64,000 bases of DNA from a virus (Duplodnaviria; Caudoviricetes), in IMG/VR virus record IMGVR_UViG_3300022220_000004, positions 770-64,769 of that record. One strand, written 5' to 3'. This document shows positions 1-64,000 of this stretch, piece by piece. The position numbers were made by a program, and so were the translations under genes. Numbering within the stretch: position 1 is the first letter of the stretch; each line of letters begins with the position of its first letter. The notes below the pieces were generated by a model that saw only the letters and a program-made list of their open reading frames with translations, made no database searches and was not told the DNA's origin.

Positions 1-514
1 CGTCTTTGCAGTAGGCTGTCACCTTGCGCATCTCGCCATCTCGCAGCATCTGTGGTATCATCCTGGCCTCTACGCCTTCCGTCTTACCACGGCCGAGCGT
101 TGACTTGGCGGCGTTGTCCAGCCCGATGTATTGGCCAGTCTCACGGTGTAGCCAGGCCATCAGATCTATGGTCGAGATGTGTTGTCCCCACGCCTCTGGA
201 ATACTGTTGACCAGCGGCAGCAACTCGATAGCGTGCATCGCCTGGCGCATGAGTCCGCCCCACAGGACTTTGTAATCAAAGCGCAGCAAATTCCAGCCGA
301 CCACAACCGGTGCCTCTATCAGGTACTTGAGCAGATCCACCAGATCTTCCTCATGCCAGGTGCGCCAGGTCACGTCTCGTTCGTCGTAGGTCACAGCTAC
401 GGCCAGGGTGAGCAGGTGTGTATTCTTCCAGCCGCCCACGTCCTCTGCCAACTCGTTGGTTTCCAGGTCCAGGAACACGGCGGGTAGCTCATGCTTCTTA
501 TCAGTCGTCTTCAT
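1..514 (-). CDS. YprB/RNase_H_2-like DEDD exonuclease, 3' end truncated by the window edge (absent from the ORF track)
   Basis: Manual translation from ATG 514: MKTTDKKHELPAVFLDLETN...VVGWNLLRFDY...IDLM...YCKD, matching DxE / GxN..FD / YCxxD exonuclease motifs. Confidence 0.75.
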   Translation of the reverse strand, partial: MKTTDKKHELPAVFLDLETNELAEDVGGWKNTHLLTLAVAVTYDERDVTWRTWHEEDLVDLLKYLIEAPVVVGWNLLRFDYKVLWGGLMRQAMHAIELLPLVNSIPEAWGQHISTIDLMAWLHRETGQYIGLDNAAKSTLGRGKTEGVEARMIPQMLRDGEMRKVTAYCKD

Positions 515-749
515 CTTGCGCCTTCCTTCCACCAGGCACGCCCACACTTACGAGGACGCCGCCGGCAACTATGAGTTCTGCATCATCACTCAGCTTCCAG
601 GCATCACGCTGCCCGTAATCATCTATGGCAGACAGTTCCACTGACAGGCCACACTGCCGGCAGGACGAAACACAGATACTGGCCGGATCGTCGTGTTCTT
701 CCCCACAGTCTGGACACTCCCAGGTACCCCATTCCTCTTCACGTGGCAT
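501..749 (-). CDS. small Zn-ribbon hypothetical protein
   Basis: CPDC and CRQC pairs; tiles with neighbouring minus-strand ORFs. Confidence 0.55.
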   Translation of the reverse strand: MPREEEWGTWECPDCGEEHDDPASICVSSCRQCGLSVELSAIDDYGQRDAWKLSDDAELIVAGGVLVSVGVPGGRKAQDEDD

Positions 750-930
750 CTCTCAGTCTCCCTTCTATCTCAGTTATGATGTCGTTGATACACTGTGCCC
801 GAGTCTCCCAGTACTCCCTGGCCCGTAGCTTGCCCTCTGGCGTCTCAGCCAGTGTCACAGCGGCTTCCAGGTTAGGCCACTGCAGCGCCTCTTTCTTGCG
901 TAGCATCTCCAGTATCTCGCAGCAGGTCAT
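739..930 (-). CDS. hypothetical protein
   Basis: 63-aa helical ORF coupled to neighbours. Confidence 0.4.
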   Translation of the reverse strand: MTCCEILEMLRKKEALQWPNLEAAVTLAETPEGKLRAREYWETRAQCINDIITEIEGRLRDAT

Positions 931-1153
931 CGTCTGTGTCTGGCTCCTGTAGTGTAAAGGTTATGTCGCCCTGCCTCAGTGGGCACCAACTTGGCGGTTC
1001 GTTGGGGTAGACGACGGCGCCGCCCTGTTCCTCTTCCGAGAACTCACGCAGGCTCTCTCGCCCATCGTTCCGGCACCCCGATGTCAGATTTCTGTAGTGG
1101 AAGAGGGGACATTCACGACAGCTGACGATCCCGAACACCCTATACCTCTTCAC
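872..1153 (-). CDS. hypothetical phage protein (CxxCP...WCPL)
   Basis: SCRECPL and PSWCPL motifs, a pattern common in small phage proteins. Confidence 0.55.
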   Translation of the reverse strand: MKRYRVFGIVSCRECPLFHYRNLTSGCRNDGRESLREFSEEEQGGAVVYPNEPPSWCPLRQGDITFTLQEPDTDDDLLRDTGDATQERGAAVA

Positions 1154-1577
1154 TGGCCGGCTTCCCTGGCAGCGGGTACCAGTGCGTGATCAAGTTGGCC
1201 TCAACTGGCACCACGTTCCCGCTATCCGCATGCCAGCAGTCAATCCCCATTCTCCGCACCTGGCGGATCTGTACCTCATCGATCCCCTGCACGTACACCA
1301 GTACCCTGATCCCTGGCGCCGGCATCCCATCCTTGACGCTGATCCACCTTTCCGGGATAGGTAGAGCCAGCAGCAGGCCGGCATCTGTGCAAGAGCGCAT
1401 GAACTTGCCGTAGCTCTCAGGCGTGTTCAGCACCAACGGCCCTTCCCCTGGCTCGATGACCACGGCCTGAGTCCCCTCAAAGACTGTGAGGACCCGCCAC
1501 TTACCCCTACCCCGCACCCTTGCCGCATCCAGCTTTGCCTGCCGGCGCCGCCACCACCCCAGTGTCCTACGTCTCAT
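1140..1577 (-). CDS. DUF551-like phage protein
   Basis: C-terminal WISVKDGMP...VLVY...ITHWYPLP signature. Confidence 0.7.
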   Translation of the reverse strand: MRRRTLGWWRRRQAKLDAARVRGRGKWRVLTVFEGTQAVVIEPGEGPLVLNTPESYGKFMRSCTDAGLLLALPIPERWISVKDGMPAPGIRVLVYVQGIDEVQIRQVRRMGIDCWHADSGNVVPVEANLITHWYPLPGKPASEEV

Positions 1578-1610
1578 CTTCCCTGGCCTCCTTTGCCATC
1601 CTGTTTTCCC

Positions 1611-2063
1611 CTAGACATGATCGCCATGCCTCTCCTTCGACGGCCGGTATCCCTTGTCTTGGGCCTCATCCAGGCATGCAGCCATTTGCGAGATGATGGC
1701 CATGAAGTTGTGGTTGCTCTGAGTCACCACCATCCTGTGAGACGCCAGATCGTGCCCGCCCATCCCCATGTAGTCCCTGCAGGTCTGGATCAACTCTATG
1801 GCCGGCACGGCGAACAGTTCCCGCCACTCTGTGATCGGCGCTGCCTCTTCCCTCCGCACGCAGGCCATGCACTTGATATTGCCTAACGGCATCACCCCGC
1901 CACAGTCCGGGCACTTGGTGCCCTTTAGGAACGCAGCCCTTGCACACGGCGTGCACCTTGTAGGTCCGCCGGCGACAAGCACGCCGCAGTCAAGGCACGC
2001 CCGCACTGTGCCGATGCCGTCTATGAATCCAGTCAGGACCTCCCCTAGCTCACTGCCCATCAC
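1611..2063 (-). CDS. multi-CxxC Zn-binding hypothetical protein
   Basis: four CxxC pairs; SD GGGGAGGG upstream. Confidence 0.55.
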   Translation of the reverse strand: MMGSELGEVLTGFIDGIGTVRACLDCGVLVAGGPTRCTPCARAAFLKGTKCPDCGGVMPLGNIKCMACVRREEAAPITEWRELFAVPAIELIQTCRDYMGMGGHDLASHRMVVTQSNHNFMAIISQMAACLDEAQDKGYRPSKERHGDHV

Positions 2064-2411
2064 TCACCCCTCCCCCCTCTTCAACGCCCAGTATCTGTCT
2101 TGCCACATCTTCTTCTCTCCCCTGACCCGCATCCACTGCGACTTGTAGCCAGCAGCTGACAACAGCGCCTTTGTGGCCCGCTCTCTCTCAGTCGCCAGGA
2201 ACTCACTCAGGCGCCCGGCGTACTCTTCCCACTCCGCAAGCCTGACCTCCAGCCCGACTACCTTTAGCTCTAGCTCTGCCTTCGTCGGCCTAAAGTGCAT
2301 GGAATGGCCGGCCGGACAAAAGAACTCTTCCCCGGTGTCCACTTTACCTTTGTGGAAGCTCACGCTCACCCCGAATGTTATGTCACACGTTGGACATCTA
2401 ACCTGCTGCAT
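2064..2411 (-). CDS. Zn-finger plus coiled-coil hypothetical protein (start reassigned to MQQVRC)
   Basis: CPTC...FFCPAGH then a helical tail; SD GAGGAAGG. Confidence 0.55.
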   Translation of the reverse strand: MQQVRCPTCDITFGVSVSFHKGKVDTGEEFFCPAGHSMHFRPTKAELELKVVGLEVRLAEWEEYAGRLSEFLATERERATKALLSAAGYKSQWMRVRGEKKMWQDRYWALKRGEG

Positions 2412-2425
2412 AGTTCCTTCCTCTC

Positions 2426-2782
2426 CTATCCCACACCCATGATCGGCACGCCGGCATTTCCCAGTACCCGGCCGGCCCATCTCTCGTGCTTCTCCGCCAC
2501 GCTGAAACAGAGCGTGTCCCACACTACCACAAAGCCCCACGCCTCCACGCCTTTCTTGCTCAGCAGCCACATGATCTCGCGCCCACTAAGCGGGCAGCAG
2601 TCATAGTCTACCATGAAGACAGCGTGAGGCCCACGAACCATATCCTGGACGACCGCACCAACTGGCCCGATCCAGTCCGCAGACGCCGCAATCTTTAGCA
2701 GAAAGTCGGCAACATCGAACTCACCCTCTGCCGGCCTGGCATCTACCCCATCCAGCTGCATAACCGCCGCATCTGTGCTCAT
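2426..2782 (-). CDS. hypothetical protein
   Basis: ORF tiling in the minus-strand operon. Confidence 0.5.
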   Translation of the reverse strand: MSTDAAVMQLDGVDARPAEGEFDVADFLLKIAASADWIGPVGAVVQDMVRGPHAVFMVDYDCCPLSGREIMWLLSKKGVEAWGFVVVWDTLCFSVAEKHERWAGRVLGNAGVPIMGVG

Positions 2783-2801
2783 TAGACTTTGCTCACCAAC
2801 T

Positions 2802-3023
2802 CTATGGACCCTGGAAGATTAGCACTTCACCGGCCGTGGTGCGGTAGTACGTCTCACCGTCCTGCAGCTTCGGGCATGGCAGATAGCGCTTGGGCACGTC
2901 TTCGTCCAAGGCTTCGTCTTCTGGATCAACCTCAAACCAAAGTATCCTGCGTGTCTCTTGCTCCCCAGTGTGCGAGATCTTGACGTGCATGAAGCCTGTA
3001 GGTAGGTTATCCGCCATGGCCAT
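2802..3023 (-). CDS. hypothetical protein
   Basis: ORF tiling. Confidence 0.45.
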   Translation of the reverse strand: MAMADNLPTGFMHVKISHTGEQETRRILWFEVDPEDEALDEDVPKRYLPCPKLQDGETYYRTTAGEVLIFQGP

Positions 3024-3417
3024 TATCCCTTGCCGCTTCCTCTACCTTGTCGGCGCTCATACCGGCAAAGTCATCAGTCTCCAGGATGGCGGCAACCTCT
3101 TCCCGAGTCAACTCTACCACCATTCCGGTGTCCCAGTCCTGGCTGTGCACCCTGGCCATCCAGTCTTCCTTGTCGCCCCATCCATCCAGCCCGGTCAGCG
3201 GTGTCCTGTAGGCGACGGCGCAGCGGCCGACCATCTCTGCTACCTTCTCCGCAGTGCTCAAGCCGCCCTTGTCTGGCGACATGTCGTAAAAGTTTTTCTG
3301 CCAGCCATCTATTTCTACAGCGTCGATCACTTCCTGGTCCAGGTCCAGGATGGCGGCGCAGCGGACCACGATCCCAAAGTACCTGGTCACCTTTTCCTCT
3401 TTGTCAGACGAGTTCAT
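3007..3417 (-). CDS. hypothetical acidic protein
   Basis: ORF tiling; SD GGAGG upstream. Confidence 0.5.
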   Translation of the reverse strand: MNSSDKEEKVTRYFGIVVRCAAILDLDQEVIDAVEIDGWQKNFYDMSPDKGGLSTAEKVAEMVGRCAVAYRTPLTGLDGWGDKEDWMARVHSQDWDTGMVVELTREEVAAILETDDFAGMSADKVEEAARDNGHGG

Positions 3418-3745
3418 AGCCCAGTTCCTCCAGTTCTGCCCCGGTCACCCAGTTATCACCGAACGGCCACTTTATCTCTGTGTCCTCATCCCACTCATCG
3501 CCGGCAATGCACTCGCAGCGCCAGTACAGCAACCAGCCATCACCAGTGTTGTGCGCAACCTTGGTTAGTCTCCGGTCACACCACCCGCAAAGCCCGATCT
3601 CCTGACGCCAGATCTTGACGCCGCACATGGGGAGGAAGCAGATATAGATGGCCGATTCTTTCCACTTGATATAGGCGCCGATCCACAGGTCGTACCAGCG
3701 GAAAAAGCGCTTGACCCGCCATCGCTTAGCCGTCTTTATGGCCAC
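3404..3745 (-). CDS. hypothetical protein (start reassigned to GTG 3745)
   Basis: WYDLWIGAY motif plus CGWC; SD GGAAGGGGG. Confidence 0.5.
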   Translation of the reverse strand: MAIKTAKRWRVKRFFRWYDLWIGAYIKWKESAIYICFLPMCGVKIWRQEIGLCGWCDRRLTKVAHNTGDGWLLYWRCECIAGDEWDEDTEIKWPFGDNWVTGAELEELGYELV

Positions 3746-4143
3746 CTGGCTGTACCCCCTTCCAGCTTGGTGTAGTTCTCTTTGATAGCCCTGGCCACAG
3801 CTGCGCACTTGCTGCAGATCTGGCCGGCCTTGGGCCTGGACTTGTCCGGCCCTGGCCACAGGCCGCACAGGGACATGGCCGCAGAGCGTACACCCCAAAT
3901 ATGATCCTTCATACCACCCTTGGCTGTCTGCCCGAGGTCGGCGCCATGCTGCCTTGCCCACTCTTCCAGATCCTGATAGTAGGGCAGCGTCATGTCCCCG
4001 CTTTGGGCTGGCCGATCCTTCACAGAGGCCCGTAGCTCTTGGGCTGTCTCCTGCAGCACGTCGGCCAGCTGCCTCATGGATTCGTCGTGATCCTCTGCCG
4101 TTTCCGGCAACTCCACAATCTCGTACTCTTCCCCCTGGCTCAC
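3736..4143 (-). CDS. hypothetical protein with C-terminal Zn-finger
   Basis: H..SLCG..CSKC. Confidence 0.5.
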   Translation of the reverse strand: MSQGEEYEIVELPETAEDHDESMRQLADVLQETAQELRASVKDRPAQSGDMTLPYYQDLEEWARQHGADLGQTAKGGMKDHIWGVRSAAMSLCGLWPGPDKSRPKAGQICSKCAAVARAIKENYTKLEGGTARWP

Positions 4144-4547
4144 CGATCCCCCCTTTCCAGGACACGCATGAGTTTTCGTAGCACACAGGGATCTTTCACC
4201 CGGATCTGGAATGACAGGTCACTAAAGACGGTCCACCCCTCTTTCGTGCCCAGTACTTCCTCTAGCAGGGCCTCGACCTCTGGTGCCATCGAGCGCATCT
4301 TAGACTCGTTCCGCTTCCTTTGCTTCCACCTGGCGTCTGCGGCATCCTGCCTGGCCTTGTGCGCTGCCCACAGTTCCACTACCCGATTGGCCTGCACTGT
4401 GACCTGGCGCGTGAGGTAGACACCCTCCATCAGAACAGCGGCCTTGGCATACTCTGACTGCTTATAACCAACCTCGATCACCTTCATCGGCTGGCTATGG
4501 CCCTTGCACTTGTACGTCTCGCCCACTTGGATGTCTACCATCTTCAT
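4140..4547 (-). CDS. hypothetical protein, paralog of 4544-4954
   Basis: MKMVDIQVGETY...WAAHKARQDA. Confidence 0.55.
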   Translation of the reverse strand: MKMVDIQVGETYKCKGHSQPMKVIEVGYKQSEYAKAAVLMEGVYLTRQVTVQANRVVELWAAHKARQDAADARWKQRKRNESKMRSMAPEVEALLEEVLGTKEGWTVFSDLSFQIRVKDPCVLRKLMRVLERGDR

Positions 4548-4954
4548 GACTCTTCCACCATCCTTTCCAGTGCCTCTGTGAGGACTGCCACGGCATTGGG
4601 GGTAAGTAGCTCGATAGACACACGGGACAGGCGGCAAACATCGTAGGACCACTCACCACCGACGACCTTGCCCAGTGCGGCCTCCAGTGCCGGCAGAAGA
4701 GGATCTACCGCAGCCCTGTAGGCAATGTCGGCCTCATCCCTCTGCCGCCAGGCATCATTGCGGGCTTCGTGATCTGCCCATGGCTCGATGATCTCCCTTG
4801 GGTGCACAATTCGCTCGCGTATCCCACCTTTGTTGCACACCTTGATCCCACGGTGCGCAAAGGCCGTGGTGACAACGCCCTTCTCTAGGACGACGGCCAT
4901 CTGGTCATCCCGCATCCGGTAGTACACGCCAACCTTGATCTTTTTCGCCTTCAT
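4544..4954 (-). CDS. hypothetical protein, paralog of 4140-4547
   Basis: MKAKKIKVGVYY...WADHEARNDA; ATGA overlaps with neighbours. Confidence 0.6.
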   Translation of the reverse strand: MKAKKIKVGVYYRMRDDQMAVVLEKGVVTTAFAHRGIKVCNKGGIRERIVHPREIIEPWADHEARNDAWRQRDEADIAYRAAVDPLLPALEAALGKVVGGEWSYDVCRLSRVSIELLTPNAVAVLTEALERMVEES

Positions 4955-5373
4955 GTCCCCGCCTCTTCCGCCAGCTTTTCCTTGGCCACATCATCTTCCA
5001 GGGAGAGCATCACCACCAGGCACAGATCGTGATCCCACAAGACACTTGTGACCGTGGGCACCATGCCCAGGAAGCTCTCTTGCCATCTGTCCAGGTTGAA
5101 CTGCACCATGGCCGTAAGGTTGTCAGAGTCCATGACTATCTCTGCCGGCACCGTTGAGGAAGAGGGCATTGTCACCACCAGGGAAGTGCCGGCAACCCCC
5201 GGCGTCTCTATTGTGGCATCTAGCCCGATAACGATGTCTGCGCCTGGCCCACCCTGCAGCACCTTCTCCCTTACCCACCTGCCAACCAACTCTTCCAGCA
5301 AGTAGTGCGGAATGACCAGGCTCATGCTGTATTGTGGTAGCGCTTCGTACTCCGCCTTGTTCTCAGTCACCAC
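4951..5373 (-). CDS. hypothetical protein
   Basis: coupled ORF. Confidence 0.5.
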   Translation of the reverse strand: MVTENKAEYEALPQYSMSLVIPHYLLEELVGRWVREKVLQGGPGADIVIGLDATIETPGVAGTSLVVTMPSSSTVPAEIVMDSDNLTAMVQFNLDRWQESFLGMVPTVTSVLWDHDLCLVVMLSLEDDVAKEKLAEEAGT

Positions 5374-5707
5374 GCACCGCCCTTACGCACTCCTGGTACA
5401 GTTCGGCCGTGCGATCCTGCGCACGTGACTGGAGTAGCAGGCCGTTCAGCCTGGCGAGCCTGGCCGCATCCTCTGCGTCTGGCGCCCGCTTCTTGCTCAG
5501 CGCCATGGCCTCCACAACCATGGCCTCTACAACGCCCGGCCAGTCCCTGTCAACCTGGACGGCCCCGATCTTGACCAGCGCGATCTCTGCTACCCTGGCC
5601 AGCGCCGCTGCCTCTTCGTCGCCCAACTCGTAACCGGCCTCCATCATATCGGCCAGCCAGTTAAGCTCTCTAATGATCCGCCCCACCTTCTTTTCCGTCT
5701 TGCTCAT
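5363..5707 (-). CDS. hypothetical protein
   Basis: coupled ORF with SD. Confidence 0.5.
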   Translation of the reverse strand: MSKTEKKVGRIIRELNWLADMMEAGYELGDEEAAALARVAEIALVKIGAVQVDRDWPGVVEAMVVEAMALSKKRAPDAEDAARLARLNGLLLQSRAQDRTAELYQECVRAVRGD

Positions 5708-6447
5708 TCCGCCCCCCTTTCTTTGAGTTTCCTTGCCCAGTTACGCCCAGTTCGAGCACTCACGCCGGCAGCTTCTGCGATCTGCCTGCCGGTCCACCCG
5801 GCAGCTTCCGGGTGCTCACGTAACAGTCTTTCCGGTGTCATCCGGCCATTGCCGGAAACCACCCCCACCCTTCCGGCAGTTGCCGGAAGATTGCCGGAAG
5901 ACCTAGCCTTCTCTGCCCTGGCCCTGGCCCTCTCTTGCGCCGTCTTTTCCTTGGCCAGTCGCAGTTCCTGTTCCCTGCCCTGCCTCACCAGATCAACCTC
6001 TTCCCTGGCAGAGATCTCCTGGATACCCACCACCACGCCGGCCAGGACAGCCGTCATAATCGCTACACTTGGTGCAGAAAGTCCAAGGATGACAGACTGC
6101 CACCACTGCCAGGAGAGCGCAGCTGCTGGCGAGTACTTGGTGTAGTAGGCGATATTGGCCACGGCGCTGAATGCACCCATGACCAGGGTCCCGGACACAA
6201 GCAGTGCCATGTAGCGCCGCTTGCCCTGGATCTCCCTGGCCATGAAAAAAGCAAAGAGCGCAAAGCCAGCCTCTAGCGCCACAGCCGCCAAGATGGCGTC
6301 CCAGGACTGCAGGAGAGAGCCAGGCCGGCCAAGGCCGATCATGACATCAGCAGCCTTGCGCACGTTGGCGACGATGGCCAGCGCCATCACGGTTATGGAG
6401 GCCCACGACATTAGGCGTTCGCTAGTCACCGCTCTGTTCCTCTTCAA
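5704..6447 (-). CDS. membrane protein with coiled coil and C-terminal HTH (DUF2637/SpdA-like architecture)
   Basis: about four hydrophobic segments, then TGRQIAEAAGVSARTGRNW HTH. Confidence 0.6.
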   Translation of the reverse strand: MKRNRAVTSERLMSWASITVMALAIVANVRKAADVMIGLGRPGSLLQSWDAILAAVALEAGFALFAFFMAREIQGKRRYMALLVSGTLVMGAFSAVANIAYYTKYSPAAALSWQWWQSVILGLSAPSVAIMTAVLAGVVVGIQEISAREEVDLVRQGREQELRLAKEKTAQERARARAEKARSSGNLPATAGRVGVVSGNGRMTPERLLREHPEAAGWTGRQIAEAAGVSARTGRNWARKLKERGAE

Positions 6448-6769
6448 TCTCTCTCATCATGCGCCGGCGCTCCACTGCCAGGTAGGTGATAAGATCTGGA
6501 AACCTACTGGCCTCTGCATAGGAGATCTGCAGACTGCGCCGATGGCCGTCAAGGTCATAGCTCACATGCAGAATGCCTGGCCAGTCGCCAACCCATTCAA
6601 CCTCTGTGGTGTCCAGCGCCCGCTTGGCCTCTATTTGCAGATCGTTCCTGGTCACGGCCGTTTTCTCGCACCTGGTGCAGATCCCGGTCTGTAACCGCCT
6701 ATTGAAGATCCAGGCAGTCCTGCACATCCGACAAAGATACATACCGCCCTTGGTCTGTTGTAGTTTCAT
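6422..6769 (-). CDS. Zn-ribbon hypothetical protein
   Basis: CRMC / CTRC. Confidence 0.5.
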   Translation of the reverse strand: MKLQQTKGGMYLCRMCRTAWIFNRRLQTGICTRCEKTAVTRNDLQIEAKRALDTTEVEWVGDWPGILHVSYDLDGHRRSLQISYAEASRFPDLITYLAVERRRMMREIEEEQSGD

Positions 6770-6984
6770 GATGTAAGAGTCGCCAGTAGGGCACAGGCCA
6801 CGGCAAAGGCCAGCGGAACACCTGGCCAGATGGCGTCAACCGCGCCCTCCTGGTACAGGTGAAACAAGAGCAGGAAGAGGATGAAGAAGATCGCCACCCC
6901 GTGCACCAGCGCCATGCTCACTGGGTAGCGGCGCCAGTTGAACTTATAGTCATGAATTGTGTACTTTAGCCGATGCGGGATCAC
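6766..6984 (-). CDS. small membrane protein
   Basis: two hydrophobic helices; ATGA coupling. Confidence 0.5.
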   Translation of the reverse strand: MIPHRLKYTIHDYKFNWRRYPVSMALVHGVAIFFILFLLLFHLYQEGAVDAIWPGVPLAFAVACALLATLTS

Positions 6985-7442
6985 TCTTCTTCTCCTGCTA
7001 TGCGCCTTATGGCGCCCATCTGATCCTCAAGATCCACCAGCGTGCGCTCCAGACGCTCGCTGCCCTCCAGGCTACTTATGTCCGCACTGCTGGCCAGGTA
7101 GCTGGTCAGGCTGGCGACCGTCAACAGCTGCCCGGCGACGGTCTTGACCAGCGCCTCTATGACAAGCGTAGCCGCCTTGATCTCTTCCACGTCTTCTGCG
7201 CCGTTCCCGTTCAGCAGCGCCAGAATGGCCCTGGCGTGCGGCCCCGGTTCCCAGTGCGGCTTTGTCACGCCCCCAACTGTCTGGCTGCGATCTATGGGCG
7301 GTTCTTTGAGGATTACGTACGGCTTGAGACTGCCCATGTCCTGGATCACGACCGTCGGCGGATCGCCCTTTACCTTCCCTTCCATGCTGTACCTGATCTC
7401 GTACACTGGTGAATCCCCTTTCAGTTTGGTATATGCCCCCAC
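6981..7442 (-). CDS. hypothetical protein
   Basis: coupled ORF. Confidence 0.5.
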   Translation of the reverse strand: MGAYTKLKGDSPVYEIRYSMEGKVKGDPPTVVIQDMGSLKPYVILKEPPIDRSQTVGGVTKPHWEPGPHARAILALLNGNGAEDVEEIKAATLVIEALVKTVAGQLLTVASLTSYLASSADISSLEGSERLERTLVDLEDQMGAIRRIAGEEE

Positions 7443-7894
7443 GGCCAGCCACGTAGAGTTAGTGGCCCATCACAGTTGACGGTATCCCAGGCCGTGAGAG
7501 ATGCCTGTGATGGCGTCCACCAACTTTGTTCAGAAACTCTATAGAATTGCATGGTCATCCTGCCGGTGTGGAAGTTCCCGTACCACTCCCTCATGTGCAG
7601 CGGGATGTCTAGGCCAAATGGCATACGATCTTCCACTGGCCAGACCGGATAGTGCAGCAGGCACCCGGTGTCCCGTACGGGTACACCGTCCAGGCAGTGG
7701 CCATTGGGTAGACAGCCGTAGGCCAGATCCTTGCAGTCCAGGTACCCGCCCAGTAGCCACTCTGTTGGCACGGCTACCCATTCTTTACTCGTGTCGTAGG
7801 CGTGGCCCCTGCAGGCCAGGCCCGTACCCTCTGGCGCCTCGTAGATGGTGACACCCATCGTGATGGCGATTGTCGCTGTGATGATTTGTGTCAC
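7421..7894 (-). CDS. hypothetical protein, possible DPBB/3D-like domain
   Basis: WVAVP...VRDTG pattern; weak resemblance only. Confidence 0.4.
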   Translation of the reverse strand: MTQIITATIAITMGVTIYEAPEGTGLACRGHAYDTSKEWVAVPTEWLLGGYLDCKDLAYGCLPNGHCLDGVPVRDTGCLLHYPVWPVEDRMPFGLDIPLHMREWYGNFHTGRMTMQFYRVSEQSWWTPSQASLTAWDTVNCDGPLTLRGWPWGHIPN

Positions 7895-8121
7895 TAGAAC
7901 ATCTCCATTGGCGCCGGCCGTGGCCTGCCCGGCAGGTAGTGGGTCCCACCATCCGGCAGGCAGATAGGTGTCGGTGTTGGCAGTGGCGACAGCGGCGACT
8001 CGAACGGTGATGTGAAGGTGGTGCCGTTCGATGGCGCGACAGGTAGCCCGAGCAAGACAATGAACAGCGCACTGAGCGCTATGAGAAGTAGTAGCAACCT
8101 AACGCCTCGCTTGTTTGTCAT
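7894..8121 (-). CDS. small secreted or membrane-anchored Pro-rich protein
   Basis: signal-like hydrophobic N-terminus then SPFESPLSPLPTPTP. Confidence 0.5.
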   Translation of the reverse strand: MTNKRGVRLLLLLIALSALFIVLLGLPVAPSNGTTFTSPFESPLSPLPTPTPICLPDGGTHYLPGRPRPAPMEMF

Positions 8122-8123
8122 GG

Positions 8124-9347
8124 CTACACATCCACCACGGCGAACGGGTCAGCGCTGCCGGCAAGTTCCCTGTCTTCCGTCATCATCCCCTGGTCCATGT
8201 CCACAATCGCCGGGATGTCTGGCTTGCCACTGTAGACAACTAGTGCCGGCACCCCCATACAGCCTTGCAGGCACTCCACAGCCTCTTCCCCGCGCCCAAC
8301 GGGCACGACCGCAACGGCACCAAGTCTGCACTCAGAGTCCATGCGCCTGGGTACTTGCTCATACATCCGCCACGGCTCTATATGGGCTAGCTCGATGGCG
8401 ATCCCTACCTCGTGCAGCACTGTCACGACGTTGATCGGCCCTTCCCCGCCCATTGCCCACTTGATCACGTCGCACTCAGCGCCGCCCGAGATCTCCATAA
8501 GCGAGCGTTGCCTTTCCTGGCGTGCGTGGTGGTACAGATCGTTCAGTTCGTTAGCCATGAAGCTGAAAAAGGCTCGCAAGCCAACGTGCTGGTGCTCAGT
8601 CACATCAACGGCCTGGGCCTGCCTTAGTCTTGAGTCCATAATCTCTATCAGTCCCCCCAGGTGATTCATTGCTGCCCGTACGCGATGGACGTGCATCTGT
8701 TCCATATCCTCGTGCGGGTAGATGGTCACCGTAAAGTCGCAAGTGTGGTCACTGGCGATCCAGTTGATCCTGCAGTATCTGTGGCTGACATCGCCCACTT
8801 TCTCATCTGGATGCCGCACTGTGGCCAAGGGCTGCGGCCTGGGTGATGTCCACTGAGCCATGTTCCCCACTGTCTCCCCTGCCGCCCTTGCTGCCTGTCC
8901 CGCCTGATCGAAGGCGATCACCATATCAGCTACTGACTGCTGCGAATGGCCCATGAGCGCCGCCATTTCGGCCAGGACCTCATCACTTATGGTAGTGACG
9001 CTACTGCCGAACCTGACCTGGCGACTCGTGCGCAGCATATCTTCCTCGTACGGCTCACTCACGAGAATCCTTGGCGTGTAGCCGGCATAGGCAGCGGCTA
9101 CTCCCCTGGCTAGCTGCGGACTAAGGTTGATAAATCCTTCATCATTGGACGGTGCGGCCACTTCCTGGCCCTCATCTTCCGCCAGGGCCTCAGGCTCATC
9201 AGTCACTATGACGCACCTGCAGTTTTGGTGAGTCAGCGTCCCCTGATCGCTGATAACTTCCAACATCTTCTGTTCTAACAGCTGTCTGAACCGGGCGGTA
9301 AGGTATGCGGGCATTTCTTCCATTCTCCCCAAAGCGGATTGGCTCAC
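8124..9347 (-). CDS. hypothetical protein (start uncertain)
   Basis: 407-aa ORF, no recognisable motif. Confidence 0.6.
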   Translation of the reverse strand: MSQSALGRMEEMPAYLTARFRQLLEQKMLEVISDQGTLTHQNCRCVIVTDEPEALAEDEGQEVAAPSNDEGFINLSPQLARGVAAAYAGYTPRILVSEPYEEDMLRTSRQVRFGSSVTTISDEVLAEMAALMGHSQQSVADMVIAFDQAGQAARAAGETVGNMAQWTSPRPQPLATVRHPDEKVGDVSHRYCRINWIASDHTCDFTVTIYPHEDMEQMHVHRVRAAMNHLGGLIEIMDSRLRQAQAVDVTEHQHVGLRAFFSFMANELNDLYHHARQERQRSLMEISGGAECDVIKWAMGGEGPINVVTVLHEVGIAIELAHIEPWRMYEQVPRRMDSECRLGAVAVVPVGRGEEAVECLQGCMGVPALVVYSGKPDIPAIVDMDQGMMTEDRELAGSADPFAVVDV

Positions 9348-9771
9348 CGGGAATCCAAAGCTCTGTAGTGCCGTACTGCAGCTGCAAAGTGTGTCGTTCC
9401 TTGGCCCGGCCGTCCATGTACAGTATAACCGCTACCACAGCAGCCGCAACTGCCAGGAAGCACAGGGCGATCACAAGATAGGGGAACATGCCGGCGGCGA
9501 CCGTTCCGATCTGTGCCGTCCTGGCGTCCACCAAGTTGGCCTGCGCATCCAGCTGCGCAGCCCTGGCCCACGCATGCTCTGCCTTCGCCTTCCCGATGTT
9601 TTCAATCGTTCTCAGCAGGATCATCCCCATGATTGCCAGCGCACCGGCGATAACGACAAAGATCCCGCCGATTCTGACCAGAAAGTCCACGCCATCACCC
9701 CCGTTCCCCGCACCGGCCTCTATTGCGGCCCTTGCTTCGAGATAGTCTACAAATTCGAGATCTCCCGACAT
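9199..9771 (-). CDS. membrane protein with two TM segments
   Basis: SD GGAGG before MSGDLEF; two hydrophobic helices. Confidence 0.5.
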   Translation of the reverse strand: MSGDLEFVDYLEARAAIEAGAGNGGDGVDFLVRIGGIFVVIAGALAIMGMILLRTIENIGKAKAEHAWARAAQLDAQANLVDARTAQIGTVAAGMFPYLVIALCFLAVAAAVVAVILYMDGRAKERHTLQLQYGTTELWIPGEPIRFGENGRNARIPYRPVQTAVRTEDVGSYQRSGDADSPKLQVRHSD

Positions 9772-10496
9772 ATCTTGTCTACCTCCGCATCCAACACCCA
9801 ACCAGTCTTCTTGATTGGCTTGCCGTCATCGTCGTAGTGCGTCCATCGCGCCCACCCCGCATCGATCAGGGCGTCCCGGTAGTTCATGTACCGCTTCCTG
9901 CCCAACAACGGTTCCCATTGCCGGCCCACTGTCCCGATCTCTGCAGCCACCCTTACGAACCACTGGAATGTGTTTTCACCAGCGACAAATGGGTACCGCA
10001 ACCCCACTTCCCGAACCGTGAGAAGTTCCGGCCCGGCCTCTTCCCCTTCCTCTGGTTCCTCTCTCACCCTCTGGTTGACCTTGCCAGAGATCCCCCTTGG
10101 CGACTGCTGGCGGCGCCCCTTGATAATGGGCCTGTCGCCTATTCGCCCACTCCGATCCAGATCCCTGTTGGTTAGCGTCTCGAACGCCGCCCATAACAAG
10201 CTCCAGACCGCCACAGTCCCGATGAGGTAGGTGAGTGCGGCAGTGATCAGAAAGGTGAGGAACCACAACGCAGTCAAGGGCACATCCCAGTCTTTCAGGA
10301 TGGCCACTGTCCACAGGATGCAGGCGATGATGACCCCCCAGGTCATGGCGTGAGCTACGGGCACCAGGTAGTCGGAAACTAACCCAGGCGCCCTTGTGGG
10401 AGCCTTCACTGTGTGGGTGTCGTACTGCTGGTGTCGCCTGTACGCATCCAGGATGTCTGCCGTGCTACGATCCAGCTTTCGACGCCGCCTGAACAT
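9747..10496 (-). CDS. membrane protein
   Basis: two to three TM helices then a soluble domain; SD GGAGGGG. Confidence 0.6.
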   Translation of the reverse strand: MFRRRRKLDRSTADILDAYRRHQQYDTHTVKAPTRAPGLVSDYLVPVAHAMTWGVIIACILWTVAILKDWDVPLTALWFLTFLITAALTYLIGTVAVWSLLWAAFETLTNRDLDRSGRIGDRPIIKGRRQQSPRGISGKVNQRVREEPEEGEEAGPELLTVREVGLRYPFVAGENTFQWFVRVAAEIGTVGRQWEPLLGRKRYMNYRDALIDAGWARWTHYDDDGKPIKKTGWVLDAEVDKICREISNL

Positions 10497-10505
10497 AGCC
10501 CCCTC

Positions 10506-10934
10506 CTAGTTCAGCAGGGTATTCATGGACTTGACCCACTGTTCCACTGTGTTGTCAGCGCCCACCGGGACGTACACGGCCGCATCCTGTCCATAGTGGG
10601 TGATCAGCCCTGGCAGGCCAGTAGAAGAGATCTGTAGGTAAAATGCCGTCGCAGTGCGCCGCAACTCAGTCTGCGAAACCCGCCGGGGATGTTCTGGTAT
10701 CGGCGTATCCCCCCTCCGCCCTACTGCATGATTGGCCACATTCAGAGACTTGACCACTTGGGCGATCCTGGTTCGCATCGCACCCTCATCCGTCAAGTCC
10801 CGAGCCGGCCAGATCAGCATTAGTGGTCTGCCGTGGCGCCTGACCACATACACAACTTCCGGGTTTGGCTGCGTAAGCTCTCCGAGAATGAAACGTAGCT
10901 CAGAAGCCGACACATCTACCGCCTGTTTGATCAT
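10506..10934 (-). CDS. tandem Phd/YefM-like DNA-binding regulator (start reassigned to MIKQAV)
   Basis: two copies of the Phd pattern: VSASELR...VYVVRRHGRP and VSQTELRR...LITHYGQDAAV; SD GGAGG. Confidence 0.6.
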   Translation of the reverse strand: MIKQAVDVSASELRFILGELTQPNPEVVYVVRRHGRPLMLIWPARDLTDEGAMRTRIAQVVKSLNVANHAVGRRGDTPIPEHPRRVSQTELRRTATAFYLQISSTGLPGLITHYGQDAAVYVPVGADNTVEQWVKSMNTLLN

Positions 10935-10961
10935 TGGCGTACCTCCTATCATAGTGCGCCA

Positions 10962-10990
10962 ATTGTACCAAATATGTCCCGATGTGTCAA
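10962..10990 (-). promoter_or_regulatory. sigma70-type promoter for the left-arm operon
   Basis: TTGACA-N17-TACAAT on the minus strand. Confidence 0.75.
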
Positions 10991-11008
10991 ATTGCGACAT
11001 GGACGTAT

Positions 11009-11037
11009 TTGACAATCCATCAGCTTTGGTATAAAAT
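11009..11037 (+). promoter_or_regulatory. sigma70-type promoter for the packaging operon
   Basis: TTGACA-N17-TAAAAT; near-copy at 21936. Confidence 0.75.
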
Positions 11038-11055
11038 ACCAGCGAGAGGGTTAGC

Positions 11056-11868
11056 ATGACAGATTTTGACAACGGCCAGGATCTCTTTGACCTTGACGAT
11101 GATGAGGAACTTGCCCCAGGCGCCCTCCCCCACAGGAAGTGGGTGCCGTCTGATTGGACCCGATGGGGCAGGAGGCCAGAGGCGTCAGATCCGCTCATTG
11201 TCCCGTTCTCCTGGGTCACTGAGGAAGTGTCAGCCGCACTTGATCGTATCACCACCGGGGAAATAGCCAAGCGGCGAAGAACGCTGCTAAAGATGGCGGA
11301 CGCCGTAGCCTCCACCAACCGTGAGATCACTGCCGTCCTCCAGGACGAAGATACGGTTGGGCACTCCGCCTGGTACCAGAGGATGAAGCCAGACCCGATC
11401 ATCCAGGAGGTCTATCAGCTTTGCTTACAAACCGCAAGGCACTGGTATGACCAGCTGGAAGGCCAGAGGATGATGAAACGGGCCAACGTGGTAGAGGAAT
11501 CCCACGACAAACTGATTGACCTGACCGGCGTTGCGATCCAGGTGATGGCCGACATGCTATCAAGTCCTGAGACGGCCGATACTGTACGCCGGCAACTTGT
11601 GGTGGATGTCCTGGACCGGGCTGCGGAAGAGACGGCTACCAAGTCTACTCATACGGTCAAGGCTGGCCAGCAGACCATGCGAGAACTTGCCAACCAGCGC
11701 CGTCGGGACAAGCCAGATCGCAGCCTGGCCACAGGTGGCATGCCGGCAGTGGAAGCCGCCGGCGGCGCCAGGCTGATAGTTGGTGGCGCCACGCTTGCGG
11801 AACTTGGGGACGATGAGGCAGTGGAAGCAGAGGTAGTGATAGAGGACGATGGAACAGTGGGAGAGTGA
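11056..11868 (+). CDS. putative terminase small subunit
   Basis: position directly upstream of and overlapping TerL; helical protein with acidic termini. Confidence 0.55.
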   Translation: MTDFDNGQDLFDLDDDEELAPGALPHRKWVPSDWTRWGRRPEASDPLIVPFSWVTEEVSAALDRITTGEIAKRRRTLLKMADAVASTNREITAVLQDEDTVGHSAWYQRMKPDPIIQEVYQLCLQTARHWYDQLEGQRMMKRANVVEESHDKLIDLTGVAIQVMADMLSSPETADTVRRQLVVDVLDRAAEETATKSTHTVKAGQQTMRELANQRRRDKPDRSLATGGMPAVEAAGGARLIVGGATLAELGDDEAVEAEVVIEDDGTVGE

Positions 11869-13606
11869 TCTTCTCGACCTACATCTGAATATGTGGTACG
11901 ACTCCGATGCCGTGGAGGCGATCTACGACTCTGAAACGCCGGCCAGGGAAGTGGCGGCAATGATGTCGCAGACTGACAGCGCCTTCTTCCTAAAGTACTA
12001 CTTTCCCCACTACTTTTCCGAGCCGTGGGCACTTTGCCACTGGGATCTTGTGGACGAGATGCAGAAGGCGATCACTAACGACTACCCCGACCGCCTGGCG
12101 CAAAGCCTTCCCCGTGGCTTCGGCAAGTCTACCATTGTTTGCGTGGGCTTTACCCTCTGGTGTATTGTGGGACAGGCGCCACTAGGCGTGATGGGCGCCG
12201 CCAGGAGGGCGCTCAAAGAGTACATCATCCTCACCAAAGATAGCTTTGACCAGGCCAAGCTAGAGTTGGCGGCTATCAAATATGAGATAGAGTCAAACGA
12301 CAAGCTGCGGGATGACTGGGGTGACTTTATGGGCCAGCCATGGGGCGCCGCCGAGATCGTCACGTCCAACGGCGTGCGCATCGACGCCCTTGGCACAGGC
12401 CAGAAGATCCGTGGCCGGCGGCACTTTGCCAGGCGTCCCGAGTTGGTGATCCTGGATGACCTGGAGAATGACAAGACCGTGAGGTCCCCTGCCCAACGCA
12501 TGAAGGTCAAAGAGTGGGTGACTAGGGCTGTAGAGAAGGCTGGCGATCCCAAGACGTGCGACTATATCTTTATTGGGACTCACCTGCACTATGATTGTAC
12601 GCAGGCTTGGATGGTGACCAGGCCAGGTGTCAGAGCCAGGGTATACAGGGCACTGCTGGAGCACTCAGAAAGGCAGGACCTGTGGGATGAGTGGCGCAAG
12701 CTACTCTTTGACCTTTTTGATCCAGACCGGGAGACTACAGCCCGGAACTTCTACGAGTCCAACTTGACGGAAATGATGGCCGGCGTGAAAGTCTCCTGGC
12801 CTGACAGGTTCGACTATTACACCCTACAGCTAATGCTTGCCGGCGAGCAAGCGGACGCACAGGGACGCACGATCCGATCATTCTCTGCCGAGATGCAGAA
12901 CGAGCCAATTGACGACGATGACCGACTGTTCAAGACCTTCCATTACTGGCACTGGGAGAGAGAACATTCGTTCTCGTACCTTGTACCGGACGACAGCGGC
13001 CACAGGGTGAACCTGCAAAGCTGCCGGCTATTCGGAGCCTGTGACCCATCCCTTGGTGAGACTCAGAGCGGCGCCTACACTGCCATCGTGGACATTCTGG
13101 TGGCGCCAAACAACATGATGTTTGTAGCCCACGCCAATGTTGAGCGCCGGCATCCAGATCGGGTGATTGACTACATCGGGACCCGCATGAAGTACTGGCT
13201 GGACCGTGGCAAGACATACTCAGCGTTCGGCATCGAGACTGTACAGTTTCAGAAGCTGTTTGCGTCTCGCACCGGCCAGGACCTGCTGAGCGCAGGCTTG
13301 CGCTTGCCCATCGTGGAGGTCAAGAGTACGGCGAACAAGAACGCCAGGATTGACAGCTTGCAGCCGGACTTGACCAATGGGTACTTGCGCCTATTCAAGG
13401 CACAGTCAGAGGCCACGCCTGGCGACCAGGCCAGGCTGTATGACCAGCTGTGGCAGTACCCGATGGGCGACTACGTTGACGGACCAGACGCCTTGGAGAT
13501 GGCCAGGACCCTGGCAGCGCCTGGCGGGCCACCGATAGCGGCGCCGGCACCAAAGGCAGAGATGGCCTGGGGCGGGCTATCGGTCGGTAAGGACCCATTC
13601 AGCTAA
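11849..13606 (+). CDS. terL: terminase large subunit
   Basis: Walker A PRGFGKST, Walker B LVILDDLE, nuclease motifs DPS and DGPDALE. Confidence 0.92.
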   Translation: MEQWESDLLDLHLNMWYDSDAVEAIYDSETPAREVAAMMSQTDSAFFLKYYFPHYFSEPWALCHWDLVDEMQKAITNDYPDRLAQSLPRGFGKSTIVCVGFTLWCIVGQAPLGVMGAARRALKEYIILTKDSFDQAKLELAAIKYEIESNDKLRDDWGDFMGQPWGAAEIVTSNGVRIDALGTGQKIRGRRHFARRPELVILDDLENDKTVRSPAQRMKVKEWVTRAVEKAGDPKTCDYIFIGTHLHYDCTQAWMVTRPGVRARVYRALLEHSERQDLWDEWRKLLFDLFDPDRETTARNFYESNLTEMMAGVKVSWPDRFDYYTLQLMLAGEQADAQGRTIRSFSAEMQNEPIDDDDRLFKTFHYWHWEREHSFSYLVPDDSGHRVNLQSCRLFGACDPSLGETQSGAYTAIVDILVAPNNMMFVAHANVERRHPDRVIDYIGTRMKYWLDRGKTYSAFGIETVQFQKLFASRTGQDLLSAGLRLPIVEVKSTANKNARIDSLQPDLTNGYLRLFKAQSEATPGDQARLYDQLWQYPMGDYVDGPDALEMARTLAAPGGPPIAAPAPKAEMAWGGLSVGKDPFS

Positions 13607-13621
13607 AGTGGAGGCCACCGT

Positions 13622-15697
13622 ATGGCAAAGGTAAGACAGAATGTTCTGGTGGAAAAGGGATGGACTGGCCTAAAGTTCATGTCTGGCCAGATCCAGGAAG
13701 ACCCGAACAGCCTACTGCAGGGGCGCCAGGGTGCAGAAGAGTACAACACGATGCGCTACACAGATCCCACGGTGGCCGGCGTCCTTCTGGCCCTCTCCCT
13801 CCCCATTCGTGAGGCCCAGTGGCAAGTCAACCCGGCAAGCGACTCTGAGGCAGACCAGGAAGCTGCGGAGTTCGTAGAATCCTGCCTGCACGACATGAGT
13901 TCATCGCTGGATGATGTTCTGACCGAGGCGTCCACCATGTTCTGCTTTGGGTGGGCCTATATGGAATGGGTGCTAAAGCGCCGCCTTGGCCGAAAACCTG
14001 GGGGAAAGCGGGCATCATCTGCCCACGACGACGGCCGCATAGGATTCAGGAAAATCACACTGCGGAAACAGACCAGTCTGTGGGAGTGGGAACTTGACGA
14101 AACTGGCGGGATCTTGGGGATGTGGCAGCAGCGCATGATGAAGCCACCAGTGTACATCCCCATCGAGAAGGCCCTGCTGTTCAGGACGACACGGGAGGGG
14201 AACAATCCAGAAGGGCTTTCGATCCTCAGGCCGGCTTACCGGGACTGGACGTACAAGAAAGAGATTGAGCGCATCGAGGCCATTGGCCTGCAGCGAGCAC
14301 TTATGGGCGTTCCCGTTGTCACCCTTGGCCAGGGTGCCTCTGGCGACATCACCGATCCCAACGATAGCCACGAGGCCAGGGCCAGGCAGATCCTCTCCAG
14401 CCTGCACAAGAATGACACCGTTGGCATCCTTGAAGAGGGTGAAGCGCTCACCTTCCGGTTCGAGACTCCAGAGATGACCGGCGTCACCGGTGACTCAGAC
14501 CGGGTGATCCAGCGCAAGGATGAAGGCATTGCCAGATCTGCCCTGGCCAGTTGGCTACTGCTTGGCACGAGAGAGAAAGGTTCCTACGCACTGGCGCGGG
14601 AATTGGGTGACATGTTCTTCATCGCCGTGGAAGGCTACCTACAGACCATTAGCGAGGTCTTCACCCGATGGGCAGTGCCTACCCTGTTCAGCTACAACGC
14701 CTTCCCTGGTATCACCGGTTACCCCGAGATCACCACGTCAATCAACCGCCGGGTGGACCTAGAGGCCATATCGGCCGTCGTCAATGACCTTGTGGGTGGC
14801 CTGGTCCTCACCCCTGACATCGCGCTTGAGCAGCACATGCGTGAACTGGCCGGCCTACCCCGCCGGGCAGTGGAAGTGGAGGGAGATGAGCCGGTAACGC
14901 CGGCGCCGTCCGATGAGGGCGAAGACGTGATCGCCGGGCCGCACGTGGAAGAGAAAGAGAGTTCTGCCACACCGCCGGCCGAGAAGTTTGCCAGCCGCCC
15001 CACCCTGGACCGTTACACTTCTGCCACAGATGAGTACAAAGCTGCCCTGGTGGCGGAGTTCGAGGCGTGGGCAGATAGCACGGCCGGTGATTTTGCCACA
15101 GTGGCACCAGAGGACGTGGGCAGCTGGTACGCCGACAACTGGCCGACCAAGGTCACCATACTCGTGGGCCTACTAAAGGCCCTGGCCTGGTCATGGCTAC
15201 CACTTGGCTATGAGCTTGGTTTCAAAAGTTCAGCGATCCCACCAGAGCAGCGCAGGGAGATAGAGTACGAGATGGCTCAGAACGACGGCTGGATGGACGC
15301 CAGCCTGGCCACGGCGATCCAGGGCCAGGTCCACCTGCCAAGCCTGGTGGAGATCTCTCACATGGTAGAGGCAGAGCGTCGGGAAGCGTTCAAGGCCCTG
15401 GTTGTGGGCAGGCGTGGGCACGTGGGACTGTACGCCGGCGCCTTCTGGCGCACTATATGGGTTGGCGCCATTGCCTACTACCTGCTGCGTGGCGAGGATC
15501 ACCAGATCCGGTGGGTGACCGACGTGACGGCAAAGCACTGCCCTGACTGCCTACTCTTTGGCGACGTGACTTACCAGAACTACAACACACTCATGCGCCA
15601 CACGGGTGGGATTCTCCCTGGAAACGGCACCACGTGCGACGGCAACTGTAGATGTCACCTGGCCAGAGATGACGGCGGGACACTTATTGTGTTATAA
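13622..15697 (+). CDS. portal protein (Mu gp29/DUF935-like) fused to a C-terminal MuF/SPP1 gp7-like minor head domain
   Basis: NPEGLSILRPAY and GSYALA portal motifs; acidic linker; C-terminal HCPDC...TCDGNCRC. Confidence 0.85.
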   Translation: MAKVRQNVLVEKGWTGLKFMSGQIQEDPNSLLQGRQGAEEYNTMRYTDPTVAGVLLALSLPIREAQWQVNPASDSEADQEAAEFVESCLHDMSSSLDDVLTEASTMFCFGWAYMEWVLKRRLGRKPGGKRASSAHDDGRIGFRKITLRKQTSLWEWELDETGGILGMWQQRMMKPPVYIPIEKALLFRTTREGNNPEGLSILRPAYRDWTYKKEIERIEAIGLQRALMGVPVVTLGQGASGDITDPNDSHEARARQILSSLHKNDTVGILEEGEALTFRFETPEMTGVTGDSDRVIQRKDEGIARSALASWLLLGTREKGSYALARELGDMFFIAVEGYLQTISEVFTRWAVPTLFSYNAFPGITGYPEITTSINRRVDLEAISAVVNDLVGGLVLTPDIALEQHMRELAGLPRRAVEVEGDEPVTPAPSDEGEDVIAGPHVEEKESSATPPAEKFASRPTLDRYTSATDEYKAALVAEFEAWADSTAGDFATVAPEDVGSWYADNWPTKVTILVGLLKALAWSWLPLGYELGFKSSAIPPEQRREIEYEMAQNDGWMDASLATAIQGQVHLPSLVEISHMVEAERREAFKALVVGRRGHVGLYAGAFWRTIWVGAIAYYLLRGEDHQIRWVTDVTAKHCPDCLLFGDVTYQNYNTLMRHTGGILPGNGTTCDGNCRCHLARDDGGTLIVL

Positions 15698-15721
15698 TAG
15701 AGCAGCAGAAAGGAGAGTGCC

Positions 15722-16192
15722 ATGAACGCACCGATTAAGGGAAGTGGGATAGTTGAGCTTGTCGGCATCAATGATCAGGTGGACCAGAACGATTTTGGCG
15801 CCAGTGTTGCTGTCACCCTGGTTCCACTGGTCCAGGCGAGCGGAGAGATTGTCCAGTGGGGACTTTTCAGCACTGAGGATGGGACCGGCGCTGTACAGAC
15901 TCCAGCCGGGACGTTGCTGGTCTTCTCTGCCGATCCGGCCATCACAGCAGGGGACACAACGATCACGGCAGCGGAGCGCCTGACCCTGATCGGCCAGATC
16001 GCAGTAGCGGCCGCAAACTGGAAGGCGGACGCCAACGGGGCCAGCGTTTTTGTCCATGACCAGCCGCTGATCTTCCCCCCGCTGAGCACGCTATACCTGG
16101 CCTGGCTTCATGAAGACGCTACTTCCTTCAATGACGGCGCTGGTGACGATGAGCAGCTAGAAGTAGCCTTTTGGTATCGGAGAGATAGTTAG
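15722..16192 (+). CDS. putative virion structural protein
   Basis: beta-rich composition; SD AGGAG. Confidence 0.5.
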   Translation: MNAPIKGSGIVELVGINDQVDQNDFGASVAVTLVPLVQASGEIVQWGLFSTEDGTGAVQTPAGTLLVFSADPAITAGDTTITAAERLTLIGQIAVAAANWKADANGASVFVHDQPLIFPPLSTLYLAWLHEDATSFNDGAGDDEQLEVAFWYRRDS

Positions 16193-16218
16193 CGGTTCTA
16201 ACCATTACCCCTGGAGGT

Positions 16219-16476
16219 ATGACGATGAATCAAGAGACATTGGACAAGGTGCAGCTGAAAGAGTCTGCACTGAACCTACTGGACGCTGCGGCCGGCGAGT
16301 CCTCATGGAACAACATGCAGGAGCAGTACCCTGCCTTGGCTACGAGGCTTGAGCAGGCAATCCGCGCCGGCGTTAGCAGCGACGAGATCTTTAGGCGCCT
16401 ACGGGCCAACCATGGCGCGGAGTTCTGCAAGTGGTGCAGGACTGTAGCACGGTACCTGGAGAGCGTGGTTTCATGA
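16219..16476 (+). CDS. hypothetical protein
   Basis: SD GGAGG. Confidence 0.55.
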   Translation: MTMNQETLDKVQLKESALNLLDAAAGESSWNNMQEQYPALATRLEQAIRAGVSSDEIFRRLRANHGAEFCKWCRTVARYLESVVS

Positions 16477-16479
16477 CCT

Positions 16480-16737
16480 ATGGATTCTCCCGACTGGCAC
16501 GCAGTGCTGCGTGCAAGGGTGGACGCATTGCAGGAGCCATTCAGGGCGTTTGGCATAAGGCAGTGCGAAGAAGCGTTGAACACTTTTCGCGCCTTTCCCG
16601 CGCACGGCATGGTGATTTCATGGGAATTGGCGGAGATCGTGGAGTCGCTGGAGTACAGCGATTCACAGATCCTGGCGATGTCACATGGACATCGGCGGGA
16701 GGCACTGGCGCAGGCCGGCTGGTGGCTGTATATTTAG
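16480..16737 (+). CDS. hypothetical protein
   Basis: coupled ORF. Confidence 0.45.
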   Translation: MDSPDWHAVLRARVDALQEPFRAFGIRQCEEALNTFRAFPAHGMVISWELAEIVESLEYSDSQILAMSHGHRREALAQAGWWLYI

Positions 16738-16828
16738 GGGACGATGCGGACGAAACGGGCCTCCCACAGGCTGTCTGGTTCTTCCGCAACGGAAAACGGT
16801 AGTGCACATCAGAAGAGGGGGTTAGCAC

Positions 16829-17293
16829 ATGGCTGGTTTTACGAACAGAGGGTTGTACCTCATGTTGGGATGGGTGTTTCGCGGAGACACCATCCCTACC
16901 AATTTCTATGTTGGGCTAGTCACCAGCGCAACGGCGCCAGGCGATGACATCAACACGTTTAGTGAACTCACCGAGATCGCAGCCGGCAACGGGTACACCA
17001 CTGGTGGGTACCAGTTGACCCCCGGCGCTACAGATTTCGATGTTCACTCAGAGGACGACACCAGCAACTATGCGTATGTCCAGATCAAAGACGTGGTGTG
17101 GACGGCAAGTGGCGGCTCGATCCCTGGTTCAGGCAACGGTGCCCGCTACGCCGTCTTGCTGGACGACAACGGCACGGTTGCCAACCGCCAGGTGATCGCC
17201 TGGTGGGATCTCACAAGTGATCGCACCGTGTCTGTTGGCCAGGCGTTGACCCTGGAAGATCTAGAGTCGCAGTTACGCCAAGCAGCGCCGTAA
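16829..17293 (+). CDS. virion structural / tail-fibre-associated protein
   Basis: TEIAAGNGYTTGG...WTASGGSI...ARYAVL pattern typical of small phage fibre-like proteins. Confidence 0.65.
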   Translation: MAGFTNRGLYLMLGWVFRGDTIPTNFYVGLVTSATAPGDDINTFSELTEIAAGNGYTTGGYQLTPGATDFDVHSEDDTSNYAYVQIKDVVWTASGGSIPGSGNGARYAVLLDDNGTVANRQVIAWWDLTSDRTVSVGQALTLEDLESQLRQAAP

Positions 17294-17319
17294 CCCAGTA
17301 CGGCGTTTGTCTTCCTTCC

Positions 17320-17362
17320 TCCTATTGGTCCGGGGATCGTGTGAGGGGCACGATCCCCGGCC
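17320..17362 (+). terminator. strong intergenic hairpin
   Basis: CCGGGGATCGTG-N7-CACGATCCCCGG; no U tract, so the function is uncertain. Confidence 0.4.
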
Positions 17363-17407
17363 AGGGAGGGTATCTATGGTGCACCACAAGACGGAGGTTG
17401 ATCGCCC

Positions 17408-18007
17408 GTGGCCACTCTGACTCTGACGTACCCCTTTGCCACAACGGTGGAGGGGTGGGCGGATATGAACACCACAGCCACCAGGGAGTATGACGCCTCT
17501 TACGGCAACCCTTCTGGCTCGCTGAAAGAACGCCTGCAGGGCCGCAACAAGACGGATACTGGCGGCTGGCGACTGGAAGGGACCTGGGAAGACCTGGGGG
17601 TCCCCTCTGGCGCTACAGTAACCCATATCCGCCTGGAGGGGTGCGACTATCGCTGTACAGAGTACAGCGCCGTAGACTCTGCCACAGACCTAATCGTCAA
17701 GCTACAAAATAGCATCTACGTCGATCAGGCCACTATGCACAGTGGCGTGTCCATCACTGCCGCTCACGGATCGTGGCAAAGTCTTGGGGCGCAGTCTGAC
17801 CAAGCGGTGCCAGCCGGGCTACAGGCCAGCACCAGTTCGATCTGCATCTTCACCGGGGTCAACTTAGACCTGGCCAATGATGGCGGCGCAGCCATCACCC
17901 TCTATGATGACAATGTAGAGATCGTCATCACCTATGAAACCGCATCGTCTTTTCCGCCAGTGCCAGACGCACAGCGCTTGCGAAGGACGCCACTTATCAG
18001 GATGTAG
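17408..18007 (+). CDS. putative virion protein (jelly-roll-like)
   Basis: SD GGAGG; beta-rich, Thr/Ser/Gly-rich. Confidence 0.55.
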   Translation: MATLTLTYPFATTVEGWADMNTTATREYDASYGNPSGSLKERLQGRNKTDTGGWRLEGTWEDLGVPSGATVTHIRLEGCDYRCTEYSAVDSATDLIVKLQNSIYVDQATMHSGVSITAAHGSWQSLGAQSDQAVPAGLQASTSSICIFTGVNLDLANDGGAAITLYDDNVEIVITYETASSFPPVPDAQRLRRTPLIRM

Positions 18008-18016
18008 GAGGCAACC

Positions 18017-18469
18017 ATGGGTAGAATGTACGTGGGAGTGTTCGAGCAGGTATCCGTCAGTGCGATCCAGGACCTGTTTGAACTGAACGCGCCCGCCGAC
18101 GCTGCGGTGATCGTTCACCGGATCTTGATCACTCAGAGTGCAGGGGAGACATCGGAGCAATTACCGATCTTGATTCACAGGGCCAGCACGTCCGGCTCTG
18201 GCGGCACCACCCCCACAGCCTCCCCACTGGAGGTAGGATCGCCGGCATTCGGCGGAACAGTGGAGGCCAATAACACTTCTCAGGGGACCGAGGGAACTTT
18301 CATTCATGCCGAGGGGTTCAACGTGCTGAATGGGTTCGACTTCCATCCTACGCCAGAGTGCCGACCTGTGATCTCGCCAAGCGGCAGGCTAGTCGTGGAA
18401 TTGCAGGCTGCGCCCGCAGCCGCCCTGACGATGAACGGCATCATACTCTTTGAGGAAGTGGGCGGCTAA
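18017..18469 (+). CDS. putative virion structural protein
   Basis: SD GGAGG; SGSGGTTPT motif, FEE C-terminus. Confidence 0.55.
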   Translation: MGRMYVGVFEQVSVSAIQDLFELNAPADAAVIVHRILITQSAGETSEQLPILIHRASTSGSGGTTPTASPLEVGSPAFGGTVEANNTSQGTEGTFIHAEGFNVLNGFDFHPTPECRPVISPSGRLVVELQAAPAAALTMNGIILFEEVGG

Positions 18470-18472
18470 ACA

Positions 18473-19945
18473 ATGCCAGGGCACGTCTATCGCCGGCCAT
18501 CTGTTCGCCGTCAGCCAAGGGGGTGGGTACTCCCATTCCTGGATGTTGGCGGCGGCGTCACGGTTTCACCTACCGCTGGCCATGCCATTGGCGACGGCGA
18601 CAACCCTGTAGTTATCATTGGCAGCGTCACCGTTGCCCCCACACCAGGACACGGGATCGACTCCGGCGCCGATCCGACAGTCATCATGGGCAGCGTCACC
18701 GTTGCCCCCACAGCCGGACACGGGATCGGCGCAGGCGCTGACCCGACGGTGGTCCATGGCAGCATCGTGGTTGGTCCTGCAGCTGGTCATGCCGTCGGCG
18801 GCGCCACAGATCCTCTGGTTGTCTTGGGTAGCGTTACTGCCACCCCTGCTGCCGGGCATGGGATAGGATCTGGCGCCGATCCCGATGTTGTCTTAGGCGA
18901 TGTAACGGTTTCACCTGCCGTCGGCTATGCCATTGGCCACGGCATTGACCCAACGGTCACGGAGGGTGGAGACGTTACAGTCTCGCCATCTGCCGGCCAC
19001 GCCATCGGCCACGGTGTTGATCCCGACGTTGGCCAGAGCAGCATGACGGTTTCACCAGCTGCCGGCCATGCCATTGGCCACGGCGTTGACCCAACCACGC
19101 ACCAGGGCAGCTTGACACTCAGTCCGAGTGCAGGCCACGGGATTGGATCTGGCATCGATCCCGACGTTGGCCAGAGCAGCATGACGGTTTCGCCAGCTGC
19201 AGGCCATGCCATTGGCCATGGCGTTGACCCGACCACGCACCAGGGCAGCTTGACGCTCAGCCCGAGCGCAGGCCACGGGATAGGATCTGGCGTTGATCCC
19301 GATGTCATACTGGGCAATGTCACTGCTTCACCTGCCGCTGGCCATGCCATTGGCCACGGTATTGACCCAACGGTCATAGAGGGCGGAGATGTTTCTGTTT
19401 CACCAGCCGCCGGCTATGCCATTGGCCACGGTGTTGATCCCGGCGTTGGCCAGAGCAGCATGACGGTTTCGCCAGGCGCCGGCTACGGACTTGGCGACGG
19501 TGCCAACCCGGCCGTTGTCCTGGGTAGCCTGGCCATCTCGCCGGCTGCGGGCCACGGGATCGGTGATGGCGTTGACCCAACCACGCACCAGGGCAACTTG
19601 GTGCTCAGCCCGAGCGCTGGCCACGGGATCGGTAACGGCGTTGATCCTACCACCCTCTTGGGTAGCCTGGCCATCTCGCCGGCCGCAGGTCACGGGATCG
19701 GCAGCGGTACCAACCCGGCCGTTGTCCTGGGTAGCCTGGCCATCTCGCCAGCTGCCGGCTACGGGGTCGGCAACGGCGTCGATCCAACGGTCCTGGTGGG
19801 CACTGCTGTCTCAGTCGCTATGGCGGCGACTTCCTACGTTTTTGTAACAAAGTCCGTAGTGTCCAGGGTGTGGCATGGCATAGAAGCGGACTCGCAGGTG
19901 TGTGACTCGATGCAGGTGATCAGTAGAGTGGGAGGTACGGACTAA
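18473..19945 (+). CDS. repeat-rich fibre-like protein (~23-aa His/Gly repeats)
   Basis: about 18 tandem copies of VSPAAGHAIGHGVDPxV-like units. Confidence 0.75.
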   Translation: MPGHVYRRPSVRRQPRGWVLPFLDVGGGVTVSPTAGHAIGDGDNPVVIIGSVTVAPTPGHGIDSGADPTVIMGSVTVAPTAGHGIGAGADPTVVHGSIVVGPAAGHAVGGATDPLVVLGSVTATPAAGHGIGSGADPDVVLGDVTVSPAVGYAIGHGIDPTVTEGGDVTVSPSAGHAIGHGVDPDVGQSSMTVSPAAGHAIGHGVDPTTHQGSLTLSPSAGHGIGSGIDPDVGQSSMTVSPAAGHAIGHGVDPTTHQGSLTLSPSAGHGIGSGVDPDVILGNVTASPAAGHAIGHGIDPTVIEGGDVSVSPAAGYAIGHGVDPGVGQSSMTVSPGAGYGLGDGANPAVVLGSLAISPAAGHGIGDGVDPTTHQGNLVLSPSAGHGIGNGVDPTTLLGSLAISPAAGHGIGSGTNPAVVLGSLAISPAAGYGVGNGVDPTVLVGTAVSVAMAATSYVFVTKSVVSRVWHGIEADSQVCDSMQVISRVGGTD

Positions 19946-20262
19946 TGGAGATCGTCAGGCCGGCCAGGGACGACTACGGCGCCACGGTAACTTTCACCAT
20001 GCGCAAGCAGGATGAGACAGTGCTTGACTTGAGCACTGCTACGGCAGTTCAAGGGTACTTAGTGCAACCAGATGGAACCGTGGTGAGCAAGGAAGCCACC
20101 AAAGTTGGCGACGGCAGCACAGGTCAGATAGTGATCACATTCGATGAAGACGACCTGGACCAGAACGGCGAGTACATCTTAGAGCCAGACATCATATTCG
20201 CAACCGCACAATATGGCGGCACCCCGCACAGATTTACTGTAAGGCCGTCCGCAAGGGGGTAG
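19945..20262 (+). CDS. BppU N-terminal-like (baseplate upper protein) domain protein
   Basis: D.G.T..F....DLS....PDG....G.I....DLDQ.G.Y pattern. Confidence 0.6.
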   Translation: MEIVRPARDDYGATVTFTMRKQDETVLDLSTATAVQGYLVQPDGTVVSKEATKVGDGSTGQIVITFDEDDLDQNGEYILEPDIIFATAQYGGTPHRFTVRPSARG

Positions 20263-20264
20263 TT

Positions 20265-20951
20265 ATGATGTTCAACACTTTCCCGGCATTCAGGGAACTA
20301 AGGGATGGCAGGGTGGCTTCTGTGAGAGAGATGCGTGTATCGACTCTCAGGATCTTTTTGCGAGCAACCATCACGATGGCTTTGATCTACTCTCTGTACA
20401 GTTCTATTATTTACGCACTCTCCTGGATCACATCGCTCGCCTTTGTGACAGCCCTGCTAGCCACCAGCTTTGTGGTGGTTGCCTGTCACGTACTCTTCAT
20501 TGCGGGACCGCACAGAAGGTGGGTTGCCCCATGCTATCTTGCGGTCATCGTCGCCGGCATTCTCATAGGCGAGACTGAGCCACAGGGCTTCTACCTTGGA
20601 GAGAGCGTCATCTATATGGCTATACCGATTGTGATTGCACCTGCGATTTGCCCCCCCCCATCAGCCTTTGTTTTGTGGGCGGCGTTCACCGGCGGCGCCA
20701 CAGCTTATGGCCTGAGTCAAAACCAGGGTACCCAGGTAAACTTCTACGCCTTTGTATCCCTGTTCTTTGTTTCACTCATCGTCTACATCATCAACGCACG
20801 GTCTGAGGCCGTGGTGAGACGCACCCTTGCAGACAAAAGCGTGCTGAATCAGGCAATGGATGTCGTGATCGAGCACGAAAGGGGCGCTATCAGGGGGTAC
20901 CAGGCAAATGGAAGATCAAGACAAGATACTAGAGTTAATCAAGGTAACTGA
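20265..20951 (+). CDS. polytopic membrane protein (sensor-domain-like)
   Basis: about six TM helices; YMAIPIVIA motif; lower GC than the flanks. Confidence 0.6.
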   Translation: MMFNTFPAFRELRDGRVASVREMRVSTLRIFLRATITMALIYSLYSSIIYALSWITSLAFVTALLATSFVVVACHVLFIAGPHRRWVAPCYLAVIVAGILIGETEPQGFYLGESVIYMAIPIVIAPAICPPPSAFVLWAAFTGGATAYGLSQNQGTQVNFYAFVSLFFVSLIVYIINARSEAVVRRTLADKSVLNQAMDVVIEHERGAIRGYQANGRSRQDTRVNQGN

Positions 20952-21276
20952 GGAACGCACCCTGGCCGAAGAGAGGGTGCGCATGATGCTGACCGAGATC
21001 ACCACCGGACAGGACGGCGTGCGCTCTGAGGTTGGGCACTTGGCTAACCAGCTGGTGATGCTGTCCAGGTGTATCGAGGGCCTGCAGCAAATGATCACCA
21101 TCGTGGTAGAGTACATGGCGGTCATTGCCGGGCGCGATCATGACGAGATTCGGGAAATACGTGAACGCCTACTGGCCAGCCTGGCCGGCAAGGGTGACGG
21201 CATTTCGTTTGGCGAGCACGCCAAGGTTGGGATCGGCGGTGATGTGGTTGGCGGCGATCAGAAAGGAACAAAGTGA
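20908..21276 (+). CDS. coiled-coil protein with a C-terminal GISFG...GDVVGGDQ motif
   Basis: translation; motif shared with the next ORF. Confidence 0.65.
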   Translation: MEDQDKILELIKVTEERTLAEERVRMMLTEITTGQDGVRSEVGHLANQLVMLSRCIEGLQQMITIVVEYMAVIAGRDHDEIREIRERLLASLAGKGDGISFGEHAKVGIGGDVVGGDQKGTK

Positions 21277-21277
21277 C

Positions 21278-21595
21278 ATGGGCATCTCGTTTGGGGACGA
21301 CGCAGAGGTTACGGTTGAAGGCGACATGGTTGGTGGTGACCAGATCATCTCCGAGGGAGCTTGGGAGAGCGTGGCTGCTGTGATTGCGAGTTCTGGTGGA
21401 GGTCTACCGCAGAGAACGGACGCCATGCAGGCGCTTAGCGCAATACGTGAGGAAATGAAGGCAGAGGACCCTTCCCCCGAGAAACTGGGAAGGTTCACAG
21501 ACACAATCAAGTTGCTCGCGCCAGGCGCCATCACGGCACTAGTCACCGCCGTGCCGAAGATCCTGGAAGTCCTGCCGGCACTGGTGGTGAAATGA
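21278..21595 (+). CDS. helical protein with an N-terminal GISFG...GDMVGGDQ motif (start reassigned to ATG 21278)
   Basis: SD AAAGGA; translation. Confidence 0.65.
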   Translation: MGISFGDDAEVTVEGDMVGGDQIISEGAWESVAAVIASSGGGLPQRTDAMQALSAIREEMKAEDPSPEKLGRFTDTIKLLAPGAITALVTAVPKILEVLPALVVK

Positions 21596-21939
21596 AACTC
21601 GTGGTACCAGTTCCGGCCATGACCATACGCCATGACGTTGACAGCGATCTTGTTGTCGGCATGCGGATAGAGTACCAGGAAGAGGGCCAGATCCAGGCGA
21701 TACTGGAGGCCCTGGAGAGGCGCATTTATATCGAGCAGGGCCGCGCCGGCCTTGATCCGTCTACGCCTGGCCTGTGCCTGGTCGGCATCGTGATGCCGTG
21801 CGGGTATCGGTACATCTTCCATGGCAGGGATGACCTACCCGAGACATCTATGCCGTGCGGTTGCGGCCGGGATGGCCACTGGGTTGTGCTGTACGATAGG
21901 GTCAGCCAGCTTGCTTCACCGGCAGCTATCTGGCCTTGA
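21592..21939 (+). CDS. hypothetical Cys-containing protein
   Basis: ATGA coupling; PCG...PCGCG..H. Confidence 0.55.
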   Translation: MKLVVPVPAMTIRHDVDSDLVVGMRIEYQEEGQIQAILEALERRIYIEQGRAGLDPSTPGLCLVGIVMPCGYRYIFHGRDDLPETSMPCGCGRDGHWVVLYDRVSQLASPAAIWP

Positions 21940-21964
21940 CAATTTATCAGGTTTGCTATAAAAT
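21936..21964 (+). promoter_or_regulatory. sigma70-type promoter for the capsid operon
   Basis: TTGACA-N17-TAAAAT, highly similar to the 11009 promoter. Confidence 0.75.
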
Positions 21965-21982
21965 ACTAGGGAGGGTTACACG

Positions 21983-23503
21983 ATGCCACAGGATGGAAAG
22001 ATCGACCAGGAAAACCCCCGTAGCAGGTGGGTCGATGAATACTCAGCGGATCTAGTGCTGGCCGGTGAGCCAGTGAGACTCTTGCCTGTGATGCCGGGCG
22101 GCTACCACCGATGGGGCATAAAGAGAGATCCGATCACCTTCGACACACTGCAGGAATTTGTCAGGAACTTCCTTCAACGCCTGAACATTGGCGGTCTAGT
22201 CAAGAATCTGCCACTGAACGTGGAGCACGATGAGGGCGCCGGCAAGGTTGGCAGCATCTCCAACATGGAAGCCAGGCAGGATGGCCTGTACGCCTGGTTC
22301 GACCTGACAGAGGAAGGCCGTGAACTACTGGAGGGCGGCAAGTTTGACTATCTATCCCCCGAGATCGTATGGGAATTTGAGGACATCATAACAGGCGAGG
22401 CAAAGGGGCCTGTGGTTGTGGGCGCAGCCTTGACCAATTACCCATTCTTTGGTGAGAGCACCGCTATGTACAGTGACGGCGCAGCCGCACAGATTGCAGA
22501 GCGGTTTTCTTCTGAGTTGCCTGCGGGCACCTTGAACAGCGGGGTTGGCGACCTGATTTCAGAGGTCACGGCCATGGTGGGCCGTTACGGGTTTGAACTA
22601 TTCGATCTGGAGCTATGGGGGGACAATCCTGTCCTGGCCTTTAGCCGCCTGTCATACGCTCTGGACAAACCAGAGCGGGTGCAATTCTTTTTCACGCTCG
22701 CGCAATGTGATGCGCAGCAAGGGGAGGGTGAGGCGTACTACCCACGCTCAGCCTTCCTCTTCCATGAAGGACCGGCTGGCGATTGGAAGTACAGGGTCAA
22801 GGGGTACAGCGGGCACTTGCTGCAGCACGACAGGCGCCTGGTGCAGCAGGCGCACTCAGACATGCTTGACTCAGAACCTGGCGCAGTTGGGCGCCATGCC
22901 AGCCTCTTTGAGGCGTTCGCAGACCACACACAGGAGGAAACGATTATGCCGCCAGAAGGACAGACAGAAGAAGGTGCGGTGGTATCGGCCGAGGACTTTG
23001 CAGCCATGCAGGAACGGGCCACCACCTTGAGCGATCAGGTGGAATTGCTCACTCGCCAGGCAGCTGCGCGAGAGCAGCAGGTTCTTGACCTGCGGCACCA
23101 GCGGGTGGTTGATCAGTTCAGCCGAGAGGCCGAACAGTTCTCAGCCCTTGGCGTTGGGGTTGACGAGTATGCCGGGCACTTTGCCTGGCTGCAGTCCGTT
23201 GACCAGGACGGCGAGCACTTGCCGTGGTTCCAGTCGGTATTCAGCACTGCCGACGAAGCACTGGCACAGAGCGCTGCGTTCCAGGAGAGCGGTACCGGCG
23301 AGCAGGCGCCAGCCGGCAACGAGCCGTTCACCAGGATTCAGCAGCTTATGGATGCCAAGGCCAAGGCCAAGGGGGTGACCCTCACGGCCGGCACCGAGGC
23401 GTACAACGATGCCATGTCAGAAGTCATGGCCGAGAATCCGGGACTTTACGAAGAGTACCGGGCAAGACTGGTGAACGGTCCTAGCGAGCCGCTGGTAGAC
23501 TAG
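21983..23503 (+). CDS. prohead protease (Mu gpI-like) with C-terminal scaffold
   Basis: NVEH...DGLYA...YLSPE...GAALTNYPF protease motifs; acidic coiled-coil tail. Confidence 0.85.
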   Translation: MPQDGKIDQENPRSRWVDEYSADLVLAGEPVRLLPVMPGGYHRWGIKRDPITFDTLQEFVRNFLQRLNIGGLVKNLPLNVEHDEGAGKVGSISNMEARQDGLYAWFDLTEEGRELLEGGKFDYLSPEIVWEFEDIITGEAKGPVVVGAALTNYPFFGESTAMYSDGAAAQIAERFSSELPAGTLNSGVGDLISEVTAMVGRYGFELFDLELWGDNPVLAFSRLSYALDKPERVQFFFTLAQCDAQQGEGEAYYPRSAFLFHEGPAGDWKYRVKGYSGHLLQHDRRLVQQAHSDMLDSEPGAVGRHASLFEAFADHTQEETIMPPEGQTEEGAVVSAEDFAAMQERATTLSDQVELLTRQAAAREQQVLDLRHQRVVDQFSREAEQFSALGVGVDEYAGHFAWLQSVDQDGEHLPWFQSVFSTADEALAQSAAFQESGTGEQAPAGNEPFTRIQQLMDAKAKAKGVTLTAGTEAYNDAMSEVMAENPGLYEEYRARLVNGPSEPLVD

Positions 23504-23555
23504 CTGGCTCATGGCCAGATCGGCACACCTGAGAGATTGACACGGAGGTAAGACC

Positions 23556-23990
23556 ATGGCAGTTAGTGGACAGTTTAACATCGTCAGGGCGTTCGTCGCT
23601 GGTGTAGACCTGACCGGCCACAAGTTCAAGGCCGTGATGCTCTCCAGCGGCAACATCATCGTGCCGCTTGCTGCAGCCGGTGATGGCGCCGATATGATCG
23701 GTATCCTGCAGGATGAACCAGAGAGCGGCCAGGTTGGCGAAGTGGTCATTTTCGGTTTCTCCAAGGTGGTTGCCAAGGAAGCGATTGCGGTTGGCAACTT
23801 CATCATGGCCACCGGCAGCGACACTGCAGCGGACTCAGGCAAGGTCCTGGTGGCGACCGAGCAGGGCACGGATGAAGCCGCCGAGATGATGATCGGCCGG
23901 GCGTTGCAGGCAGCTGCCGCCGATGGCAACATCATCGAGGCGTGGATCACCGGGTCAGTGCCGGCCGACCGCAGGATCGCCGCAGCCTAG
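23556..23990 (+). CDS. capsid cement/decoration protein (DUF2190-like)
   Basis: IGILQ...G.AL.AA.ADG.II pattern; lies between protease and MCP. Confidence 0.7.
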   Translation: MAVSGQFNIVRAFVAGVDLTGHKFKAVMLSSGNIIVPLAAAGDGADMIGILQDEPESGQVGEVVIFGFSKVVAKEAIAVGNFIMATGSDTAADSGKVLVATEQGTDEAAEMMIGRALQAAAADGNIIEAWITGSVPADRRIAAA

Positions 23991-24057
23991 AAGCCGGTAG
24001 CGATTGGAGCACCGGCCACTTAGAGTTTCTTAGTAAACACCATGGAGGTTTAGCACA

Positions 24058-25029
24058 ATGCCACAGCCTGGATATAATGATCGTCACGTTGACAGGCCCT
24101 TGACGCAAATGTCCATCGCTTATATGAACGAGATGTACATTGCCAAGGAGATCTTTCCCGAGGTCTTGGTGAACAACCGCAGTGACATTGTTCCCAAGTA
24201 CGACCAGTCCTACTGGTTCCGGGATGAGGTTGCGGAACTGGCACCCATGCAGCCCGCACCCCTTGCCGGTTACGAAGTCGATCTGACAGACACGTACTTC
24301 TGCCGCAAGTACGGCCTAGCGCACCCGATCCCCGACGAGAGCCGGGCGAACACCGATCAGCCGTTTGACGTGGACCGGGACGGCACCGAGTTCCTGGTTG
24401 ATCGGGTGGACGCATCGAGAGAGCGAAAATTCGTCACGGACTTTTGGAAGACGTCCGTGTGGGGCACCGACTGGACAGGCGGAACCACGTTCACCAAGTG
24501 GTCTGACTACACAGACGGCACCCCCATTGTTGACCTGCGAACTGCCAAGCGCACCATGCGCCGCAAGATCGCCCGCAACCCCAACACCTTTGTGATGGGG
24601 GATCTGACCTGGGATGTCCTGGCCGATGCGCCTGACATGCTGGAGCGCATCAAGTACGGCTCTAGCGACTCTGCGCCGGCCATCGTAACACCCAACCTCA
24701 TCGCTCAGCTGCTGGAGATCGAGAAGATCCTTGTCGGTACCAGCATCTATACCGCCAGCCCTGAGGGCACGGCGGAAGCCTCTGTCACCTACACCGCAGA
24801 TTGGGACGATGACGCCCTACTCCTGTACCAGCCGCGCCGACCGAGCTTGCGCACGCCGGCCGCTGGCTACTGCTTCACCTGGAAGAACGTTTTTGGCACC
24901 GGCCGCTATATCCGCCGGCGCCGAGAGCCGCTTTCGGAGATGGGCGATCTGTTGGAGATCTATGAATACTGGAACATGAAAGTGACTGCCGCGAACGCCG
25001 GCCTGTTCATGGTTGACGCTGCAGACTAG
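24058..25029 (+). CDS. major capsid protein
   Basis: VDRPLTQMSIAY...IFP.V, PNTFVMG, PAAGY.F patterns; size and position. Confidence 0.85.
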   Translation: MPQPGYNDRHVDRPLTQMSIAYMNEMYIAKEIFPEVLVNNRSDIVPKYDQSYWFRDEVAELAPMQPAPLAGYEVDLTDTYFCRKYGLAHPIPDESRANTDQPFDVDRDGTEFLVDRVDASRERKFVTDFWKTSVWGTDWTGGTTFTKWSDYTDGTPIVDLRTAKRTMRRKIARNPNTFVMGDLTWDVLADAPDMLERIKYGSSDSAPAIVTPNLIAQLLEIEKILVGTSIYTASPEGTAEASVTYTADWDDDALLLYQPRRPSLRTPAAGYCFTWKNVFGTGRYIRRRREPLSEMGDLLEIYEYWNMKVTAANAGLFMVDAAD

Positions 25030-25062
25030 CCTGGCTAGCGCCAGAGGAAGAGGGGGTGCCCT

Positions 25063-25515
25063 GTGGCAACAAAATCTTCTGCTAAGACAAGCAAGGTTGT
25101 CGCCAAGGCCGGTGACGACTATGTAAAGGCAAAGGCGCCGTTTCACTACATGGATCTGCGCTTGAGCCGGCAACAGGTGTTCGAGCTTCGGGGCAGGCCG
25201 GGTGACGCCAGGCTGATCGCCATGGGTTACGTGTCGGTGGTGAAAAAGGGCACTGCCTTGCACCAGTGTGCCGAGTGCGGTGCCCTTTTCGACAACCCTC
25301 ACTGGTTGAAGGTGCATGGTGACATGTGGCACCTGTACAAGTGCGAGTGTGGGTGGCAACCGCAGCCCGGTGTCCTGGATCTGGAATCAGCGATGCAGCG
25401 CCATGCCCGACAGTGCGACCTGATGCAGGCAGTCAAGTTGGCGGCTCACAAAGAACACGTGGCCAAGGCCAAAGAGATCCAGAAGGCTGGCGGGGCAGAG
25501 CCGGCAGGAGCATAA
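25063..25515 (+). CDS. C2H2 Zn-finger-like hypothetical protein
   Basis: CAECG..F.....L..H...H motif. Confidence 0.55.
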   Translation: MATKSSAKTSKVVAKAGDDYVKAKAPFHYMDLRLSRQQVFELRGRPGDARLIAMGYVSVVKKGTALHQCAECGALFDNPHWLKVHGDMWHLYKCECGWQPQPGVLDLESAMQRHARQCDLMQAVKLAAHKEHVAKAKEIQKAGGAEPAGA

Positions 25516-25518
25516 GTC

Positions 25519-26040
25519 ATGGCCAGTATTACCCGGCGAAAGGTAGCAGAGGTCGTTCATCGCAAGACTGACGATCTTGGCGGCGGACTCAAGTACACGC
25601 AGTTAGGCGACGATCAGCCAGAGGGCGATTACACCGATGCCATAGACGCCGCCTTGCGGACATGCCGCTTTGCTACCATAGCCGATGCCGACACTGATGA
25701 CAAGATCTCCGCCGTCCTGACTGGTGCCGAGTACTATATCATGCAGCGCCTGCTTAACAAGTGGATCTCGCGCCCAACCGTACAACAGGGCGCCGGCGCA
25801 TCTGGCCTACACCTAATGGTGCAGACAGAAAGCACCATAGCTTCCCTGCGGATGAGCGTCAAGGGCCTCAGGCAGGAACTGTCAGACGCCTTGGCCAGGA
25901 TCGGCGTGAGTATAGACAGGGCCGACTCTATCCTTGCCGGGACCGTTGAGATCGACCACGAGAATGAAGTGACCCAGGATCTCGTGGACGGTTCCCACGC
26001 CCTGCCGTGGTTTGAAGAGTCTTACTGGCCAACATCATGA
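25519..26040 (+). CDS. putative head-tail adaptor
   Basis: position after MCP; helical. Confidence 0.45.
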   Translation: MASITRRKVAEVVHRKTDDLGGGLKYTQLGDDQPEGDYTDAIDAALRTCRFATIADADTDDKISAVLTGAEYYIMQRLLNKWISRPTVQQGAGASGLHLMVQTESTIASLRMSVKGLRQELSDALARIGVSIDRADSILAGTVEIDHENEVTQDLVDGSHALPWFEESYWPTS

Positions 26041-26570
26041 CGGCGATCATTGAGTCCTTTGCCACACTCGTAGAAGATGCTCTATTCGACAGGTTGACGG
26101 ACGCGATGGGAGAGGGCGGGACCTACCAGGACCCGTTCTATCTCCAGATCAAAACGGCGGCCAGGACGGCCGGCGAGCCGATCCCTCACCTGTCGGAAGA
26201 TGACATGCCCTTCATCTGGCTGGAGTACGTAGGGGGCATGGACAGGGGCGGCGTGATCGGCAACGCTGTCGGTATGGCGAACGAGATCTTTATGTTGTAC
26301 GGGAGCATCGTTCTCACCCCGGAGATCTTGGGTGTGTCGCCAGACGATCAGGAAGCCTTTGTCACCAGATCAAGGGCCAACGCTGACACGTGGGCCAGGC
26401 GTATCAGGAGGCTGCTACTTGGCTGGTCCCCTGGTATCACTGACACAGTGACCGGGCAGAAAACGACACGGGGTAGGCCCACGGTGTATGGCGTGGCTGC
26501 TACTTTCGTCAATGAGTACAAGCGGCAGTTCACCGTCACGATCCGTTGGGAGTTGGAGATGGAACCATGA
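26037..26570 (+). CDS. putative tail terminator / head-tail joining protein
   Basis: position; PFIWLEY beta pattern. Confidence 0.45.
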   Translation: MTAIIESFATLVEDALFDRLTDAMGEGGTYQDPFYLQIKTAARTAGEPIPHLSEDDMPFIWLEYVGGMDRGGVIGNAVGMANEIFMLYGSIVLTPEILGVSPDDQEAFVTRSRANADTWARRIRRLLLGWSPGITDTVTGQKTTRGRPTVYGVAATFVNEYKRQFTVTIRWELEMEP

Positions 26571-26821
26571 GAATCTACTACATCGGTGGAGAGGACGGCC
26601 ACACTGACAGGCGCCTGGCCGGCGTTGTCTTGAACTACGGTGACGCCGTTGACGTTCACGACGACAAGCTGGTGAGGAAGCTACTGAAACTCCGCCACTT
26701 CGCAGAAGAGATTGGGCCTGCACAGGTGGTGGAGGATACCAGGCATGAGAAGCGTGCTGTCATGCCCGCACGTGCCGCTAAGGCGGATGATGCGGAGCCA
26801 GACGGCGCGACGGAGGGATAA
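26567..26821 (+). CDS. small hypothetical protein preceding the tail tube gene
   Basis: ATGA coupling; MRIYYIGG. Confidence 0.5.
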   Translation: MRIYYIGGEDGHTDRRLAGVVLNYGDAVDVHDDKLVRKLLKLRHFAEEIGPAQVVEDTRHEKRAVMPARAAKADDAEPDGATEG

Positions 26822-26824
26822 GAA

Positions 26825-28192
26825 ATGACCACACCTTCTGGTGATGAAGGATATGTTGGCTTTGCCGTACAGTCCGCAAAGGAAACGGCGGCTAGCGCAT
26901 TCTTTGGCATCTATCACACGTCTTTCTCCTGGGAACCGCAAGTAGTCCAGGATGAGGAACCAGAGTCAGAGATCGGCGCTGCCGGCATCGACGTGGCCCT
27001 GCCTGAGAGGTTTGGGCACGAGGGCGCCACCTTCCGTGGCGAACTAAGGTGCAGACCTGGCAACGCCGGCTTTATCTTGCGAGCGTTCGGGATGGAAGCG
27101 ACAGAGGGACCCTTTGTCATCATCCCGACCGTCAACGACGTGCTGAGTGTCACCGACGATGGAGGCGGGCCAGTTTCCGTGAACCTCGTTTCTGGCACCG
27201 GCGCTACCCTGGAGTACCTGACAGTGTACACCGGCGCAGAGGTTGCCGCCGGGATCAAGGCAGCGCTCGATGGGGACACAACCTTGTCGGAGACGTACAC
27301 TGTAGCGTACGCCACTAACAAGTTCACCATCTCCCACGCCGGCAGCACGCTGTCCCTGCACCACACCACAGAGCCACAGACTGCCGAGTGGTTGGGCTAC
27401 AACTACGCAGCGGACGACACCGGCGGCACAAGCTACGAGTCCGACAATGACTGCAACTGGCCCAATAGCCATGCGTTCGCACCGATTGACAGCGTGGCGG
27501 ACTTCGAGTGGATGACCATTCTGGACAAGTTCAATAGCTCTGCCGATCTCGATACCCTGCTGATAGACGCCAGGGTGAACAGTATTACCTTCACGGCGGA
27601 CGCTAACGGCCTGGTCAGGATGTCCTACGAGGGTGTAGCACTCTCGTTTGAGGACGCCGCCGGCACTGAGACAAACACGGCGGACGCTGCCACCATCTCT
27701 ACCCCGAACACTGGCAATGAAGATGGCTACGTGTTCATGAATGAGGTAGACTACTGGATCGCCAGCTTCGAGGCCACCCTGCAGTGGGAACAGAGCACCC
27801 TGCCCAAGCTCACACAGATGGGACCAGAAGAGGTTTCTGCATCCAGGCGCCGGATGGGCGGGAACGCAGACATCTATTTTGGAAGTGATGACGGGGTGAT
27901 GTTCAGGAAGGCTTACTACGGCGGTGCTTCTGGCACCACGTTCTCGACCAGCCTGACGCAGGAGCCTCTACACATCAAGTTCTGTGCCGGCACGGACACG
28001 CCGACTGGCACCGATGAGCCGGTACCCTACGGCATCATCTTCTCGATGAACGAGTGCAATATCCTTGGCTACCCGCTGGAGAAGACTGGCGGGGAACCAG
28101 TAGACGCCGGCATGACTTTCATGGTCAGTCGGGAGAGCCAGGATTATGGCATTGTCCTGGTGAACGGCTACGCAGCAAACTACTATGACTAG
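26825..28192 (+). CDS. major tail (tube) protein with an inserted domain
   Basis: GYVGFAVQSAKET N-terminus, VLVNG..Y C-terminus; position. Confidence 0.7.
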   Translation: MTTPSGDEGYVGFAVQSAKETAASAFFGIYHTSFSWEPQVVQDEEPESEIGAAGIDVALPERFGHEGATFRGELRCRPGNAGFILRAFGMEATEGPFVIIPTVNDVLSVTDDGGGPVSVNLVSGTGATLEYLTVYTGAEVAAGIKAALDGDTTLSETYTVAYATNKFTISHAGSTLSLHHTTEPQTAEWLGYNYAADDTGGTSYESDNDCNWPNSHAFAPIDSVADFEWMTILDKFNSSADLDTLLIDARVNSITFTADANGLVRMSYEGVALSFEDAAGTETNTADAATISTPNTGNEDGYVFMNEVDYWIASFEATLQWEQSTLPKLTQMGPEEVSASRRRMGGNADIYFGSDDGVMFRKAYYGGASGTTFSTSLTQEPLHIKFCAGTDTPTGTDEPVPYGIIFSMNECNILGYPLEKTGGEPVDAGMTFMVSRESQDYGIVLVNGYAANYYD

Positions 28193-28222
28193 CCCCAAGG
28201 GCTAGCAGAAACGGAGGGGCCT

Positions 28223-28771
28223 GTGCCTAACGTTTTGGTAAAAACTCTGTACCGACCTGTCGGGCAAACAGCCTTGGCTAGATTTGCGGCCAGGGCTGTT
28301 GAGCTTGGACTGGATGCGCCAACGACGGAAGAGATTATTGAAGCTCTCAGCGTCAACATTGCCTTCTTCTCTATCACCCGCCAGCAGGGCATGCTCAGAT
28401 CCCACAACCGAGACAAGATCGTGGAGTGGGTCAGCGAGATCACCGGCTTGAAGCGGGATGAGATAAACCTAAAGGAACTCGATTTCGAGCACTCATCTGA
28501 ACTTCTCATGCAGCTGCAGGCCGTTGACATCCTGTCCGGCCTGTCGTGGGAAGACTGTGCCGGCATCGAGTTCGGCGGGAAGGTTCCGCCATGGTTCAGC
28601 GAGCACCCCGAGGATCTGTGGGTGGCCAATGAAGATCCCGCCCACTGGAGCAAGGCAGAGGACTGGTTTGTCACTGAATGCCTTTCGCTCTTGTGGGAAG
28701 CTAACCCACAACTGGCCCTTTCGGTGGGCCAAGTCCCTTTAGCCTTAGAGCCAGAGCCAGAGAAGACCTAG
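28223..28771 (+). CDS. tail assembly chaperone (gpG-like)
   Basis: follows the tail tube gene; in-frame slippery heptamer near its 3' end. Confidence 0.65.
   Translation: MPNVLVKTLYRPVGQTALARFAARAVELGLDAPTTEEIIEALSVNIAFFSITRQQGMLRSHNRDKIVEWVSEITGLKRDEINLKELDFEHSSELLMQLQAVDILSGLSWEDCAGIEFGGKVPPWFSEHPEDLWVANEDPAHWSKAEDWFVTECLSLLWEANPQLALSVGQVPLALEPEPEKT
28735..28741 (+). other. -1 programmed ribosomal frameshift site, giving a gpGT-like fusion ending at 29094
   Basis: C CCT TTA (X XXY YYZ) in the chaperone frame; the -1 frame is open from 28705 to 29094 and includes LPRSGGIQDQD. Confidence 0.7.
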
Positions 28772-29086
28772 ATCGACTTGATAGGTTTATCGGTAACTGG
28801 CTCAGTGAGGATGAGGGGACCAAAGAGTGGGACCCGCTAGATCCAGACAACATCATAGTTGATCTGGATGGCTCGCTGCCTATGTGGGCGCTGTGTCAGG
28901 CATTCCAATGGCGTCATCTACCGAGGTCCGGCGGTATACAGGACCAGGATGACGCTTTTTTGCATGACGCTGCTATCATATCTCGCCGGCTTGGCCTGCT
29001 AAAGGCGGCACGGGACAGGAACAAGAAGCGCCGGGAAGATGCAGCAAAGCGCCTTGGCCTGTTCGACAGACTCAGGGGCAAACAAC

Positions 29087-29698
29087 GTGGCTAAAGTACG
29101 AGTGAACGTGCACACCGTCTGCCGGCTAACACCGACATTCCGGCTGGTCATGCCCAACCCGGCAGACGCCTGGCAAGAGGGCATACAGCTGGCGTATGCG
29201 TTCGCCCTAATGAGCACAGATCGCCTGAACTACGTGACCGCACCGATTCTGGAGGGTTTCAGGGCGAACTTTAGGAGTGAAGGATCTGCAGCTGGCGGCT
29301 GGCACCCCTTGGCCGGCCGGACAGTCTTTGAGCGTGAAGAACTCTTGCACCAGCAAGGCTTTGCGGGCGCAGGTTCCGGCAGTCTTGTGCCGGGCTTCAC
29401 GTCAAGGCACCCGATCTTGCAGCGCACTGGCGGCTATATGGCGTCCTGGGTAGAGCGTGGCCATCATGATCACGGCCGTGAAGATTTGTCTGTGGGGCGG
29501 GTAAGTAGAACGATTATGGAGGGGAGTGACGACTATAGGGCAGAGGCCCTGTCTTTAGGGGACAACTCTGGTGGGGAGGGCGCAGAGGGCACCCTGCCAC
29601 CGAGGCCGGTGAACTATATCGACGGACTGTATGAGACATCTATCAAGGCAAAACTGGACGCCCTGCTGACGGCGTACGTCCAGACGGTGCACCCATGA
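29087..29698 (+). CDS. virion morphogenesis / tail completion-like protein
   Basis: NF.SEG...W.PL...T...ILQRTG...PPRP pattern (Mu gpG-like). Confidence 0.65.
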   Translation: MAKVRVNVHTVCRLTPTFRLVMPNPADAWQEGIQLAYAFALMSTDRLNYVTAPILEGFRANFRSEGSAAGGWHPLAGRTVFEREELLHQQGFAGAGSGSLVPGFTSRHPILQRTGGYMASWVERGHHDHGREDLSVGRVSRTIMEGSDDYRAEALSLGDNSGGEGAEGTLPPRPVNYIDGLYETSIKAKLDALLTAYVQTVHP

Positions 29699-29699
29699 T

Positions 29700-29858
29700 T
29701 GGGGCACCGGCGCCGCTCTCGCTGCTACCTAATCGGCAAGCTGGCCAAGGCTCGACACTCGTCAGTGTCAGGGCGATTGGTGCAGTATGCGGTGTCTCAG
29801 ACCGTCGTCACGCCGGTGGCCCATGGGCCATGGGCTTTCATCACAAAGCCCATAGATC
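29700..29858 (-). ncRNA. candidate structured antisense RNA
   Basis: non-coding gap with nested stems downstream of a strong minus-strand promoter. Confidence 0.45.
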
Positions 29859-29864
29859 TACTGA

Positions 29865-29893
29865 ATTATACCACGCATGCCTGTTATAGTCAA
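29865..29893 (-). promoter_or_regulatory. antisense sigma70-type promoter
   Basis: TTGACT-N17-TATAAT with extended -10 TGG. Confidence 0.7.
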
Positions 29894-29907
29894 GGGGAGT
29901 CAGAACG

Positions 29908-32900
29908 ATGCCAGGAAAAGCTGAATACTGGTACGTGCTGCGGCTCGACAGTGAGCAGGCGCTAAAGCAAGCGGAGGCGTTTGCCAAAGCTGTACAGCAG
30001 CAGATGAAGGAGATCAGGACTACGGCCAACATAGTCCTGAAAGCCACTGTTGACACGAGCGCGACTAAAAAGGCCGTCAAGACAGAGGCGCAGAAGGTTG
30101 CTGCAGAGTACAAGAAAGCACTTGGCACTGCGCAGCGCGACTTTGCCACTACCACATCGAGGGCCGGCGCACAGCAGTTCACGCAGGGCTTCCGTTCCAT
30201 GTGGGAAGAGGGCACGATCAACCCATCTGCCGAGGCAGTGCAGGGCATACGCAAGGCAGAGTCAGCCGTTGCTGCACTGGGCAAGACCGCCAAGACTATG
30301 GGGGTGTCCACTGACGACTTGGTGGACATGGGCGGCGTGGACCGTGCGATCACGGCCGTGCAGTCTGTACAGCGCAGGATGTGGGGCTTGCGTGGCCTTG
30401 GCTATCAGCTGGAGTCATACGGCCGCAGCATGACGATGACGGCAACTGCCATGGGTGCCGCAGCTGCAGCTGCGAGTAATGAGTACCTAAAGTTTGCCGA
30501 TCCCCTTGGTCGTGCTGCCAGGAACCTTGATCTAAACTCAGAGTTGACCGGGGTGCTGGACAAGCGACTAACGGAGTTGGCCGGCACAGTGTCCATGATG
30601 TCCCCGAGAGAGCAGGCAGAGGGCCTGTACCTTTGGGCAGCTGCCACCGGTGCCGTGGTAGACTCAGAGACAGAACTAAACAACGTGCTGACACAGGCGG
30701 ATCACGTGCAGCGCCTGGCCAAGCTAGGCAACGTCTCGTACGGTGTTGCTGTAGAGGCCACAACTGACATCCTCTCCCAGTATCAACTGAACATCTCCGA
30801 GACAGAGCGGGTTGTTGGTACCTTGATCAAAGTGGCCGCAGTGTCAAAGGCAGAGGTCGGGGACTTGGCACAGGCGTTCTCTTTTGCCGGCGCCAGGGCC
30901 GACCAGGCCAACACCACCTTTGAGGAAACGGCCGCTGCCTTCCAGCTGCTGAGCGCCTTTGGCTTGCGTGGATCTCGCGCCGGCCGTGGCTTTGCAATGC
31001 TCATGGAGAACTTGATCGCACCTAGCGAGAAAGCCCGTGGTGAACTAGACGCCTTGTTCGGATCTGTCTTTGGCAGAACAGATGTGCTGGAAACCGCAGA
31101 GGGTCAGTTTGTGGGCATGGCGGAGGCAATCAACATCCTGGCGGAGGCAACAAGCGGCTTGACCGAGATGAGGACCCAGGAGATCGTGGCCAACCTCACT
31201 TCTCAGAACGCCAGCCGTGCCCTGGTCCCCCTTCTCAAGCTAGAGACACAGGCTAGGGAGCAGGGGATCAGCGCCATCGAGGCCACAGCCAACATCCTTG
31301 AAGGCCAGGTGGGTGCCCAAGAGCGGGCCTTTGTCGCACTAATGGAGGCTCAGACCGGCTACGAGATGAGCACGGAAAGTTCTACGGCCACAGCTGAGCG
31401 CTACTGGACTCAGCTAGCTGAGTCCATGGTTGGGCAGGCGGAGTTCATGAAAGCCCGCTTTGCCGGCGCCGTTGGTGACATCGGTAGAGAGATGACCATT
31501 GTCCTCTTGCCCGTTATGAGGGAGGCGGCGGAGATCGCCAGCAAGCTGGCTGCATATACCTCAGAACACCCGAACGCAGCCAAGGCCGTCGTGGGCGCCG
31601 TGGCCATCGTCGGCCTGGCCGGCCTGCTGACCACTGCGGTGGGCAAGGGTATCCGCTTAGTGGCAGATGTCAAGACGCTGGCCATGGCCACTTCACTGTA
31701 CAACACCGCCACCAGGCAGATAGAGGCCGCAGCGCTACAGATGGCAGCTAGCGAGAACCAGATCCGGGCTGCAGGAATGCAGATAACTACACGGCCGGCG
31801 CTGCCCGGACCTGTCGGCGCCGGAATGGGCCTTGGTAGGGCTGGCAGCATCCTTGGTTCGGTTGGCGCCGTAGTTGGCGTGGCTGCTGCCCTGGCCCTGG
31901 TCTACAGCGAGATGAAGCGGGTGGACGACGAGCACAGGGAAGAGGCCAGCCTGATCGCCGCTACCACTGACTCGTACGCCGACTACGTTGAGGCAATGGA
32001 GGACGCCGGGGAAGGGAAGTACGCCCTCACTGAGGCCACCTACGCCCTGCTGGAGGCTGAGAGAGAGCGGGGCAAGTTCGCAGACTCTGAGGCAGAGAAG
32101 GAACGTGCCAAGGAACTGTTGCGGGCGCAAGACAACATGGAAGCCGCCATAAGGCAGATGCTCAAGGCCAATAAAGGGTGGGCATTTGTCACCAGCGGGC
32201 AGATGGAAGAGGGGTACGGGGAACAAGTCAAAGAAGCAGTGGCCAACATGGGCGAACTGGAAAGGTCACTGCTGAGACAGCGCGATCTGGTTGCCGAGGT
32301 TGCAGCCTCTAGCGGTATAACCGCACCTGGCATGGCGGAGTACCTGGCTCAGATGTTTGAGCTAGAGGCTATGTACGAGTCTGTAGCCGGGGAAGAGGCG
32401 TGGCAGTCCATGCGTCCACCAGAGGACCTGGTATCAGAGGCGCTGCTGGTAGCCGAGGCCCAAGGGGAGATTGAGGAAAAGACCAGGGCAGCTGCAGCTG
32501 CGGCCGCAGCTGCAAAGGTGACGTGGGACGACTGGCTGGAAACGATGGGCACCATGGACAGTGCCCTGTCCAGGACCAGGGACGGTATTCTGGAAGTGAT
32601 CGCAGCCCTACGGCTGCTTCCTGGAACAGAGGGCGCCATATCTGCCCTGGAGGCCAAGCTATCCGGCATCGAGGGCAGCATGGAAACTATGCGCTTCGAG
32701 GCTATTGGCCACGGGATAGAAGAAGGCGCCAAGCTAGGGGTTGCGTCACTGGAGGATCTGGCGGCGGCGGCGGAGTCAGCCGCAGAGAGCGGCTTTGGCA
32801 TGTTCGAGGGCCTGGCCGACTACATGCCGAACGAGGCGATCCTTGCCAACTACCAGACCTACCTGGAAGAGATGGACCAGACCTACAAGGAAGCCGCCCT

Positions 32901-33837
32901 GATGGGCGAGCGGGCCGGACAGCTACATATCTTACGATGGCAGCAAACCTGGGACGATTGGGCGGACTCTCACAAGGAAGCACAGGACCAGATCACGAGG
33001 GATGCAGAACAGGCACAGAAGGACAGAGAGCAGTTCCTGAAAGATGCGCAGTCGGGCTTCGAGGGCCTGGTCAGGGACGCACTAAAGCCGACGGATGTCA
33101 CCGATCTGGACATGCTAGACACCGCCTTGGGCAACTACGCCGACAAGTGGGATGAGCAGGCCAGGCGGATGAAGGCAGCGCTGGCAGATCCGATGAACGA
33201 GTGGCGGGCATCCATGATCCCGGCCGATGTCCTGGCCGGCGGAGAGGATGCGATCCAGGCGTTCGGCAAGCGCTGGCTAGACTCCTTCTACAAAGGTATG
33301 AATCCAGATGCGATTGACTGGCCAGCCTTCGTGCAGTCGTTCAAGGACAACCTGGCCGCTGCCACAGCGCAGGAGAACCTGCTGCAGATCGCTATCGGTG
33401 AACTGGCGGCGGCAGGGATCACGGCCACGAGTGATGAAGTTCTCGCTGCGCTTGGCTTACAAAGTCCAATACAGCAGATGTTCCTTGGCGGGCTGTCCAC
33501 AAAGGCTGCGAGTGACAGCCTGTCAGGGACCATGGGCAGCGTTGTGTCTGGCATGTCGATTGAAGACGGCGCCTTCGACACTGCGGCCGGCACGGTCAAG
33601 GCTGCATTTGACACCAGCTTGACCGGCAAACTGGCCGAGATGAACCTGCCTAGTACTCTAAACTCTGCATGGACCAAGCAGATAGCTGACACTCCAGACC
33701 CCATCATTAGTGTGGGCAGGATGGCCGGCGCCCTGTTCTGGCAGGGCTTTGAAGGCAGTGTCGCTGCCGGTGGCCTGATCGATACCGTGGTAGGGATCGT
33801 GATGGAGGAAATACTAGCCGCCATTGAGGCAGATTAG
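29908..33837 (+). CDS. tape measure protein (TP901-like core)
   Basis: 1309-aa Ala-rich helical protein; GLRGSRAG motif. Confidence 0.9.
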   Translation: MPGKAEYWYVLRLDSEQALKQAEAFAKAVQQQMKEIRTTANIVLKATVDTSATKKAVKTEAQKVAAEYKKALGTAQRDFATTTSRAGAQQFTQGFRSMWEEGTINPSAEAVQGIRKAESAVAALGKTAKTMGVSTDDLVDMGGVDRAITAVQSVQRRMWGLRGLGYQLESYGRSMTMTATAMGAAAAAASNEYLKFADPLGRAARNLDLNSELTGVLDKRLTELAGTVSMMSPREQAEGLYLWAAATGAVVDSETELNNVLTQADHVQRLAKLGNVSYGVAVEATTDILSQYQLNISETERVVGTLIKVAAVSKAEVGDLAQAFSFAGARADQANTTFEETAAAFQLLSAFGLRGSRAGRGFAMLMENLIAPSEKARGELDALFGSVFGRTDVLETAEGQFVGMAEAINILAEATSGLTEMRTQEIVANLTSQNASRALVPLLKLETQAREQGISAIEATANILEGQVGAQERAFVALMEAQTGYEMSTESSTATAERYWTQLAESMVGQAEFMKARFAGAVGDIGREMTIVLLPVMREAAEIASKLAAYTSEHPNAAKAVVGAVAIVGLAGLLTTAVGKGIRLVADVKTLAMATSLYNTATRQIEAAALQMAASENQIRAAGMQITTRPALPGPVGAGMGLGRAGSILGSVGAVVGVAAALALVYSEMKRVDDEHREEASLIAATTDSYADYVEAMEDAGEGKYALTEATYALLEAERERGKFADSEAEKERAKELLRAQDNMEAAIRQMLKANKGWAFVTSGQMEEGYGEQVKEAVANMGELERSLLRQRDLVAEVAASSGITAPGMAEYLAQMFELEAMYESVAGEEAWQSMRPPEDLVSEALLVAEAQGEIEEKTRAAAAAAAAAKVTWDDWLETMGTMDSALSRTRDGILEVIAALRLLPGTEGAISALEAKLSGIEGSMETMRFEAIGHGIEEGAKLGVASLEDLAAAAESAAESGFGMFEGLADYMPNEAILANYQTYLEEMDQTYKEAALMGERAGQLHILRWQQTWDDWADSHKEAQDQITRDAEQAQKDREQFLKDAQSGFEGLVRDALKPTDVTDLDMLDTALGNYADKWDEQARRMKAALADPMNEWRASMIPADVLAGGEDAIQAFGKRWLDSFYKGMNPDAIDWPAFVQSFKDNLAAATAQENLLQIAIGELAAAGITATSDEVLAALGLQSPIQQMFLGGLSTKAASDSLSGTMGSVVSGMSIEDGAFDTAAGTVKAAFDTSLTGKLAEMNLPSTLNSAWTKQIADTPDPIISVGRMAGALFWQGFEGSVAAGGLIDTVVGIVMEEILAAIEAD

Positions 33838-33846
33838 GAGGACGGC

Positions 33847-34212
33847 ATGCCTTTTCAGATAAACGCGACAGACCCGCCTGCTGGCGGCACGCCGGTTGGC
33901 AAGGGGTACAAGTTCGTCTTGCCAGAGGCTATGGGAGTAGATGGTAATGGCCTCCCGTGCGGTGCGGTTGGATACCCTAGAGTCATTGTCAGGTTCAATC
34001 GAGTCACGGGCACTGTGTGGGACTGGTATAAGGACTTCACTGGCGATGAGCCGTCAGTGGAACTGACATCCTTGCAAGTGTGGAACCCATATGCGGCTAC
34101 TCCAGCGTGGACGACGTACAGCACGTCAGCAATCATGCACAGGCCCACCTATGAGGATATATCTGGCGGCGACTACCTGGACGTAGAGATCAAGTTTACA
34201 AAGCTGAGTTAG
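33847..34212 (+). CDS. putative distal tail protein
   Basis: position after TMP; SD GGAGG. Confidence 0.5.
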   Translation: MPFQINATDPPAGGTPVGKGYKFVLPEAMGVDGNGLPCGAVGYPRVIVRFNRVTGTVWDWYKDFTGDEPSVELTSLQVWNPYAATPAWTTYSTSAIMHRPTYEDISGGDYLDVEIKFTKLS

Positions 34213-34216
34213 GCCA

Positions 34217-37081
34217 ATGGCAACTACGAGCGATCAAGACTCGCGCACAGCAGCACCCTGGACCGACTTTGAACTAAAGTTCTTTGTGGGCGCAGATCGG
34301 ATGCTTGGCGATGTCGAGTTGACAGCCGGCGGCGCCTACGATCCAGAGGCGTCCACATATCTCACGACAGACGTAGGGACCGATGATGACCACGTGTATG
34401 TGGCAAGCACGGTTGGGTTCACCACGGGATTCATCGCCATACACCCTGAGGCCGCAGGGGAGCACTACGAGGTCATGGCCTACGATGATACGTACAGCAA
34501 TGAGTTTTACCACTTGACCAGATTTGAGCCTGATGGAGAGAAGCGCTTCCACTCTGCCGGTGCCACGGTTTCAGAGTGGATGGAGGTCACAGAATATCTC
34601 TATGGCGATGTCTCCATAGACCTGAACCACGACGATGAGATCTCTGACTGGTCGGCTAACATCAAGGGTCACAGTTACCTGTCTACCGTCTTCCAGCCAG
34701 ACAGAGCCTTCCTGTGCATGTGGCGTTTCAGGCCGTACAATGGTAGTATGTCAACTTGGTCAAGCTGGCAGGTCGGCTTTATCGGCTTCCTCCAGGATGT
34801 GAGCATAGATGGTGACTGGAAAGAGGCGAACCTGTGGACGGCCAAGGTTGTGAGCCTGGGATTCTACGTGAACAAGACCGATGTTGTTTCTGGTGTAACC
34901 TATGGAAAGATCGATCTTGCGAGCGGCAGGACAGTAGAGGTTTCAAGTCACCTAGAGGATGTATACCAGGAGGCGGAGTCCGGTGAGTTCTACGGGACGC
35001 CAAGCCTGGACGGCGACAGGGCTGTAGACGATGACATATCTACGCTTTGGGTGAGTGACGGTGAGCCGGCGCCTACCATAGAGACACCCGTTGCCAGTGG
35101 CGGCAACATAAATGAGGTCTACCTTCGGGCAGAGCCTTGGATGCCCGACGGCCTGCAGTGGTTTGAGTTACGTGGATCGCTTTACCCAAACGGTTTCAGC
35201 GGAAGCTACATAGCCAGCAAGGTTACAACGTGGGGATGGACCGGGTGGGACCCTGACGGACGGCACCCCAAGTGGAATTACTTGAAGCTACCGCCCACCC
35301 CACCCTTGGGTGACTTTTTTGGCGTGTTCACAAACGACAAGGCCATGTTTATGGCTCATTTTCCAGGGTGCACCGCAAATGTGTATGACTGGCGATCCCT
35401 CCAGGTCGGGAACTTTTCGCTAGACCCGACCGGCGACTTTATTTCCCTTCGCCTGTTGGGCGTGCAACACGTGGATATTATCTGGTGGGACGGTGGCCTT
35501 GGCGGTTGGGCGCTGTACGACTTTTGCGGGGGCGGAAGCCATTATTATGATGCCGGGGGGACCAATTATTCTGGCTGGACAGGTGCCATGTGCACCGTGC
35601 CGCCGGTCGGCCACACGATCAGGTCTGATCCGACTGGCAATAGGGGCGGGACCATTGCGTTTTATGAGCAGGATGAAGATCACCCCACGCCAGGGGACGC
35701 CATCACTGGAGAGCCAGAGTACATCATAGTGGACCTTGGCTCTTTGGGTATATCGCTCGATTCAGCGCTGGCAATGGGCGCCACGACCGAGGCGGCGCTA
35801 GACGGACACTTGGGACTGACGGATGGCCCGGCCTACGCCTCTATAGATCCTGGCGGAGCTAGTCACGAGATCATTTCATACCAGTCGGTGGACAGGATCA
35901 ACAACAAACTCCTAACGTTGACCAGGGGAGAGGGGGGCACGTCAGATCAGGCCCACTCTGCCGGCGAAGCAGTCCAGCAATATGAGAGTGGAGCGGCCAC
36001 GGACAACCACTTGTTGCAGACTGTGCGCTGGAGGCGCAGGCCAGTCCTTGATTCATCGGGTTTGTCATACGTTGTGCCACGCCACTTCGATGTATATGCC
36101 ACAATCTATAGCACCGGCTTTCCAAAGCCAGATGAGGCTGAATGGGACGACGGCATTGGTAGTGGTGGGTGGGAAGACTACTGGGACAGGATCGCAAGCG
36201 TTAGGTGGTACAGCCAAACAGGCTGGCAGAAAACCCTCTCCGCACCTATCAGGGCTAGAAACATCATGGTGTCCTTCATGGGGATGTCCGACGGAGGCCG
36301 GGTCAAACTCAATAGCCTGTACGCCTATGGCCCAACCGGGTACGTCCTCACAGCCGGGGAAGAGGACGACAGCTTTGACGCCGGCTTTTCCAGCAGTATC
36401 ATATCGAGCCTGTTAGAGACTTGGCTTGCCATGGACGAATCTAACATCACATTGTCAGCAGGTGGCCGGCAGGTTTACAAGCTAGACGTGACCAGAGATC
36501 GCATAGCAAATGCGATTAGAGACATCTGCAAGAGCGCCGGGACGACGGTGTACTTTCGCCTGGACAATACCGTCGAAGTGGACTGGAACACACTGCTTGG
36601 CATGGGCGGTTGGCCGTCGGTATTCTTCTACTGGACTCGCAGCAATTCCAGATCCATACAATTTTCTCGCAAAACCCGTACAAATGTGGCCCAAGTCATT
36701 GTCAAGCTCACTGACTCCGAGAACGAAGAGATGTTTGAGGCTGTTTGGCCATCGTCGCCATTCCCACTGGGTGACATCATAGAAGAAAACGAGAGCTTGC
36801 TAATTGGCGATGAGGATGACGCTGCGAGCATTGCCGAGATGCTATATCATAGCCGGAGCCAGACTGACACCGTGGATATTGTGGTTAAGGGCATAGCAGA
36901 GTGGGCGTTGCCAGGTCAGCGTCACGTGATAACCTTCGACGTGGACGGCGACGACACCTACCTGAACGGTCATAATATAGTCGTAACCGGCGTGACTCAC
37001 AGCATTGCCCTTGGCGATACAGACGGCACGGGCAAGCAGTGGATAACAAGGATCACAGCCAAGAGGGTGGAATATGCCTAA
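34217..37081 (+). CDS. tail/baseplate hub-like protein
   Basis: 954 aa, beta-rich; C-terminal VTGVTHSI...W.T.I pattern. Confidence 0.65.
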   Translation: MATTSDQDSRTAAPWTDFELKFFVGADRMLGDVELTAGGAYDPEASTYLTTDVGTDDDHVYVASTVGFTTGFIAIHPEAAGEHYEVMAYDDTYSNEFYHLTRFEPDGEKRFHSAGATVSEWMEVTEYLYGDVSIDLNHDDEISDWSANIKGHSYLSTVFQPDRAFLCMWRFRPYNGSMSTWSSWQVGFIGFLQDVSIDGDWKEANLWTAKVVSLGFYVNKTDVVSGVTYGKIDLASGRTVEVSSHLEDVYQEAESGEFYGTPSLDGDRAVDDDISTLWVSDGEPAPTIETPVASGGNINEVYLRAEPWMPDGLQWFELRGSLYPNGFSGSYIASKVTTWGWTGWDPDGRHPKWNYLKLPPTPPLGDFFGVFTNDKAMFMAHFPGCTANVYDWRSLQVGNFSLDPTGDFISLRLLGVQHVDIIWWDGGLGGWALYDFCGGGSHYYDAGGTNYSGWTGAMCTVPPVGHTIRSDPTGNRGGTIAFYEQDEDHPTPGDAITGEPEYIIVDLGSLGISLDSALAMGATTEAALDGHLGLTDGPAYASIDPGGASHEIISYQSVDRINNKLLTLTRGEGGTSDQAHSAGEAVQQYESGAATDNHLLQTVRWRRRPVLDSSGLSYVVPRHFDVYATIYSTGFPKPDEAEWDDGIGSGGWEDYWDRIASVRWYSQTGWQKTLSAPIRARNIMVSFMGMSDGGRVKLNSLYAYGPTGYVLTAGEEDDSFDAGFSSSIISSLLETWLAMDESNITLSAGGRQVYKLDVTRDRIANAIRDICKSAGTTVYFRLDNTVEVDWNTLLGMGGWPSVFFYWTRSNSRSIQFSRKTRTNVAQVIVKLTDSENEEMFEAVWPSSPFPLGDIIEENESLLIGDEDDAASIAEMLYHSRSQTDTVDIVVKGIAEWALPGQRHVITFDVDGDDTYLNGHNIVVTGVTHSIALGDTDGTGKQWITRITAKRVEYA

Positions 37082-40000
37082 CAAGAGCGGTATCGCAAGG
37101 CGGCTGGCAAAAGCCCTGACTCGCCGCTTCGAGCCAAGACAGAGGGTGTCAAGGGCAGTCATTACGTCTGTGCAAAAGGATGTGGCCGACAGGGTGATCG
37201 GTGCCACTGCCAGCATTGACGGCCTGGTTTCTCAGCGTGTGTACATAGACCATGGCTCTAACCTGCAGACTGGCGACATTCTTGACGTGGTGAACCGTGG
37301 CGGCGCTGCCGGCCCGGCCTGGTACGCCCTGCGCCGGGTCAGGACCACAGTCCCGATCCCCACGCTGCCCTTCGGCACCACCTTGCCCACGCCAACGGCG
37401 CTGACCCTAACCACGGGCACATACTCGCCTGCGACCGGCGGCGGCACAGCTGCCTGGATCTATGCCTCATTTAGGACTATAAACCCGGTGTATGGCTCTG
37501 TTGGCTACCAGTGCGAGTATCGCATGAACGATGAGTTGGATGACGATCCAACGGTACTTGGCAATTTGGACCCACGCACCTACACCACGCTGACTGGCTC
37601 ACTTTCCAGTAGTATGACAGTCATACCCCGTGCGGCAACAGAAGACTACGATTTTGCCAAGACTGGCGTCATCCAGATCGACTCCGAGCTTATACACTAC
37701 ACTGGCGCAACGCGAACCGCTGGCATTTGGCTGTACCCATACTCACTTGGCGGAACATCCTTCTCGCTGCGGGATTATGTTGAAGACACCTTCACCGACA
37801 CAGACACGACGAACATCACCGCACACACACCCGACTATGATCGGTACGCCGGCGGGTGGTACGTGATCCCGACCTACTCCAGCAACTGGGCGATCTCCAG
37901 TAACAAGATTGCGGCCACGCCGGGCGGGACATGGCCATACTCTGCGGCGATCATAGACTCCATGGCTACTTCCTGGTACGCACACAGGCTGCGTGGTGAC
38001 TGGACATGGCCAGCGTCTGGCCAGTTCGGGTACATCGTGGACTATGTGGACGCATCTAACTTTGTGTACGTCCGCTACGACATGACCAATGAGCAGTTCG
38101 AGATCGTGGAGCGTATCAGTGCTGTCGAGACTACGGTGTGGACGCAGGCGGATGACAGTTTTACAGCCGCACAGGTGTACACCTTCGAGGCGCAGGCGGT
38201 TGCCAAGACGGTCCATATCAAGATCTCTGGTGGAGATCTTGACGCCGACATAGAATACACGGCCACTGACGCCCTGACAAACATTGCAGAATCCTCTAGT
38301 GTGGGTATCTGGTCAGATGTGGCCGTCACAATGGACAACTTCTGGCTAGATGACGCACGCGAGCGCTCGCTAGTGGACGATGAGTGGATCGACTTTGTGT
38401 ATTACGCTGTCGGCTTTGATCGGGTCAAGATCACTGGCAATGAGTACAGTGCCGTGGCACACTCACACACCTTCGATACATCTGGAGATCCCGGCGCCAC
38501 TGGCGGATCTACCTATCCCGCCTTTGTCGGGTGCACCCGAGGGTACGACAATACCACAGCCACCACCCACGCTGCGGGCGCTGGTATTTATGCACAAAGT
38601 CTAGGGTTCATGCTGCAGCCGCTGGTCGGCTCGATGGATTACAATGTCCGTGTGCGTGCCCACCTGTCTGAGACGGTGTTTTCTCCGTGGTCTGACTGGT
38701 CTACGATAAAGAGTGCGGCGGACACTACGGCGCCGACGGCGCCGACCGGCTTTGTGGTGACCAACATGCCCGGTGCGCTGGAGTTCAGCTGGACAGGTCC
38801 GAGTATGGGTGATGTGCCGGACCTTGCGGGGTTCAACATTTACACGGCCACTGATGGGTATGGTGCCGGCGCAACACTTTTGAGATCCCTGTCCGTCGGC
38901 CTCTCAAGCGTAGTTCAGATCGGTGCCGGCACTGTCGCCTACTATAATATCAAGGCTGTTGACCACAGCGAAAACCTGAGTGGCTATGGCGCATCTCCAT
39001 GGGAAAGGGGAGAGTCCCTGTACCCGCCTGGTGAACAGTGGTTGACCAACTCAGATTTTGAGCGAGACGCTGTAACTTCTGGCGATCCTGATGAATGGAA
39101 CATTGCGTCTGTCGGTGGCACTTACGCACTTGGCGCCTATGGTTGGGGTGGAGGGCAGGGCATTAGGTTTTCGCTAGACAATACCGACACTGCCGATCTG
39201 GATTGGCCCAAGAGCTTGACCGACACTTCGATCCAGCGCCCGATTGAACAGTATGTAACGTACGTCATAGCGATCAAGATGAAGTGCAGTGACACTGCGT
39301 GGGAGTGGAACATGGGCGACACTCCGCCGATTGGCAAGACAAGGATTAAGATCTGGCCAAAGTTCTACGGTGGTGTGACGAACCCGGTTGGGGCATGGGG
39401 CTATGACTGGTCTGCCGGCATCGGTGGCGCTGTGGACCTGGGCAGTGGGTGGGAATTGATCTGGGCCACCGTCACTGTTTGGATTGACACCGACGACTTT
39501 ATAGGCTTCGACTTTGTAGTAGGCAACGGCAGTGGTAGTTCGATCACGGTCGATGTGGATCAAGCGCAGCTTGGGCGCGGGGTCACCTATGCGGACTGGG
39601 TGCCAAGTCTGTCACGGGTGGACGGTTCGGCCGGCCTCTTGTTCGACACTGCCGGCCTTGAGAGTGACGGCCTGGTCGTGAGCGCCGACGGCAGAATCAC
39701 GTCTGATATTCCCTACGATGGGGACTTGAAACCCACCCGCAGCGGCGATGAGTACACCGGGGAGGTAATCCTCGACCATGGGTATGTCACTGGCACTGGC
39801 GACAGTAGTGATCCTGGCACTTCGGCACTTGCCGTACTGTCACAGACTGGTGTAGTTGTCCCGGCTGGATGCACACTCAGGGTTAGTGGGGTCTTAACCT
39901 GTCACGCCACTGCCTACACTGCCCCTGTTGTGATACTTGCACAGGTCTTATCTAGTAGTGGATCATACAATAGAATTTCGGCTATGTCTATTCGGGGCAA

Positions 40001-40154
40001 TGCGCACTACATTGCCCTGCCAGTCGAACTTAATTGGACCTATTCATCTAAGGTTACCACTACCGTTTCCCTGCGCTTTTGGAAAAACGCGACACTCAAT
40101 ACCGTGATAGCGCAGAAGACCTATTGCAGTCTGGCCTGGGAGGTCGTAGGTTGA
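37074..40154 (+). CDS. tail fibre / host-specificity protein with FN3-like and carbohydrate-binding-like domains
   Basis: YNVRVRA...SPWS, DTTAPTAPTG, DLAGFNIY, IKAVD.SEN.S, LTNSDFE. Confidence 0.75.
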   Translation: MPNKSGIARRLAKALTRRFEPRQRVSRAVITSVQKDVADRVIGATASIDGLVSQRVYIDHGSNLQTGDILDVVNRGGAAGPAWYALRRVRTTVPIPTLPFGTTLPTPTALTLTTGTYSPATGGGTAAWIYASFRTINPVYGSVGYQCEYRMNDELDDDPTVLGNLDPRTYTTLTGSLSSSMTVIPRAATEDYDFAKTGVIQIDSELIHYTGATRTAGIWLYPYSLGGTSFSLRDYVEDTFTDTDTTNITAHTPDYDRYAGGWYVIPTYSSNWAISSNKIAATPGGTWPYSAAIIDSMATSWYAHRLRGDWTWPASGQFGYIVDYVDASNFVYVRYDMTNEQFEIVERISAVETTVWTQADDSFTAAQVYTFEAQAVAKTVHIKISGGDLDADIEYTATDALTNIAESSSVGIWSDVAVTMDNFWLDDARERSLVDDEWIDFVYYAVGFDRVKITGNEYSAVAHSHTFDTSGDPGATGGSTYPAFVGCTRGYDNTTATTHAAGAGIYAQSLGFMLQPLVGSMDYNVRVRAHLSETVFSPWSDWSTIKSAADTTAPTAPTGFVVTNMPGALEFSWTGPSMGDVPDLAGFNIYTATDGYGAGATLLRSLSVGLSSVVQIGAGTVAYYNIKAVDHSENLSGYGASPWERGESLYPPGEQWLTNSDFERDAVTSGDPDEWNIASVGGTYALGAYGWGGGQGIRFSLDNTDTADLDWPKSLTDTSIQRPIEQYVTYVIAIKMKCSDTAWEWNMGDTPPIGKTRIKIWPKFYGGVTNPVGAWGYDWSAGIGGAVDLGSGWELIWATVTVWIDTDDFIGFDFVVGNGSGSSITVDVDQAQLGRGVTYADWVPSLSRVDGSAGLLFDTAGLESDGLVVSADGRITSDIPYDGDLKPTRSGDEYTGEVILDHGYVTGTGDSSDPGTSALAVLSQTGVVVPAGCTLRVSGVLTCHATAYTAPVVILAQVLSSSGSYNRISAMSIRGNAHYIALPVELNWTYSSKVTTTVSLRFWKNATLNTVIAQKTYCSLAWEVVG

Positions 40155-40481
40155 ATGGACATCATAGAACTGTTGAGACTACTAGCACTGGCCGTAAGGC
40201 TACTTCTGATCCTATCTGCCTTCGTGGACAGTTCTGTCATCCCTGCATACCGTGCAGGTATGGACTCTTGTATCCACTTTTTGTGGGGATCTTCTGTGGG
40301 TTTGTTGACGTGGGGATTGACGCTTGGGATCACGTCATTGATCTGGCTCTTACTGGTCAAGCGGTCACTTGGGAGAATGTTTTTCACCCGCAGGGTCGTG
40401 GTAGCCATCTTGGCATTCTCATTATCATGTGCTGCTTTGTCGGCTGTATGGCAGCATGGCTCGCAAGACGGTTTGTGGTAG
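40155..40481 (+). CDS. small membrane protein (frame ambiguous with the overlapping 40151-40516 frame)
   Basis: both frames give hydrophobic products. Confidence 0.35.
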   Translation: MDIIELLRLLALAVRLLLILSAFVDSSVIPAYRAGMDSCIHFLWGSSVGLLTWGLTLGITSLIWLLLVKRSLGRMFFTRRVVVAILAFSLSCAALSAVWQHGSQDGLW

Positions 40482-40621
40482 AGCTTGCGGCACTGCAGGA
40501 TGGCGCCGATGGGTGAACTTGCGCAGATTGCGATGATTTGGTACACTGAGTCCAGCAGGAGTTTGCTTGTCTGATCGAGCTACATTCTAGTGTTCCCTGG
40601 AGGAACAGAAAGGTGGCGCCT

Positions 40622-42724
40622 ATGAGATTTCCCCTGCCGATTTCCTGGCACTTGCAGGACATGTGCGATCCCAGGATTGCCGAGTACATTAGGAAAGTCC
40701 TGCCCTTCTTCGTGGAAACAGATTTCCCATTCTGGATCAAGGCTTTAGATCCACCAGAGCAGAAGCCCGATTGGGTACTGCCCGGCGTCAGCGTGTGCGG
40801 CCGCATGTTTGAGGCGGACGGCGTGACGTGGGCAGATATGGCCAGGGGTGAGGAAGGTGCCGTAGACTTCTTCAACCGCTGGATCGATCACTGGCTGGCC
40901 AGGCCATGGGTCACGACGTGGAATACCGGCAATGAGCCGCACCCGCCAGAGGACTTGAACTTTTTACGCCAACTTAATAAATTCCTCTGCCGCCTGGCCG
41001 ACCTCATGCACGAGGCCGGCCTGCAGTGTGCCGGCCCGAACTTCTCTGTTGGCCAGCCCGACATCGGGCACGCCGTCTACCTTGGCCCGGCCGTGGAAAA
41101 GCTGGACCAGCTGTGCCTACACGAGTACGGGTGCCCCATGTGGGATCGGTACCCCTGGCACTGTGGGCGCTACAACATGTTCATTGACGAACTGAAAACT
41201 GCGGGCTTCACAAAGATCCCGCCCGCCCTACTTGGTGAAACTGGGATAGATGGAGGCGTGGCACCTGTGCACCAGGCTGGCACTGGCTGGAAGACGCATG
41301 CCGCCAGTGAGGAAGAGTACGTAGAGCAGCTGGTGTGGCAGGCAAAGAAACACCTGGACGACTACCCCACAGTGCACGGCGCCTTCATCTTCACCGTGGC
41401 GCCATGGGGTTGGGGATGGGACGACTTTATCCCAACAGACACGTTGATCGACAAGATAGCGGCGGCGGTACTGGAAGGGTACGACGTAGAGGAACAGCCC
41501 AAGCCAGAGCCACCACCCTTCGAGATCCTGGACGTGTCAGACGAACTGCCCACGCATCCCACCAAGGAGTACGAAACCAGAGACTGGGACCCCGACGAGA
41601 TCATCATCCACCACGCCGGCTACGACTACCCGGCCGACGCTACAATGGAGCAGGTGCGTGCCCACCTGGATGTGATCGCCAACTACCACATCAATAGAAA
41701 GGACTGGCCCGGCATTGCCTACCACTATGTGGTGGACGGCATGGGCAGGATCTGGCAAGTCAACCATCAAGACACAATCGCCTTTCACGCCGGAGAACAG
41801 CACAACCCATACTCATACGGCATCTGCATGCTAGGCGCCTTCCATCTGGAGACAGTACCGACGGATGCACAGCTGCACTCGATGAATTGCCTGTGCCAGT
41901 GGCTGGAGATCCCGCCGGCCGAGATCTTGGCACACAAGCAGATAACGGCAACCGCCTGCCCTGGCAAGATTGCCAGGTGGTGGGACAAGATCGTGGTTCC
42001 TGACCAGAGTTGTCAGGAGGAAGAGGAAGAGGATATGACTATTGAAGTAGTGAACGCAAACGGGACGCCGGCCGACATGACATTTGAGGAAGCCTGTGAA
42101 CAATTCGGACTGGTGTACTTCCCGGCAGCGCCGCCCGAGGGCGCCACTGTGTTTAGGCTAAAGCGGATCATCTACGAGAGTTCCGACGTTACCAACTGGC
42201 GCGTGTACATAAAGGACAAGAACGGCGCACCACTTTCCGGCCATGCCGCCTTCCTGGGGATCAGGCCACCGAGTGGAGAGGACCTGCCGGACGACGCCGC
42301 CCCACGCCTTGCACCAGACTTTTGGCAGCAGCCCGCTGACTATCCCAACCGCGCAGAAACGTCCGGTGAGAACTTCACCGGCCTGCACGGCTACATCCAG
42401 CGCTCGCTTGGCCCTGGCTCAAACTATGTCGCCCCGGTGGACGGCGGCAGTGGCGGCGGCACCCACTGGACATGGGTCATGTGCATGGGTCCCGATGAAG
42501 ACCCGATCTGGTATACCGATGTCTTGGGCGGGATCGGGATGTTCCGTGCCCACGAGATGTTTTGGGCAGAGTTCTGGAAGATGACAGGTGATGGCGACGG
42601 TCCTGACCCCGATCCTGATCCAGAGGGCGGCGACTACGTTGCCCGTGTGCCCGAGATCAGTGTCATGGTCCCAGTTGTGATCCCGGCATTCTCTGTGCCT
42701 GTGGAACGAGTTGAAGAGGGGTAA
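40622..42724 (+). CDS. multidomain endolysin: glycoside-hydrolase-like N-terminus plus Amidase_2/PGRP domain
   Basis: GNEP...LHEY...GETG (TIM-barrel GH-like); IIIHHA...GIAYHY...H...TACPG. Confidence 0.8.
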   Translation: MRFPLPISWHLQDMCDPRIAEYIRKVLPFFVETDFPFWIKALDPPEQKPDWVLPGVSVCGRMFEADGVTWADMARGEEGAVDFFNRWIDHWLARPWVTTWNTGNEPHPPEDLNFLRQLNKFLCRLADLMHEAGLQCAGPNFSVGQPDIGHAVYLGPAVEKLDQLCLHEYGCPMWDRYPWHCGRYNMFIDELKTAGFTKIPPALLGETGIDGGVAPVHQAGTGWKTHAASEEEYVEQLVWQAKKHLDDYPTVHGAFIFTVAPWGWGWDDFIPTDTLIDKIAAAVLEGYDVEEQPKPEPPPFEILDVSDELPTHPTKEYETRDWDPDEIIIHHAGYDYPADATMEQVRAHLDVIANYHINRKDWPGIAYHYVVDGMGRIWQVNHQDTIAFHAGEQHNPYSYGICMLGAFHLETVPTDAQLHSMNCLCQWLEIPPAEILAHKQITATACPGKIARWWDKIVVPDQSCQEEEEEDMTIEVVNANGTPADMTFEEACEQFGLVYFPAAPPEGATVFRLKRIIYESSDVTNWRVYIKDKNGAPLSGHAAFLGIRPPSGEDLPDDAAPRLAPDFWQQPADYPNRAETSGENFTGLHGYIQRSLGPGSNYVAPVDGGSGGGTHWTWVMCMGPDEDPIWYTDVLGGIGMFRAHEMFWAEFWKMTGDGDGPDPDPDPEGGDYVARVPEISVMVPVVIPAFSVPVERVEEG

Positions 42725-42768
42725 GGCGCCGGACTGGCCGGCGTAACACATATCACGGAGGTTGTAGC

Positions 42769-43194
42769 ATGAAGAGGCGCATCACTATCCTTGCGGTCCT
42801 GGTACTGCTGTTCTCGCTCGCCTTGAGCATCACTGCCTTTGCGCAGGTGGAAGAACCGCTACCGGGTGAACTGAAAGACCTGGCCGCGCCGGCAGGTCTT
42901 GGCGTCGTGGTTGTCGTGGTCGTCGGCCTGCTAAAGAGGCTCAATTCAGAGAAGCATGGCACGGTCGGCAAGTTCGGTGACTGGCTGAATGCCGGCGGAC
43001 TGAACGCATTTCTTGTGTCGGTGATCGTCGCCGGCATTGTACTTGGCGTGGTCCAGCTGATCATCTACTTTGGTGTGTATGACCAGGCGCAGGGGTTTTG
43101 GGCCAACTTTGTCGTGGCCTGGACCGTTTCGCAGGGATTCTACAACCTGCAGAAGGCTGGCACCACTGGCGTGAAGATGGCACTGGAGGGGTGA
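42769..43194 (+). CDS. putative holin
   Basis: three to four TM helices next to the endolysin; SQGFYN. Confidence 0.6.
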   Translation: MKRRITILAVLVLLFSLALSITAFAQVEEPLPGELKDLAAPAGLGVVVVVVVGLLKRLNSEKHGTVGKFGDWLNAGGLNAFLVSVIVAGIVLGVVQLIIYFGVYDQAQGFWANFVVAWTVSQGFYNLQKAGTTGVKMALEG

Positions 43195-43197
43195 TCG

Positions 43198-43593
43198 GTG
43201 CCACTATTCTGGCCACTCATGGACCACCACAGCCATGTCTGCTGTGACTATGCTTGTCATTTGCTAAGAAACTCTAAGGCGCCGGGCATGGACATCTCAG
43301 CACCGTTGTTCGCACTCGTGCTGGCCAGCGCCGATGGCAAAGTCTTGCGTAGCAGGGCCACAAGGCGAGCAGGCCGCAGCCTGTGGATTGATCACGGGCA
43401 GGGCACCAGGGGATTTTACAGTCATCTCGCCGTAGCCCTTGTCCTTGAGGGGGAATGGGTGAGCCGTGGGCAGATCGTTGGCCTGGTCGGTAGTACCGGC
43501 CTGTCTACCACTGAGCCGCACCTGCACTTTGGCTTCAAGTTTGTGGGGGAGTGGATTGACCCCGCACGACTGTTGAGGGCGCCAACGGGCTAG
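43198..43593 (+). CDS. M23 family peptidase
   Basis: GMDI, ADGKV, YSHL, GSTGLST.PHLHF, IDP. Confidence 0.85.
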   Translation: MPLFWPLMDHHSHVCCDYACHLLRNSKAPGMDISAPLFALVLASADGKVLRSRATRRAGRSLWIDHGQGTRGFYSHLAVALVLEGEWVSRGQIVGLVGSTGLSTTEPHLHFGFKFVGEWIDPARLLRAPTG

Positions 43594-43608
43594 TGACCCG
43601 GAAACGCG

Positions 43609-43652
43609 AAAAAAGCGGGGAAAGTAGGTTGACAACCTACCTTCCCCGCTTT
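43609..43652. terminator. bidirectional intrinsic terminator between the convergent arms
   Basis: AAAAAAGCGGGGAAAGTAGGTT-GAC-AACCTACCTTCCCCGCTTT. Confidence 0.8.
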
Positions 43653-43656
43653 GGCG

Positions 43657-43980
43657 TCATTTGGACCTGGACGCTGAGTACACTACCGCTGGCTCGCTGG
43701 TGACGTTCCACTTCTCCTTCTTGTCTGGCTCTCCCCTTGGCCACACGATGACATCCATATCTGACCCGTAACTAATGTCACCGTCGTCCCACTTTTCCAT
43801 GAATGCCTCTGCCGCATCTTCCGCATCTGAGGCATATACTGTGGTGGCGTCCTCTTCTTCGTAGCCAGAATCTGCTGGTATCGCCCGCCAGGCTGGCTTG
43901 CACCTGTGCGTCCGGCCCATCACATCGGCCATTACGTCATACTCGCCACAGATCTGGCAAGTCCCACTAAAGCCGCTCAT
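43657..43980 (-). CDS. hypothetical acidic protein
   Basis: SD GGGGGG; CQICG..H.C; DAEDAAE. Confidence 0.6.
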   Translation of the reverse strand: MSGFSGTCQICGEYDVMADVMGRTHRCKPAWRAIPADSGYEEEDATTVYASDAEDAAEAFMEKWDDGDISYGSDMDVIVWPRGEPDKKEKWNVTSEPAVVYSASRSK

Positions 43981-44011
43981 ACACCCCCCTTTTCGAGTCA
44001 GATTTTTCCCA

Positions 44012-44082
44012 GGAATTTGCTCTGCCGGGCTGGCCAGCAGAGCAAATTCCGCTTAGAAACGCTCTGGTAGCGTTTCTTTTTT
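44012..44082. terminator. two intergenic hairpins
   Basis: GGAATTTGCTCTGC...GCAGAGCAAATTCC and AGAAACGCT-N5-AGCGTTTCTTTTT. Confidence 0.5.
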
Positions 44083-44084
44083 CG

Positions 44085-44780
44085 CTACAGATCGACCGCT
44101 ATCCCGAGGTCTGCCAGGTCGCCAGTGTACCACGCATCCTTCCAGGCGAACTTGCCCCAACCCCATATGACCAGCATCGAACCAACGGCCGGGCTATTTG
44201 ACGATTTCTTGAGCCAGCTAACCACGTCCTTTGCCTGGCACATGTCGCACAGAGGGAATGACATCTTGTCATCCACGTCCATGCCGGCGTCCTCAAGTGC
44301 TACCAGCTTGGCCAGCGATGGCTTGCGCCGGCGATCTGTCTCTTCCCCGCACTCGTGGCATGGCAGCAGGAACTTTACCCGGTTCCGCATGAAGAGGATG
44401 CCGGAGGCTTTCGAGCAGTTTTCATGGAACCAGGCGGCGTCCGTGCGAGCCGCCAGCAGTGCTACGATTGTCATGCCATGCAGGTGTTGCTCTGCGGCCC
44501 TGGCAGTCCACGGCCCGACCTGATCACCGTACTCTGGATTCATCCAGGCGGCGAACTCCCTGCCGGCGTGCTCTGGCCCAGTAGGGCGCAGCGTGTGCCA
44601 GTCGGTGGACAAGCCGTCCATCTCTGGCGTGATGTAGTTGTCCGGTACCTTGGTATTCCATTCCTCTGCGCACACGTCCAGCCCGAACCGGAAGACGCCA
44701 TTGATCTTGTTGAACAGCGGCTGCGGTGTGCTGTAGTCGGTGCGTGCCGATGAGTACATGCCCGATGTCATCCTTGCCAT
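44085..44780 (-). CDS. phage DNA N6-adenine methyltransferase (phage Dam family) with Cys-rich insertion
   Basis: TPQ.LF, LDVCA, DGL..DW, WMNPEYG, ARTD..WFH, R.KF. Confidence 0.8.
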   Translation of the reverse strand: MARMTSGMYSSARTDYSTPQPLFNKINGVFRFGLDVCAEEWNTKVPDNYITPEMDGLSTDWHTLRPTGPEHAGREFAAWMNPEYGDQVGPWTARAAEQHLHGMTIVALLAARTDAAWFHENCSKASGILFMRNRVKFLLPCHECGEETDRRRKPSLAKLVALEDAGMDVDDKMSFPLCDMCQAKDVVSWLKKSSNSPAVGSMLVIWGWGKFAWKDAWYTGDLADLGIAVDL

Positions 44781-45106
44781 TCTCTTCTACTCCGTGAAAG
44801 TTCCTGACAGGTCCACTCCAGGCGGAACCTGGGAAAGAACTGCTGCAGGCAGGTCACTTCCCCGAGGGGCACGCTGGACAATTCCAGCAGCATCTCCACG
44901 GTCTTGGCATTGTAGCGATCCGACGATGCGCCAAACACTTGGAATGATTGATCCGCATCATACTCAGGCGGCGCCACGTCCAACAGAGGCTTGATCGCCT
45001 CTGCGGTTCTGAGCGCACGGCGCAGCCACCGGCCATGGTACCACATCCCCCTGGCGCCATCCAGCAGCGGCCCTTTTCCAGCGTACTTGGCCAAGTGATT
45101 AGTCAT
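44768..45106 (-). CDS. hypothetical protein (start reassigned to MTNHLAK)
   Basis: coupled to both neighbours. Confidence 0.45.
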   Translation of the reverse strand: MTNHLAKYAGKGPLLDGARGMWYHGRWLRRALRTAEAIKPLLDVAPPEYDADQSFQVFGASSDRYNAKTVEMLLELSSVPLGEVTCLQQFFPRFRLEWTCQELSRSRREWQG

Positions 45107-46049
45107 CGTCGTAGGCCAGGTCCACATACCAGTCCGGCACGTAGTCCAGATCGCCGGCGTCCAGGTCTTCTCTCCAGTCATCTGCGTTGGCTTCCAGGCT
45201 TTCCCGCATGGCTGTCTCCATCTCCATGAGATCTGTGTACAGATCCTCATCCCGCAGTGCCAGCACGGCGTCCTTTACAACCTGTGCCAGGTCCGGCGGA
45301 TCGAGCGCATCCAGTTCCCACACGTCGTAGCCAAACTCTGCGACATAGGCAGGGGACCGGCTGTCACCGGCCTTGGCCCACTGCGGCGGCGGGTCCTTCT
45401 CTTGGATCTGTGCCATGGTCAAGGCCACACGCTCAAAGTTGATCGTCGCGCCAGATGAGAATAGGTCAAGGCGCTCTACGATGTCGCGATCCATGTCCAT
45501 GCCAGACGGATCGTGGTCGCCAACATAGATGATGTAGATCTCTTTGTCGTCCAGGCGTTCCCGGAAGTACAGGCGCCGGCCGTGGTCAAACATCTTGGAC
45601 AGGCTGGAGTACCCACGGTTTGGATGCAGTCGCACATCCAGTTCCCTGCACACTGGCCCGAGTACGCCGGCGAGCGCATCCTTTTCCAGGAACACTTCAA
45701 CGTGCTTTGGCTGGTTGATCCAGCGATTGACCCTGAACTGTTCCGCCAGGCTCTTGGTCGCAGTGGACGGATCTGTCCAGTGCGGCGGGTAGACCTGGCG
45801 CCGGCCGCGATCCTCGATGGCACTCCAGTCGAGCATGCCGGCCATACGCGCCTTGCCGGCGATGCTGACGATCCTCTTGTAGGATCTCTGGCTGTTGGGT
45901 ATGATGTCCCTGGCTACCAGCTGGTAGTACAGCTGGCGTACTGTGAGCCTGTAGCCCATCTCTCCGTACTCAGTCAGGATCGCGTCCATTCTTGCGATCA
46001 GATCCTTTGTCGCCTTGGTGAACTTGATCGTTTTGAACTTTCGTCTCAT
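45099..46049 (-). CDS. TOPRIM protein, Topo VI-A/Spo11/JetD-like
   Basis: TVRQLYYQLV, EKDAL, RGYSS, GDHDPSG, WELDAL. Confidence 0.8.
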   Translation of the reverse strand: MRRKFKTIKFTKATKDLIARMDAILTEYGEMGYRLTVRQLYYQLVARDIIPNSQRSYKRIVSIAGKARMAGMLDWSAIEDRGRRQVYPPHWTDPSTATKSLAEQFRVNRWINQPKHVEVFLEKDALAGVLGPVCRELDVRLHPNRGYSSLSKMFDHGRRLYFRERLDDKEIYIIYVGDHDPSGMDMDRDIVERLDLFSSGATINFERVALTMAQIQEKDPPPQWAKAGDSRSPAYVAEFGYDVWELDALDPPDLAQVVKDAVLALRDEDLYTDLMEMETAMRESLEANADDWREDLDAGDLDYVPDWYVDLAYDDD

Positions 46050-46111
46050 GCGATGTTCCCCCTTTCAGTGTAGTACAGGAACAAGGGCGGCGCAGCTGCA
46101 CCGCCCTTGCT

Positions 46112-47059
46112 TTACAGGTCTGCCTTTGCGTGCACGGCCTTCATCTGTACCTTTGCCAGCCTGGCATACTCACGGGTGGTATCCGTGCTTGCGTGCCCCA
46201 TGAGATCTGCGGCGGCGCCCAGGCCAGCAGCGATGTAGAGAGCCGTGCCGAACCTGTGCCGCATCATGTGTGGCGTGATCCTCTTCACGCCGGCCCGCTT
46301 GCACAGTTCCCGCATGATGAAGCGCACTGACTCTGAGGTCAGCGCCATCTGGTAGTCATCTATCTGCCGATCCAGGCGAACAAAGACCGGCACATTGTTG
46401 CCGCCGTCTGGATGTTCGTGAATCCAGCCGCTCACCCACTGGGTGGCATCATTATCAAAGAAGACGATCCGTTCCTTCTCGCCCTTGCCGATCACCCTGG
46501 CATAGCCGGTGCCGCCACCGTCCCAGGTGATGTCACCGATCTTGAGGTCCAGCATCTCCTGTACACGGACGCCGGTAGAGCGCAGGGTGTGCAGCATTGC
46601 CGCATTGCGCATCGCCGCCCACGTCTGCCGATCTGTCCCAGGATCAGCCGTATCCCTTTCCGCCAACTTGATTATGGCCTGTACGGCCTCTTCGTCCGGT
46701 AGCTTGGGCAGCGTTTTAGGCTCGCGCCCATTCCTGCTGGCCATGATTTCCTTGGCCAACTCCAGATCGTCAGTCGTGAACGTCACCATCTTGCGCAGCG
46801 CCAGGTACTTGAAGAACCGTGTAGCCATGCCGGTGTACGTCTTCACGCTCTTGAACTTTAGGCCGTCCTCACGCAGCGAATGGTGGTAGTCGATCAAGTC
46901 GTTCGTTTCCAGATCGCCCAGTTCCAGATCGTCGCCGGTGATAGGGATGAGCCTATTGAGAGCACTCCGCATGGTCGCCACGGTGTGTGGCGACTTCTGC
47001 TGCGAGTCCAGGTACTCGTTGATCGCGTCCACTATCAGAACAGTCCCGTTTGTCGCCAT
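46112..47059 (-). CDS. tyrosine recombinase/integrase
   Basis: TGVRVQE, GKGEKER, HMMRH, LMGHAS...TTREY (complete R-K-H-R-H-Y set). Confidence 0.92.
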   Translation of the reverse strand: MATNGTVLIVDAINEYLDSQQKSPHTVATMRSALNRLIPITGDDLELGDLETNDLIDYHHSLREDGLKFKSVKTYTGMATRFFKYLALRKMVTFTTDDLELAKEIMASRNGREPKTLPKLPDEEAVQAIIKLAERDTADPGTDRQTWAAMRNAAMLHTLRSTGVRVQEMLDLKIGDITWDGGGTGYARVIGKGEKERIVFFDNDATQWVSGWIHEHPDGGNNVPVFVRLDRQIDDYQMALTSESVRFIMRELCKRAGVKRITPHMMRHRFGTALYIAAGLGAAADLMGHASTDTTREYARLAKVQMKAVHAKADL

Positions 47060-47718
47060 TTCTCTTCCCCTCCTTCCTCAGTTTCTGATGTTTGTTTGAT
47101 AAGTCCATAGACAGGGTACATGCCTGTGCTACCCCGCTTGTTGGCCGCAATGCAAAACCTGTCGCTGGTCTTGGCCAGCTTGCGGATCATGTAGGCGCTA
47201 CTACTCGATACCCGGCTGAGCGGTCCTATGCTGAGTATCCCGTACTTTGTGAGAGCGGCCACAATCCTTTCGTGTGGCGTCTTACCTTTGACAGGTAGCG
47301 CCATAAACCATACGGTGCCGCCAGGGTCAGCCACCAGTTCGCCCTGCCTCATCTGTTCCATGGCGCCCTGTGCCTTGTCGCCAAACGCCTGTTCTACGAA
47401 CATGGCCTGGGTGGTCCCGCCGTACATTGTGAACGTGCCCCCAGGCGTCCTAGAGTACACCATTGCATCCACTTCGTGGTACCTCCCTCTCTTGACTTGC
47501 CGGCAACCGCTCACGCTTTCATCGTGCTGCCACAGGTAGTCACTGCAGCGCCGGTTCGTTTTCTCTGGCCCGAGTATGGCCATGTCCTCTATATGTGTAC
47601 CCTTCCTTGGCGCCGTGCATCGCCCCGTGCCCGGCTCACACTCTGGCAGAGGCCCGACGTTGTAGTGACAGGTGTCGCAGTCCCAGTGGTGCCACATCTT
47701 CCGACGCATCTTAGCCAT
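47035..47718 (-). CDS. hypothetical protein
   Basis: Cys-rich N-terminus, possible C-terminal wHTH. Confidence 0.5.
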   Translation of the reverse strand: MAKMRRKMWHHWDCDTCHYNVGPLPECEPGTGRCTAPRKGTHIEDMAILGPEKTNRRCSDYLWQHDESVSGCRQVKRGRYHEVDAMVYSRTPGGTFTMYGGTTQAMFVEQAFGDKAQGAMEQMRQGELVADPGGTVWFMALPVKGKTPHERIVAALTKYGILSIGPLSRVSSSSAYMIRKLAKTSDRFCIAANKRGSTGMYPVYGLIKQTSETEEGGEEKWRQTGLF

Positions 47719-48211
47719 CTCTAAGCCTCCCTATCGCCGCCCTCATCGCACCGATCATACCGTGCTCGCGCACCATACCCCTGGAGATATTGAGCGCCCT
47801 CAGGGCCAGCCAGTCCTTGTTGACCGTCTTGATCCGCACATGGGCCATAGCCGTGCCAGTTGGTGACCAGCTGCGGATCATGTACATCTCATCTATCCAG
47901 GCGTCATTCCTAAAGACGGTGCCCTGCATCCCATCTATGATGCCCTTTAGTTCGTTGTCGGCGTCTACGTTGTTGTAGTTCCTCACCCCGGTGAGCAGGC
48001 GCACTTCCATGACCAGATGCGTGCGTTCGGGCAACATCTCCCACCCATGCTCAGCCATCTGGAGTTTCAGATCTGTGCGCAGTTCGTCCCGGCTAGCAAG
48101 GTACGCTTTCCAGCGCTTGTCCACCCACTGTTGCCGGCGTGTCGTCCTCGTGTATGGATGAGGACGATGGTTGATCACGAATGTCATTTCCCACTTGGTA
48201 CCCTTTGGCAT
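47711..48211 (-). CDS. rusA: RusA-like Holliday junction resolvase
   Basis: DADNELKGIIDGM...NDAWI (DxDN..K...D) motif. Confidence 0.8.
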   Translation of the reverse strand: MPKGTKWEMTFVINHRPHPYTRTTRRQQWVDKRWKAYLASRDELRTDLKLQMAEHGWEMLPERTHLVMEVRLLTGVRNYNNVDADNELKGIIDGMQGTVFRNDAWIDEMYMIRSWSPTGTAMAHVRIKTVNKDWLALRALNISRGMVREHGMIGAMRAAIGRLRDG

Positions 48212-48701
48212 TTAGCACCCCCACGGCTATAAGGTGATCTCTCAGGGTGCAGCTGGCCCTCTTAGGCCGACTGCCCGTGAAAGGCGCATCCCAACAAACC
48301 ACGACGTTGGGACACTTTGGCGTGCAGGCCCTCACGGACCCGCTGGCGTGGAACAGCAGTAATCGCTTTAGTTCCTTGCTGTATCCCTCTCCGATGGCGT
48401 GTACCGCAGACAGATCCAGTGGCGGCAGCGCCTTTTCCTTCTTCTTCTTTCCCACCGACTGGTAGGCGCCGCCCCGCTTGTTCAGCGGTATGTCATGGAT
48501 CACCAGCACCGCTTTGACACGATTGTCTGTCAGCCCAACCATCTTGGCCAGCTTGCGCATCCCACGGGCTTGCTTGTAGGCTGCAGCCAGCTTGTCCCTG
48601 TCCAGTACTGTGTCCCAGTCAACTTCCCACTTCCACTTGATTGTCAGGCGTAGAGCGTCCCTAATCTCTCGTTCTGTTTCCATGTTACATCTGGCCATCA
48701 T
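48093..48701 (-). CDS. HTH-containing hypothetical protein
   Basis: GMRKLAKMVGLTDNRVKAVL; SD GGGGG before ATG 48701. Confidence 0.5.
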   Translation of the reverse strand: MMARCNMETEREIRDALRLTIKWKWEVDWDTVLDRDKLAAAYKQARGMRKLAKMVGLTDNRVKAVLVIHDIPLNKRGGAYQSVGKKKKEKALPPLDLSAVHAIGEGYSKELKRLLLFHASGSVRACTPKCPNVVVCWDAPFTGSRPKRASCTLRDHLIAVGVLNAKGYQVGNDIRDQPSSSSIHEDDTPATVGGQALESVPC

Positions 48702-48730
48702 ATCCCCCTTCTGGCGATGTTGTTGCACGG

Positions 48731-48766
48731 GAAAAACGGCCCGTGGCGGGGATCGCCACAGGCCGC
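48731..48766 (-). terminator. intrinsic terminator
   Basis: CGGCCTGTGGCG...CGCCACGGGCCG-TTTTT on the minus strand. Confidence 0.65.
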
Positions 48767-48773
48767 TTGGTCG

Positions 48774-48965
48774 CTACGCTGTTGCCCTTACCCTTTCACC
48801 CCCTTCCCGCCCATGTTCCGGCTTGTATTTGATCTCGCTCTCGCCAAGTCCAACCAGGAACTCTACAGCAGCTTCGCAACCTTCCCCTTGGAAGCCCTGT
48901 GCATCCAACTCGAACTTGCCGTCTACGATCTTGAAGTCTACCACCCTGGCCCGTGTGTCGCTCAT
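48774..48965 (-). CDS. DUF2997-like protein
   Basis: F.I.DG.....GFQG.GC......LG......PE pattern, 63 aa. Confidence 0.65.
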   Translation of the reverse strand: MSDTRARVVDFKIVDGKFELDAQGFQGEGCEAAVEFLVGLGESEIKYKPEHGREGGERVRATA

Positions 48966-49432
48966 CTCGCCAGCCCCCTTCTCGCAGGCACAGCTGCCAT
49001 GGTAGGAACAGAGGGGATCACCCTGCCGGTGATGTGCCCTGTGTCACGGTCCAGGTCATACTCGAAAGAGAAGCCTCTTGGCAGCGCTCGCTGTGCCAAC
49101 TTGGCCGCATAGAGGTTCTGTACCGCCTGCCAGTTGGCCGGCGCATTCCCGTGGGCAATGTCGATCTCTGCCCTGTAGCCGCCCTCTGCGTTCTGCACGA
49201 ACGCCGTGTCACCACAGTACCTTCGTGGCGTGGTGTCCAGCCCGCCGTTCAGCCGGCCGATCACCAGGGTAGCATCGTTGCCCCTGGCCTGGTTCGCTCT
49301 CCGCCACTTGTGGTATGCCAGCTGGCCGTTGGGATCGTACACGTAGTCCAGCCCCAGTTCGTCCAGCACCTGGCACAGTAGCGACATGTCTGTTATCTCT
49401 GTCTGTACTTGCCCGTAGATACTCACGTCCAT
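48962..49432 (-). CDS. DUF1257/Ycf35-like protein
   Basis: VQTEITD..LL.QVLDELG...GDTAF.....G.Y...D...LYA pattern. Confidence 0.6.
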   Translation of the reverse strand: MDVSIYGQVQTEITDMSLLCQVLDELGLDYVYDPNGQLAYHKWRRANQARGNDATLVIGRLNGGLDTTPRRYCGDTAFVQNAEGGYRAEIDIAHGNAPANWQAVQNLYAAKLAQRALPRGFSFEYDLDRDTGHITGRVIPSVPTMAAVPARRGLAR

Positions 49433-49459
49433 CCCCCTTTGATTCGATTTGTCCTACAT

Positions 49460-49493
49460 AGGAATAACGCCTGACAGCTTGTAAAACTGTCAG
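49460..49493 (-). repeat. cassette repeat copy 1
   Basis: + strand AGGAATAACGCCTGACAGCTTGTAAAACTGTCAG. Confidence 0.95.
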
Positions 49494-49535
49494 ACTCCTG
49501 GCGGGGTGACCGCAGCCGGCCACCCCGCCGATAGT

Positions 49536-51263
49536 TTACACATCCAGGATCTCTTCCTCATTGGTGGTGTCCCTGTCGGGAACCGCCGATGACGTTTCAG
49601 ATGCCCACCGTCGTGCGTCGGCACGCATCTGATCGATGGAAGAGGCAGTGCGAGCGCTCATCTTGACCCGGCGCTCGATCTCGTTGGCCAGGTCTGAGAA
49701 GGTCATGTCACGGCCTTCCCCCCAGGCGAACCGATGCGCAGCCTCTATACCTTGCTCGATGCCCCGAGGATTCAGGCTACCCTTCACCGTGGAGGCGGCG
49801 AGTTCCCGCATCTGGCTCATGTTGCCAGTGAGGATGTCGCCAAGGTCACGCTTGCCCAGGTGGATCTCAAAGACTGCCAGGGCCTCTGTTGCGTTCCTGG
49901 GCAGGTCTACGAACCACCTGTCTTCAAACCGATCCCGGAGAGGATCGGGCAGGCGTCCAGGGTGGTTGGTGGTCGCAGCCACGATCACCATGCTCTTGCG
50001 TTCCTGCATCCAGGATAGCAGCATCTGCTGTGTCTCGTTGCTGACCTCGTGCTGGCCCTCACTGTCCGATACCAGTAGGTCGATTTCGTCCAGCCAGAGC
50101 ACGCAGGTGTTGATCGCGTCCGCAGCGTCCAGGACACCACGGATGTTGGCCGCTGTCTCACCAAGCCATTTCGATTTCGATTCTGCCACTGACCAGCGCA
50201 GGATGGGCAGCAGTCCGCCACCGATGGTCTTGCACGCCAGTGACTTGCCAGTGCCGGCAGGTCCAGCAAACAAGATGGCCCGAGGCGGGCGCACCTTGGC
50301 GTCCAGCGCAGCCTGGCTCAGCAACTTGGGGTAGTGCCTGACAGCTGCCTTGAGAAGGTCCAGGCCGGCCACGTCGGTGATCGGTTCAGGCTCGATCAAC
50401 TCTATGCCCTGCTGCTTCTTCAAGATTGCAGCTTTCATGCTGGATACCAGCGGCCCGCACTTCTCTACCGACAGTTCCCTGGCTTCCACTATGGCCTGGC
50501 GGAGTACAAACCCCGCCTGTGTCCATGAGAGAGCCGCAAGGGCCTGCGCCAGGATCTCAGCGCCGCCGTTCTGGATCTCTTCACTGACCGGGATGCTCAC
50601 CCGTTCCGCCGTGGTCTGCACCATCCCGACCAGTTCCTGCACGTCGGGCAGTGGCCACTTGATAGTCACGATCTCTTTTTCGCTGTCACCAAGGGCGCTC
50701 AGATCCGGCGCCGTGATCACGGCGTAGCTCTTTGTTTTGAGCAGCCCATAGAACAGGTCCCGCACCGCCCTGATCGACAGTGCGTCACCCTTTGCGTCAC
50801 CACCACCACCAAGGAACCGGTGCAGATCGTGCATGATGAGTACACTGGCGTGGTCCACCATGGCCGGCCCTGTCTCATCTGCCTGTGCCCATGCTACAAA
50901 GTCCGCCACTGCCGCAAAGGGCTGGTTGGTTGCCTGCAGCGTTTCCAGATGGGCCTCTGCCTCTGAGTACCGGCGTTCAAGTTTCTCCGACAGCGGTGCA
51001 ACCATGCCCCCCTTGTCCAGGAACTTGGGGCGCAAGATCTCCAGCCCGCCGGTGAGAGTCCAGCGCCACACGATCCGCTCTGGCGCCGCCTCTTTGTTCG
51101 ACCCTGCGCCGCTCGCAAGGCTCATCATTGGACTTGCCGAGATTGCCCGGATGTACTTCAAGATCCGTGCCTCTTCCGTGGTTTCGATCCCGATGACCGG
51201 GATGCGTGCCCGGATTGCCGTGTCAAACTGCTGTAGTGCCTTTTCCGTTGCCGTCATCTTCAT
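49536..51263 (-). CDS. Ycf46-like AAA+ ATPase (degenerate N-terminal module plus active AAA module)
   Basis: IETTEEAR, DLHRFL, PLPD, GPAGTGKS, VLWLDEID, ATTN, DRFE..WFVDLP. Confidence 0.85.
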   Translation of the reverse strand: MKMTATEKALQQFDTAIRARIPVIGIETTEEARILKYIRAISASPMMSLASGAGSNKEAAPERIVWRWTLTGGLEILRPKFLDKGGMVAPLSEKLERRYSEAEAHLETLQATNQPFAAVADFVAWAQADETGPAMVDHASVLIMHDLHRFLGGGGDAKGDALSIRAVRDLFYGLLKTKSYAVITAPDLSALGDSEKEIVTIKWPLPDVQELVGMVQTTAERVSIPVSEEIQNGGAEILAQALAALSWTQAGFVLRQAIVEARELSVEKCGPLVSSMKAAILKKQQGIELIEPEPITDVAGLDLLKAAVRHYPKLLSQAALDAKVRPPRAILFAGPAGTGKSLACKTIGGGLLPILRWSVAESKSKWLGETAANIRGVLDAADAINTCVLWLDEIDLLVSDSEGQHEVSNETQQMLLSWMQERKSMVIVAATTNHPGRLPDPLRDRFEDRWFVDLPRNATEALAVFEIHLGKRDLGDILTGNMSQMRELAASTVKGSLNPRGIEQGIEAAHRFAWGEGRDMTFSDLANEIERRVKMSARTASSIDQMRADARRWASETSSAVPDRDTTNEEEILDV

Positions 51264-51297
51264 TTGCTTCCCCCTATGAGATTGGTTTTTGTTTCAC

Positions 51298-51336
51298 AGG
51301 AATAACGCCCGACAGCCTGTAAAACTGTCAGGCGTT
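51298..51336 (-). repeat. cassette repeat copy 2
   Basis: AGGAATAACGCCCGACAGCCTGTAAAACTGTCAGGCGTT. Confidence 0.95.
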
Positions 51337-51345
51337 TTTCCAAGT

Positions 51346-51804
51346 TCACAAGTCCACATCCCATGCCTCTGGCACTTCTGGCTCTGTGCTGGCGTAGACC
51401 GGATTGGCCAAGTCGTAGTAGTTCTGGCTGGTGACCACGGTCTGCAGGTCGGTGTCCGAGTAGCGGCCCGTGACTACATAGGTCGCAAGTGCCCCTTTCA
51501 TGTAGGAGAAGGCAACTGGCACATGATTGCCGTCGGGCACCTGCGACAGCAGTTCATGAAGTGCTGCCTGCAGGTGCGCCGGCGCCTTGTCCAGATCCTC
51601 TATCCGTAGGAACTTTGCCTCTGGCGTAGCCTCTGGCGTGTATACGACTATGCCAGGCCCGAGATCGCCCGACATGTCAGAGAAGAGGGTGAAGATAGAG
51701 TCAAACGCACGCCGCACGTTTGCAACCTCTCCGCTTGCATGCTCATGCCCAAGCGGGTGCGTGTTTCGCTTTGTCCTACTTGTTCCCTGGCTCATAGTCA
51801 TCAC
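51346..51804 (-). CDS. hypothetical protein
   Basis: abuts the upstream gene's stop; ends at repeat copy 2. Confidence 0.55.
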   Translation of the reverse strand: MMTMSQGTSRTKRNTHPLGHEHASGEVANVRRAFDSIFTLFSDMSGDLGPGIVVYTPEATPEAKFLRIEDLDKAPAHLQAALHELLSQVPDGNHVPVAFSYMKGALATYVVTGRYSDTDLQTVVTSQNYYDLANPVYASTEPEVPEAWDVDL

Positions 51805-53097
51805 CTATAGGTCCATCATGGAGAGTTCGTCCATCTCCAGGTTAGCTGCCACGGTAGCAGCGTCGGTCAGCGATGTTGCTACCGCACTGCGGATAGAGGA
51901 AAGCACGGCGTCCGTATCATACGACTTGCCGCTGCCCTCTGTCCTGCTTTCCACTGTAGCTGACAGCTTTTCCAGTTGCTTGGCCATCTCGCTGTCAGAA
52001 GTGATGTTCATGAGATTGAACCACTCCGCCAGGTTGCGGATGGCTGCTGCTTCCTTGCCGTGTACCCACCCACGCTTGGCGATGTTGCTCTGCAGCTTTG
52101 ACAGCGTGGCGTAGATCTTGTCACGGTTCTCTTTGACGATCTCCAGCAGGGGGTTGACAGTATCGGCAACCGCCTTGCGAGCGATCTCTACCTGTGCGGC
52201 CCGGATGGCCCGCATGGCCTCTTCCTCTTCAAACTGTACCACCCGCAACTGGGCGGCAACCTGTTCCTCAGTCAGGCGCTGTTCCTCTTTGGCCGCAGCG
52301 GCATCAGCCTCTGCCTTTTCCATCTGAGCTTTGCGATCCCGTGCCCACGTGTCCCGTTCCAACCGCTCTTTTTCCGCTTCGTCCCGGCGAGTTGCCGACA
52401 GGCGCTGTGCCCGTAGCATCTCTGCCTGGTACTCCGACTCCAGCAGGAAGGTTGCCGGCGGTTTCAGGGTCACGTTCAGTTCCGCCAGTATACGTGCCTT
52501 GGTCGGGAACCGTGCCAGTGCGTCCGCTACTACCGCATTCACAAAGGCGTCCAGTTCGTAGCTGCCTTGCAGGGCAGGAGTCCGGCCCCAGGTGTCCTTG
52601 GCGTGGTCCGTGAAGTCCGCCCGGCAGTCGAGCTTGATCTGGTCATAGTTGTCCAGGACCCATTTCTTGTACTGTTCCCACTCTTTGACTAGCGCCTGGT
52701 GCCGTTCGTGCCAGCGCATGAAGGCGCTGTACGGCACGTACCTGTAACCAGGGAAGATGCTGATCCCCTGGCTGTAGTCCAGTAGGTTCTGGCGAATCCG
52801 CTGTGCGATGCTCTGCAGCCTGGTGTTTGATAACAAATTCTTGCGCCCAGGCCGGATGCGCTTGGTGATCCGCCGGCTGTCGCCCTTGGTCACCCCGAGA
52901 TCCAGGTTCCAACTGATCCGTGCGTCGAACATTGTAAGCCCGGTGATGTCCAGGTCCAGCAACATGCCGGACTCTCGTAGTGCCTTGGCGTTGGCGTAGA
53001 AGACTTCCACATCGCCGTCAAAGCCCATCTCATACAGATTGCTCAGTGCCCGCTGCCTGACCTGTTCGTGGGTCAGTTCCATCAGATTGTCAGTCAT
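51805..53097 (-). CDS. DUF3150-like coiled-coil protein
   Basis: LLDLDITG...G.K.LL...PGYRYVP N-terminal pattern and long helical C-terminus; family call tentative. Confidence 0.55.
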   Translation of the reverse strand: MTDNLMELTHEQVRQRALSNLYEMGFDGDVEVFYANAKALRESGMLLDLDITGLTMFDARISWNLDLGVTKGDSRRITKRIRPGRKNLLSNTRLQSIAQRIRQNLLDYSQGISIFPGYRYVPYSAFMRWHERHQALVKEWEQYKKWVLDNYDQIKLDCRADFTDHAKDTWGRTPALQGSYELDAFVNAVVADALARFPTKARILAELNVTLKPPATFLLESEYQAEMLRAQRLSATRRDEAEKERLERDTWARDRKAQMEKAEADAAAAKEEQRLTEEQVAAQLRVVQFEEEEAMRAIRAAQVEIARKAVADTVNPLLEIVKENRDKIYATLSKLQSNIAKRGWVHGKEAAAIRNLAEWFNLMNITSDSEMAKQLEKLSATVESRTEGSGKSYDTDAVLSSIRSAVATSLTDAATVAANLEMDELSMMDL

Positions 53098-53171
53098 GCC
53101 GCTGTCCCCTTTCCGCTATCTCTAGCGCTCGCTATCCCTAGCGTTTGTGATTTAAGTCCAGTGTGTCTCAC

Positions 53172-53217
53172 AGGAATAACGCTTGGGCGGTTGTAAAACT
53201 GTCACAACCGCCCAAGG
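53172..53217 (-). repeat. cassette repeat copy 3 (variant with a rebuilt stem)
   Basis: AGGAATAACGCTTGGGCGGTTGTAAAACTGTCACAACCGCCCAAGG. Confidence 0.85.
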
Positions 53218-53234
53218 ATTTGGGGATCTTTTGA

Positions 53235-53771
53235 CTAGCCGGCCGCTTTGGCCAGCCCGATGAATGCCGCCAGGGCATCTGCCGTACCTGTCATCCACTC
53301 CAGCCATAGCTCTGTGCCGATCTCTTTGAAGTGTAGGGCATAATCCTCTGCGCCATCTGAGATCATGCCGCTGCCTACCATCTTGACCCGGATCTGGTTG
53401 GCCAGGTCCACGTGGGCCAGGGTCATCACACGAGTAGGTTCCAGCATGCGAGTAGAGGCATTGATCAGCTGGAGATATGCGGCGCCGGCGTACTCTGCAC
53501 GCCTCAGTCTGCAGATCCAGACGATTGCCCGATCTGCCATGATGGACAGCCCGCCGTTCATTGGCACCGGCCAGGCGTAGTATTGATAAAACTGACTGCC
53601 CCGGTGCCACTCCTGGTGGATGTCCAGCAGGGCGCAAGCGGCCAGGCACTCTGCCATCCACTCAGGCCCGCCCACACTGTCAAGGCGTTCGCCGGCCACG
53701 CCGCCTTCCTTCAAGAGCCAGGTGTGCTTGCACCCTGGCACCAGCGCCTTGGTTCTCAGGATCTTATTCAT
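53235..53771 (-). CDS. hypothetical protein
   Basis: coupled ORF. Confidence 0.55.
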   Translation of the reverse strand: MNKILRTKALVPGCKHTWLLKEGGVAGERLDSVGGPEWMAECLAACALLDIHQEWHRGSQFYQYYAWPVPMNGGLSIMADRAIVWICRLRRAEYAGAAYLQLINASTRMLEPTRVMTLAHVDLANQIRVKMVGSGMISDGAEDYALHFKEIGTELWLEWMTGTADALAAFIGLAKAAG

Positions 53772-54111
53772 CTTGTGGCGCCAAGTCCGGGTGCTTCTTG
53801 AGTACCCGGTGATAGTTCCTGGAAACAGTCTTGTAGTTCGGTACGCTCTTGTGTTCCCCGGCGATCACGTCCAGGATCTCTTCTACATCGCCGCGCCGGA
53901 TCATGTGGTCAAACCCGTAGAACTCTTGCCAGACCTCTGCCACGGTGCGGCCCACGTTTCCCCTGCAGCGCTTATCAGTCTCCAGGACAAACTTGACCTG
54001 TGCAAAGGTGGTAGAGATTGCAGGGCGCACATCATCTTCCCCGAACATGTCACCCTGTATCACGGTCATACGTCTATCAGTCACTACCCTTCCCCCTTTC
54101 TGCTTGGCCAC
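53764..54111 (-). CDS. hypothetical protein (start uncertain)
   Basis: coupled ORF. Confidence 0.5.
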   Translation of the reverse strand: MAKQKGGRVVTDRRMTVIQGDMFGEDDVRPAISTTFAQVKFVLETDKRCRGNVGRTVAEVWQEFYGFDHMIRRGDVEEILDVIAGEHKSVPNYKTVSRNYHRVLKKHPDLAPQDE

Positions 54112-54760
54112 ACAGCGGCGCCTCAGTCACGGTGCCGATGCCAGCCACGTTGACTTCTTCCAGCCAGCCGCCGGCCATGGTCACCTGCCCATCCAGGATG
54201 GTGAACAGGGCGGCGCTGTCCCAGTCTTCCAGGACTAGCTGGCCACTCTCCAGGCTTTCCTTCACCCGGATCACACGTTGGTTGCTAGAGCCAACGTACT
54301 GCCTCTTGTCGTCGTCCAGTTCTGCAATGTACGGCCCATCCACCAGGACATCGATCTGTTGCATGGCCAGACGTTCCGTGGCCGTCTTCCTGCCGGATGC
54401 TTGCAGTAACTCCCATGTGTACCCCGTGTAGACTATCACGTGGGCATCAGGATCGTGCGCCCGCAGGCTAGAGAGCATGAGTGCCAGCGCCAGCGGCTGA
54501 TCAAAAGGCTCGCCGCCGGTGACGGTGTACAGATGATTGCCCGCCGCACTGCTAAGCACGTTCACGATTCTAAGCATGTGCCCAAGCGCTACCACGTCCA
54601 GGCTGTTGCCGCCGGCCGGGTCCTGCAGGGCCTCGTTCTGGCATCCAGGGCACCTGTTGCGGCATCCCTGGAACCAGATTGTAGTTCGCACGCCGGGACC
54701 GTCCACCGTGGACGCATCTGCGATACGTGCGATGTTTCCGACTAAGTTGCCCATGTCCAA
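54077..54760 (-). CDS. radical SAM protein, NrdG/anaerobic RNR-activase-like
   Basis: DGPGVR..IWFQGC, CxxxCxxC (CRNRCPGC), TGGEPFDQ, YTGY, DVLVDGPY, GSSNQR. Confidence 0.88.
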   Translation of the reverse strand: MDMGNLVGNIARIADASTVDGPGVRTTIWFQGCRNRCPGCQNEALQDPAGGNSLDVVALGHMLRIVNVLSSAAGNHLYTVTGGEPFDQPLALALMLSSLRAHDPDAHVIVYTGYTWELLQASGRKTATERLAMQQIDVLVDGPYIAELDDDKRQYVGSSNQRVIRVKESLESGQLVLEDWDSAALFTILDGQVTMAGGWLEEVNVAGIGTVTEAPLCGQAERGKGSD

Positions 54761-54781
54761 TACCTCCCCTTCTCTGATTGT

Positions 54782-54825
54782 AGGAATAACGCCCGACAGC
54801 TTGTAAAACTGTCAGGCGTTATTCC
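54782..54825 (-). repeat. cassette repeat copy 4 (extended palindrome)
   Basis: GGAATAACGCCCGACAG-CTTGTAAAA-CTGTCAGGCGTTATTCC. Confidence 0.95.
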
Positions 54826-54828
54826 AAC

Positions 54829-56235
54829 TCAGTCCACGTTCTCCAGGTACTCATCGAGTGGCATGCGGTGCTGCAGCCCACCATCCAGGTTGGTCAGCTT
54901 GGTGGACACGACCTGGCCACTGTGCGCACGGAAGTGCAGTATACTCGTGCCGGTTGGCCCGTTCCGATGCTTGGCGGTGATCCACTCCATTTGCCCCTTG
55001 ACCTCCGTTGCCTCTGGCTCATACATCTCCTGCCGGAAGAGGAAGGCCACGACATCGGCGTCTTGCTCTAGTGCACCGGACTCTCGTAGATCCGACAGCA
55101 TAGGCCGCTTGTCCACCCTGGTTTCCACTCCACGGCTCAGCTGTGACAGCGCCAGCAGTGGCACGTTCAGCTGCCTGGCCAGCAGCTTTAGGCTACGGCT
55201 TATATCGTCCACCTGCTCGCGCCGATTCTTGCGATCATCGTCGGCCGTCATCAGCTGCAGGTAGTCGATGCACAGTAGGTCAAGGCCGTGTTCTGCCTGC
55301 TGCCTGTGGGCAATCGCCCGGATCTGTGATGGCTTGTACGCACCGGCATAGGCCACGCAGATGGGCAGCTGTTCGATCCTGCCCATGGCGTCTATCAGGC
55401 GCGGCCAGTCGTTGCCCTCCAGCTTTCCCTGTCGCAGCTTGTGGATTGACAGCCCGCTCTCGATGCAGGCTAGGCGCTGCGACAGCTGCAGCGCACTCAT
55501 CTCCAGGCTTATGATCAGGGTGTGCTTGCCCGCCTTGCCTGCAGCGAGCGCTATGTTCAGCATGGCGGCTGTCTTCCCAACTGCCGGCCGTGCGGCCAGG
55601 TAGATCACGTCAGAGTTGTGCATACCGCCCAGGATCTTGTCAACGTCCACCAGGCCAGTTGAGATGCCGGCCAGGCCCTGCCGCTTGCTGACTAGCTCTA
55701 CCTCTTCATACAGTTCGGACATCAGTTTGCTACTGTCCGCCAGGCCGTCATCACCCTTGCTGGTGGTCGCAGTGTAGAAATTTGTTTCCACCTTTGACAG
55801 CACGTCTTCCAGGTCCGTGGCTTCGTCGCATGCGTCTATGGCGATGCGTTCCGCCAGGTCCAGCAGGGTGCGGCGCCTAGCAGCTGCCGACACGATGTCA
55901 GCATAGTGCTGCAGGTGCACACTTGTCGGCGTGCGGTCCTGGAGTTCCATCAGATACCCTACGCCGGTGTGACCGTCGGCCGAGATCTTGTTCAGGTACC
56001 CCTTGCTTTCCAGGTAGTCTGATACGGTCAGTAGGTCGATGGCCGTCTGGCTCTGGTATAGCCTCAGGATGGCGGTGTAGATCCAGCGGTGACTCTCGCG
56101 CCAGAAGTCGTGCGGGTCCAGCCCAAGAGATACAGATCTGATCCCGTGAGGATCGATCATTAGGGCGCCCAGTACGGCTTGTTCCGCATCCAGGTTGACT
56201 GGTAGTCCCTTCCTTGGTTTAGGTTGGCCAGCCAT
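54829..56235 (-). CDS. dnaB: replicative DNA helicase
   Basis: AEQAVLGA, ARPAVGKT, SLEMS, IDYLQL, LSQLSR, DLRESGALEQDAD, KHRNGPTG. Confidence 0.95.
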   Translation of the reverse strand: MAGQPKPRKGLPVNLDAEQAVLGALMIDPHGIRSVSLGLDPHDFWRESHRWIYTAILRLYQSQTAIDLLTVSDYLESKGYLNKISADGHTGVGYLMELQDRTPTSVHLQHYADIVSAAARRRTLLDLAERIAIDACDEATDLEDVLSKVETNFYTATTSKGDDGLADSSKLMSELYEEVELVSKRQGLAGISTGLVDVDKILGGMHNSDVIYLAARPAVGKTAAMLNIALAAGKAGKHTLIISLEMSALQLSQRLACIESGLSIHKLRQGKLEGNDWPRLIDAMGRIEQLPICVAYAGAYKPSQIRAIAHRQQAEHGLDLLCIDYLQLMTADDDRKNRREQVDDISRSLKLLARQLNVPLLALSQLSRGVETRVDKRPMLSDLRESGALEQDADVVAFLFRQEMYEPEATEVKGQMEWITAKHRNGPTGTSILHFRAHSGQVVSTKLTNLDGGLQHRMPLDEYLENVD

Positions 56236-56803
56236 ACGGCTCTTGTCCCCCTTCCCCTAGCATGGCGGTTTCCCGCCCTGCTGATAGCTTCATCTGATTG
56301 TGCGCAGTGTCGTACCACTCTTCCAGTACCGCCGGGTAGATGTACCTGAACCAGTGCGCCCGGTCAGCACTCGTGTTCGCATTCCTGGACAGGTATGCGA
56401 TCCCGCCTACCGCCTCTACCGCCCTGCCCACGGCGGCATGTGACCAGCTTACAGGCGCATAGCCGCCAGTGTCCACCGGCTCACCACGCACGCCGTACAG
56501 CGAGATCCCCTGCTGTACCTCTGCCCACGCTGCCGCCGCAGAGGGTATGCCGTCGATCTCTGCCAGCACTTCCAGCGCAGCTGTGCGGATCACCGCAGGG
56601 GTTGGCAATATCGTCGCCTTATCCCATTCACTCAGGACACGGAGCACCGCTTGCTCGATGATTGACACCGGCATCCCATCCAGCACCATGGCATAGGTTG
56701 CTATGGTGCGTGCGGTCATGCCCGGCGCCGATGGCAGGCCGTCATTCAGGTACCGCAGGGCCATGCCGATACGTTCCAGTCGCTTTGGTTGGTTGTCGCT
56801 CAT
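56219..56803 (-). CDS. helicase loader/inhibitor (G39P-like)
   Basis: PTPA.IR...PSAAAAWAEV...I..YG...AVEAVGG pattern; lies between the initiator and DnaB. Confidence 0.6.
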   Translation of the reverse strand: MSDNQPKRLERIGMALRYLNDGLPSAPGMTARTIATYAMVLDGMPVSIIEQAVLRVLSEWDKATILPTPAVIRTAALEVLAEIDGIPSAAAAWAEVQQGISLYGVRGEPVDTGGYAPVSWSHAAVGRAVEAVGGIAYLSRNANTSADRAHWFRYIYPAVLEEWYDTAHNQMKLSAGRETAMLGEGGQEPYGWPT

Positions 56804-56804
56804 G

Positions 56805-58013
56805 TCACACTCCCATCTGCGCTAGTTCGGCTACTGCGTTGGCAGTGATGTCACTGCCGGCCGCTCGATTGTTCCTGCTCTGTGGCTTGCTGGCGTAGAA
56901 CTGCAGGATCTGCGCCTCGCTTGGCAGGTCGCCGTTCGTTTCGTACAGCTTCTCCATCTTGTGAAGGTCGCCGGCGATGACCCGCAGGGTGTTGGCTGTT
57001 GACGTTGGTGAAACAATGTCAAAGGTCCAGGCGTCACCGAGTTCACGGCGTGCGTGCAGGACCTGCAGTCCCCATCGTGCCCGGCGTACCAGGACCGATG
57101 GCCAGGGCACAGTATTGTCCGGGGACGCAGCCTGTAGCGCTTCGCCGTAGGCCACGAGTCCCTGTACTATGCCATGCCGCCACTGGCCCACACCGTTGCG
57201 GGTCAGCGGCAGTGGTATCCCGAATAGTTCAGAGAATAGCAAGGCATAGGCGTAGATGTCGTGCCAGGTCAGACTGTACGGGAAGGTGATCCGCCGGCAA
57301 TACTCCTGCCATCTCAGCTGGCGCCGGTCCACGCTCTTGCCTGGCGCCTCGCTACCAACAGGGGACGCGATCTGTGCCCGCTGTTCAGCCGAAAGATCGT
57401 CAGGGTTACCGTCCAGGATCGTCTTTCCTGATCGGTCCACAGCTGCTGAGTCAGGAAAGGCAGCATCCAGAACAGGCGCCGCTTTGGCGGCGCTTTTTTC
57501 TGTTGTATCCTCTGGAGTAGTCTCGTGTGAAGTCTCTGAAATAGTTTGCGGGTTTCCTGCATCCTTGGTTGCGGGTTCCCCTGGCTCAGTTTGCGGGTTT
57601 CCTGCATCCTTGGTTGCGGGTTTCCTGCTTTGTGGCGGGGTTTCATCTTTGGCTTGCTCGACCAGTAGCCTGGTCAGTTCCTGGTAGTTCACCTTGAACC
57701 ACAGCCTGGCGGGTACACCTTTCAGCTTCTCTTTCAGCACCCCGAGTGCTACCAGCTTCTTTCTGATCCGCTCTTGCTGGCTGCGGGTCAGTGCCGTCTC
57801 GTGGTAGATCTCAGCCTGTGTCTTGGCCACATAGTCAGGGTCCCAGGTGCCCTTGTCACCCCAGTACATGATCTGTCCCAGGAAGAGGGCGGCGCCAACA
57901 TCGTCACCCAGTGCCCTGGCGAGCGCCGGGTGAAATGCCACGGGTCTGTCACCCAGGACAGACCAGACGGCTAGGGCGTCCTCACTCCACGTGCCGTTAG
58001 ACGCTTTTGTCAT
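56805..58013 (-). CDS. replication initiator / replisome organizer (start reassigned to MTKAS)
   Basis: N-terminal wHTH (PVAFHP.LA...FLGQIMYW...KT..E..ET.L...RKKL), low-complexity linker containing iterons. Confidence 0.75.
   Translation of the reverse strand: MTKASNGTWSEDALAVWSVLGDRPVAFHPALARALGDDVGAALFLGQIMYWGDKGTWDPDYVAKTQAEIYHETALTRSQQERIRKKLVALGVLKEKLKGVPARLWFKVNYQELTRLLVEQAKDETPPQSRKPATKDAGNPQTEPGEPATKDAGNPQTISETSHETTPEDTTEKSAAKAAPVLDAAFPDSAAVDRSGKTILDGNPDDLSAEQRAQIASPVGSEAPGKSVDRRQLRWQEYCRRITFPYSLTWHDIYAYALLFSELFGIPLPLTRNGVGQWRHGIVQGLVAYGEALQAASPDNTVPWPSVLVRRARWGLQVLHARRELGDAWTFDIVSPTSTANTLRVIAGDLHKMEKLYETNGDLPSEAQILQFYASKPQSRNNRAAGSDITANAVAELAQMGV
57543..57628. repeat. iteron-like direct repeats (putative origin)
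   Basis: four TTGCGGGTT at 57546, 57569, 57591 and 57614; exact 35-bp duplication at 45-bp spacing. Confidence 0.75.
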
Positions 58014-58368
58014 CGCTTCCATCCTTTTCATCGCCGGCCGCATCGCCGTCATCGCCGGCCGCATCGTCCAAGTCGAATGGCGATCCAGGCGCTGTTTCAA
58101 CCCGCCCGAGTGTGTAGCCGACCAACTGACCACCCTTCTTGACCGGAACCATCGGCCCCTCGTGCTGTTCCTGGCTGTCGTCCTGCCAGGTGACTGTCCC
58201 ACGTGCCCACAGCTGGCCCTCTTTCATCCAGGTTTCCTCTATCTCCAGGCTCTTGATCTGTGGGAGTTCTGCCACGTCCTCTTCCGTGGCGTGGTTGCCG
58301 AAGCCCTGCAACCGCCGTATAGCGCTTGCCATTGCCTCGCCAGTTGTCGATCCATTGCCTTGCGCCAT
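57997..58368 (-). CDS. hypothetical protein (start reassigned to MAQGNG)
   Basis: SD GAAAGGA; first gene after the structured leader. Confidence 0.5.
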   Translation of the reverse strand: MAQGNGSTTGEAMASAIRRLQGFGNHATEEDVAELPQIKSLEIEETWMKEGQLWARGTVTWQDDSQEQHEGPMVPVKKGGQLVGYTLGRVETAPGSPFDLDDAAGDDGDAAGDEKDGSDDKSV

Positions 58369-58402
58369 TGCGATCCTTTCCGTGGTGGTGTGCCACAGGG
58401 GT

Positions 58403-58527
58403 AGAAAAGAGGGGACCTGTAGTCTGACCCGATGTACGGTTTCTGGCGGATCACCCGACACCGTGAAGGCATCGGGTCAGACTGCAAGTCCCCTCTATTG
58501 TACGCACTCTTGCTGTCAGGTGATCCA
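58403..58527 (-). promoter_or_regulatory. structured 5' leader / attenuator candidate
   Basis: 27-bp stem (58470-58496 with 58408-58434) followed by a U tract; alternative pairings possible. Confidence 0.6.
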
Positions 58528-58532
58528 CTGGA

Positions 58533-58562
58533 ATTATACCACAAAGGCGTCAAACGTGTCAA
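58533..58562 (-). promoter_or_regulatory. consensus sigma70 promoter of the replication operon
   Basis: TTGACA-N18-TATAAT with extended -10. Confidence 0.8.
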
Positions 58563-58585
58563 GTCCGTGATCGCTCGATCACAAC

Positions 58586-58625
58586 AGGAAAAAGGCGGGG
58601 TCGCCCCCGCCAGCCCCCTTTCCTG
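58586..58625 (-). terminator. intrinsic terminator
   Basis: GGCGGGG-GCGA-CCCCGCC-TTTTTCCT. Confidence 0.75.
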
Positions 58626-58630
58626 GTTTG

Positions 58631-59020
58631 CTATCCTGCCGCTGTGATGAAGGAGTCCGATCCGTCTTTGACATAACCGATGGATCGGAAGCCGTAATCT
58701 GCAACCTCGAACGCCTCACCGTCCGGTGAGACAATGACATCTCCGATGCTCATGCTGGTGTGGTTGATGCCACGGCGCCGCAGCAGCGGCCTGGCCTCAC
58801 CGTGTGGTGACCAGTTCATGCCCTGCATCTGGTTGTAGACCCACTGCAAGTTGGTGCAGTGCGCCCAGTCTTCACCCATCACGTCCCGCTTGTGGTTCTG
58901 GTGCGTGATGTACTCGTGCGTACCCCGCAGGTCTTCCGCTCTCAGGCCCAGGTCAGACATGAAAATGGGTTCCCGCCGGTACCAGATCTCGTACAGCCCG
59001 TACAGTATCCTGCCTGCCAT
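58631..59020 (-). CDS. YodL-like domain protein (start reassigned to MAGRIL)
   Basis: HTSMSIGDVIV.....F.V...GF motif; SD GGGGG. Confidence 0.65.
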   Translation of the reverse strand: MAGRILYGLYEIWYRREPIFMSDLGLRAEDLRGTHEYITHQNHKRDVMGEDWAHCTNLQWVYNQMQGMNWSPHGEARPLLRRRGINHTSMSIGDVIVSPDGEAFEVADYGFRSIGYVKDGSDSFITAAG

Positions 59021-59128
59021 TTGTCCTACCCCCTTTGATAGTCGTGAGCCAGGCCGGTGCCGACTTGCTAGGCACCAGCAGTGGCTCTTTGATTGTAGTA
59101 GCCGCTCACTTGAAGTGTAGCGCCTCAA

Positions 59129-59166
59129 AGGAATAACGCCTGACAGTCTGTAAAACTGTCAGGCGT
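59129..59166 (-). repeat. cassette repeat copy 5
   Basis: AGGAATAACGCCTGACAGTCTGTAAAACTGTCAGGCGT. Confidence 0.95.
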
Positions 59167-59169
59167 CGT

Positions 59170-59604
59170 CTAGTATTGCCGTCGTCCATTCCACAGCTGC
59201 CTTTCCCCTGGCGCCGGTTCCTTCATGGTGAAGCGGGTGACCGGCCGGTCATTGCTTATCGGCGCGAACACGGGGTGCCCTACGCTTTGCGCCGTGTTCA
59301 GGGTCAGTGTCGTGTCCAGGAGTGTCTTGCGCCAGATCCCAGGTGCCCACTGTGTGTCACCGGGATTCCATACCATGGTGAAGAGGTCGCCAGGTGCCAG
59401 GTCCCCAAAAGTTATGGCGGGCACGGTGAAGATCTCTACGTCCACCAGCTGCCCCACGCCGGCCCAGTCATTGGTGCCGACCTTTCGTGCATTGGACACG
59501 ATCCCAGGTTCCTCTGCCTTTTCCCAAACGCCGTCAAGGCGCCCGCCGGGAACGGTGAACAGTTCCCCATTCTCCAGATCCTTGAACTGCCAAAGTGAAG
59601 CCAT
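59170..59604 (-). CDS. cassette gene with an internally duplicated small domain
   Basis: FKDLENGELFT...GVWEK...NA and FGDLAPGDLFT...GIWRK...NTA. Confidence 0.65.
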   Translation of the reverse strand: MASLWQFKDLENGELFTVPGGRLDGVWEKAEEPGIVSNARKVGTNDWAGVGQLVDVEIFTVPAITFGDLAPGDLFTMVWNPGDTQWAPGIWRKTLLDTTLTLNTAQSVGHPVFAPISNDRPVTRFTMKEPAPGERQLWNGRRQY

Positions 59605-59637
59605 GTTGCATCCCCCTCTCAGCGATTTGTCCTACAT

Positions 59638-59672
59638 AGGAATAACGCCTGACAGCGTGTAAAACTGTCAGG
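59638..59672 (-). repeat. cassette repeat copy 6
   Basis: AGGAATAACGCCTGACAGCGTGTAAAACTGTCAGG. Confidence 0.95.
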
Positions 59673-59758
59673 TGCATTCCCTCTCAGTTGTGTTGCCAGC
59701 TACGTAACCCGCATGCGGTAAGCCTACAGCTGGCGGCTTATATCTGCGTGGCCAGTTA

Positions 59759-60145
59759 TCAGATCAGCTGTGAGAAGTCCAGCGCCGGTGTGGTGTGGAT
59801 GCGCAACGTCGTTAGATGCCCGTGCGTTTCCACGTCAGGCACACTGTGCACGGTGCAGTCACTGCCGCACATCATGCACGCTAGCCCGCCAGTCTCAGTG
59901 CCGGTCACGTCCTTTGCCTTCATCTGCCAGCGGATGCCGCCGGCGATGCCGTGCAGGTCGCCTTCCTCACTGCGCGAGATCTTGGGTTCCACCCCTGCTT
60001 CTCTGTGGACTTCCAGCACCCTTTCTGACTCTTGGTGCAGGGCAACCACGCAGTAGGTGCACAGGTAACCCCGTGCTAGGAAACTAAAGATCCTGCATTC
60101 CGACCCGATGGGTGTCCAGGGCAGATTTTTGAAGTTCACGCCCAT
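59759..60145 (-). CDS. cassette gene, Zn-binding hypothetical protein (start MGVNFK)
   Basis: CTYC and CMMC; starts 15 nt after repeat copy 7. Confidence 0.55.
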   Translation of the reverse strand: MGVNFKNLPWTPIGSECRIFSFLARGYLCTYCVVALHQESERVLEVHREAGVEPKISRSEEGDLHGIAGGIRWQMKAKDVTGTETGGLACMMCGSDCTVHSVPDVETHGHLTTLRIHTTPALDFSQLI

Positions 60146-60159
60146 GGTTTGTCCCTCAC

Positions 60160-60198
60160 AGGAATAACGCCCGACAGCTTGTAAAACTGTCAGGCGTT
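60160..60198 (-). repeat. cassette repeat copy 7
   Basis: AGGAATAACGCCCGACAGCTTGTAAAACTGTCAGGCGTT. Confidence 0.95.
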
Positions 60199-60455
60199 TC
60201 CTTGGCCTCACATCCCACTCCGCCACCCGGCCCGCCTGAAACTGCATCGAGTGGCAGTTCTCAGGGCTTCCCAAAGTCTGCGGGTTATAGTGACCCGACC
60301 CAGGTCACCAGGGCTAGCATTAGCACATGATTGCACCCCCTCAGTGTGTCGTTCTACAGGAAAAAGGCCCGGTGACGCCCGCCCCACAGCGAGCGCCACC
60401 GGGTTGAGAGGGTTAGCACATAGGAAAAACGGGCCAGCACTTGGCCGGCCCGTTC

Positions 60456-60857
60456 CTAGTTCTTGCTCTTCTCCACTATCGTGCGGATCGACCTGTCAAT
60501 CTCTCCGTGGATGTCGGAGTACGTGCCGTTCCGCCACATGCTGTCAACCAGGACCCCGCGATCCACGTCCCACGAGAAGGCAAAGCGCTCCGCGATCTTG
60601 CCAAGTGCTTCTGCCCACTCTATGGCCAGCTTGCGTGTCCTCAGGTATGGCGTGCGATCCACGGCGTAGCCTGACTGAATGTGCGATACCGTCCAGCCGT
60701 TCGCGTTCACCGTGGGATCATCCAGCCGTGCGACCCTTGATACAGCCAGACCGGCAGGGATGTCGCCGCCGATGTAGCCCGGCCAGTCATCCGCCCGCTT
60801 GGTGCCGTCCAGCCAGTGTGTCATCTTGCTGAATGTAATCCGTTTCAGTTTGCCCAT
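60456..60857 (-). CDS. cassette gene, hypothetical (start MGKLKR)
   Basis: SD GAGGGGG; WTVSHIQSG motif. Confidence 0.6.
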   Translation of the reverse strand: MGKLKRITFSKMTHWLDGTKRADDWPGYIGGDIPAGLAVSRVARLDDPTVNANGWTVSHIQSGYAVDRTPYLRTRKLAIEWAEALGKIAERFAFSWDVDRGVLVDSMWRNGTYSDIHGEIDRSIRTIVEKSKN

Positions 60858-60887
60858 CGTGCACCCCCTCAGTGTATTGTCCCTCAT

Positions 60888-60926
60888 AGGAATAACGCCC
60901 GACAGCTTGTAAAACTGTCAGGCGTT
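60888..60926 (-). repeat. cassette repeat copy 8
   Basis: same as copy 7. Confidence 0.95.
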
Positions 60927-60930
60927 CCGG

Positions 60931-61284
60931 TTACCAGTTCATTGGCTCGATCAAGATGTCGTCCGGCATGATGTCGATGTCCGGCAGTGGTTGCCAGGCG
61001 TAGCCGCCGCCTGTCTCGTAGTGTGAGGATGGCAGGTCCAGCATGTAGCCAGGACCGTCAGGGATCTCCACGACCAGCCAGGCGTGGTCATCACCGTCGT
61101 GGCCACCGTCCCGGAAGTCGAACCCGTGTTCTGCCAGCACTCCGCCGAAGGCCATTGCGATGGCGTCACATGCGCCGCCGGTGTCCCAGTCGTGATCGTC
61201 CAGCGCCTCTTGTGCAGCGCCCGCCAGCAGGGTGTTCAGGTTCAGCAGCTGCACAACCTTGTCCAGCCTATCAGTTCCGCTCAT
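60931..61284 (-). CDS. cassette gene, possible transglutaminase/papain-like fold
   Basis: GACDAIA...HAWLV...YMLD (Cys-His-Asp order). Confidence 0.55.
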   Translation of the reverse strand: MSGTDRLDKVVQLLNLNTLLAGAAQEALDDHDWDTGGACDAIAMAFGGVLAEHGFDFRDGGHDGDDHAWLVVEIPDGPGYMLDLPSSHYETGGGYAWQPLPDIDIMPDDILIEPMNW

Positions 61285-61315
61285 ACTTGCACCCCCTCAG
61301 TGATTTGTCCTACAT

Positions 61316-61354
61316 AGGAAAAACGCCCGACAGTCTGTAAAACTGTCAGGCGTT
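61316..61354 (-). repeat. cassette repeat copy 9
   Basis: AGGAAAAACGCCCGACAGTCTGTAAAACTGTCAGGCGTT. Confidence 0.95.
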
Positions 61355-61363
61355 CACTGAGGT

Positions 61364-61543
61364 CTATGTTGCCCGTACCCGTGGAGACTTGGCGCCGCCA
61401 GTGTAGATGTACCACACTCTCCAGCCAGCACCAAAGAGGGCAGTGTACTCTGTGACTTTTCCTCTTGCCTTTTCGTCGGTGTCCGCCCAGTCTATGGGAA
61501 TGTACTCATCATCCCCACACCTGGCGCGGATTTCATATTTCAT
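61364..61543 (-). CDS. cassette gene, small hypothetical protein (start MKYEIR)
   Basis: SD GGGGG; ID.ADT...A.....EY...FG..W pattern. Confidence 0.55.
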   Translation of the reverse strand: MKYEIRARCGDDEYIPIDWADTDEKARGKVTEYTALFGAGWRVWYIYTGGAKSPRVRAT

Positions 61544-61723
61544 AGCCCGAGTCCCCCATTCCTTAGAGTTTTTGAGCAAAGGCCAACCCGCCTATGCGGC
61601 GCAGGTGTGACTGCCGCCCCGATACCCCCGCCACAGGCTGTGACTTGTCCCGCCAGCCAAGACCTGCCAGCTGTCCGAGTCCGCCATCAGTTGCCCCTGT
61701 GGTTCCGGGCCATTTGCCCTCAT

Positions 61724-61762
61724 AGGAATAACGCCTGACAGCGTGTAAAACTGTCAGGCGTT
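61724..61762 (-). repeat. cassette repeat copy 10
   Basis: AGGAATAACGCCTGACAGCGTGTAAAACTGTCAGGCGTT. Confidence 0.95.
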
Positions 61763-61769
61763 CTGTTTC

Positions 61770-62312
61770 CTAGAAAGGCTGTTCTTTGGTGCTGTCCAGA
61801 TTGGCCTGGTCCCATCCTGCCAGCCAGTTGGTAAAGATGGCCTCGTGGTAGGGCGGGTCATTGGTTTTGAGCATGTATTGCACATTCTCGTCCATGTAGG
61901 GCGCTCGCATCTTGCCCTCTTGGAACGCCGCCCGACCGGTGACCTTGGCCAGCTCTATGACCGCTTCCATGGCGTTCTCTACGTACTTTTGGCCAAGCAG
62001 AAGCTCGATGTACTCAGCGCTGTCCACGGCCCGATCTGCCAGCCTGGTCATGTAGTCGCGCACGTTCTGTAGCTCCACGACGGACAGGTCTACCGTCCGC
62101 TGCGAGATGTCCAGCGCCGGCCCGGTGAGGATTTCCAGCGCACGGCTCTCCGTGATCGTGACTGCCTGGAAGAACTCAAGGTGTGCCTGGCACTCGCCGC
62201 AGTAGCTTTCCGCCTCTTCCGGCGCGTGCTCATTGCAGTAGGCGCCGCCGCCGTAGTATGTGGCCTTGTCCGGTGACAATGCCTTGGTGCACACGTCACA
62301 GTAGACGCTCAT
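61770..62312 (-). CDS. cassette gene, Zn-finger hypothetical protein
   Basis: CDVC..YCNEH..CGEC; C-terminal WLAGWD. Confidence 0.65.
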   Translation of the reverse strand: MSVYCDVCTKALSPDKATYYGGGAYCNEHAPEEAESYCGECQAHLEFFQAVTITESRALEILTGPALDISQRTVDLSVVELQNVRDYMTRLADRAVDSAEYIELLLGQKYVENAMEAVIELAKVTGRAAFQEGKMRAPYMDENVQYMLKTNDPPYHEAIFTNWLAGWDQANLDSTKEQPF

Positions 62313-62345
62313 GATTGTACCCCCTCTCAGTGATTTGTCCTACAT

Positions 62346-62384
62346 AGGAATAACGCCTGACAGCGTGTAAAACTGTCAGGCGTT
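62346..62384 (-). repeat. cassette repeat copy 11
   Basis: same as copy 10. Confidence 0.95.
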
Positions 62385-62389
62385 CCGTT

Positions 62390-62830
62390 TCACTCTTGCA
62401 GAGACAAGGCAGCTGCACCCATTGCGGGCACGCCCGCCATGATCTTTTCCTTGGCGATGTCCAGTGTGCGCAGCCAGGCAGTTTTCACAGCTTCCATTGC
62501 CGGGCACCAGTCCGCAGTGCAGTCATCAGCGCCGCCATCAGGGCAGCGATCCTCACAGGCGCCATCCTCAAAGAGGGTCATGACGCTGACCATGATCCGC
62601 TGTGCCGTGGCTGCTTCCTGCTGCTTGATGGTTTCGCGTACCCGGCCGACCTCAGTTGCCCACACCTTGCCGTTGCTGTCTTTCACCAAGACCCGCCGCT
62701 CGCCGCCCAGGCCATCGCTCAGCATGCACCAGCCCAGGACCTTGATCAGCCTGCCGTCGTATCCCTGGATGCCAGGGTGTCGCCCCTGGTAGATCTTGCC
62801 TGCCAGGTCGCACTTGTCTTTGTCGCTCAT
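62390..62830 (-). CDS. cassette gene, hypothetical
   Basis: bounded by repeats 11 and 12; SD with a G9 run. Confidence 0.6.
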   Translation of the reverse strand: MSDKDKCDLAGKIYQGRHPGIQGYDGRLIKVLGWCMLSDGLGGERRVLVKDSNGKVWATEVGRVRETIKQQEAATAQRIMVSVMTLFEDGACEDRCPDGGADDCTADWCPAMEAVKTAWLRTLDIAKEKIMAGVPAMGAAALSLQE

Positions 62831-62864
62831 CGTGCACCCCCCCCCTCAGTGATTTGTCCTACAT

Positions 62865-62903
62865 AGGAATAACGCCTGACAGTGTGTAAAACTGTCAGGC
62901 GTT
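62865..62903 (-). repeat. cassette repeat copy 12
   Basis: AGGAATAACGCCTGACAGTGTGTAAAACTGTCAGGCGTT. Confidence 0.95.
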
Positions 62904-62908
62904 CTGTT

Positions 62909-63628
62909 CTACTTTTCCTCATCGGTCAGCAGTGACCCGATCCGCAAGCTGGAGTGTGTGGAGTAGAAGGTGTACGAGTGGGGGTACTTCCTGCTGCCCC
63001 GTGCCCACTTGATCGACCTGAATGCGCTGGCGCTAGGCATGTCCAGCCAGGCGCGATCAGACTTGACGATACTGCGATCATACTGGTTCACGCCGCCCCA
63101 CTCGATCTGGTAATGCAGCCAGTCAGGCGCTGTTCCCAGGTGTGAGTACTCAGGGATCTCCGACTCGTACACAACGGCCGTGCACCTGACCTGTACATCG
63201 TCACTCAGCTGCGCAAACCAGACGATCTTGACCTCTTTGCGCATGCTGCCAGCGTAGCCAGCCTTGATAAGGAAGGGCGCGATCTCTTGCGCCGTGCCGC
63301 CATACTTGGCGATCTGTGCATCTGCGTTTGTCTCAGGGCAGAACACCTTGAAGCTGCCGCCCTGCACGGTGACCATGGAGATGGGCGCATAGGCGTCCAT
63401 CAGTTCCTCTACTCCAGCCAGCCCGACGGTAGCGAACTCGATGCCACCAATTGAACCGTACAGAAGAGGCTTGTGTGTGAAGATGTACCGCACTCTGTCA
63501 GCGCAGGCGTCAGGCATGACATCCAGGATTTGCTGCTTGCGATCCAGTTCCGCCATCTTTTCCGCCGTGATCTTGGCCTGCTTTTCCAGAAGGTCCGCCC
63601 TCAGTTCCTCTACAGTGTTGCCTTTCAT
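62909..63628 (-). CDS. cassette gene, hypothetical
   Basis: bounded by repeats 12 and 13. Confidence 0.65.
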   Translation of the reverse strand: MKGNTVEELRADLLEKQAKITAEKMAELDRKQQILDVMPDACADRVRYIFTHKPLLYGSIGGIEFATVGLAGVEELMDAYAPISMVTVQGGSFKVFCPETNADAQIAKYGGTAQEIAPFLIKAGYAGSMRKEVKIVWFAQLSDDVQVRCTAVVYESEIPEYSHLGTAPDWLHYQIEWGGVNQYDRSIVKSDRAWLDMPSASAFRSIKWARGSRKYPHSYTFYSTHSSLRIGSLLTDEEK

Positions 63629-63658
63629 CGTGCACCCCCTCAGTGATTTGTCCTACAT

Positions 63659-63697
63659 AGGAATAACGCCCGACAGCTTGTAAAACTGTCAGGCGTT
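63659..63697 (-). repeat. cassette repeat copy 13
   Basis: same as copy 7. Confidence 0.95.
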
Positions 63698-63703
63698 CTG
63701 TGT

Positions 63704-63967
63704 TCACTCTTGAAAGAGCAGTGTTTTTGCCCCCTCTACCATGAAGGGCACCAGGTGGGTGCCGGGCGCATCTCCGAGCTTGGCCATACGTGCGTAAAAC
63801 TTCTCTCCGGCGTCCGTGTCGCCCTCTTCAAAGGTGACCGCGCCAGCAAAGATGTCATACTCCAGCCCACTGCCAGCGGTTTGGTAGTGCTCGCCCAGTT
63901 CCTCGCCCTCATCATCCACTACCTGGAACTCGAACGTCACCCAGGCTTTCATCTTGATCTTTGCCAT
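63704..63967 (-). CDS. cassette gene, acidic hypothetical protein
   Basis: bounded by repeat 13 and the truncated copy 14. Confidence 0.6.
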   Translation of the reverse strand: MAKIKMKAWVTFEFQVVDDEGEELGEHYQTAGSGLEYDIFAGAVTFEEGDTDAGEKFYARMAKLGDAPGTHLVPFMVEGAKTLLFQE

Positions 63968-63976
63968 TGTACCGTA

Positions 63977-64000
63977 CCCCCCCCTCAGTGATTTGTCCTA
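63977..64000 (-). repeat. cassette repeat copy 14 (leader only, truncated by the window end)
   Basis: CCCCTCAGTGATTTGTCCTA, identical to the leader of copies 9, 12 and 13. Confidence 0.85.

Follow-up and report, generated by a model that had tools for sequence, protein, structure and literature searches.

A 13-nt box, a hairpin and a translation leader recur between the early genes of an uncultured sediment siphophage

An uncultured sediment siphophage of about 70 kb (58% G+C) carries a palindromic repeat at many of its gene junctions, which raises the question of what such a unit does for the genes on either side. We analyzed a 64,000-nt stretch of this phage (the window), together with the only relative found (G001; about 65-72% nucleotide identity). 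A sequence-only reading had described single-gene cassettes delimited by a fused terminator, promoter and ribosome-binding module that also supplies homology for shuffling.

Extent and anatomy of the array

Searching for the 33-nt palindrome with three or fewer mismatches gave 11 matches in the window, all on the minus strand, against 0.00 expected from 100 shuffles, and further searches added a copy at 49466 and a variant at 53155-53204. In all, the window contains 12 strict copies, a variant (53170-53216) and a copy truncated where the contig, and with it the window, ends. As observed, copies start at 49460, 51298, 53155/53172, 54782, 59129, 59638, 60160, 60888, 61316, 61724, 62346, 62865 and 63659, exactly where the array had been placed, with 0 expected; the array is thus real. 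All window copies lie on the coding (−) strand between genes (chance expectation 0) and are co-oriented with the genes. At most 9 nt lie between the upstream stop and the hairpin in 17 of the 22 array intervals; the earlier description of a terminator-like hairpin just past each stop is supported. From 59 kb onward, each interval held one ORF. None of these ORFs matched a Pfam or PHROG family or had a paralogue at E≤1e-3, in agreement with the description of one unrelated small ORF per unit. The cut copy was confirmed as well: its leader part occupies 63977-64000 (−), and the complete unit is found at 5021-5100 of L029, a 5.2-kb metagenome contig that extends the array upstream with eight extra copies plus the missing piece. 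Together, this phage (G000) and L029 contain 21 standard copies.

In a standard unit, the left arm and loop of the hairpin form a 13-nt box, TGACAGTTTTACA, and a tail and a leader follow. The canonical leader spans about 35 nt, with the Shine-Dalgarno sequence GAGGGGG, 5-8 nt and the ATG, and in the intervals that carry it the hairpin ends 36-43 nt before the ATG; the leader sequence ..TAGGACAAATCACTGAGGGGG.. was seen eight times in the window. This standard leader bears out the earlier view that a ribosome-binding site belongs to the module.

All window units lie on the minus strand. The unit at 63657-63697 has its hairpin at 63665-63697, its box at 63679-63691, the tail TATTCCTATG and a canonical leader up to the ATG at 63628. 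Canonical leaders were also found with the units at 62863-62903 (box 62885-62897, ATG 62830), 62344-62384 (box 62366-62378, ATG 62312), 61313-61355 (box 61336-61348, ATG 61284), which is the sole family copy with a TTTTTCCT tail, and 59636-59676 (box 59658-59670, ATG 59604), where the stem is shortened to 9 bp. Other leaders occur at 61722-61762 (box 61744-61756), with a non-canonical long leader of 186 nt and then a 59-aa ORF; at 60886-60926 (box 60908-60920, ATG 60857), with the variant leader ATGAGGGACAATACACTGAGGGGG; at 60158-60198 (box 60180-60192), with a short leader to the ATG at 60145 of a gene whose G001 homologue is 62% identical; and at the array's last unit, 59127-59167 (box 59149-59161), with a non-canonical leader of 114 nt. 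A GC hairpin plus TTTTTCCTGT at 58586-58611 (−), a canonical-looking terminator, closes the cassette array. Further standard units were located at the DnaB/NrdG-like gene junction (54778-54822, box 54802-54814), where the palindrome is extended to GGAATAACGCC../..GGCGTTATTCC, and upstream (51296-51336, box 51318-51330) and downstream (49458-49497, box 49480-49492, degenerate stem base) of the AAA-ATPase gene. The variant unit at 53170-53216 has a different stem of 12-15 bp (53182-53216), with the intact box (53192-53204) in its loop and the tail CGTTATTCCTGTG.

Hairpin structure and box identity

Stem pairing was observed in 97.2% of 494 cells compared with 82.4% in shuffles (0 of 500 reached the observed value), and it fell to 26-46% when the partner was slid. 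Five of the 13 stem pairs had changed on both sides. With some 97% of cells paired, these two-sided changes indicated that the hairpin is selected as a structure. Fold energies ranged from -25 to -34 kcal/mol (z -2.4 to -5.3). The A/G arm variant noticed earlier is real: among 38 distinct rows, pair 11-31 is U-A 25 times and U-G 13 times. Internal G·U pairs are wobble pairs on the coding strand only; the asymmetry of wobble versus A·C among independent substitutions, about 7 to 2, is not decisive. The U tract is weak, and a simple terminator scan was passed by only 3 of 12 strict copies plus the variant.

The tail directly 3′ of the stem was invariant across all hairpin types in both phages. 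Two unrelated GC hairpins within 60360-60456 (60426-60456 and 60368-60403, −) are each followed by TTTTTCCT(A/G)T, and the second then by the canonical leader, which shows that neither the tail nor the leader depends on the family hairpin. The same grammar was observed, with no box, at the gene junction 48726-48768 (−), where an unrelated GC hairpin precedes TTTTTCCCGTG.

A rival reading is that the element acts at the RNA level only. The hairpin would then be a processing or stability signal, with a host RNase or a phage hairpin-specific endoribonuclease cutting at the conserved UAUUCCU and so leaving monocistronic mRNAs whose 3′ ends are protected and whose 5′ leaders are uniform, and box identity would reflect only the concerted evolution of repeats. 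T7 RNase III sites are an analogue, as are Cas6/Csy4, which cut at the 3′ base of a hairpin. The strong covariation, the wobble pairs of the coding strand, the invariance of the tail and the strict co-orientation of units with the mRNA all agree with such an element, whereas stems of 10-13 bp are short for RNase III and the behavior of the box argues against it.

The box was invariant in 24 of 24 copies in G000 and L029, while the right arm and flanks varied among units, and an exact search returned 14 matches against 0.01 expected. The 24 occurrences consist of the 21 standard units, the variant hairpin, one head site and one intragenic copy, all co-oriented with local transcription. The head site is a promoter-like site that precedes the first early gene; a hairpin-less box stands at its -35 position. 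The intragenic copy (38153-38165, +) is a solitary exact box in the tail gene 37074-40154, co-oriented with the gene, and has neither hairpin nor CGTT tail. Where the arms differ, at L029 74-86 (head), 53192-53204 (variant) and 38153-38165 (intragenic), identity ends at sharp 13-nt edges. Exact boxes outside the family hairpin, namely at head sites upstream of the likely transcript start, in variant loops and in the intragenic copy, together with these edges, fit selection on DNA sequence and not gene conversion or RNA folding. A role at the RNA level only is therefore quite improbable. Almost all boxes lie in the early arm.

G001 has its own, different 13-mer, TGTCACAGATCCA, exact in 21 of 21 copies at equivalent places. 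These are two tandem head sites, 17 units, the site orthologous to the variant 53170-53216, built in the same way around G001's own box, and one junction orthologous to window 54788 (unit 54778-54822), where the G001 box is present and the hairpin absent. About 30 units were counted in G001, with the same tail (CGT-TATTCCT-NTG) and leader and different hairpins. G001 also has a second box type (four copies), and some equivalent junctions hold hairpins without any box; thus, the box is not needed at every junction.

High copy number, a palindromic core and nearly identical copies could also mark a selfish miniature repeat (REP- or MITE-like) spread through intergenic gaps with no phage role. 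However, 45 of 45 boxed copies in the two phages point in the direction of transcription, their placement between stop and start is fixed, and sites at orthologous junctions persist in G001, a relative of 65-72% identity, with the sequence replaced with compensation. Family scans also showed no transposase or RAYT-like gene. Such an origin is barely plausible.

Promoter register and sigma factors

The earlier reading took every unit as an active promoter plus terminator, a true PeSL, so that each gene would be its own transcription unit. The box would then be a -35 or activator element and CGTTAT-TCCTNT an unusual -10, which the RNA polymerase of the host would read with either a phage factor or an alternative host sigma. 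The registration of box and CGTT held: units match the head site in the box, the 16-nt spacing, CGTT.T and 14-15 of the next 22 nt. Furthermore, the G000 box contains TTTACA, 5/6 of a -35, and the hairpin-less G001 copy at one orthologous junction resembles the head site, with TACTGC. In PeSLs, too, the stem-loop is mostly described between -35 and -10 (PMC2839356).

The -10 register, in contrast, did not bear the idea out. The three head sites read box-N10-CGTTCT-TA...T, with TACAGT, TACAAT and TATTAT, and all three carry TA...T there, unlike the units, which read box-N10-CGTTAT-TCCTNT; TCCTAT, TCCTGT or TCCTTT, with no A at position 2, was found in essentially all units of both phages. A sigma-70 scan marked the L029 head site (TTTACA-16-TACAGT) and flagged no unit as such, its single match within a unit (62341-62314) using the leader and start region of one copy. 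Judged by sequence, the units are not sigma-70 promoters, their -10 register reading TCCTNT. The G001 box matches 2/6 of a -35, and the G001 head sites fail the scan there (GATCCA), so they are called promoters from position and -10 hexamers alone. The intragenic box has no -10 at all, and the clear promoters of this phage are consensus TTGACA/TATAAT. It is therefore unlikely that every unit is an active promoter. An example of a normal promoter for this phage is TTGACA-18-(TG)TATAAT at 58533-58562 (−), a 12/12 consensus sigma-70 match that would restart transcription into the replication genes.

An ECF-sigma promoter had been proposed specifically. The TGACAG-N17-CGTT spacing had been read correctly, and that of TGACAG/TGTCAC-N17-CGTT is ECF-like. 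Nevertheless, the proposed -35 box is not conserved in G001, the AAC motif is absent, and six-frame searches of both phages at E≤1 returned neither Sigma70_r2 nor Sigma70_r4_2. Since no sigma gene was found in either phage, the ECF reading is unsupported. Pfam, PHROG and NCBIfam scans of 28+52+36+47 ORF entries returned no repressor; the sole lead to a regulator is a weak winged-helix likeness in a 227-aa ORF adjoining the recombinase gene.

Cassette turnover, related systems and a composite reading

Compared with G001, gene content and order between repeats were not invariant. Of the 18 array genes, 10 have a G001 homologue (25-62% amino acid identity), and gene order is locally swapped in three places; the replication and lysogeny genes farther downstream are collinear, at 54-72%. 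These results support the proposed role of the repeats as homology for shuffling.

Integron attC sites had been named as an analogue, and cassettes could be captured or excised at such hairpins by the phage's tyrosine recombinase, encoded at 46112-47059. The array does consist of co-oriented, promoter-less single-ORFan cassettes, each followed by a hairpin repeat that is uniform within a genome and different between genomes, as in chromosomal integrons. The analogy fails on sequence, structure and recombinase type, however. The flanks depart from RYYYAAC/GTTRRRY, and the perfect stems have no extrahelical bases. The core-site consensus, an integron-type integrase and an attI/Pc layout are likewise missing. 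With 135 bits to XerC versus 33 bits to the integron-integrase model (cut-off 265), the recombinase is Xer-like; its gene is 12 kb away from the array and has the same orientation, and orthologous sites between conserved replication genes carry units as well. Capture by attC-like sites is accordingly very improbable. It is solely the Xer-like recombinase that suggests a temperate lifestyle; a search for a prophage relative found none.

The closest known systems are PeSLs, SAS/ESAS and stoperators. PeSLs of T4-type myoviruses have a stop/stem-loop/SD layout and mediate shuffling (Arbiol et al. 2010, PMC2839356). As far as the cited accounts go, they resemble our units as 50-100-nt cassettes from the stop of one ORFan to the next SD/ATG, in a variable early region, with G-T pairs in a stem-loop overlapping the promoter-like part and with cassette-bounded indels and swaps between relatives (PMC2839356; Comeau et al. 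2014, PMC4122927). The analogy thus holds for layout and shuffling and not for the sigma-70 boxes: PeSLs have consensus -35/-10 elements with experimentally shown promoter activity (PMC2839356, PMC4122927), whereas our units lack the key A in the -10 register, none passes the scan, and the element at the -35 position is a phage-specific 13-nt box that differs between relatives. Host and phage type are also unrelated, ours being a siphovirus of 58% G+C.

Cluster A stoperators are described as asymmetric, syn-oriented 13-14-bp sites that number 20-30 per genome, lie in part in the early promoter and differ by subcluster (Mavrich and Hatfull 2019, PMC6550527). Those of L5 and Bxb1 (PMC6550527, PMC9283540) compare with the box as a 13-nt asymmetric site that recurs exactly about 20-25 times per genome in the direction of transcription, mostly within short intergenic gaps; at least one copy lies in the early lytic promoter close to the genome end, and related phages differ in the consensus. 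The genome layout is similar as well (rightward structural arm, leftward early arm from the end, central recombinase), and the first early gene here matches Pfam GP88. In contrast, the scans gave no repressor here; the sequences are unrelated; our sites lie almost exclusively in the early arm, which those of L5 do not; and a position within an RNA-type hairpin with conserved tail and leader is not among the features that PMC6550527 describes.

The SAS/ESAS of Cluster K, whose function is still untested (Pope et al. 2011, PMC3203893; PMC12699233), combine a conserved SD-containing motif, which lies in a single orientation a few nt upstream of the ATG in non-structural genes, with an inverted repeat often found upstream (4-13-nt spacer), its left repeat better conserved than the right and its consensus differing between subclusters. 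Their authors report little support for RNA pairing, whereas compensatory changes strongly support it here; the motif sequences differ, and the left arm here also occurs at the promoter-like head site. New here is an invariant box that is reused without a hairpin at that site.

Of the sequence-only reading, then, the hairpin, the SD leader, one gene per unit and the shuffling homology stand, the ECF part is unsupported, the attC analogy fails, and the promoter part was half right. The explanation that we favor, tentatively and at somewhat short of an even chance, is that the repeat is a composite punctuation cassette of a leftward early operon, combining regulator box, hairpin, ribosome-binding site and recombination homology. 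A transcription regulator peculiar to the phage would recognize the phage-specific box, which would work as an operator at the head promoter and, at gene junctions, as a stoperator-like site. Over it lies a coding-strand hairpin of 10-13 bp, starting 2-9 nt past the upstream stop and followed by UUAUUCCU, in which the flank and the 5′ half of the box pair with the complementary right arm; in the mRNA, it may be a leaky terminator or attenuator and a 3′-end stabilizer, insulating neighboring genes. With its strong Shine-Dalgarno sequence, the leader of about 35 nt would ensure that imported genes are all translated uniformly. More than 20 junctions share about 75 nt of near-identical sequence, so that the units may also serve as homology for ordinary recombination, by which single genes would be added, removed and reordered.

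Repeat units and relatives of the phage

The record of phage G000 is a single virus record of 64,769 bp, of which bases 770-64769 form the window, and the G+C content of the window is 58-60%. According to PHROG and Pfam scans, a siphovirus-type structural module occupies the plus strand at 11.8-43.6 kb and encodes terminase, portal, major head protein, tape measure and endolysins. The minus-strand block encodes a Dam methylase, an AAA ATPase, an NrdG-like radical-SAM protein and an O-like replication initiator; DnaB (54829-56235) and an Xer-like tyrosine recombinase (46112-47059) also lie on the minus strand. The small ORFs of this block from 59 kb to the contig end matched no family.

Relatives were scarce. 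Megablast with a 24 kb query found no DNA-level relative among 50,697 phage records, and the exact hairpin pattern had 0 matches in viral_contigs. A tail-plus-SD pattern returned only the relative G001 in viral_contigs and only contig L029 in metagenome_contigs. G001, a 70,268-bp IMG/VR record found via the capsid protein (81% capsid identity), is collinear with G000 at ~65-72% nucleotide identity and was the only match in a profile search with the AAA ATPase; DnaB returned distant phage matches only (≤41%), which were uninformative. L029 (5,209 bp) matches the final 143 bases of the G000 record at 99.3% identity and reaches 5 kb further upstream. Thus, the comparison is based on two genomes and one fragment. 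The other capsid matches were a 5-kb fragment (L002) and one contig of an Anaerolineae MAG (55% identity), which is a weak hint that the host may belong to Chloroflexota/Anaerolineae. That contig contained no units and no repeat family, the tail motif was not enriched in the MAG, and among 401 sampled genomes of its phylum single background-level matches occurred in 21 and multiple copies in none.

Since the beginning of L029 is similar to the left end of the G000 contig, these ends probably adjoin, which would probably put the complete G000 genome at ~69-70 kb, similar to G001. A non-coding stretch of ~700 nt precedes the early operon (L029 1-240; G000 contig bases 1-570, for the most part outside the window on its left; about 10100-10268 on L006) and contains low-complexity runs of CCAGCC, ACGCAC and GGCGCCGGTCGCATCGGGCGCC repeats. 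The first gene of that operon (L029 239-982, +) matched Pfam GP88 (E 6e-38), and its product is 63% identical to that of the first early gene of G001. In the structural module, a 490-aa ORF (18473-19945, +) comprises ~14-18 tandem 69-nt (23-aa) repeats of families D1, D3, D6 and D7; a similar repetitive gene in G001 gave multiple cross-matches with it. Adjoining the recombinase gene, a 316-aa ORF (45099-46049, −) matched PHROG 6247 'DNA topoisomerase' (E 3e-91), and it showed no Pfam or NCBIfam family and no G001 homologue by blastp.

The ~75-nt unit between early genes consists of a 13-nt box, a hairpin, a tail and an SD leader. Scanning the window for its 33-nt palindrome with up to three mismatches returned 11 matches, all on the minus strand, where 0 were expected, and a looser scan together with a repeat finder brought in one more copy (49466) and a variant (53155-53204). 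The 13 copies and one truncated copy listed by the sequence-only reading were reproduced at the same positions. The copy at 63977-64000 is cut by the contig end; L029 completes it and gives eight further copies, and the standard family numbers 21 copies in the window and L029. In 17 of the 22 array intervals the hairpin starts within 9 nt of the upstream stop, and 36-43 nt separate it from the ATG in units with the canonical leader (..TAGGACAAATCACTGAGGGGG, then N5-8, then ATG). A cassette runs from the upstream stop as far as the SD and ATG of the next gene, within a variable, ORFan-rich early region, and no paralogues were found among the ORFs between units.

Other junctions bear unrelated hairpins (60426-60456, 60368-60403, 58594-58611, 48734-48768 and several in G001), which carry TTTTTCCT where the family units have TTATTCCT, some of them with the same leader. 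Because these hairpins carry a like tail, and some of them the leader, the junction grammar can be written as 'hairpin + T(A/T)TTCCT + leader', in which the family hairpin is just one filler of the first slot. Several other identities for the unit were considered and rejected. For a sigma-54 site, the GG/GC spacing is one position out and the GG is missing from G000; an N4-type hairpin promoter would call for a giant virion RNA polymerase, which was not among the ORFs; an RNase III site was dismissed by the stem-length criterion for such sites, the stem being too short; and an upstream ORF within the leader, whether start-stop or in-frame, was inconsistent across copies. No Rfam family reached the gathering threshold in the window, L029 or L006.

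Hairpin families of the two phages

In G001, ~30 hairpin units occupy the corresponding strand and arm. Both the tail, (C)GT-TATTCCT-NTG, and the leader, ..CA.CACTGAGGGGGTGCA..ATG, match those of G000, whereas the hairpins differ. Type A (17 standard copies and a variant) reads ACGCC-TGTCACAG-ATCCA-CTGTGGCA-GGCGT, and type B (4 copies) reads ACGGC-TGGCAGTG-ATACA-CGCTGCCA-GCCGT; there are also two copies of a type C and several unique GC hairpins. Type B is nearer to the G000 type than to type A of the same phage. Three type-B units stand consecutively in the G001 array (L006 3131-4038; G001 63138-64028), and this arrangement and the likeness to the G000 type together suggest a multi-cassette block imported from a phage with another box type.

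The G000 type, type A and type B align without gaps as a 13-bp stem and a 5-nt loop. On 38 distinct rows, 97.2% of the cells were paired compared to 82.4% in shuffles (0 of 500 reached the observed value), and the proportion fell to 26-46% when the partner was slid. Five of the 13 stem pairs were changed on both sides. The high pairing and the two-sided changes indicate that the hairpin is selected as a structure. As for the strand, U.G pairs were observed on the coding strand at pair 11-31 in 13 of 38 rows and at pair 13-29 in 12 of 38; these internal non-Watson-Crick pairs would be A.C mismatches on the opposite strand. Independent substitutions numbered ~7 wobbles against two A.C. The sequence-only suggestion that the hairpin seems to matter on the coding strand was borne out for the wobbles themselves, and a bias of only ~7 to 2 is indicative of that strand rather than proof.

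The hairpin is followed by UUAUUCCU, an interrupted U tract, whereas non-family hairpins at operon ends have UUUUUCCU. The U tract is weak, and only 3 of 12 strict copies passed a terminator scan; the hairpin structure itself is supported.

The 13-nt box and the promoter-like head sites

Within the G000 family, the left arm and loop, TGACAGTTTTACA, are invariant, and variation is seen in the right arm (A/G), at the stem base and at the two positions that follow the box. The box sequence differs by phage, being TGACAGTTTTACA in G000 as compared to TGTCACAGATCCA and also TGGCAGTGATACA in G001. The window contains 14 exact boxes, while only 0.01 matches with at most one mismatch would be expected. 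In total, G000 and L029 contain 24 boxes, and those of G001 number 21 (type A) and 4 (type B); each of the 49 is oriented with local transcription. Of the 24, 23 belong to the early arm and one to the structural arm, and the left minus-strand block has none.

The exact G000 box also occurs where the family hairpin is impossible. In the variant unit at 53170..53216 (−), it lies at 53192-53204 (−) in the loop of a different 12-15-bp stem, and the orthologous site of G001 is built alike around its own 13-mer, TGTCACAGATCCA. At the head site, upstream of the first early gene, it occupies L029 74-86 in the order box-N10-CGTTCT-TACAGT, which a promoter scan lists as TTTACA-16-TACAGT. At the G001 head, that phage's own box stands twice in tandem, at the same distance from CGTTCT-TACAAT and CGTTCT-TATTAT; these head sites fail the −35 criterion of the scan, and in both phages the box takes the −35 position. 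At the G001 junction orthologous to window 54788, a box without a hairpin precedes CGTTAT-TACTGC. A solitary box at 38153-38165 (+) lies inside and co-oriented with a 1026-aa tail gene (37074-40154), with no other part of the unit, and no exact counterpart exists in the structural arm of G001. Identity ends sharply at the 13-nt edges in the head, variant and intragenic copies, as expected from selection on a recognition sequence, unlike gene conversion between repeats. Since the head-site box precedes the likely start of the transcript, it would have to act at the DNA level. The sharing of the G000 box with a promoter-like head site, together with compensated hairpin families, is particular to this system.

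These head sites bear on the claim that each cassette is a terminator, promoter and RBS module. The hairpin and the SD leader are present, but consensus −35/−10 elements were not detected inside the units. If every unit were nonetheless a promoter, it may be of a factor-dependent or host alternative-sigma form, and the units do share their register with the head sites, agreeing in the box, the 16-nt spacing, CGTT.T and, over the following 22 nt, 14-15 positions. In the −10 register itself, however, all three head sites read TA...T, whereas essentially all units of both phages read TCCTAT, TCCTGT or TCCTTT and so lack an A at position 2, which sigma-70-type polymerases need. Moreover, in neither the window, L029 nor the G001 array did the sigma-70 scan flag any unit as such, sigma-70-family domains were not detectable in any frame of either phage, and no RNA polymerase was found among the ORFs scanned. 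We therefore regard a promoter in every unit as unlikely. The narrower proposal of an ECF-sigma promoter was not supported, since the −35 box is not kept in G001, the AAC motif is absent, and neither Sigma70_r2 nor r4_2 was found in six frames of G000 and G001; among the ECF-like elements only CGTT and its spacing are conserved, and an ECF sigma supplied by the host is still conceivable.

A consensus promoter (58562-58533; 12/12) is situated just past the hairpin plus TTTTTCCT that closes the array. Directly downstream of it, a hairpin of ~100 nt within 58395-58535 (−) folds at −68.5 kcal/mol (z −7.3), ends in UCUUUUCU and precedes the first replication-module ORF. G001 keeps its paired segments at the same place (GGAC.TGCAGTCTG.CCCG ... 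CATCGGGTCAGACT), and it had no Rfam match. It may function as a leader attenuator or as a small RNA.

Profile scans of the ORFs returned no repressor family. A 227-aa ORF (47035-47718, −) overlaps the start of the recombinase gene; its G001 counterpart has just 87 aa. In the Atlas model, its C-terminal part (residues 145-221) is like small viral winged-helix proteins (TM by row 0.65-0.67), and its feature match to an HTH_39 cluster was 0.80, which is a lead only. On this predicted fold it is a weak candidate for a DNA-binding protein and the sole regulator lead; for a 202-aa ORF, Atlas gave nothing usable.

Cassette turnover, known systems and a proposed mechanism

Both arrays were cut at the units and their ORFs were compared, the L029 plus G000 set comprising 18 array ORFs of at least 59 aa. 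Homologues in the G001 array were found for ten of the 18, at 25-62% identity, but not for the other eight, and local order was swapped three times (A0/A1/A3 versus B4/B0/B3; A10/A11 versus B16/B12; A16/A19 versus B19/B18). The downstream genes from replication to recombinase are strictly collinear between the two phages (54-72%). Gene order between units is thus not invariant, and the proposed gain, loss and shuffling of genes bounded by units were observed between these relatives. None of the 13 runs listed as containing the phage is an RNA run, and the contigs of four DNA runs break at every repeat. At four listed joints, the sides are just 24-30 nt and repeat-internal, and the loose ends correspond to further copies within this phage.

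Among known systems, the units resemble the PeSL elements in the stop-to-ATG layout, the ORFan-rich variable early region, the cassette-bounded replacements and the evolutionary role. As far as PMC2839356 treats them, PeSL stem-loops lie between or over promoter boxes and their consensus promoters are proven; units here are without consensus sigma-70 −35/−10 elements and show TCCTNT in the −10 register. The SAS/ESAS of Cluster K are similar in that an inverted repeat accompanies an SD-containing start motif, the left arm is better kept and the repeats are clade-specific, as given in the parts of PMC3203893 dealing with them. This likeness is an analogy only, with no sequence relation to the G000 units: the 13-bp Cluster K motif GGGATAGGAGCCC, 3-7 bp before the start, is absent, and the leader ..CACTGAGGGGG-N5-8-ATG takes an analogous position. 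The authors of PMC3203893 found little or no support for RNA pairing, and SAS/ESAS function is still untested according to the statement in PMC12699233. Hence, these two analogues suggested from the sequence held for layout, shuffling and the inverted repeat with SD motif, but not for the consensus promoter or the SAS sequence. The third, integron attC, did not fit. The flanks read ..GAACGCC / GGCGTTATTC rather than RYYYAAC ... GTTRRRY, the stems are perfect with no extrahelical bases, and an integron integrase beside the array is missing along with the core sites; the recombinase scored 33 bits against the integron-integrase model (cut-off 265) and 135 bits against XerC.

The box itself is most similar to the stoperators of Cluster A, which the relevant part of PMC6550527 describes as 13-14-bp asymmetric sites, 20-30 per genome and oriented with transcription. 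The likeness to that description (PMC6550527) covers length, asymmetry, number, orientation and clade-specific sequence, and the box at the promoter-like head sites may correspond to the sites in the early promoter. The Cluster A sites differ in being genome-wide and on both arms and in having a known repressor, and hairpins are not described for them in that account (PMC6550527).

We propose a cassette of three layers. In the first, the box would bind a putative phage-specific regulator and would double as an operator at the head promoter. In the second, the coding-strand hairpin plus UUAUUCCU would serve as a leaky terminator or a 3′ stabiliser; an interrupted U tract, as compared to UUUUUCCU at operon ends, points to leakiness, as does the position of the hairpin close behind the stop codon, within the ribosome's reach. 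The third layer would be the standard leader with its SD, and recombination between near-identical units would shuffle the genes. We consider the whole package possible, at slightly below an even chance. The regulator layer is its boldest step, drawn by analogy from stoperator-like statistics and box sharing. That the box is the operator of a putative phage-specific repressor, acting on the early promoter and also, at almost all junctions between early genes, as a roadblock, is a doubtful proposal that we put forward tentatively.

Phage early regions accumulate unknown host-takeover and anti-defence genes, and the gain, loss and control of early genes are poorly understood beyond T4-like phages and mycobacteriophages. 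Here, a single compact unit joins features of PeSL, SAS/ESAS and stoperators in a quite different phage, and the same grammar with different boxes and compensated hairpins in two relatives provides a clean natural experiment. To our knowledge, stoperator-type immunity has so far been described only for Cluster A actinobacteriophages; if the proposal is true, it would extend to an unrelated uncultured sediment phage, and one 75-nt unit would carry silencing, transcript punctuation, translation start and the homology for cassette exchange. If the box is a regulator site, it would give a sequence handle for the regulator and for immunity groups of uncultured phages, and if the units are portable expression cassettes, they would mark the exact borders of exchangeable genes.
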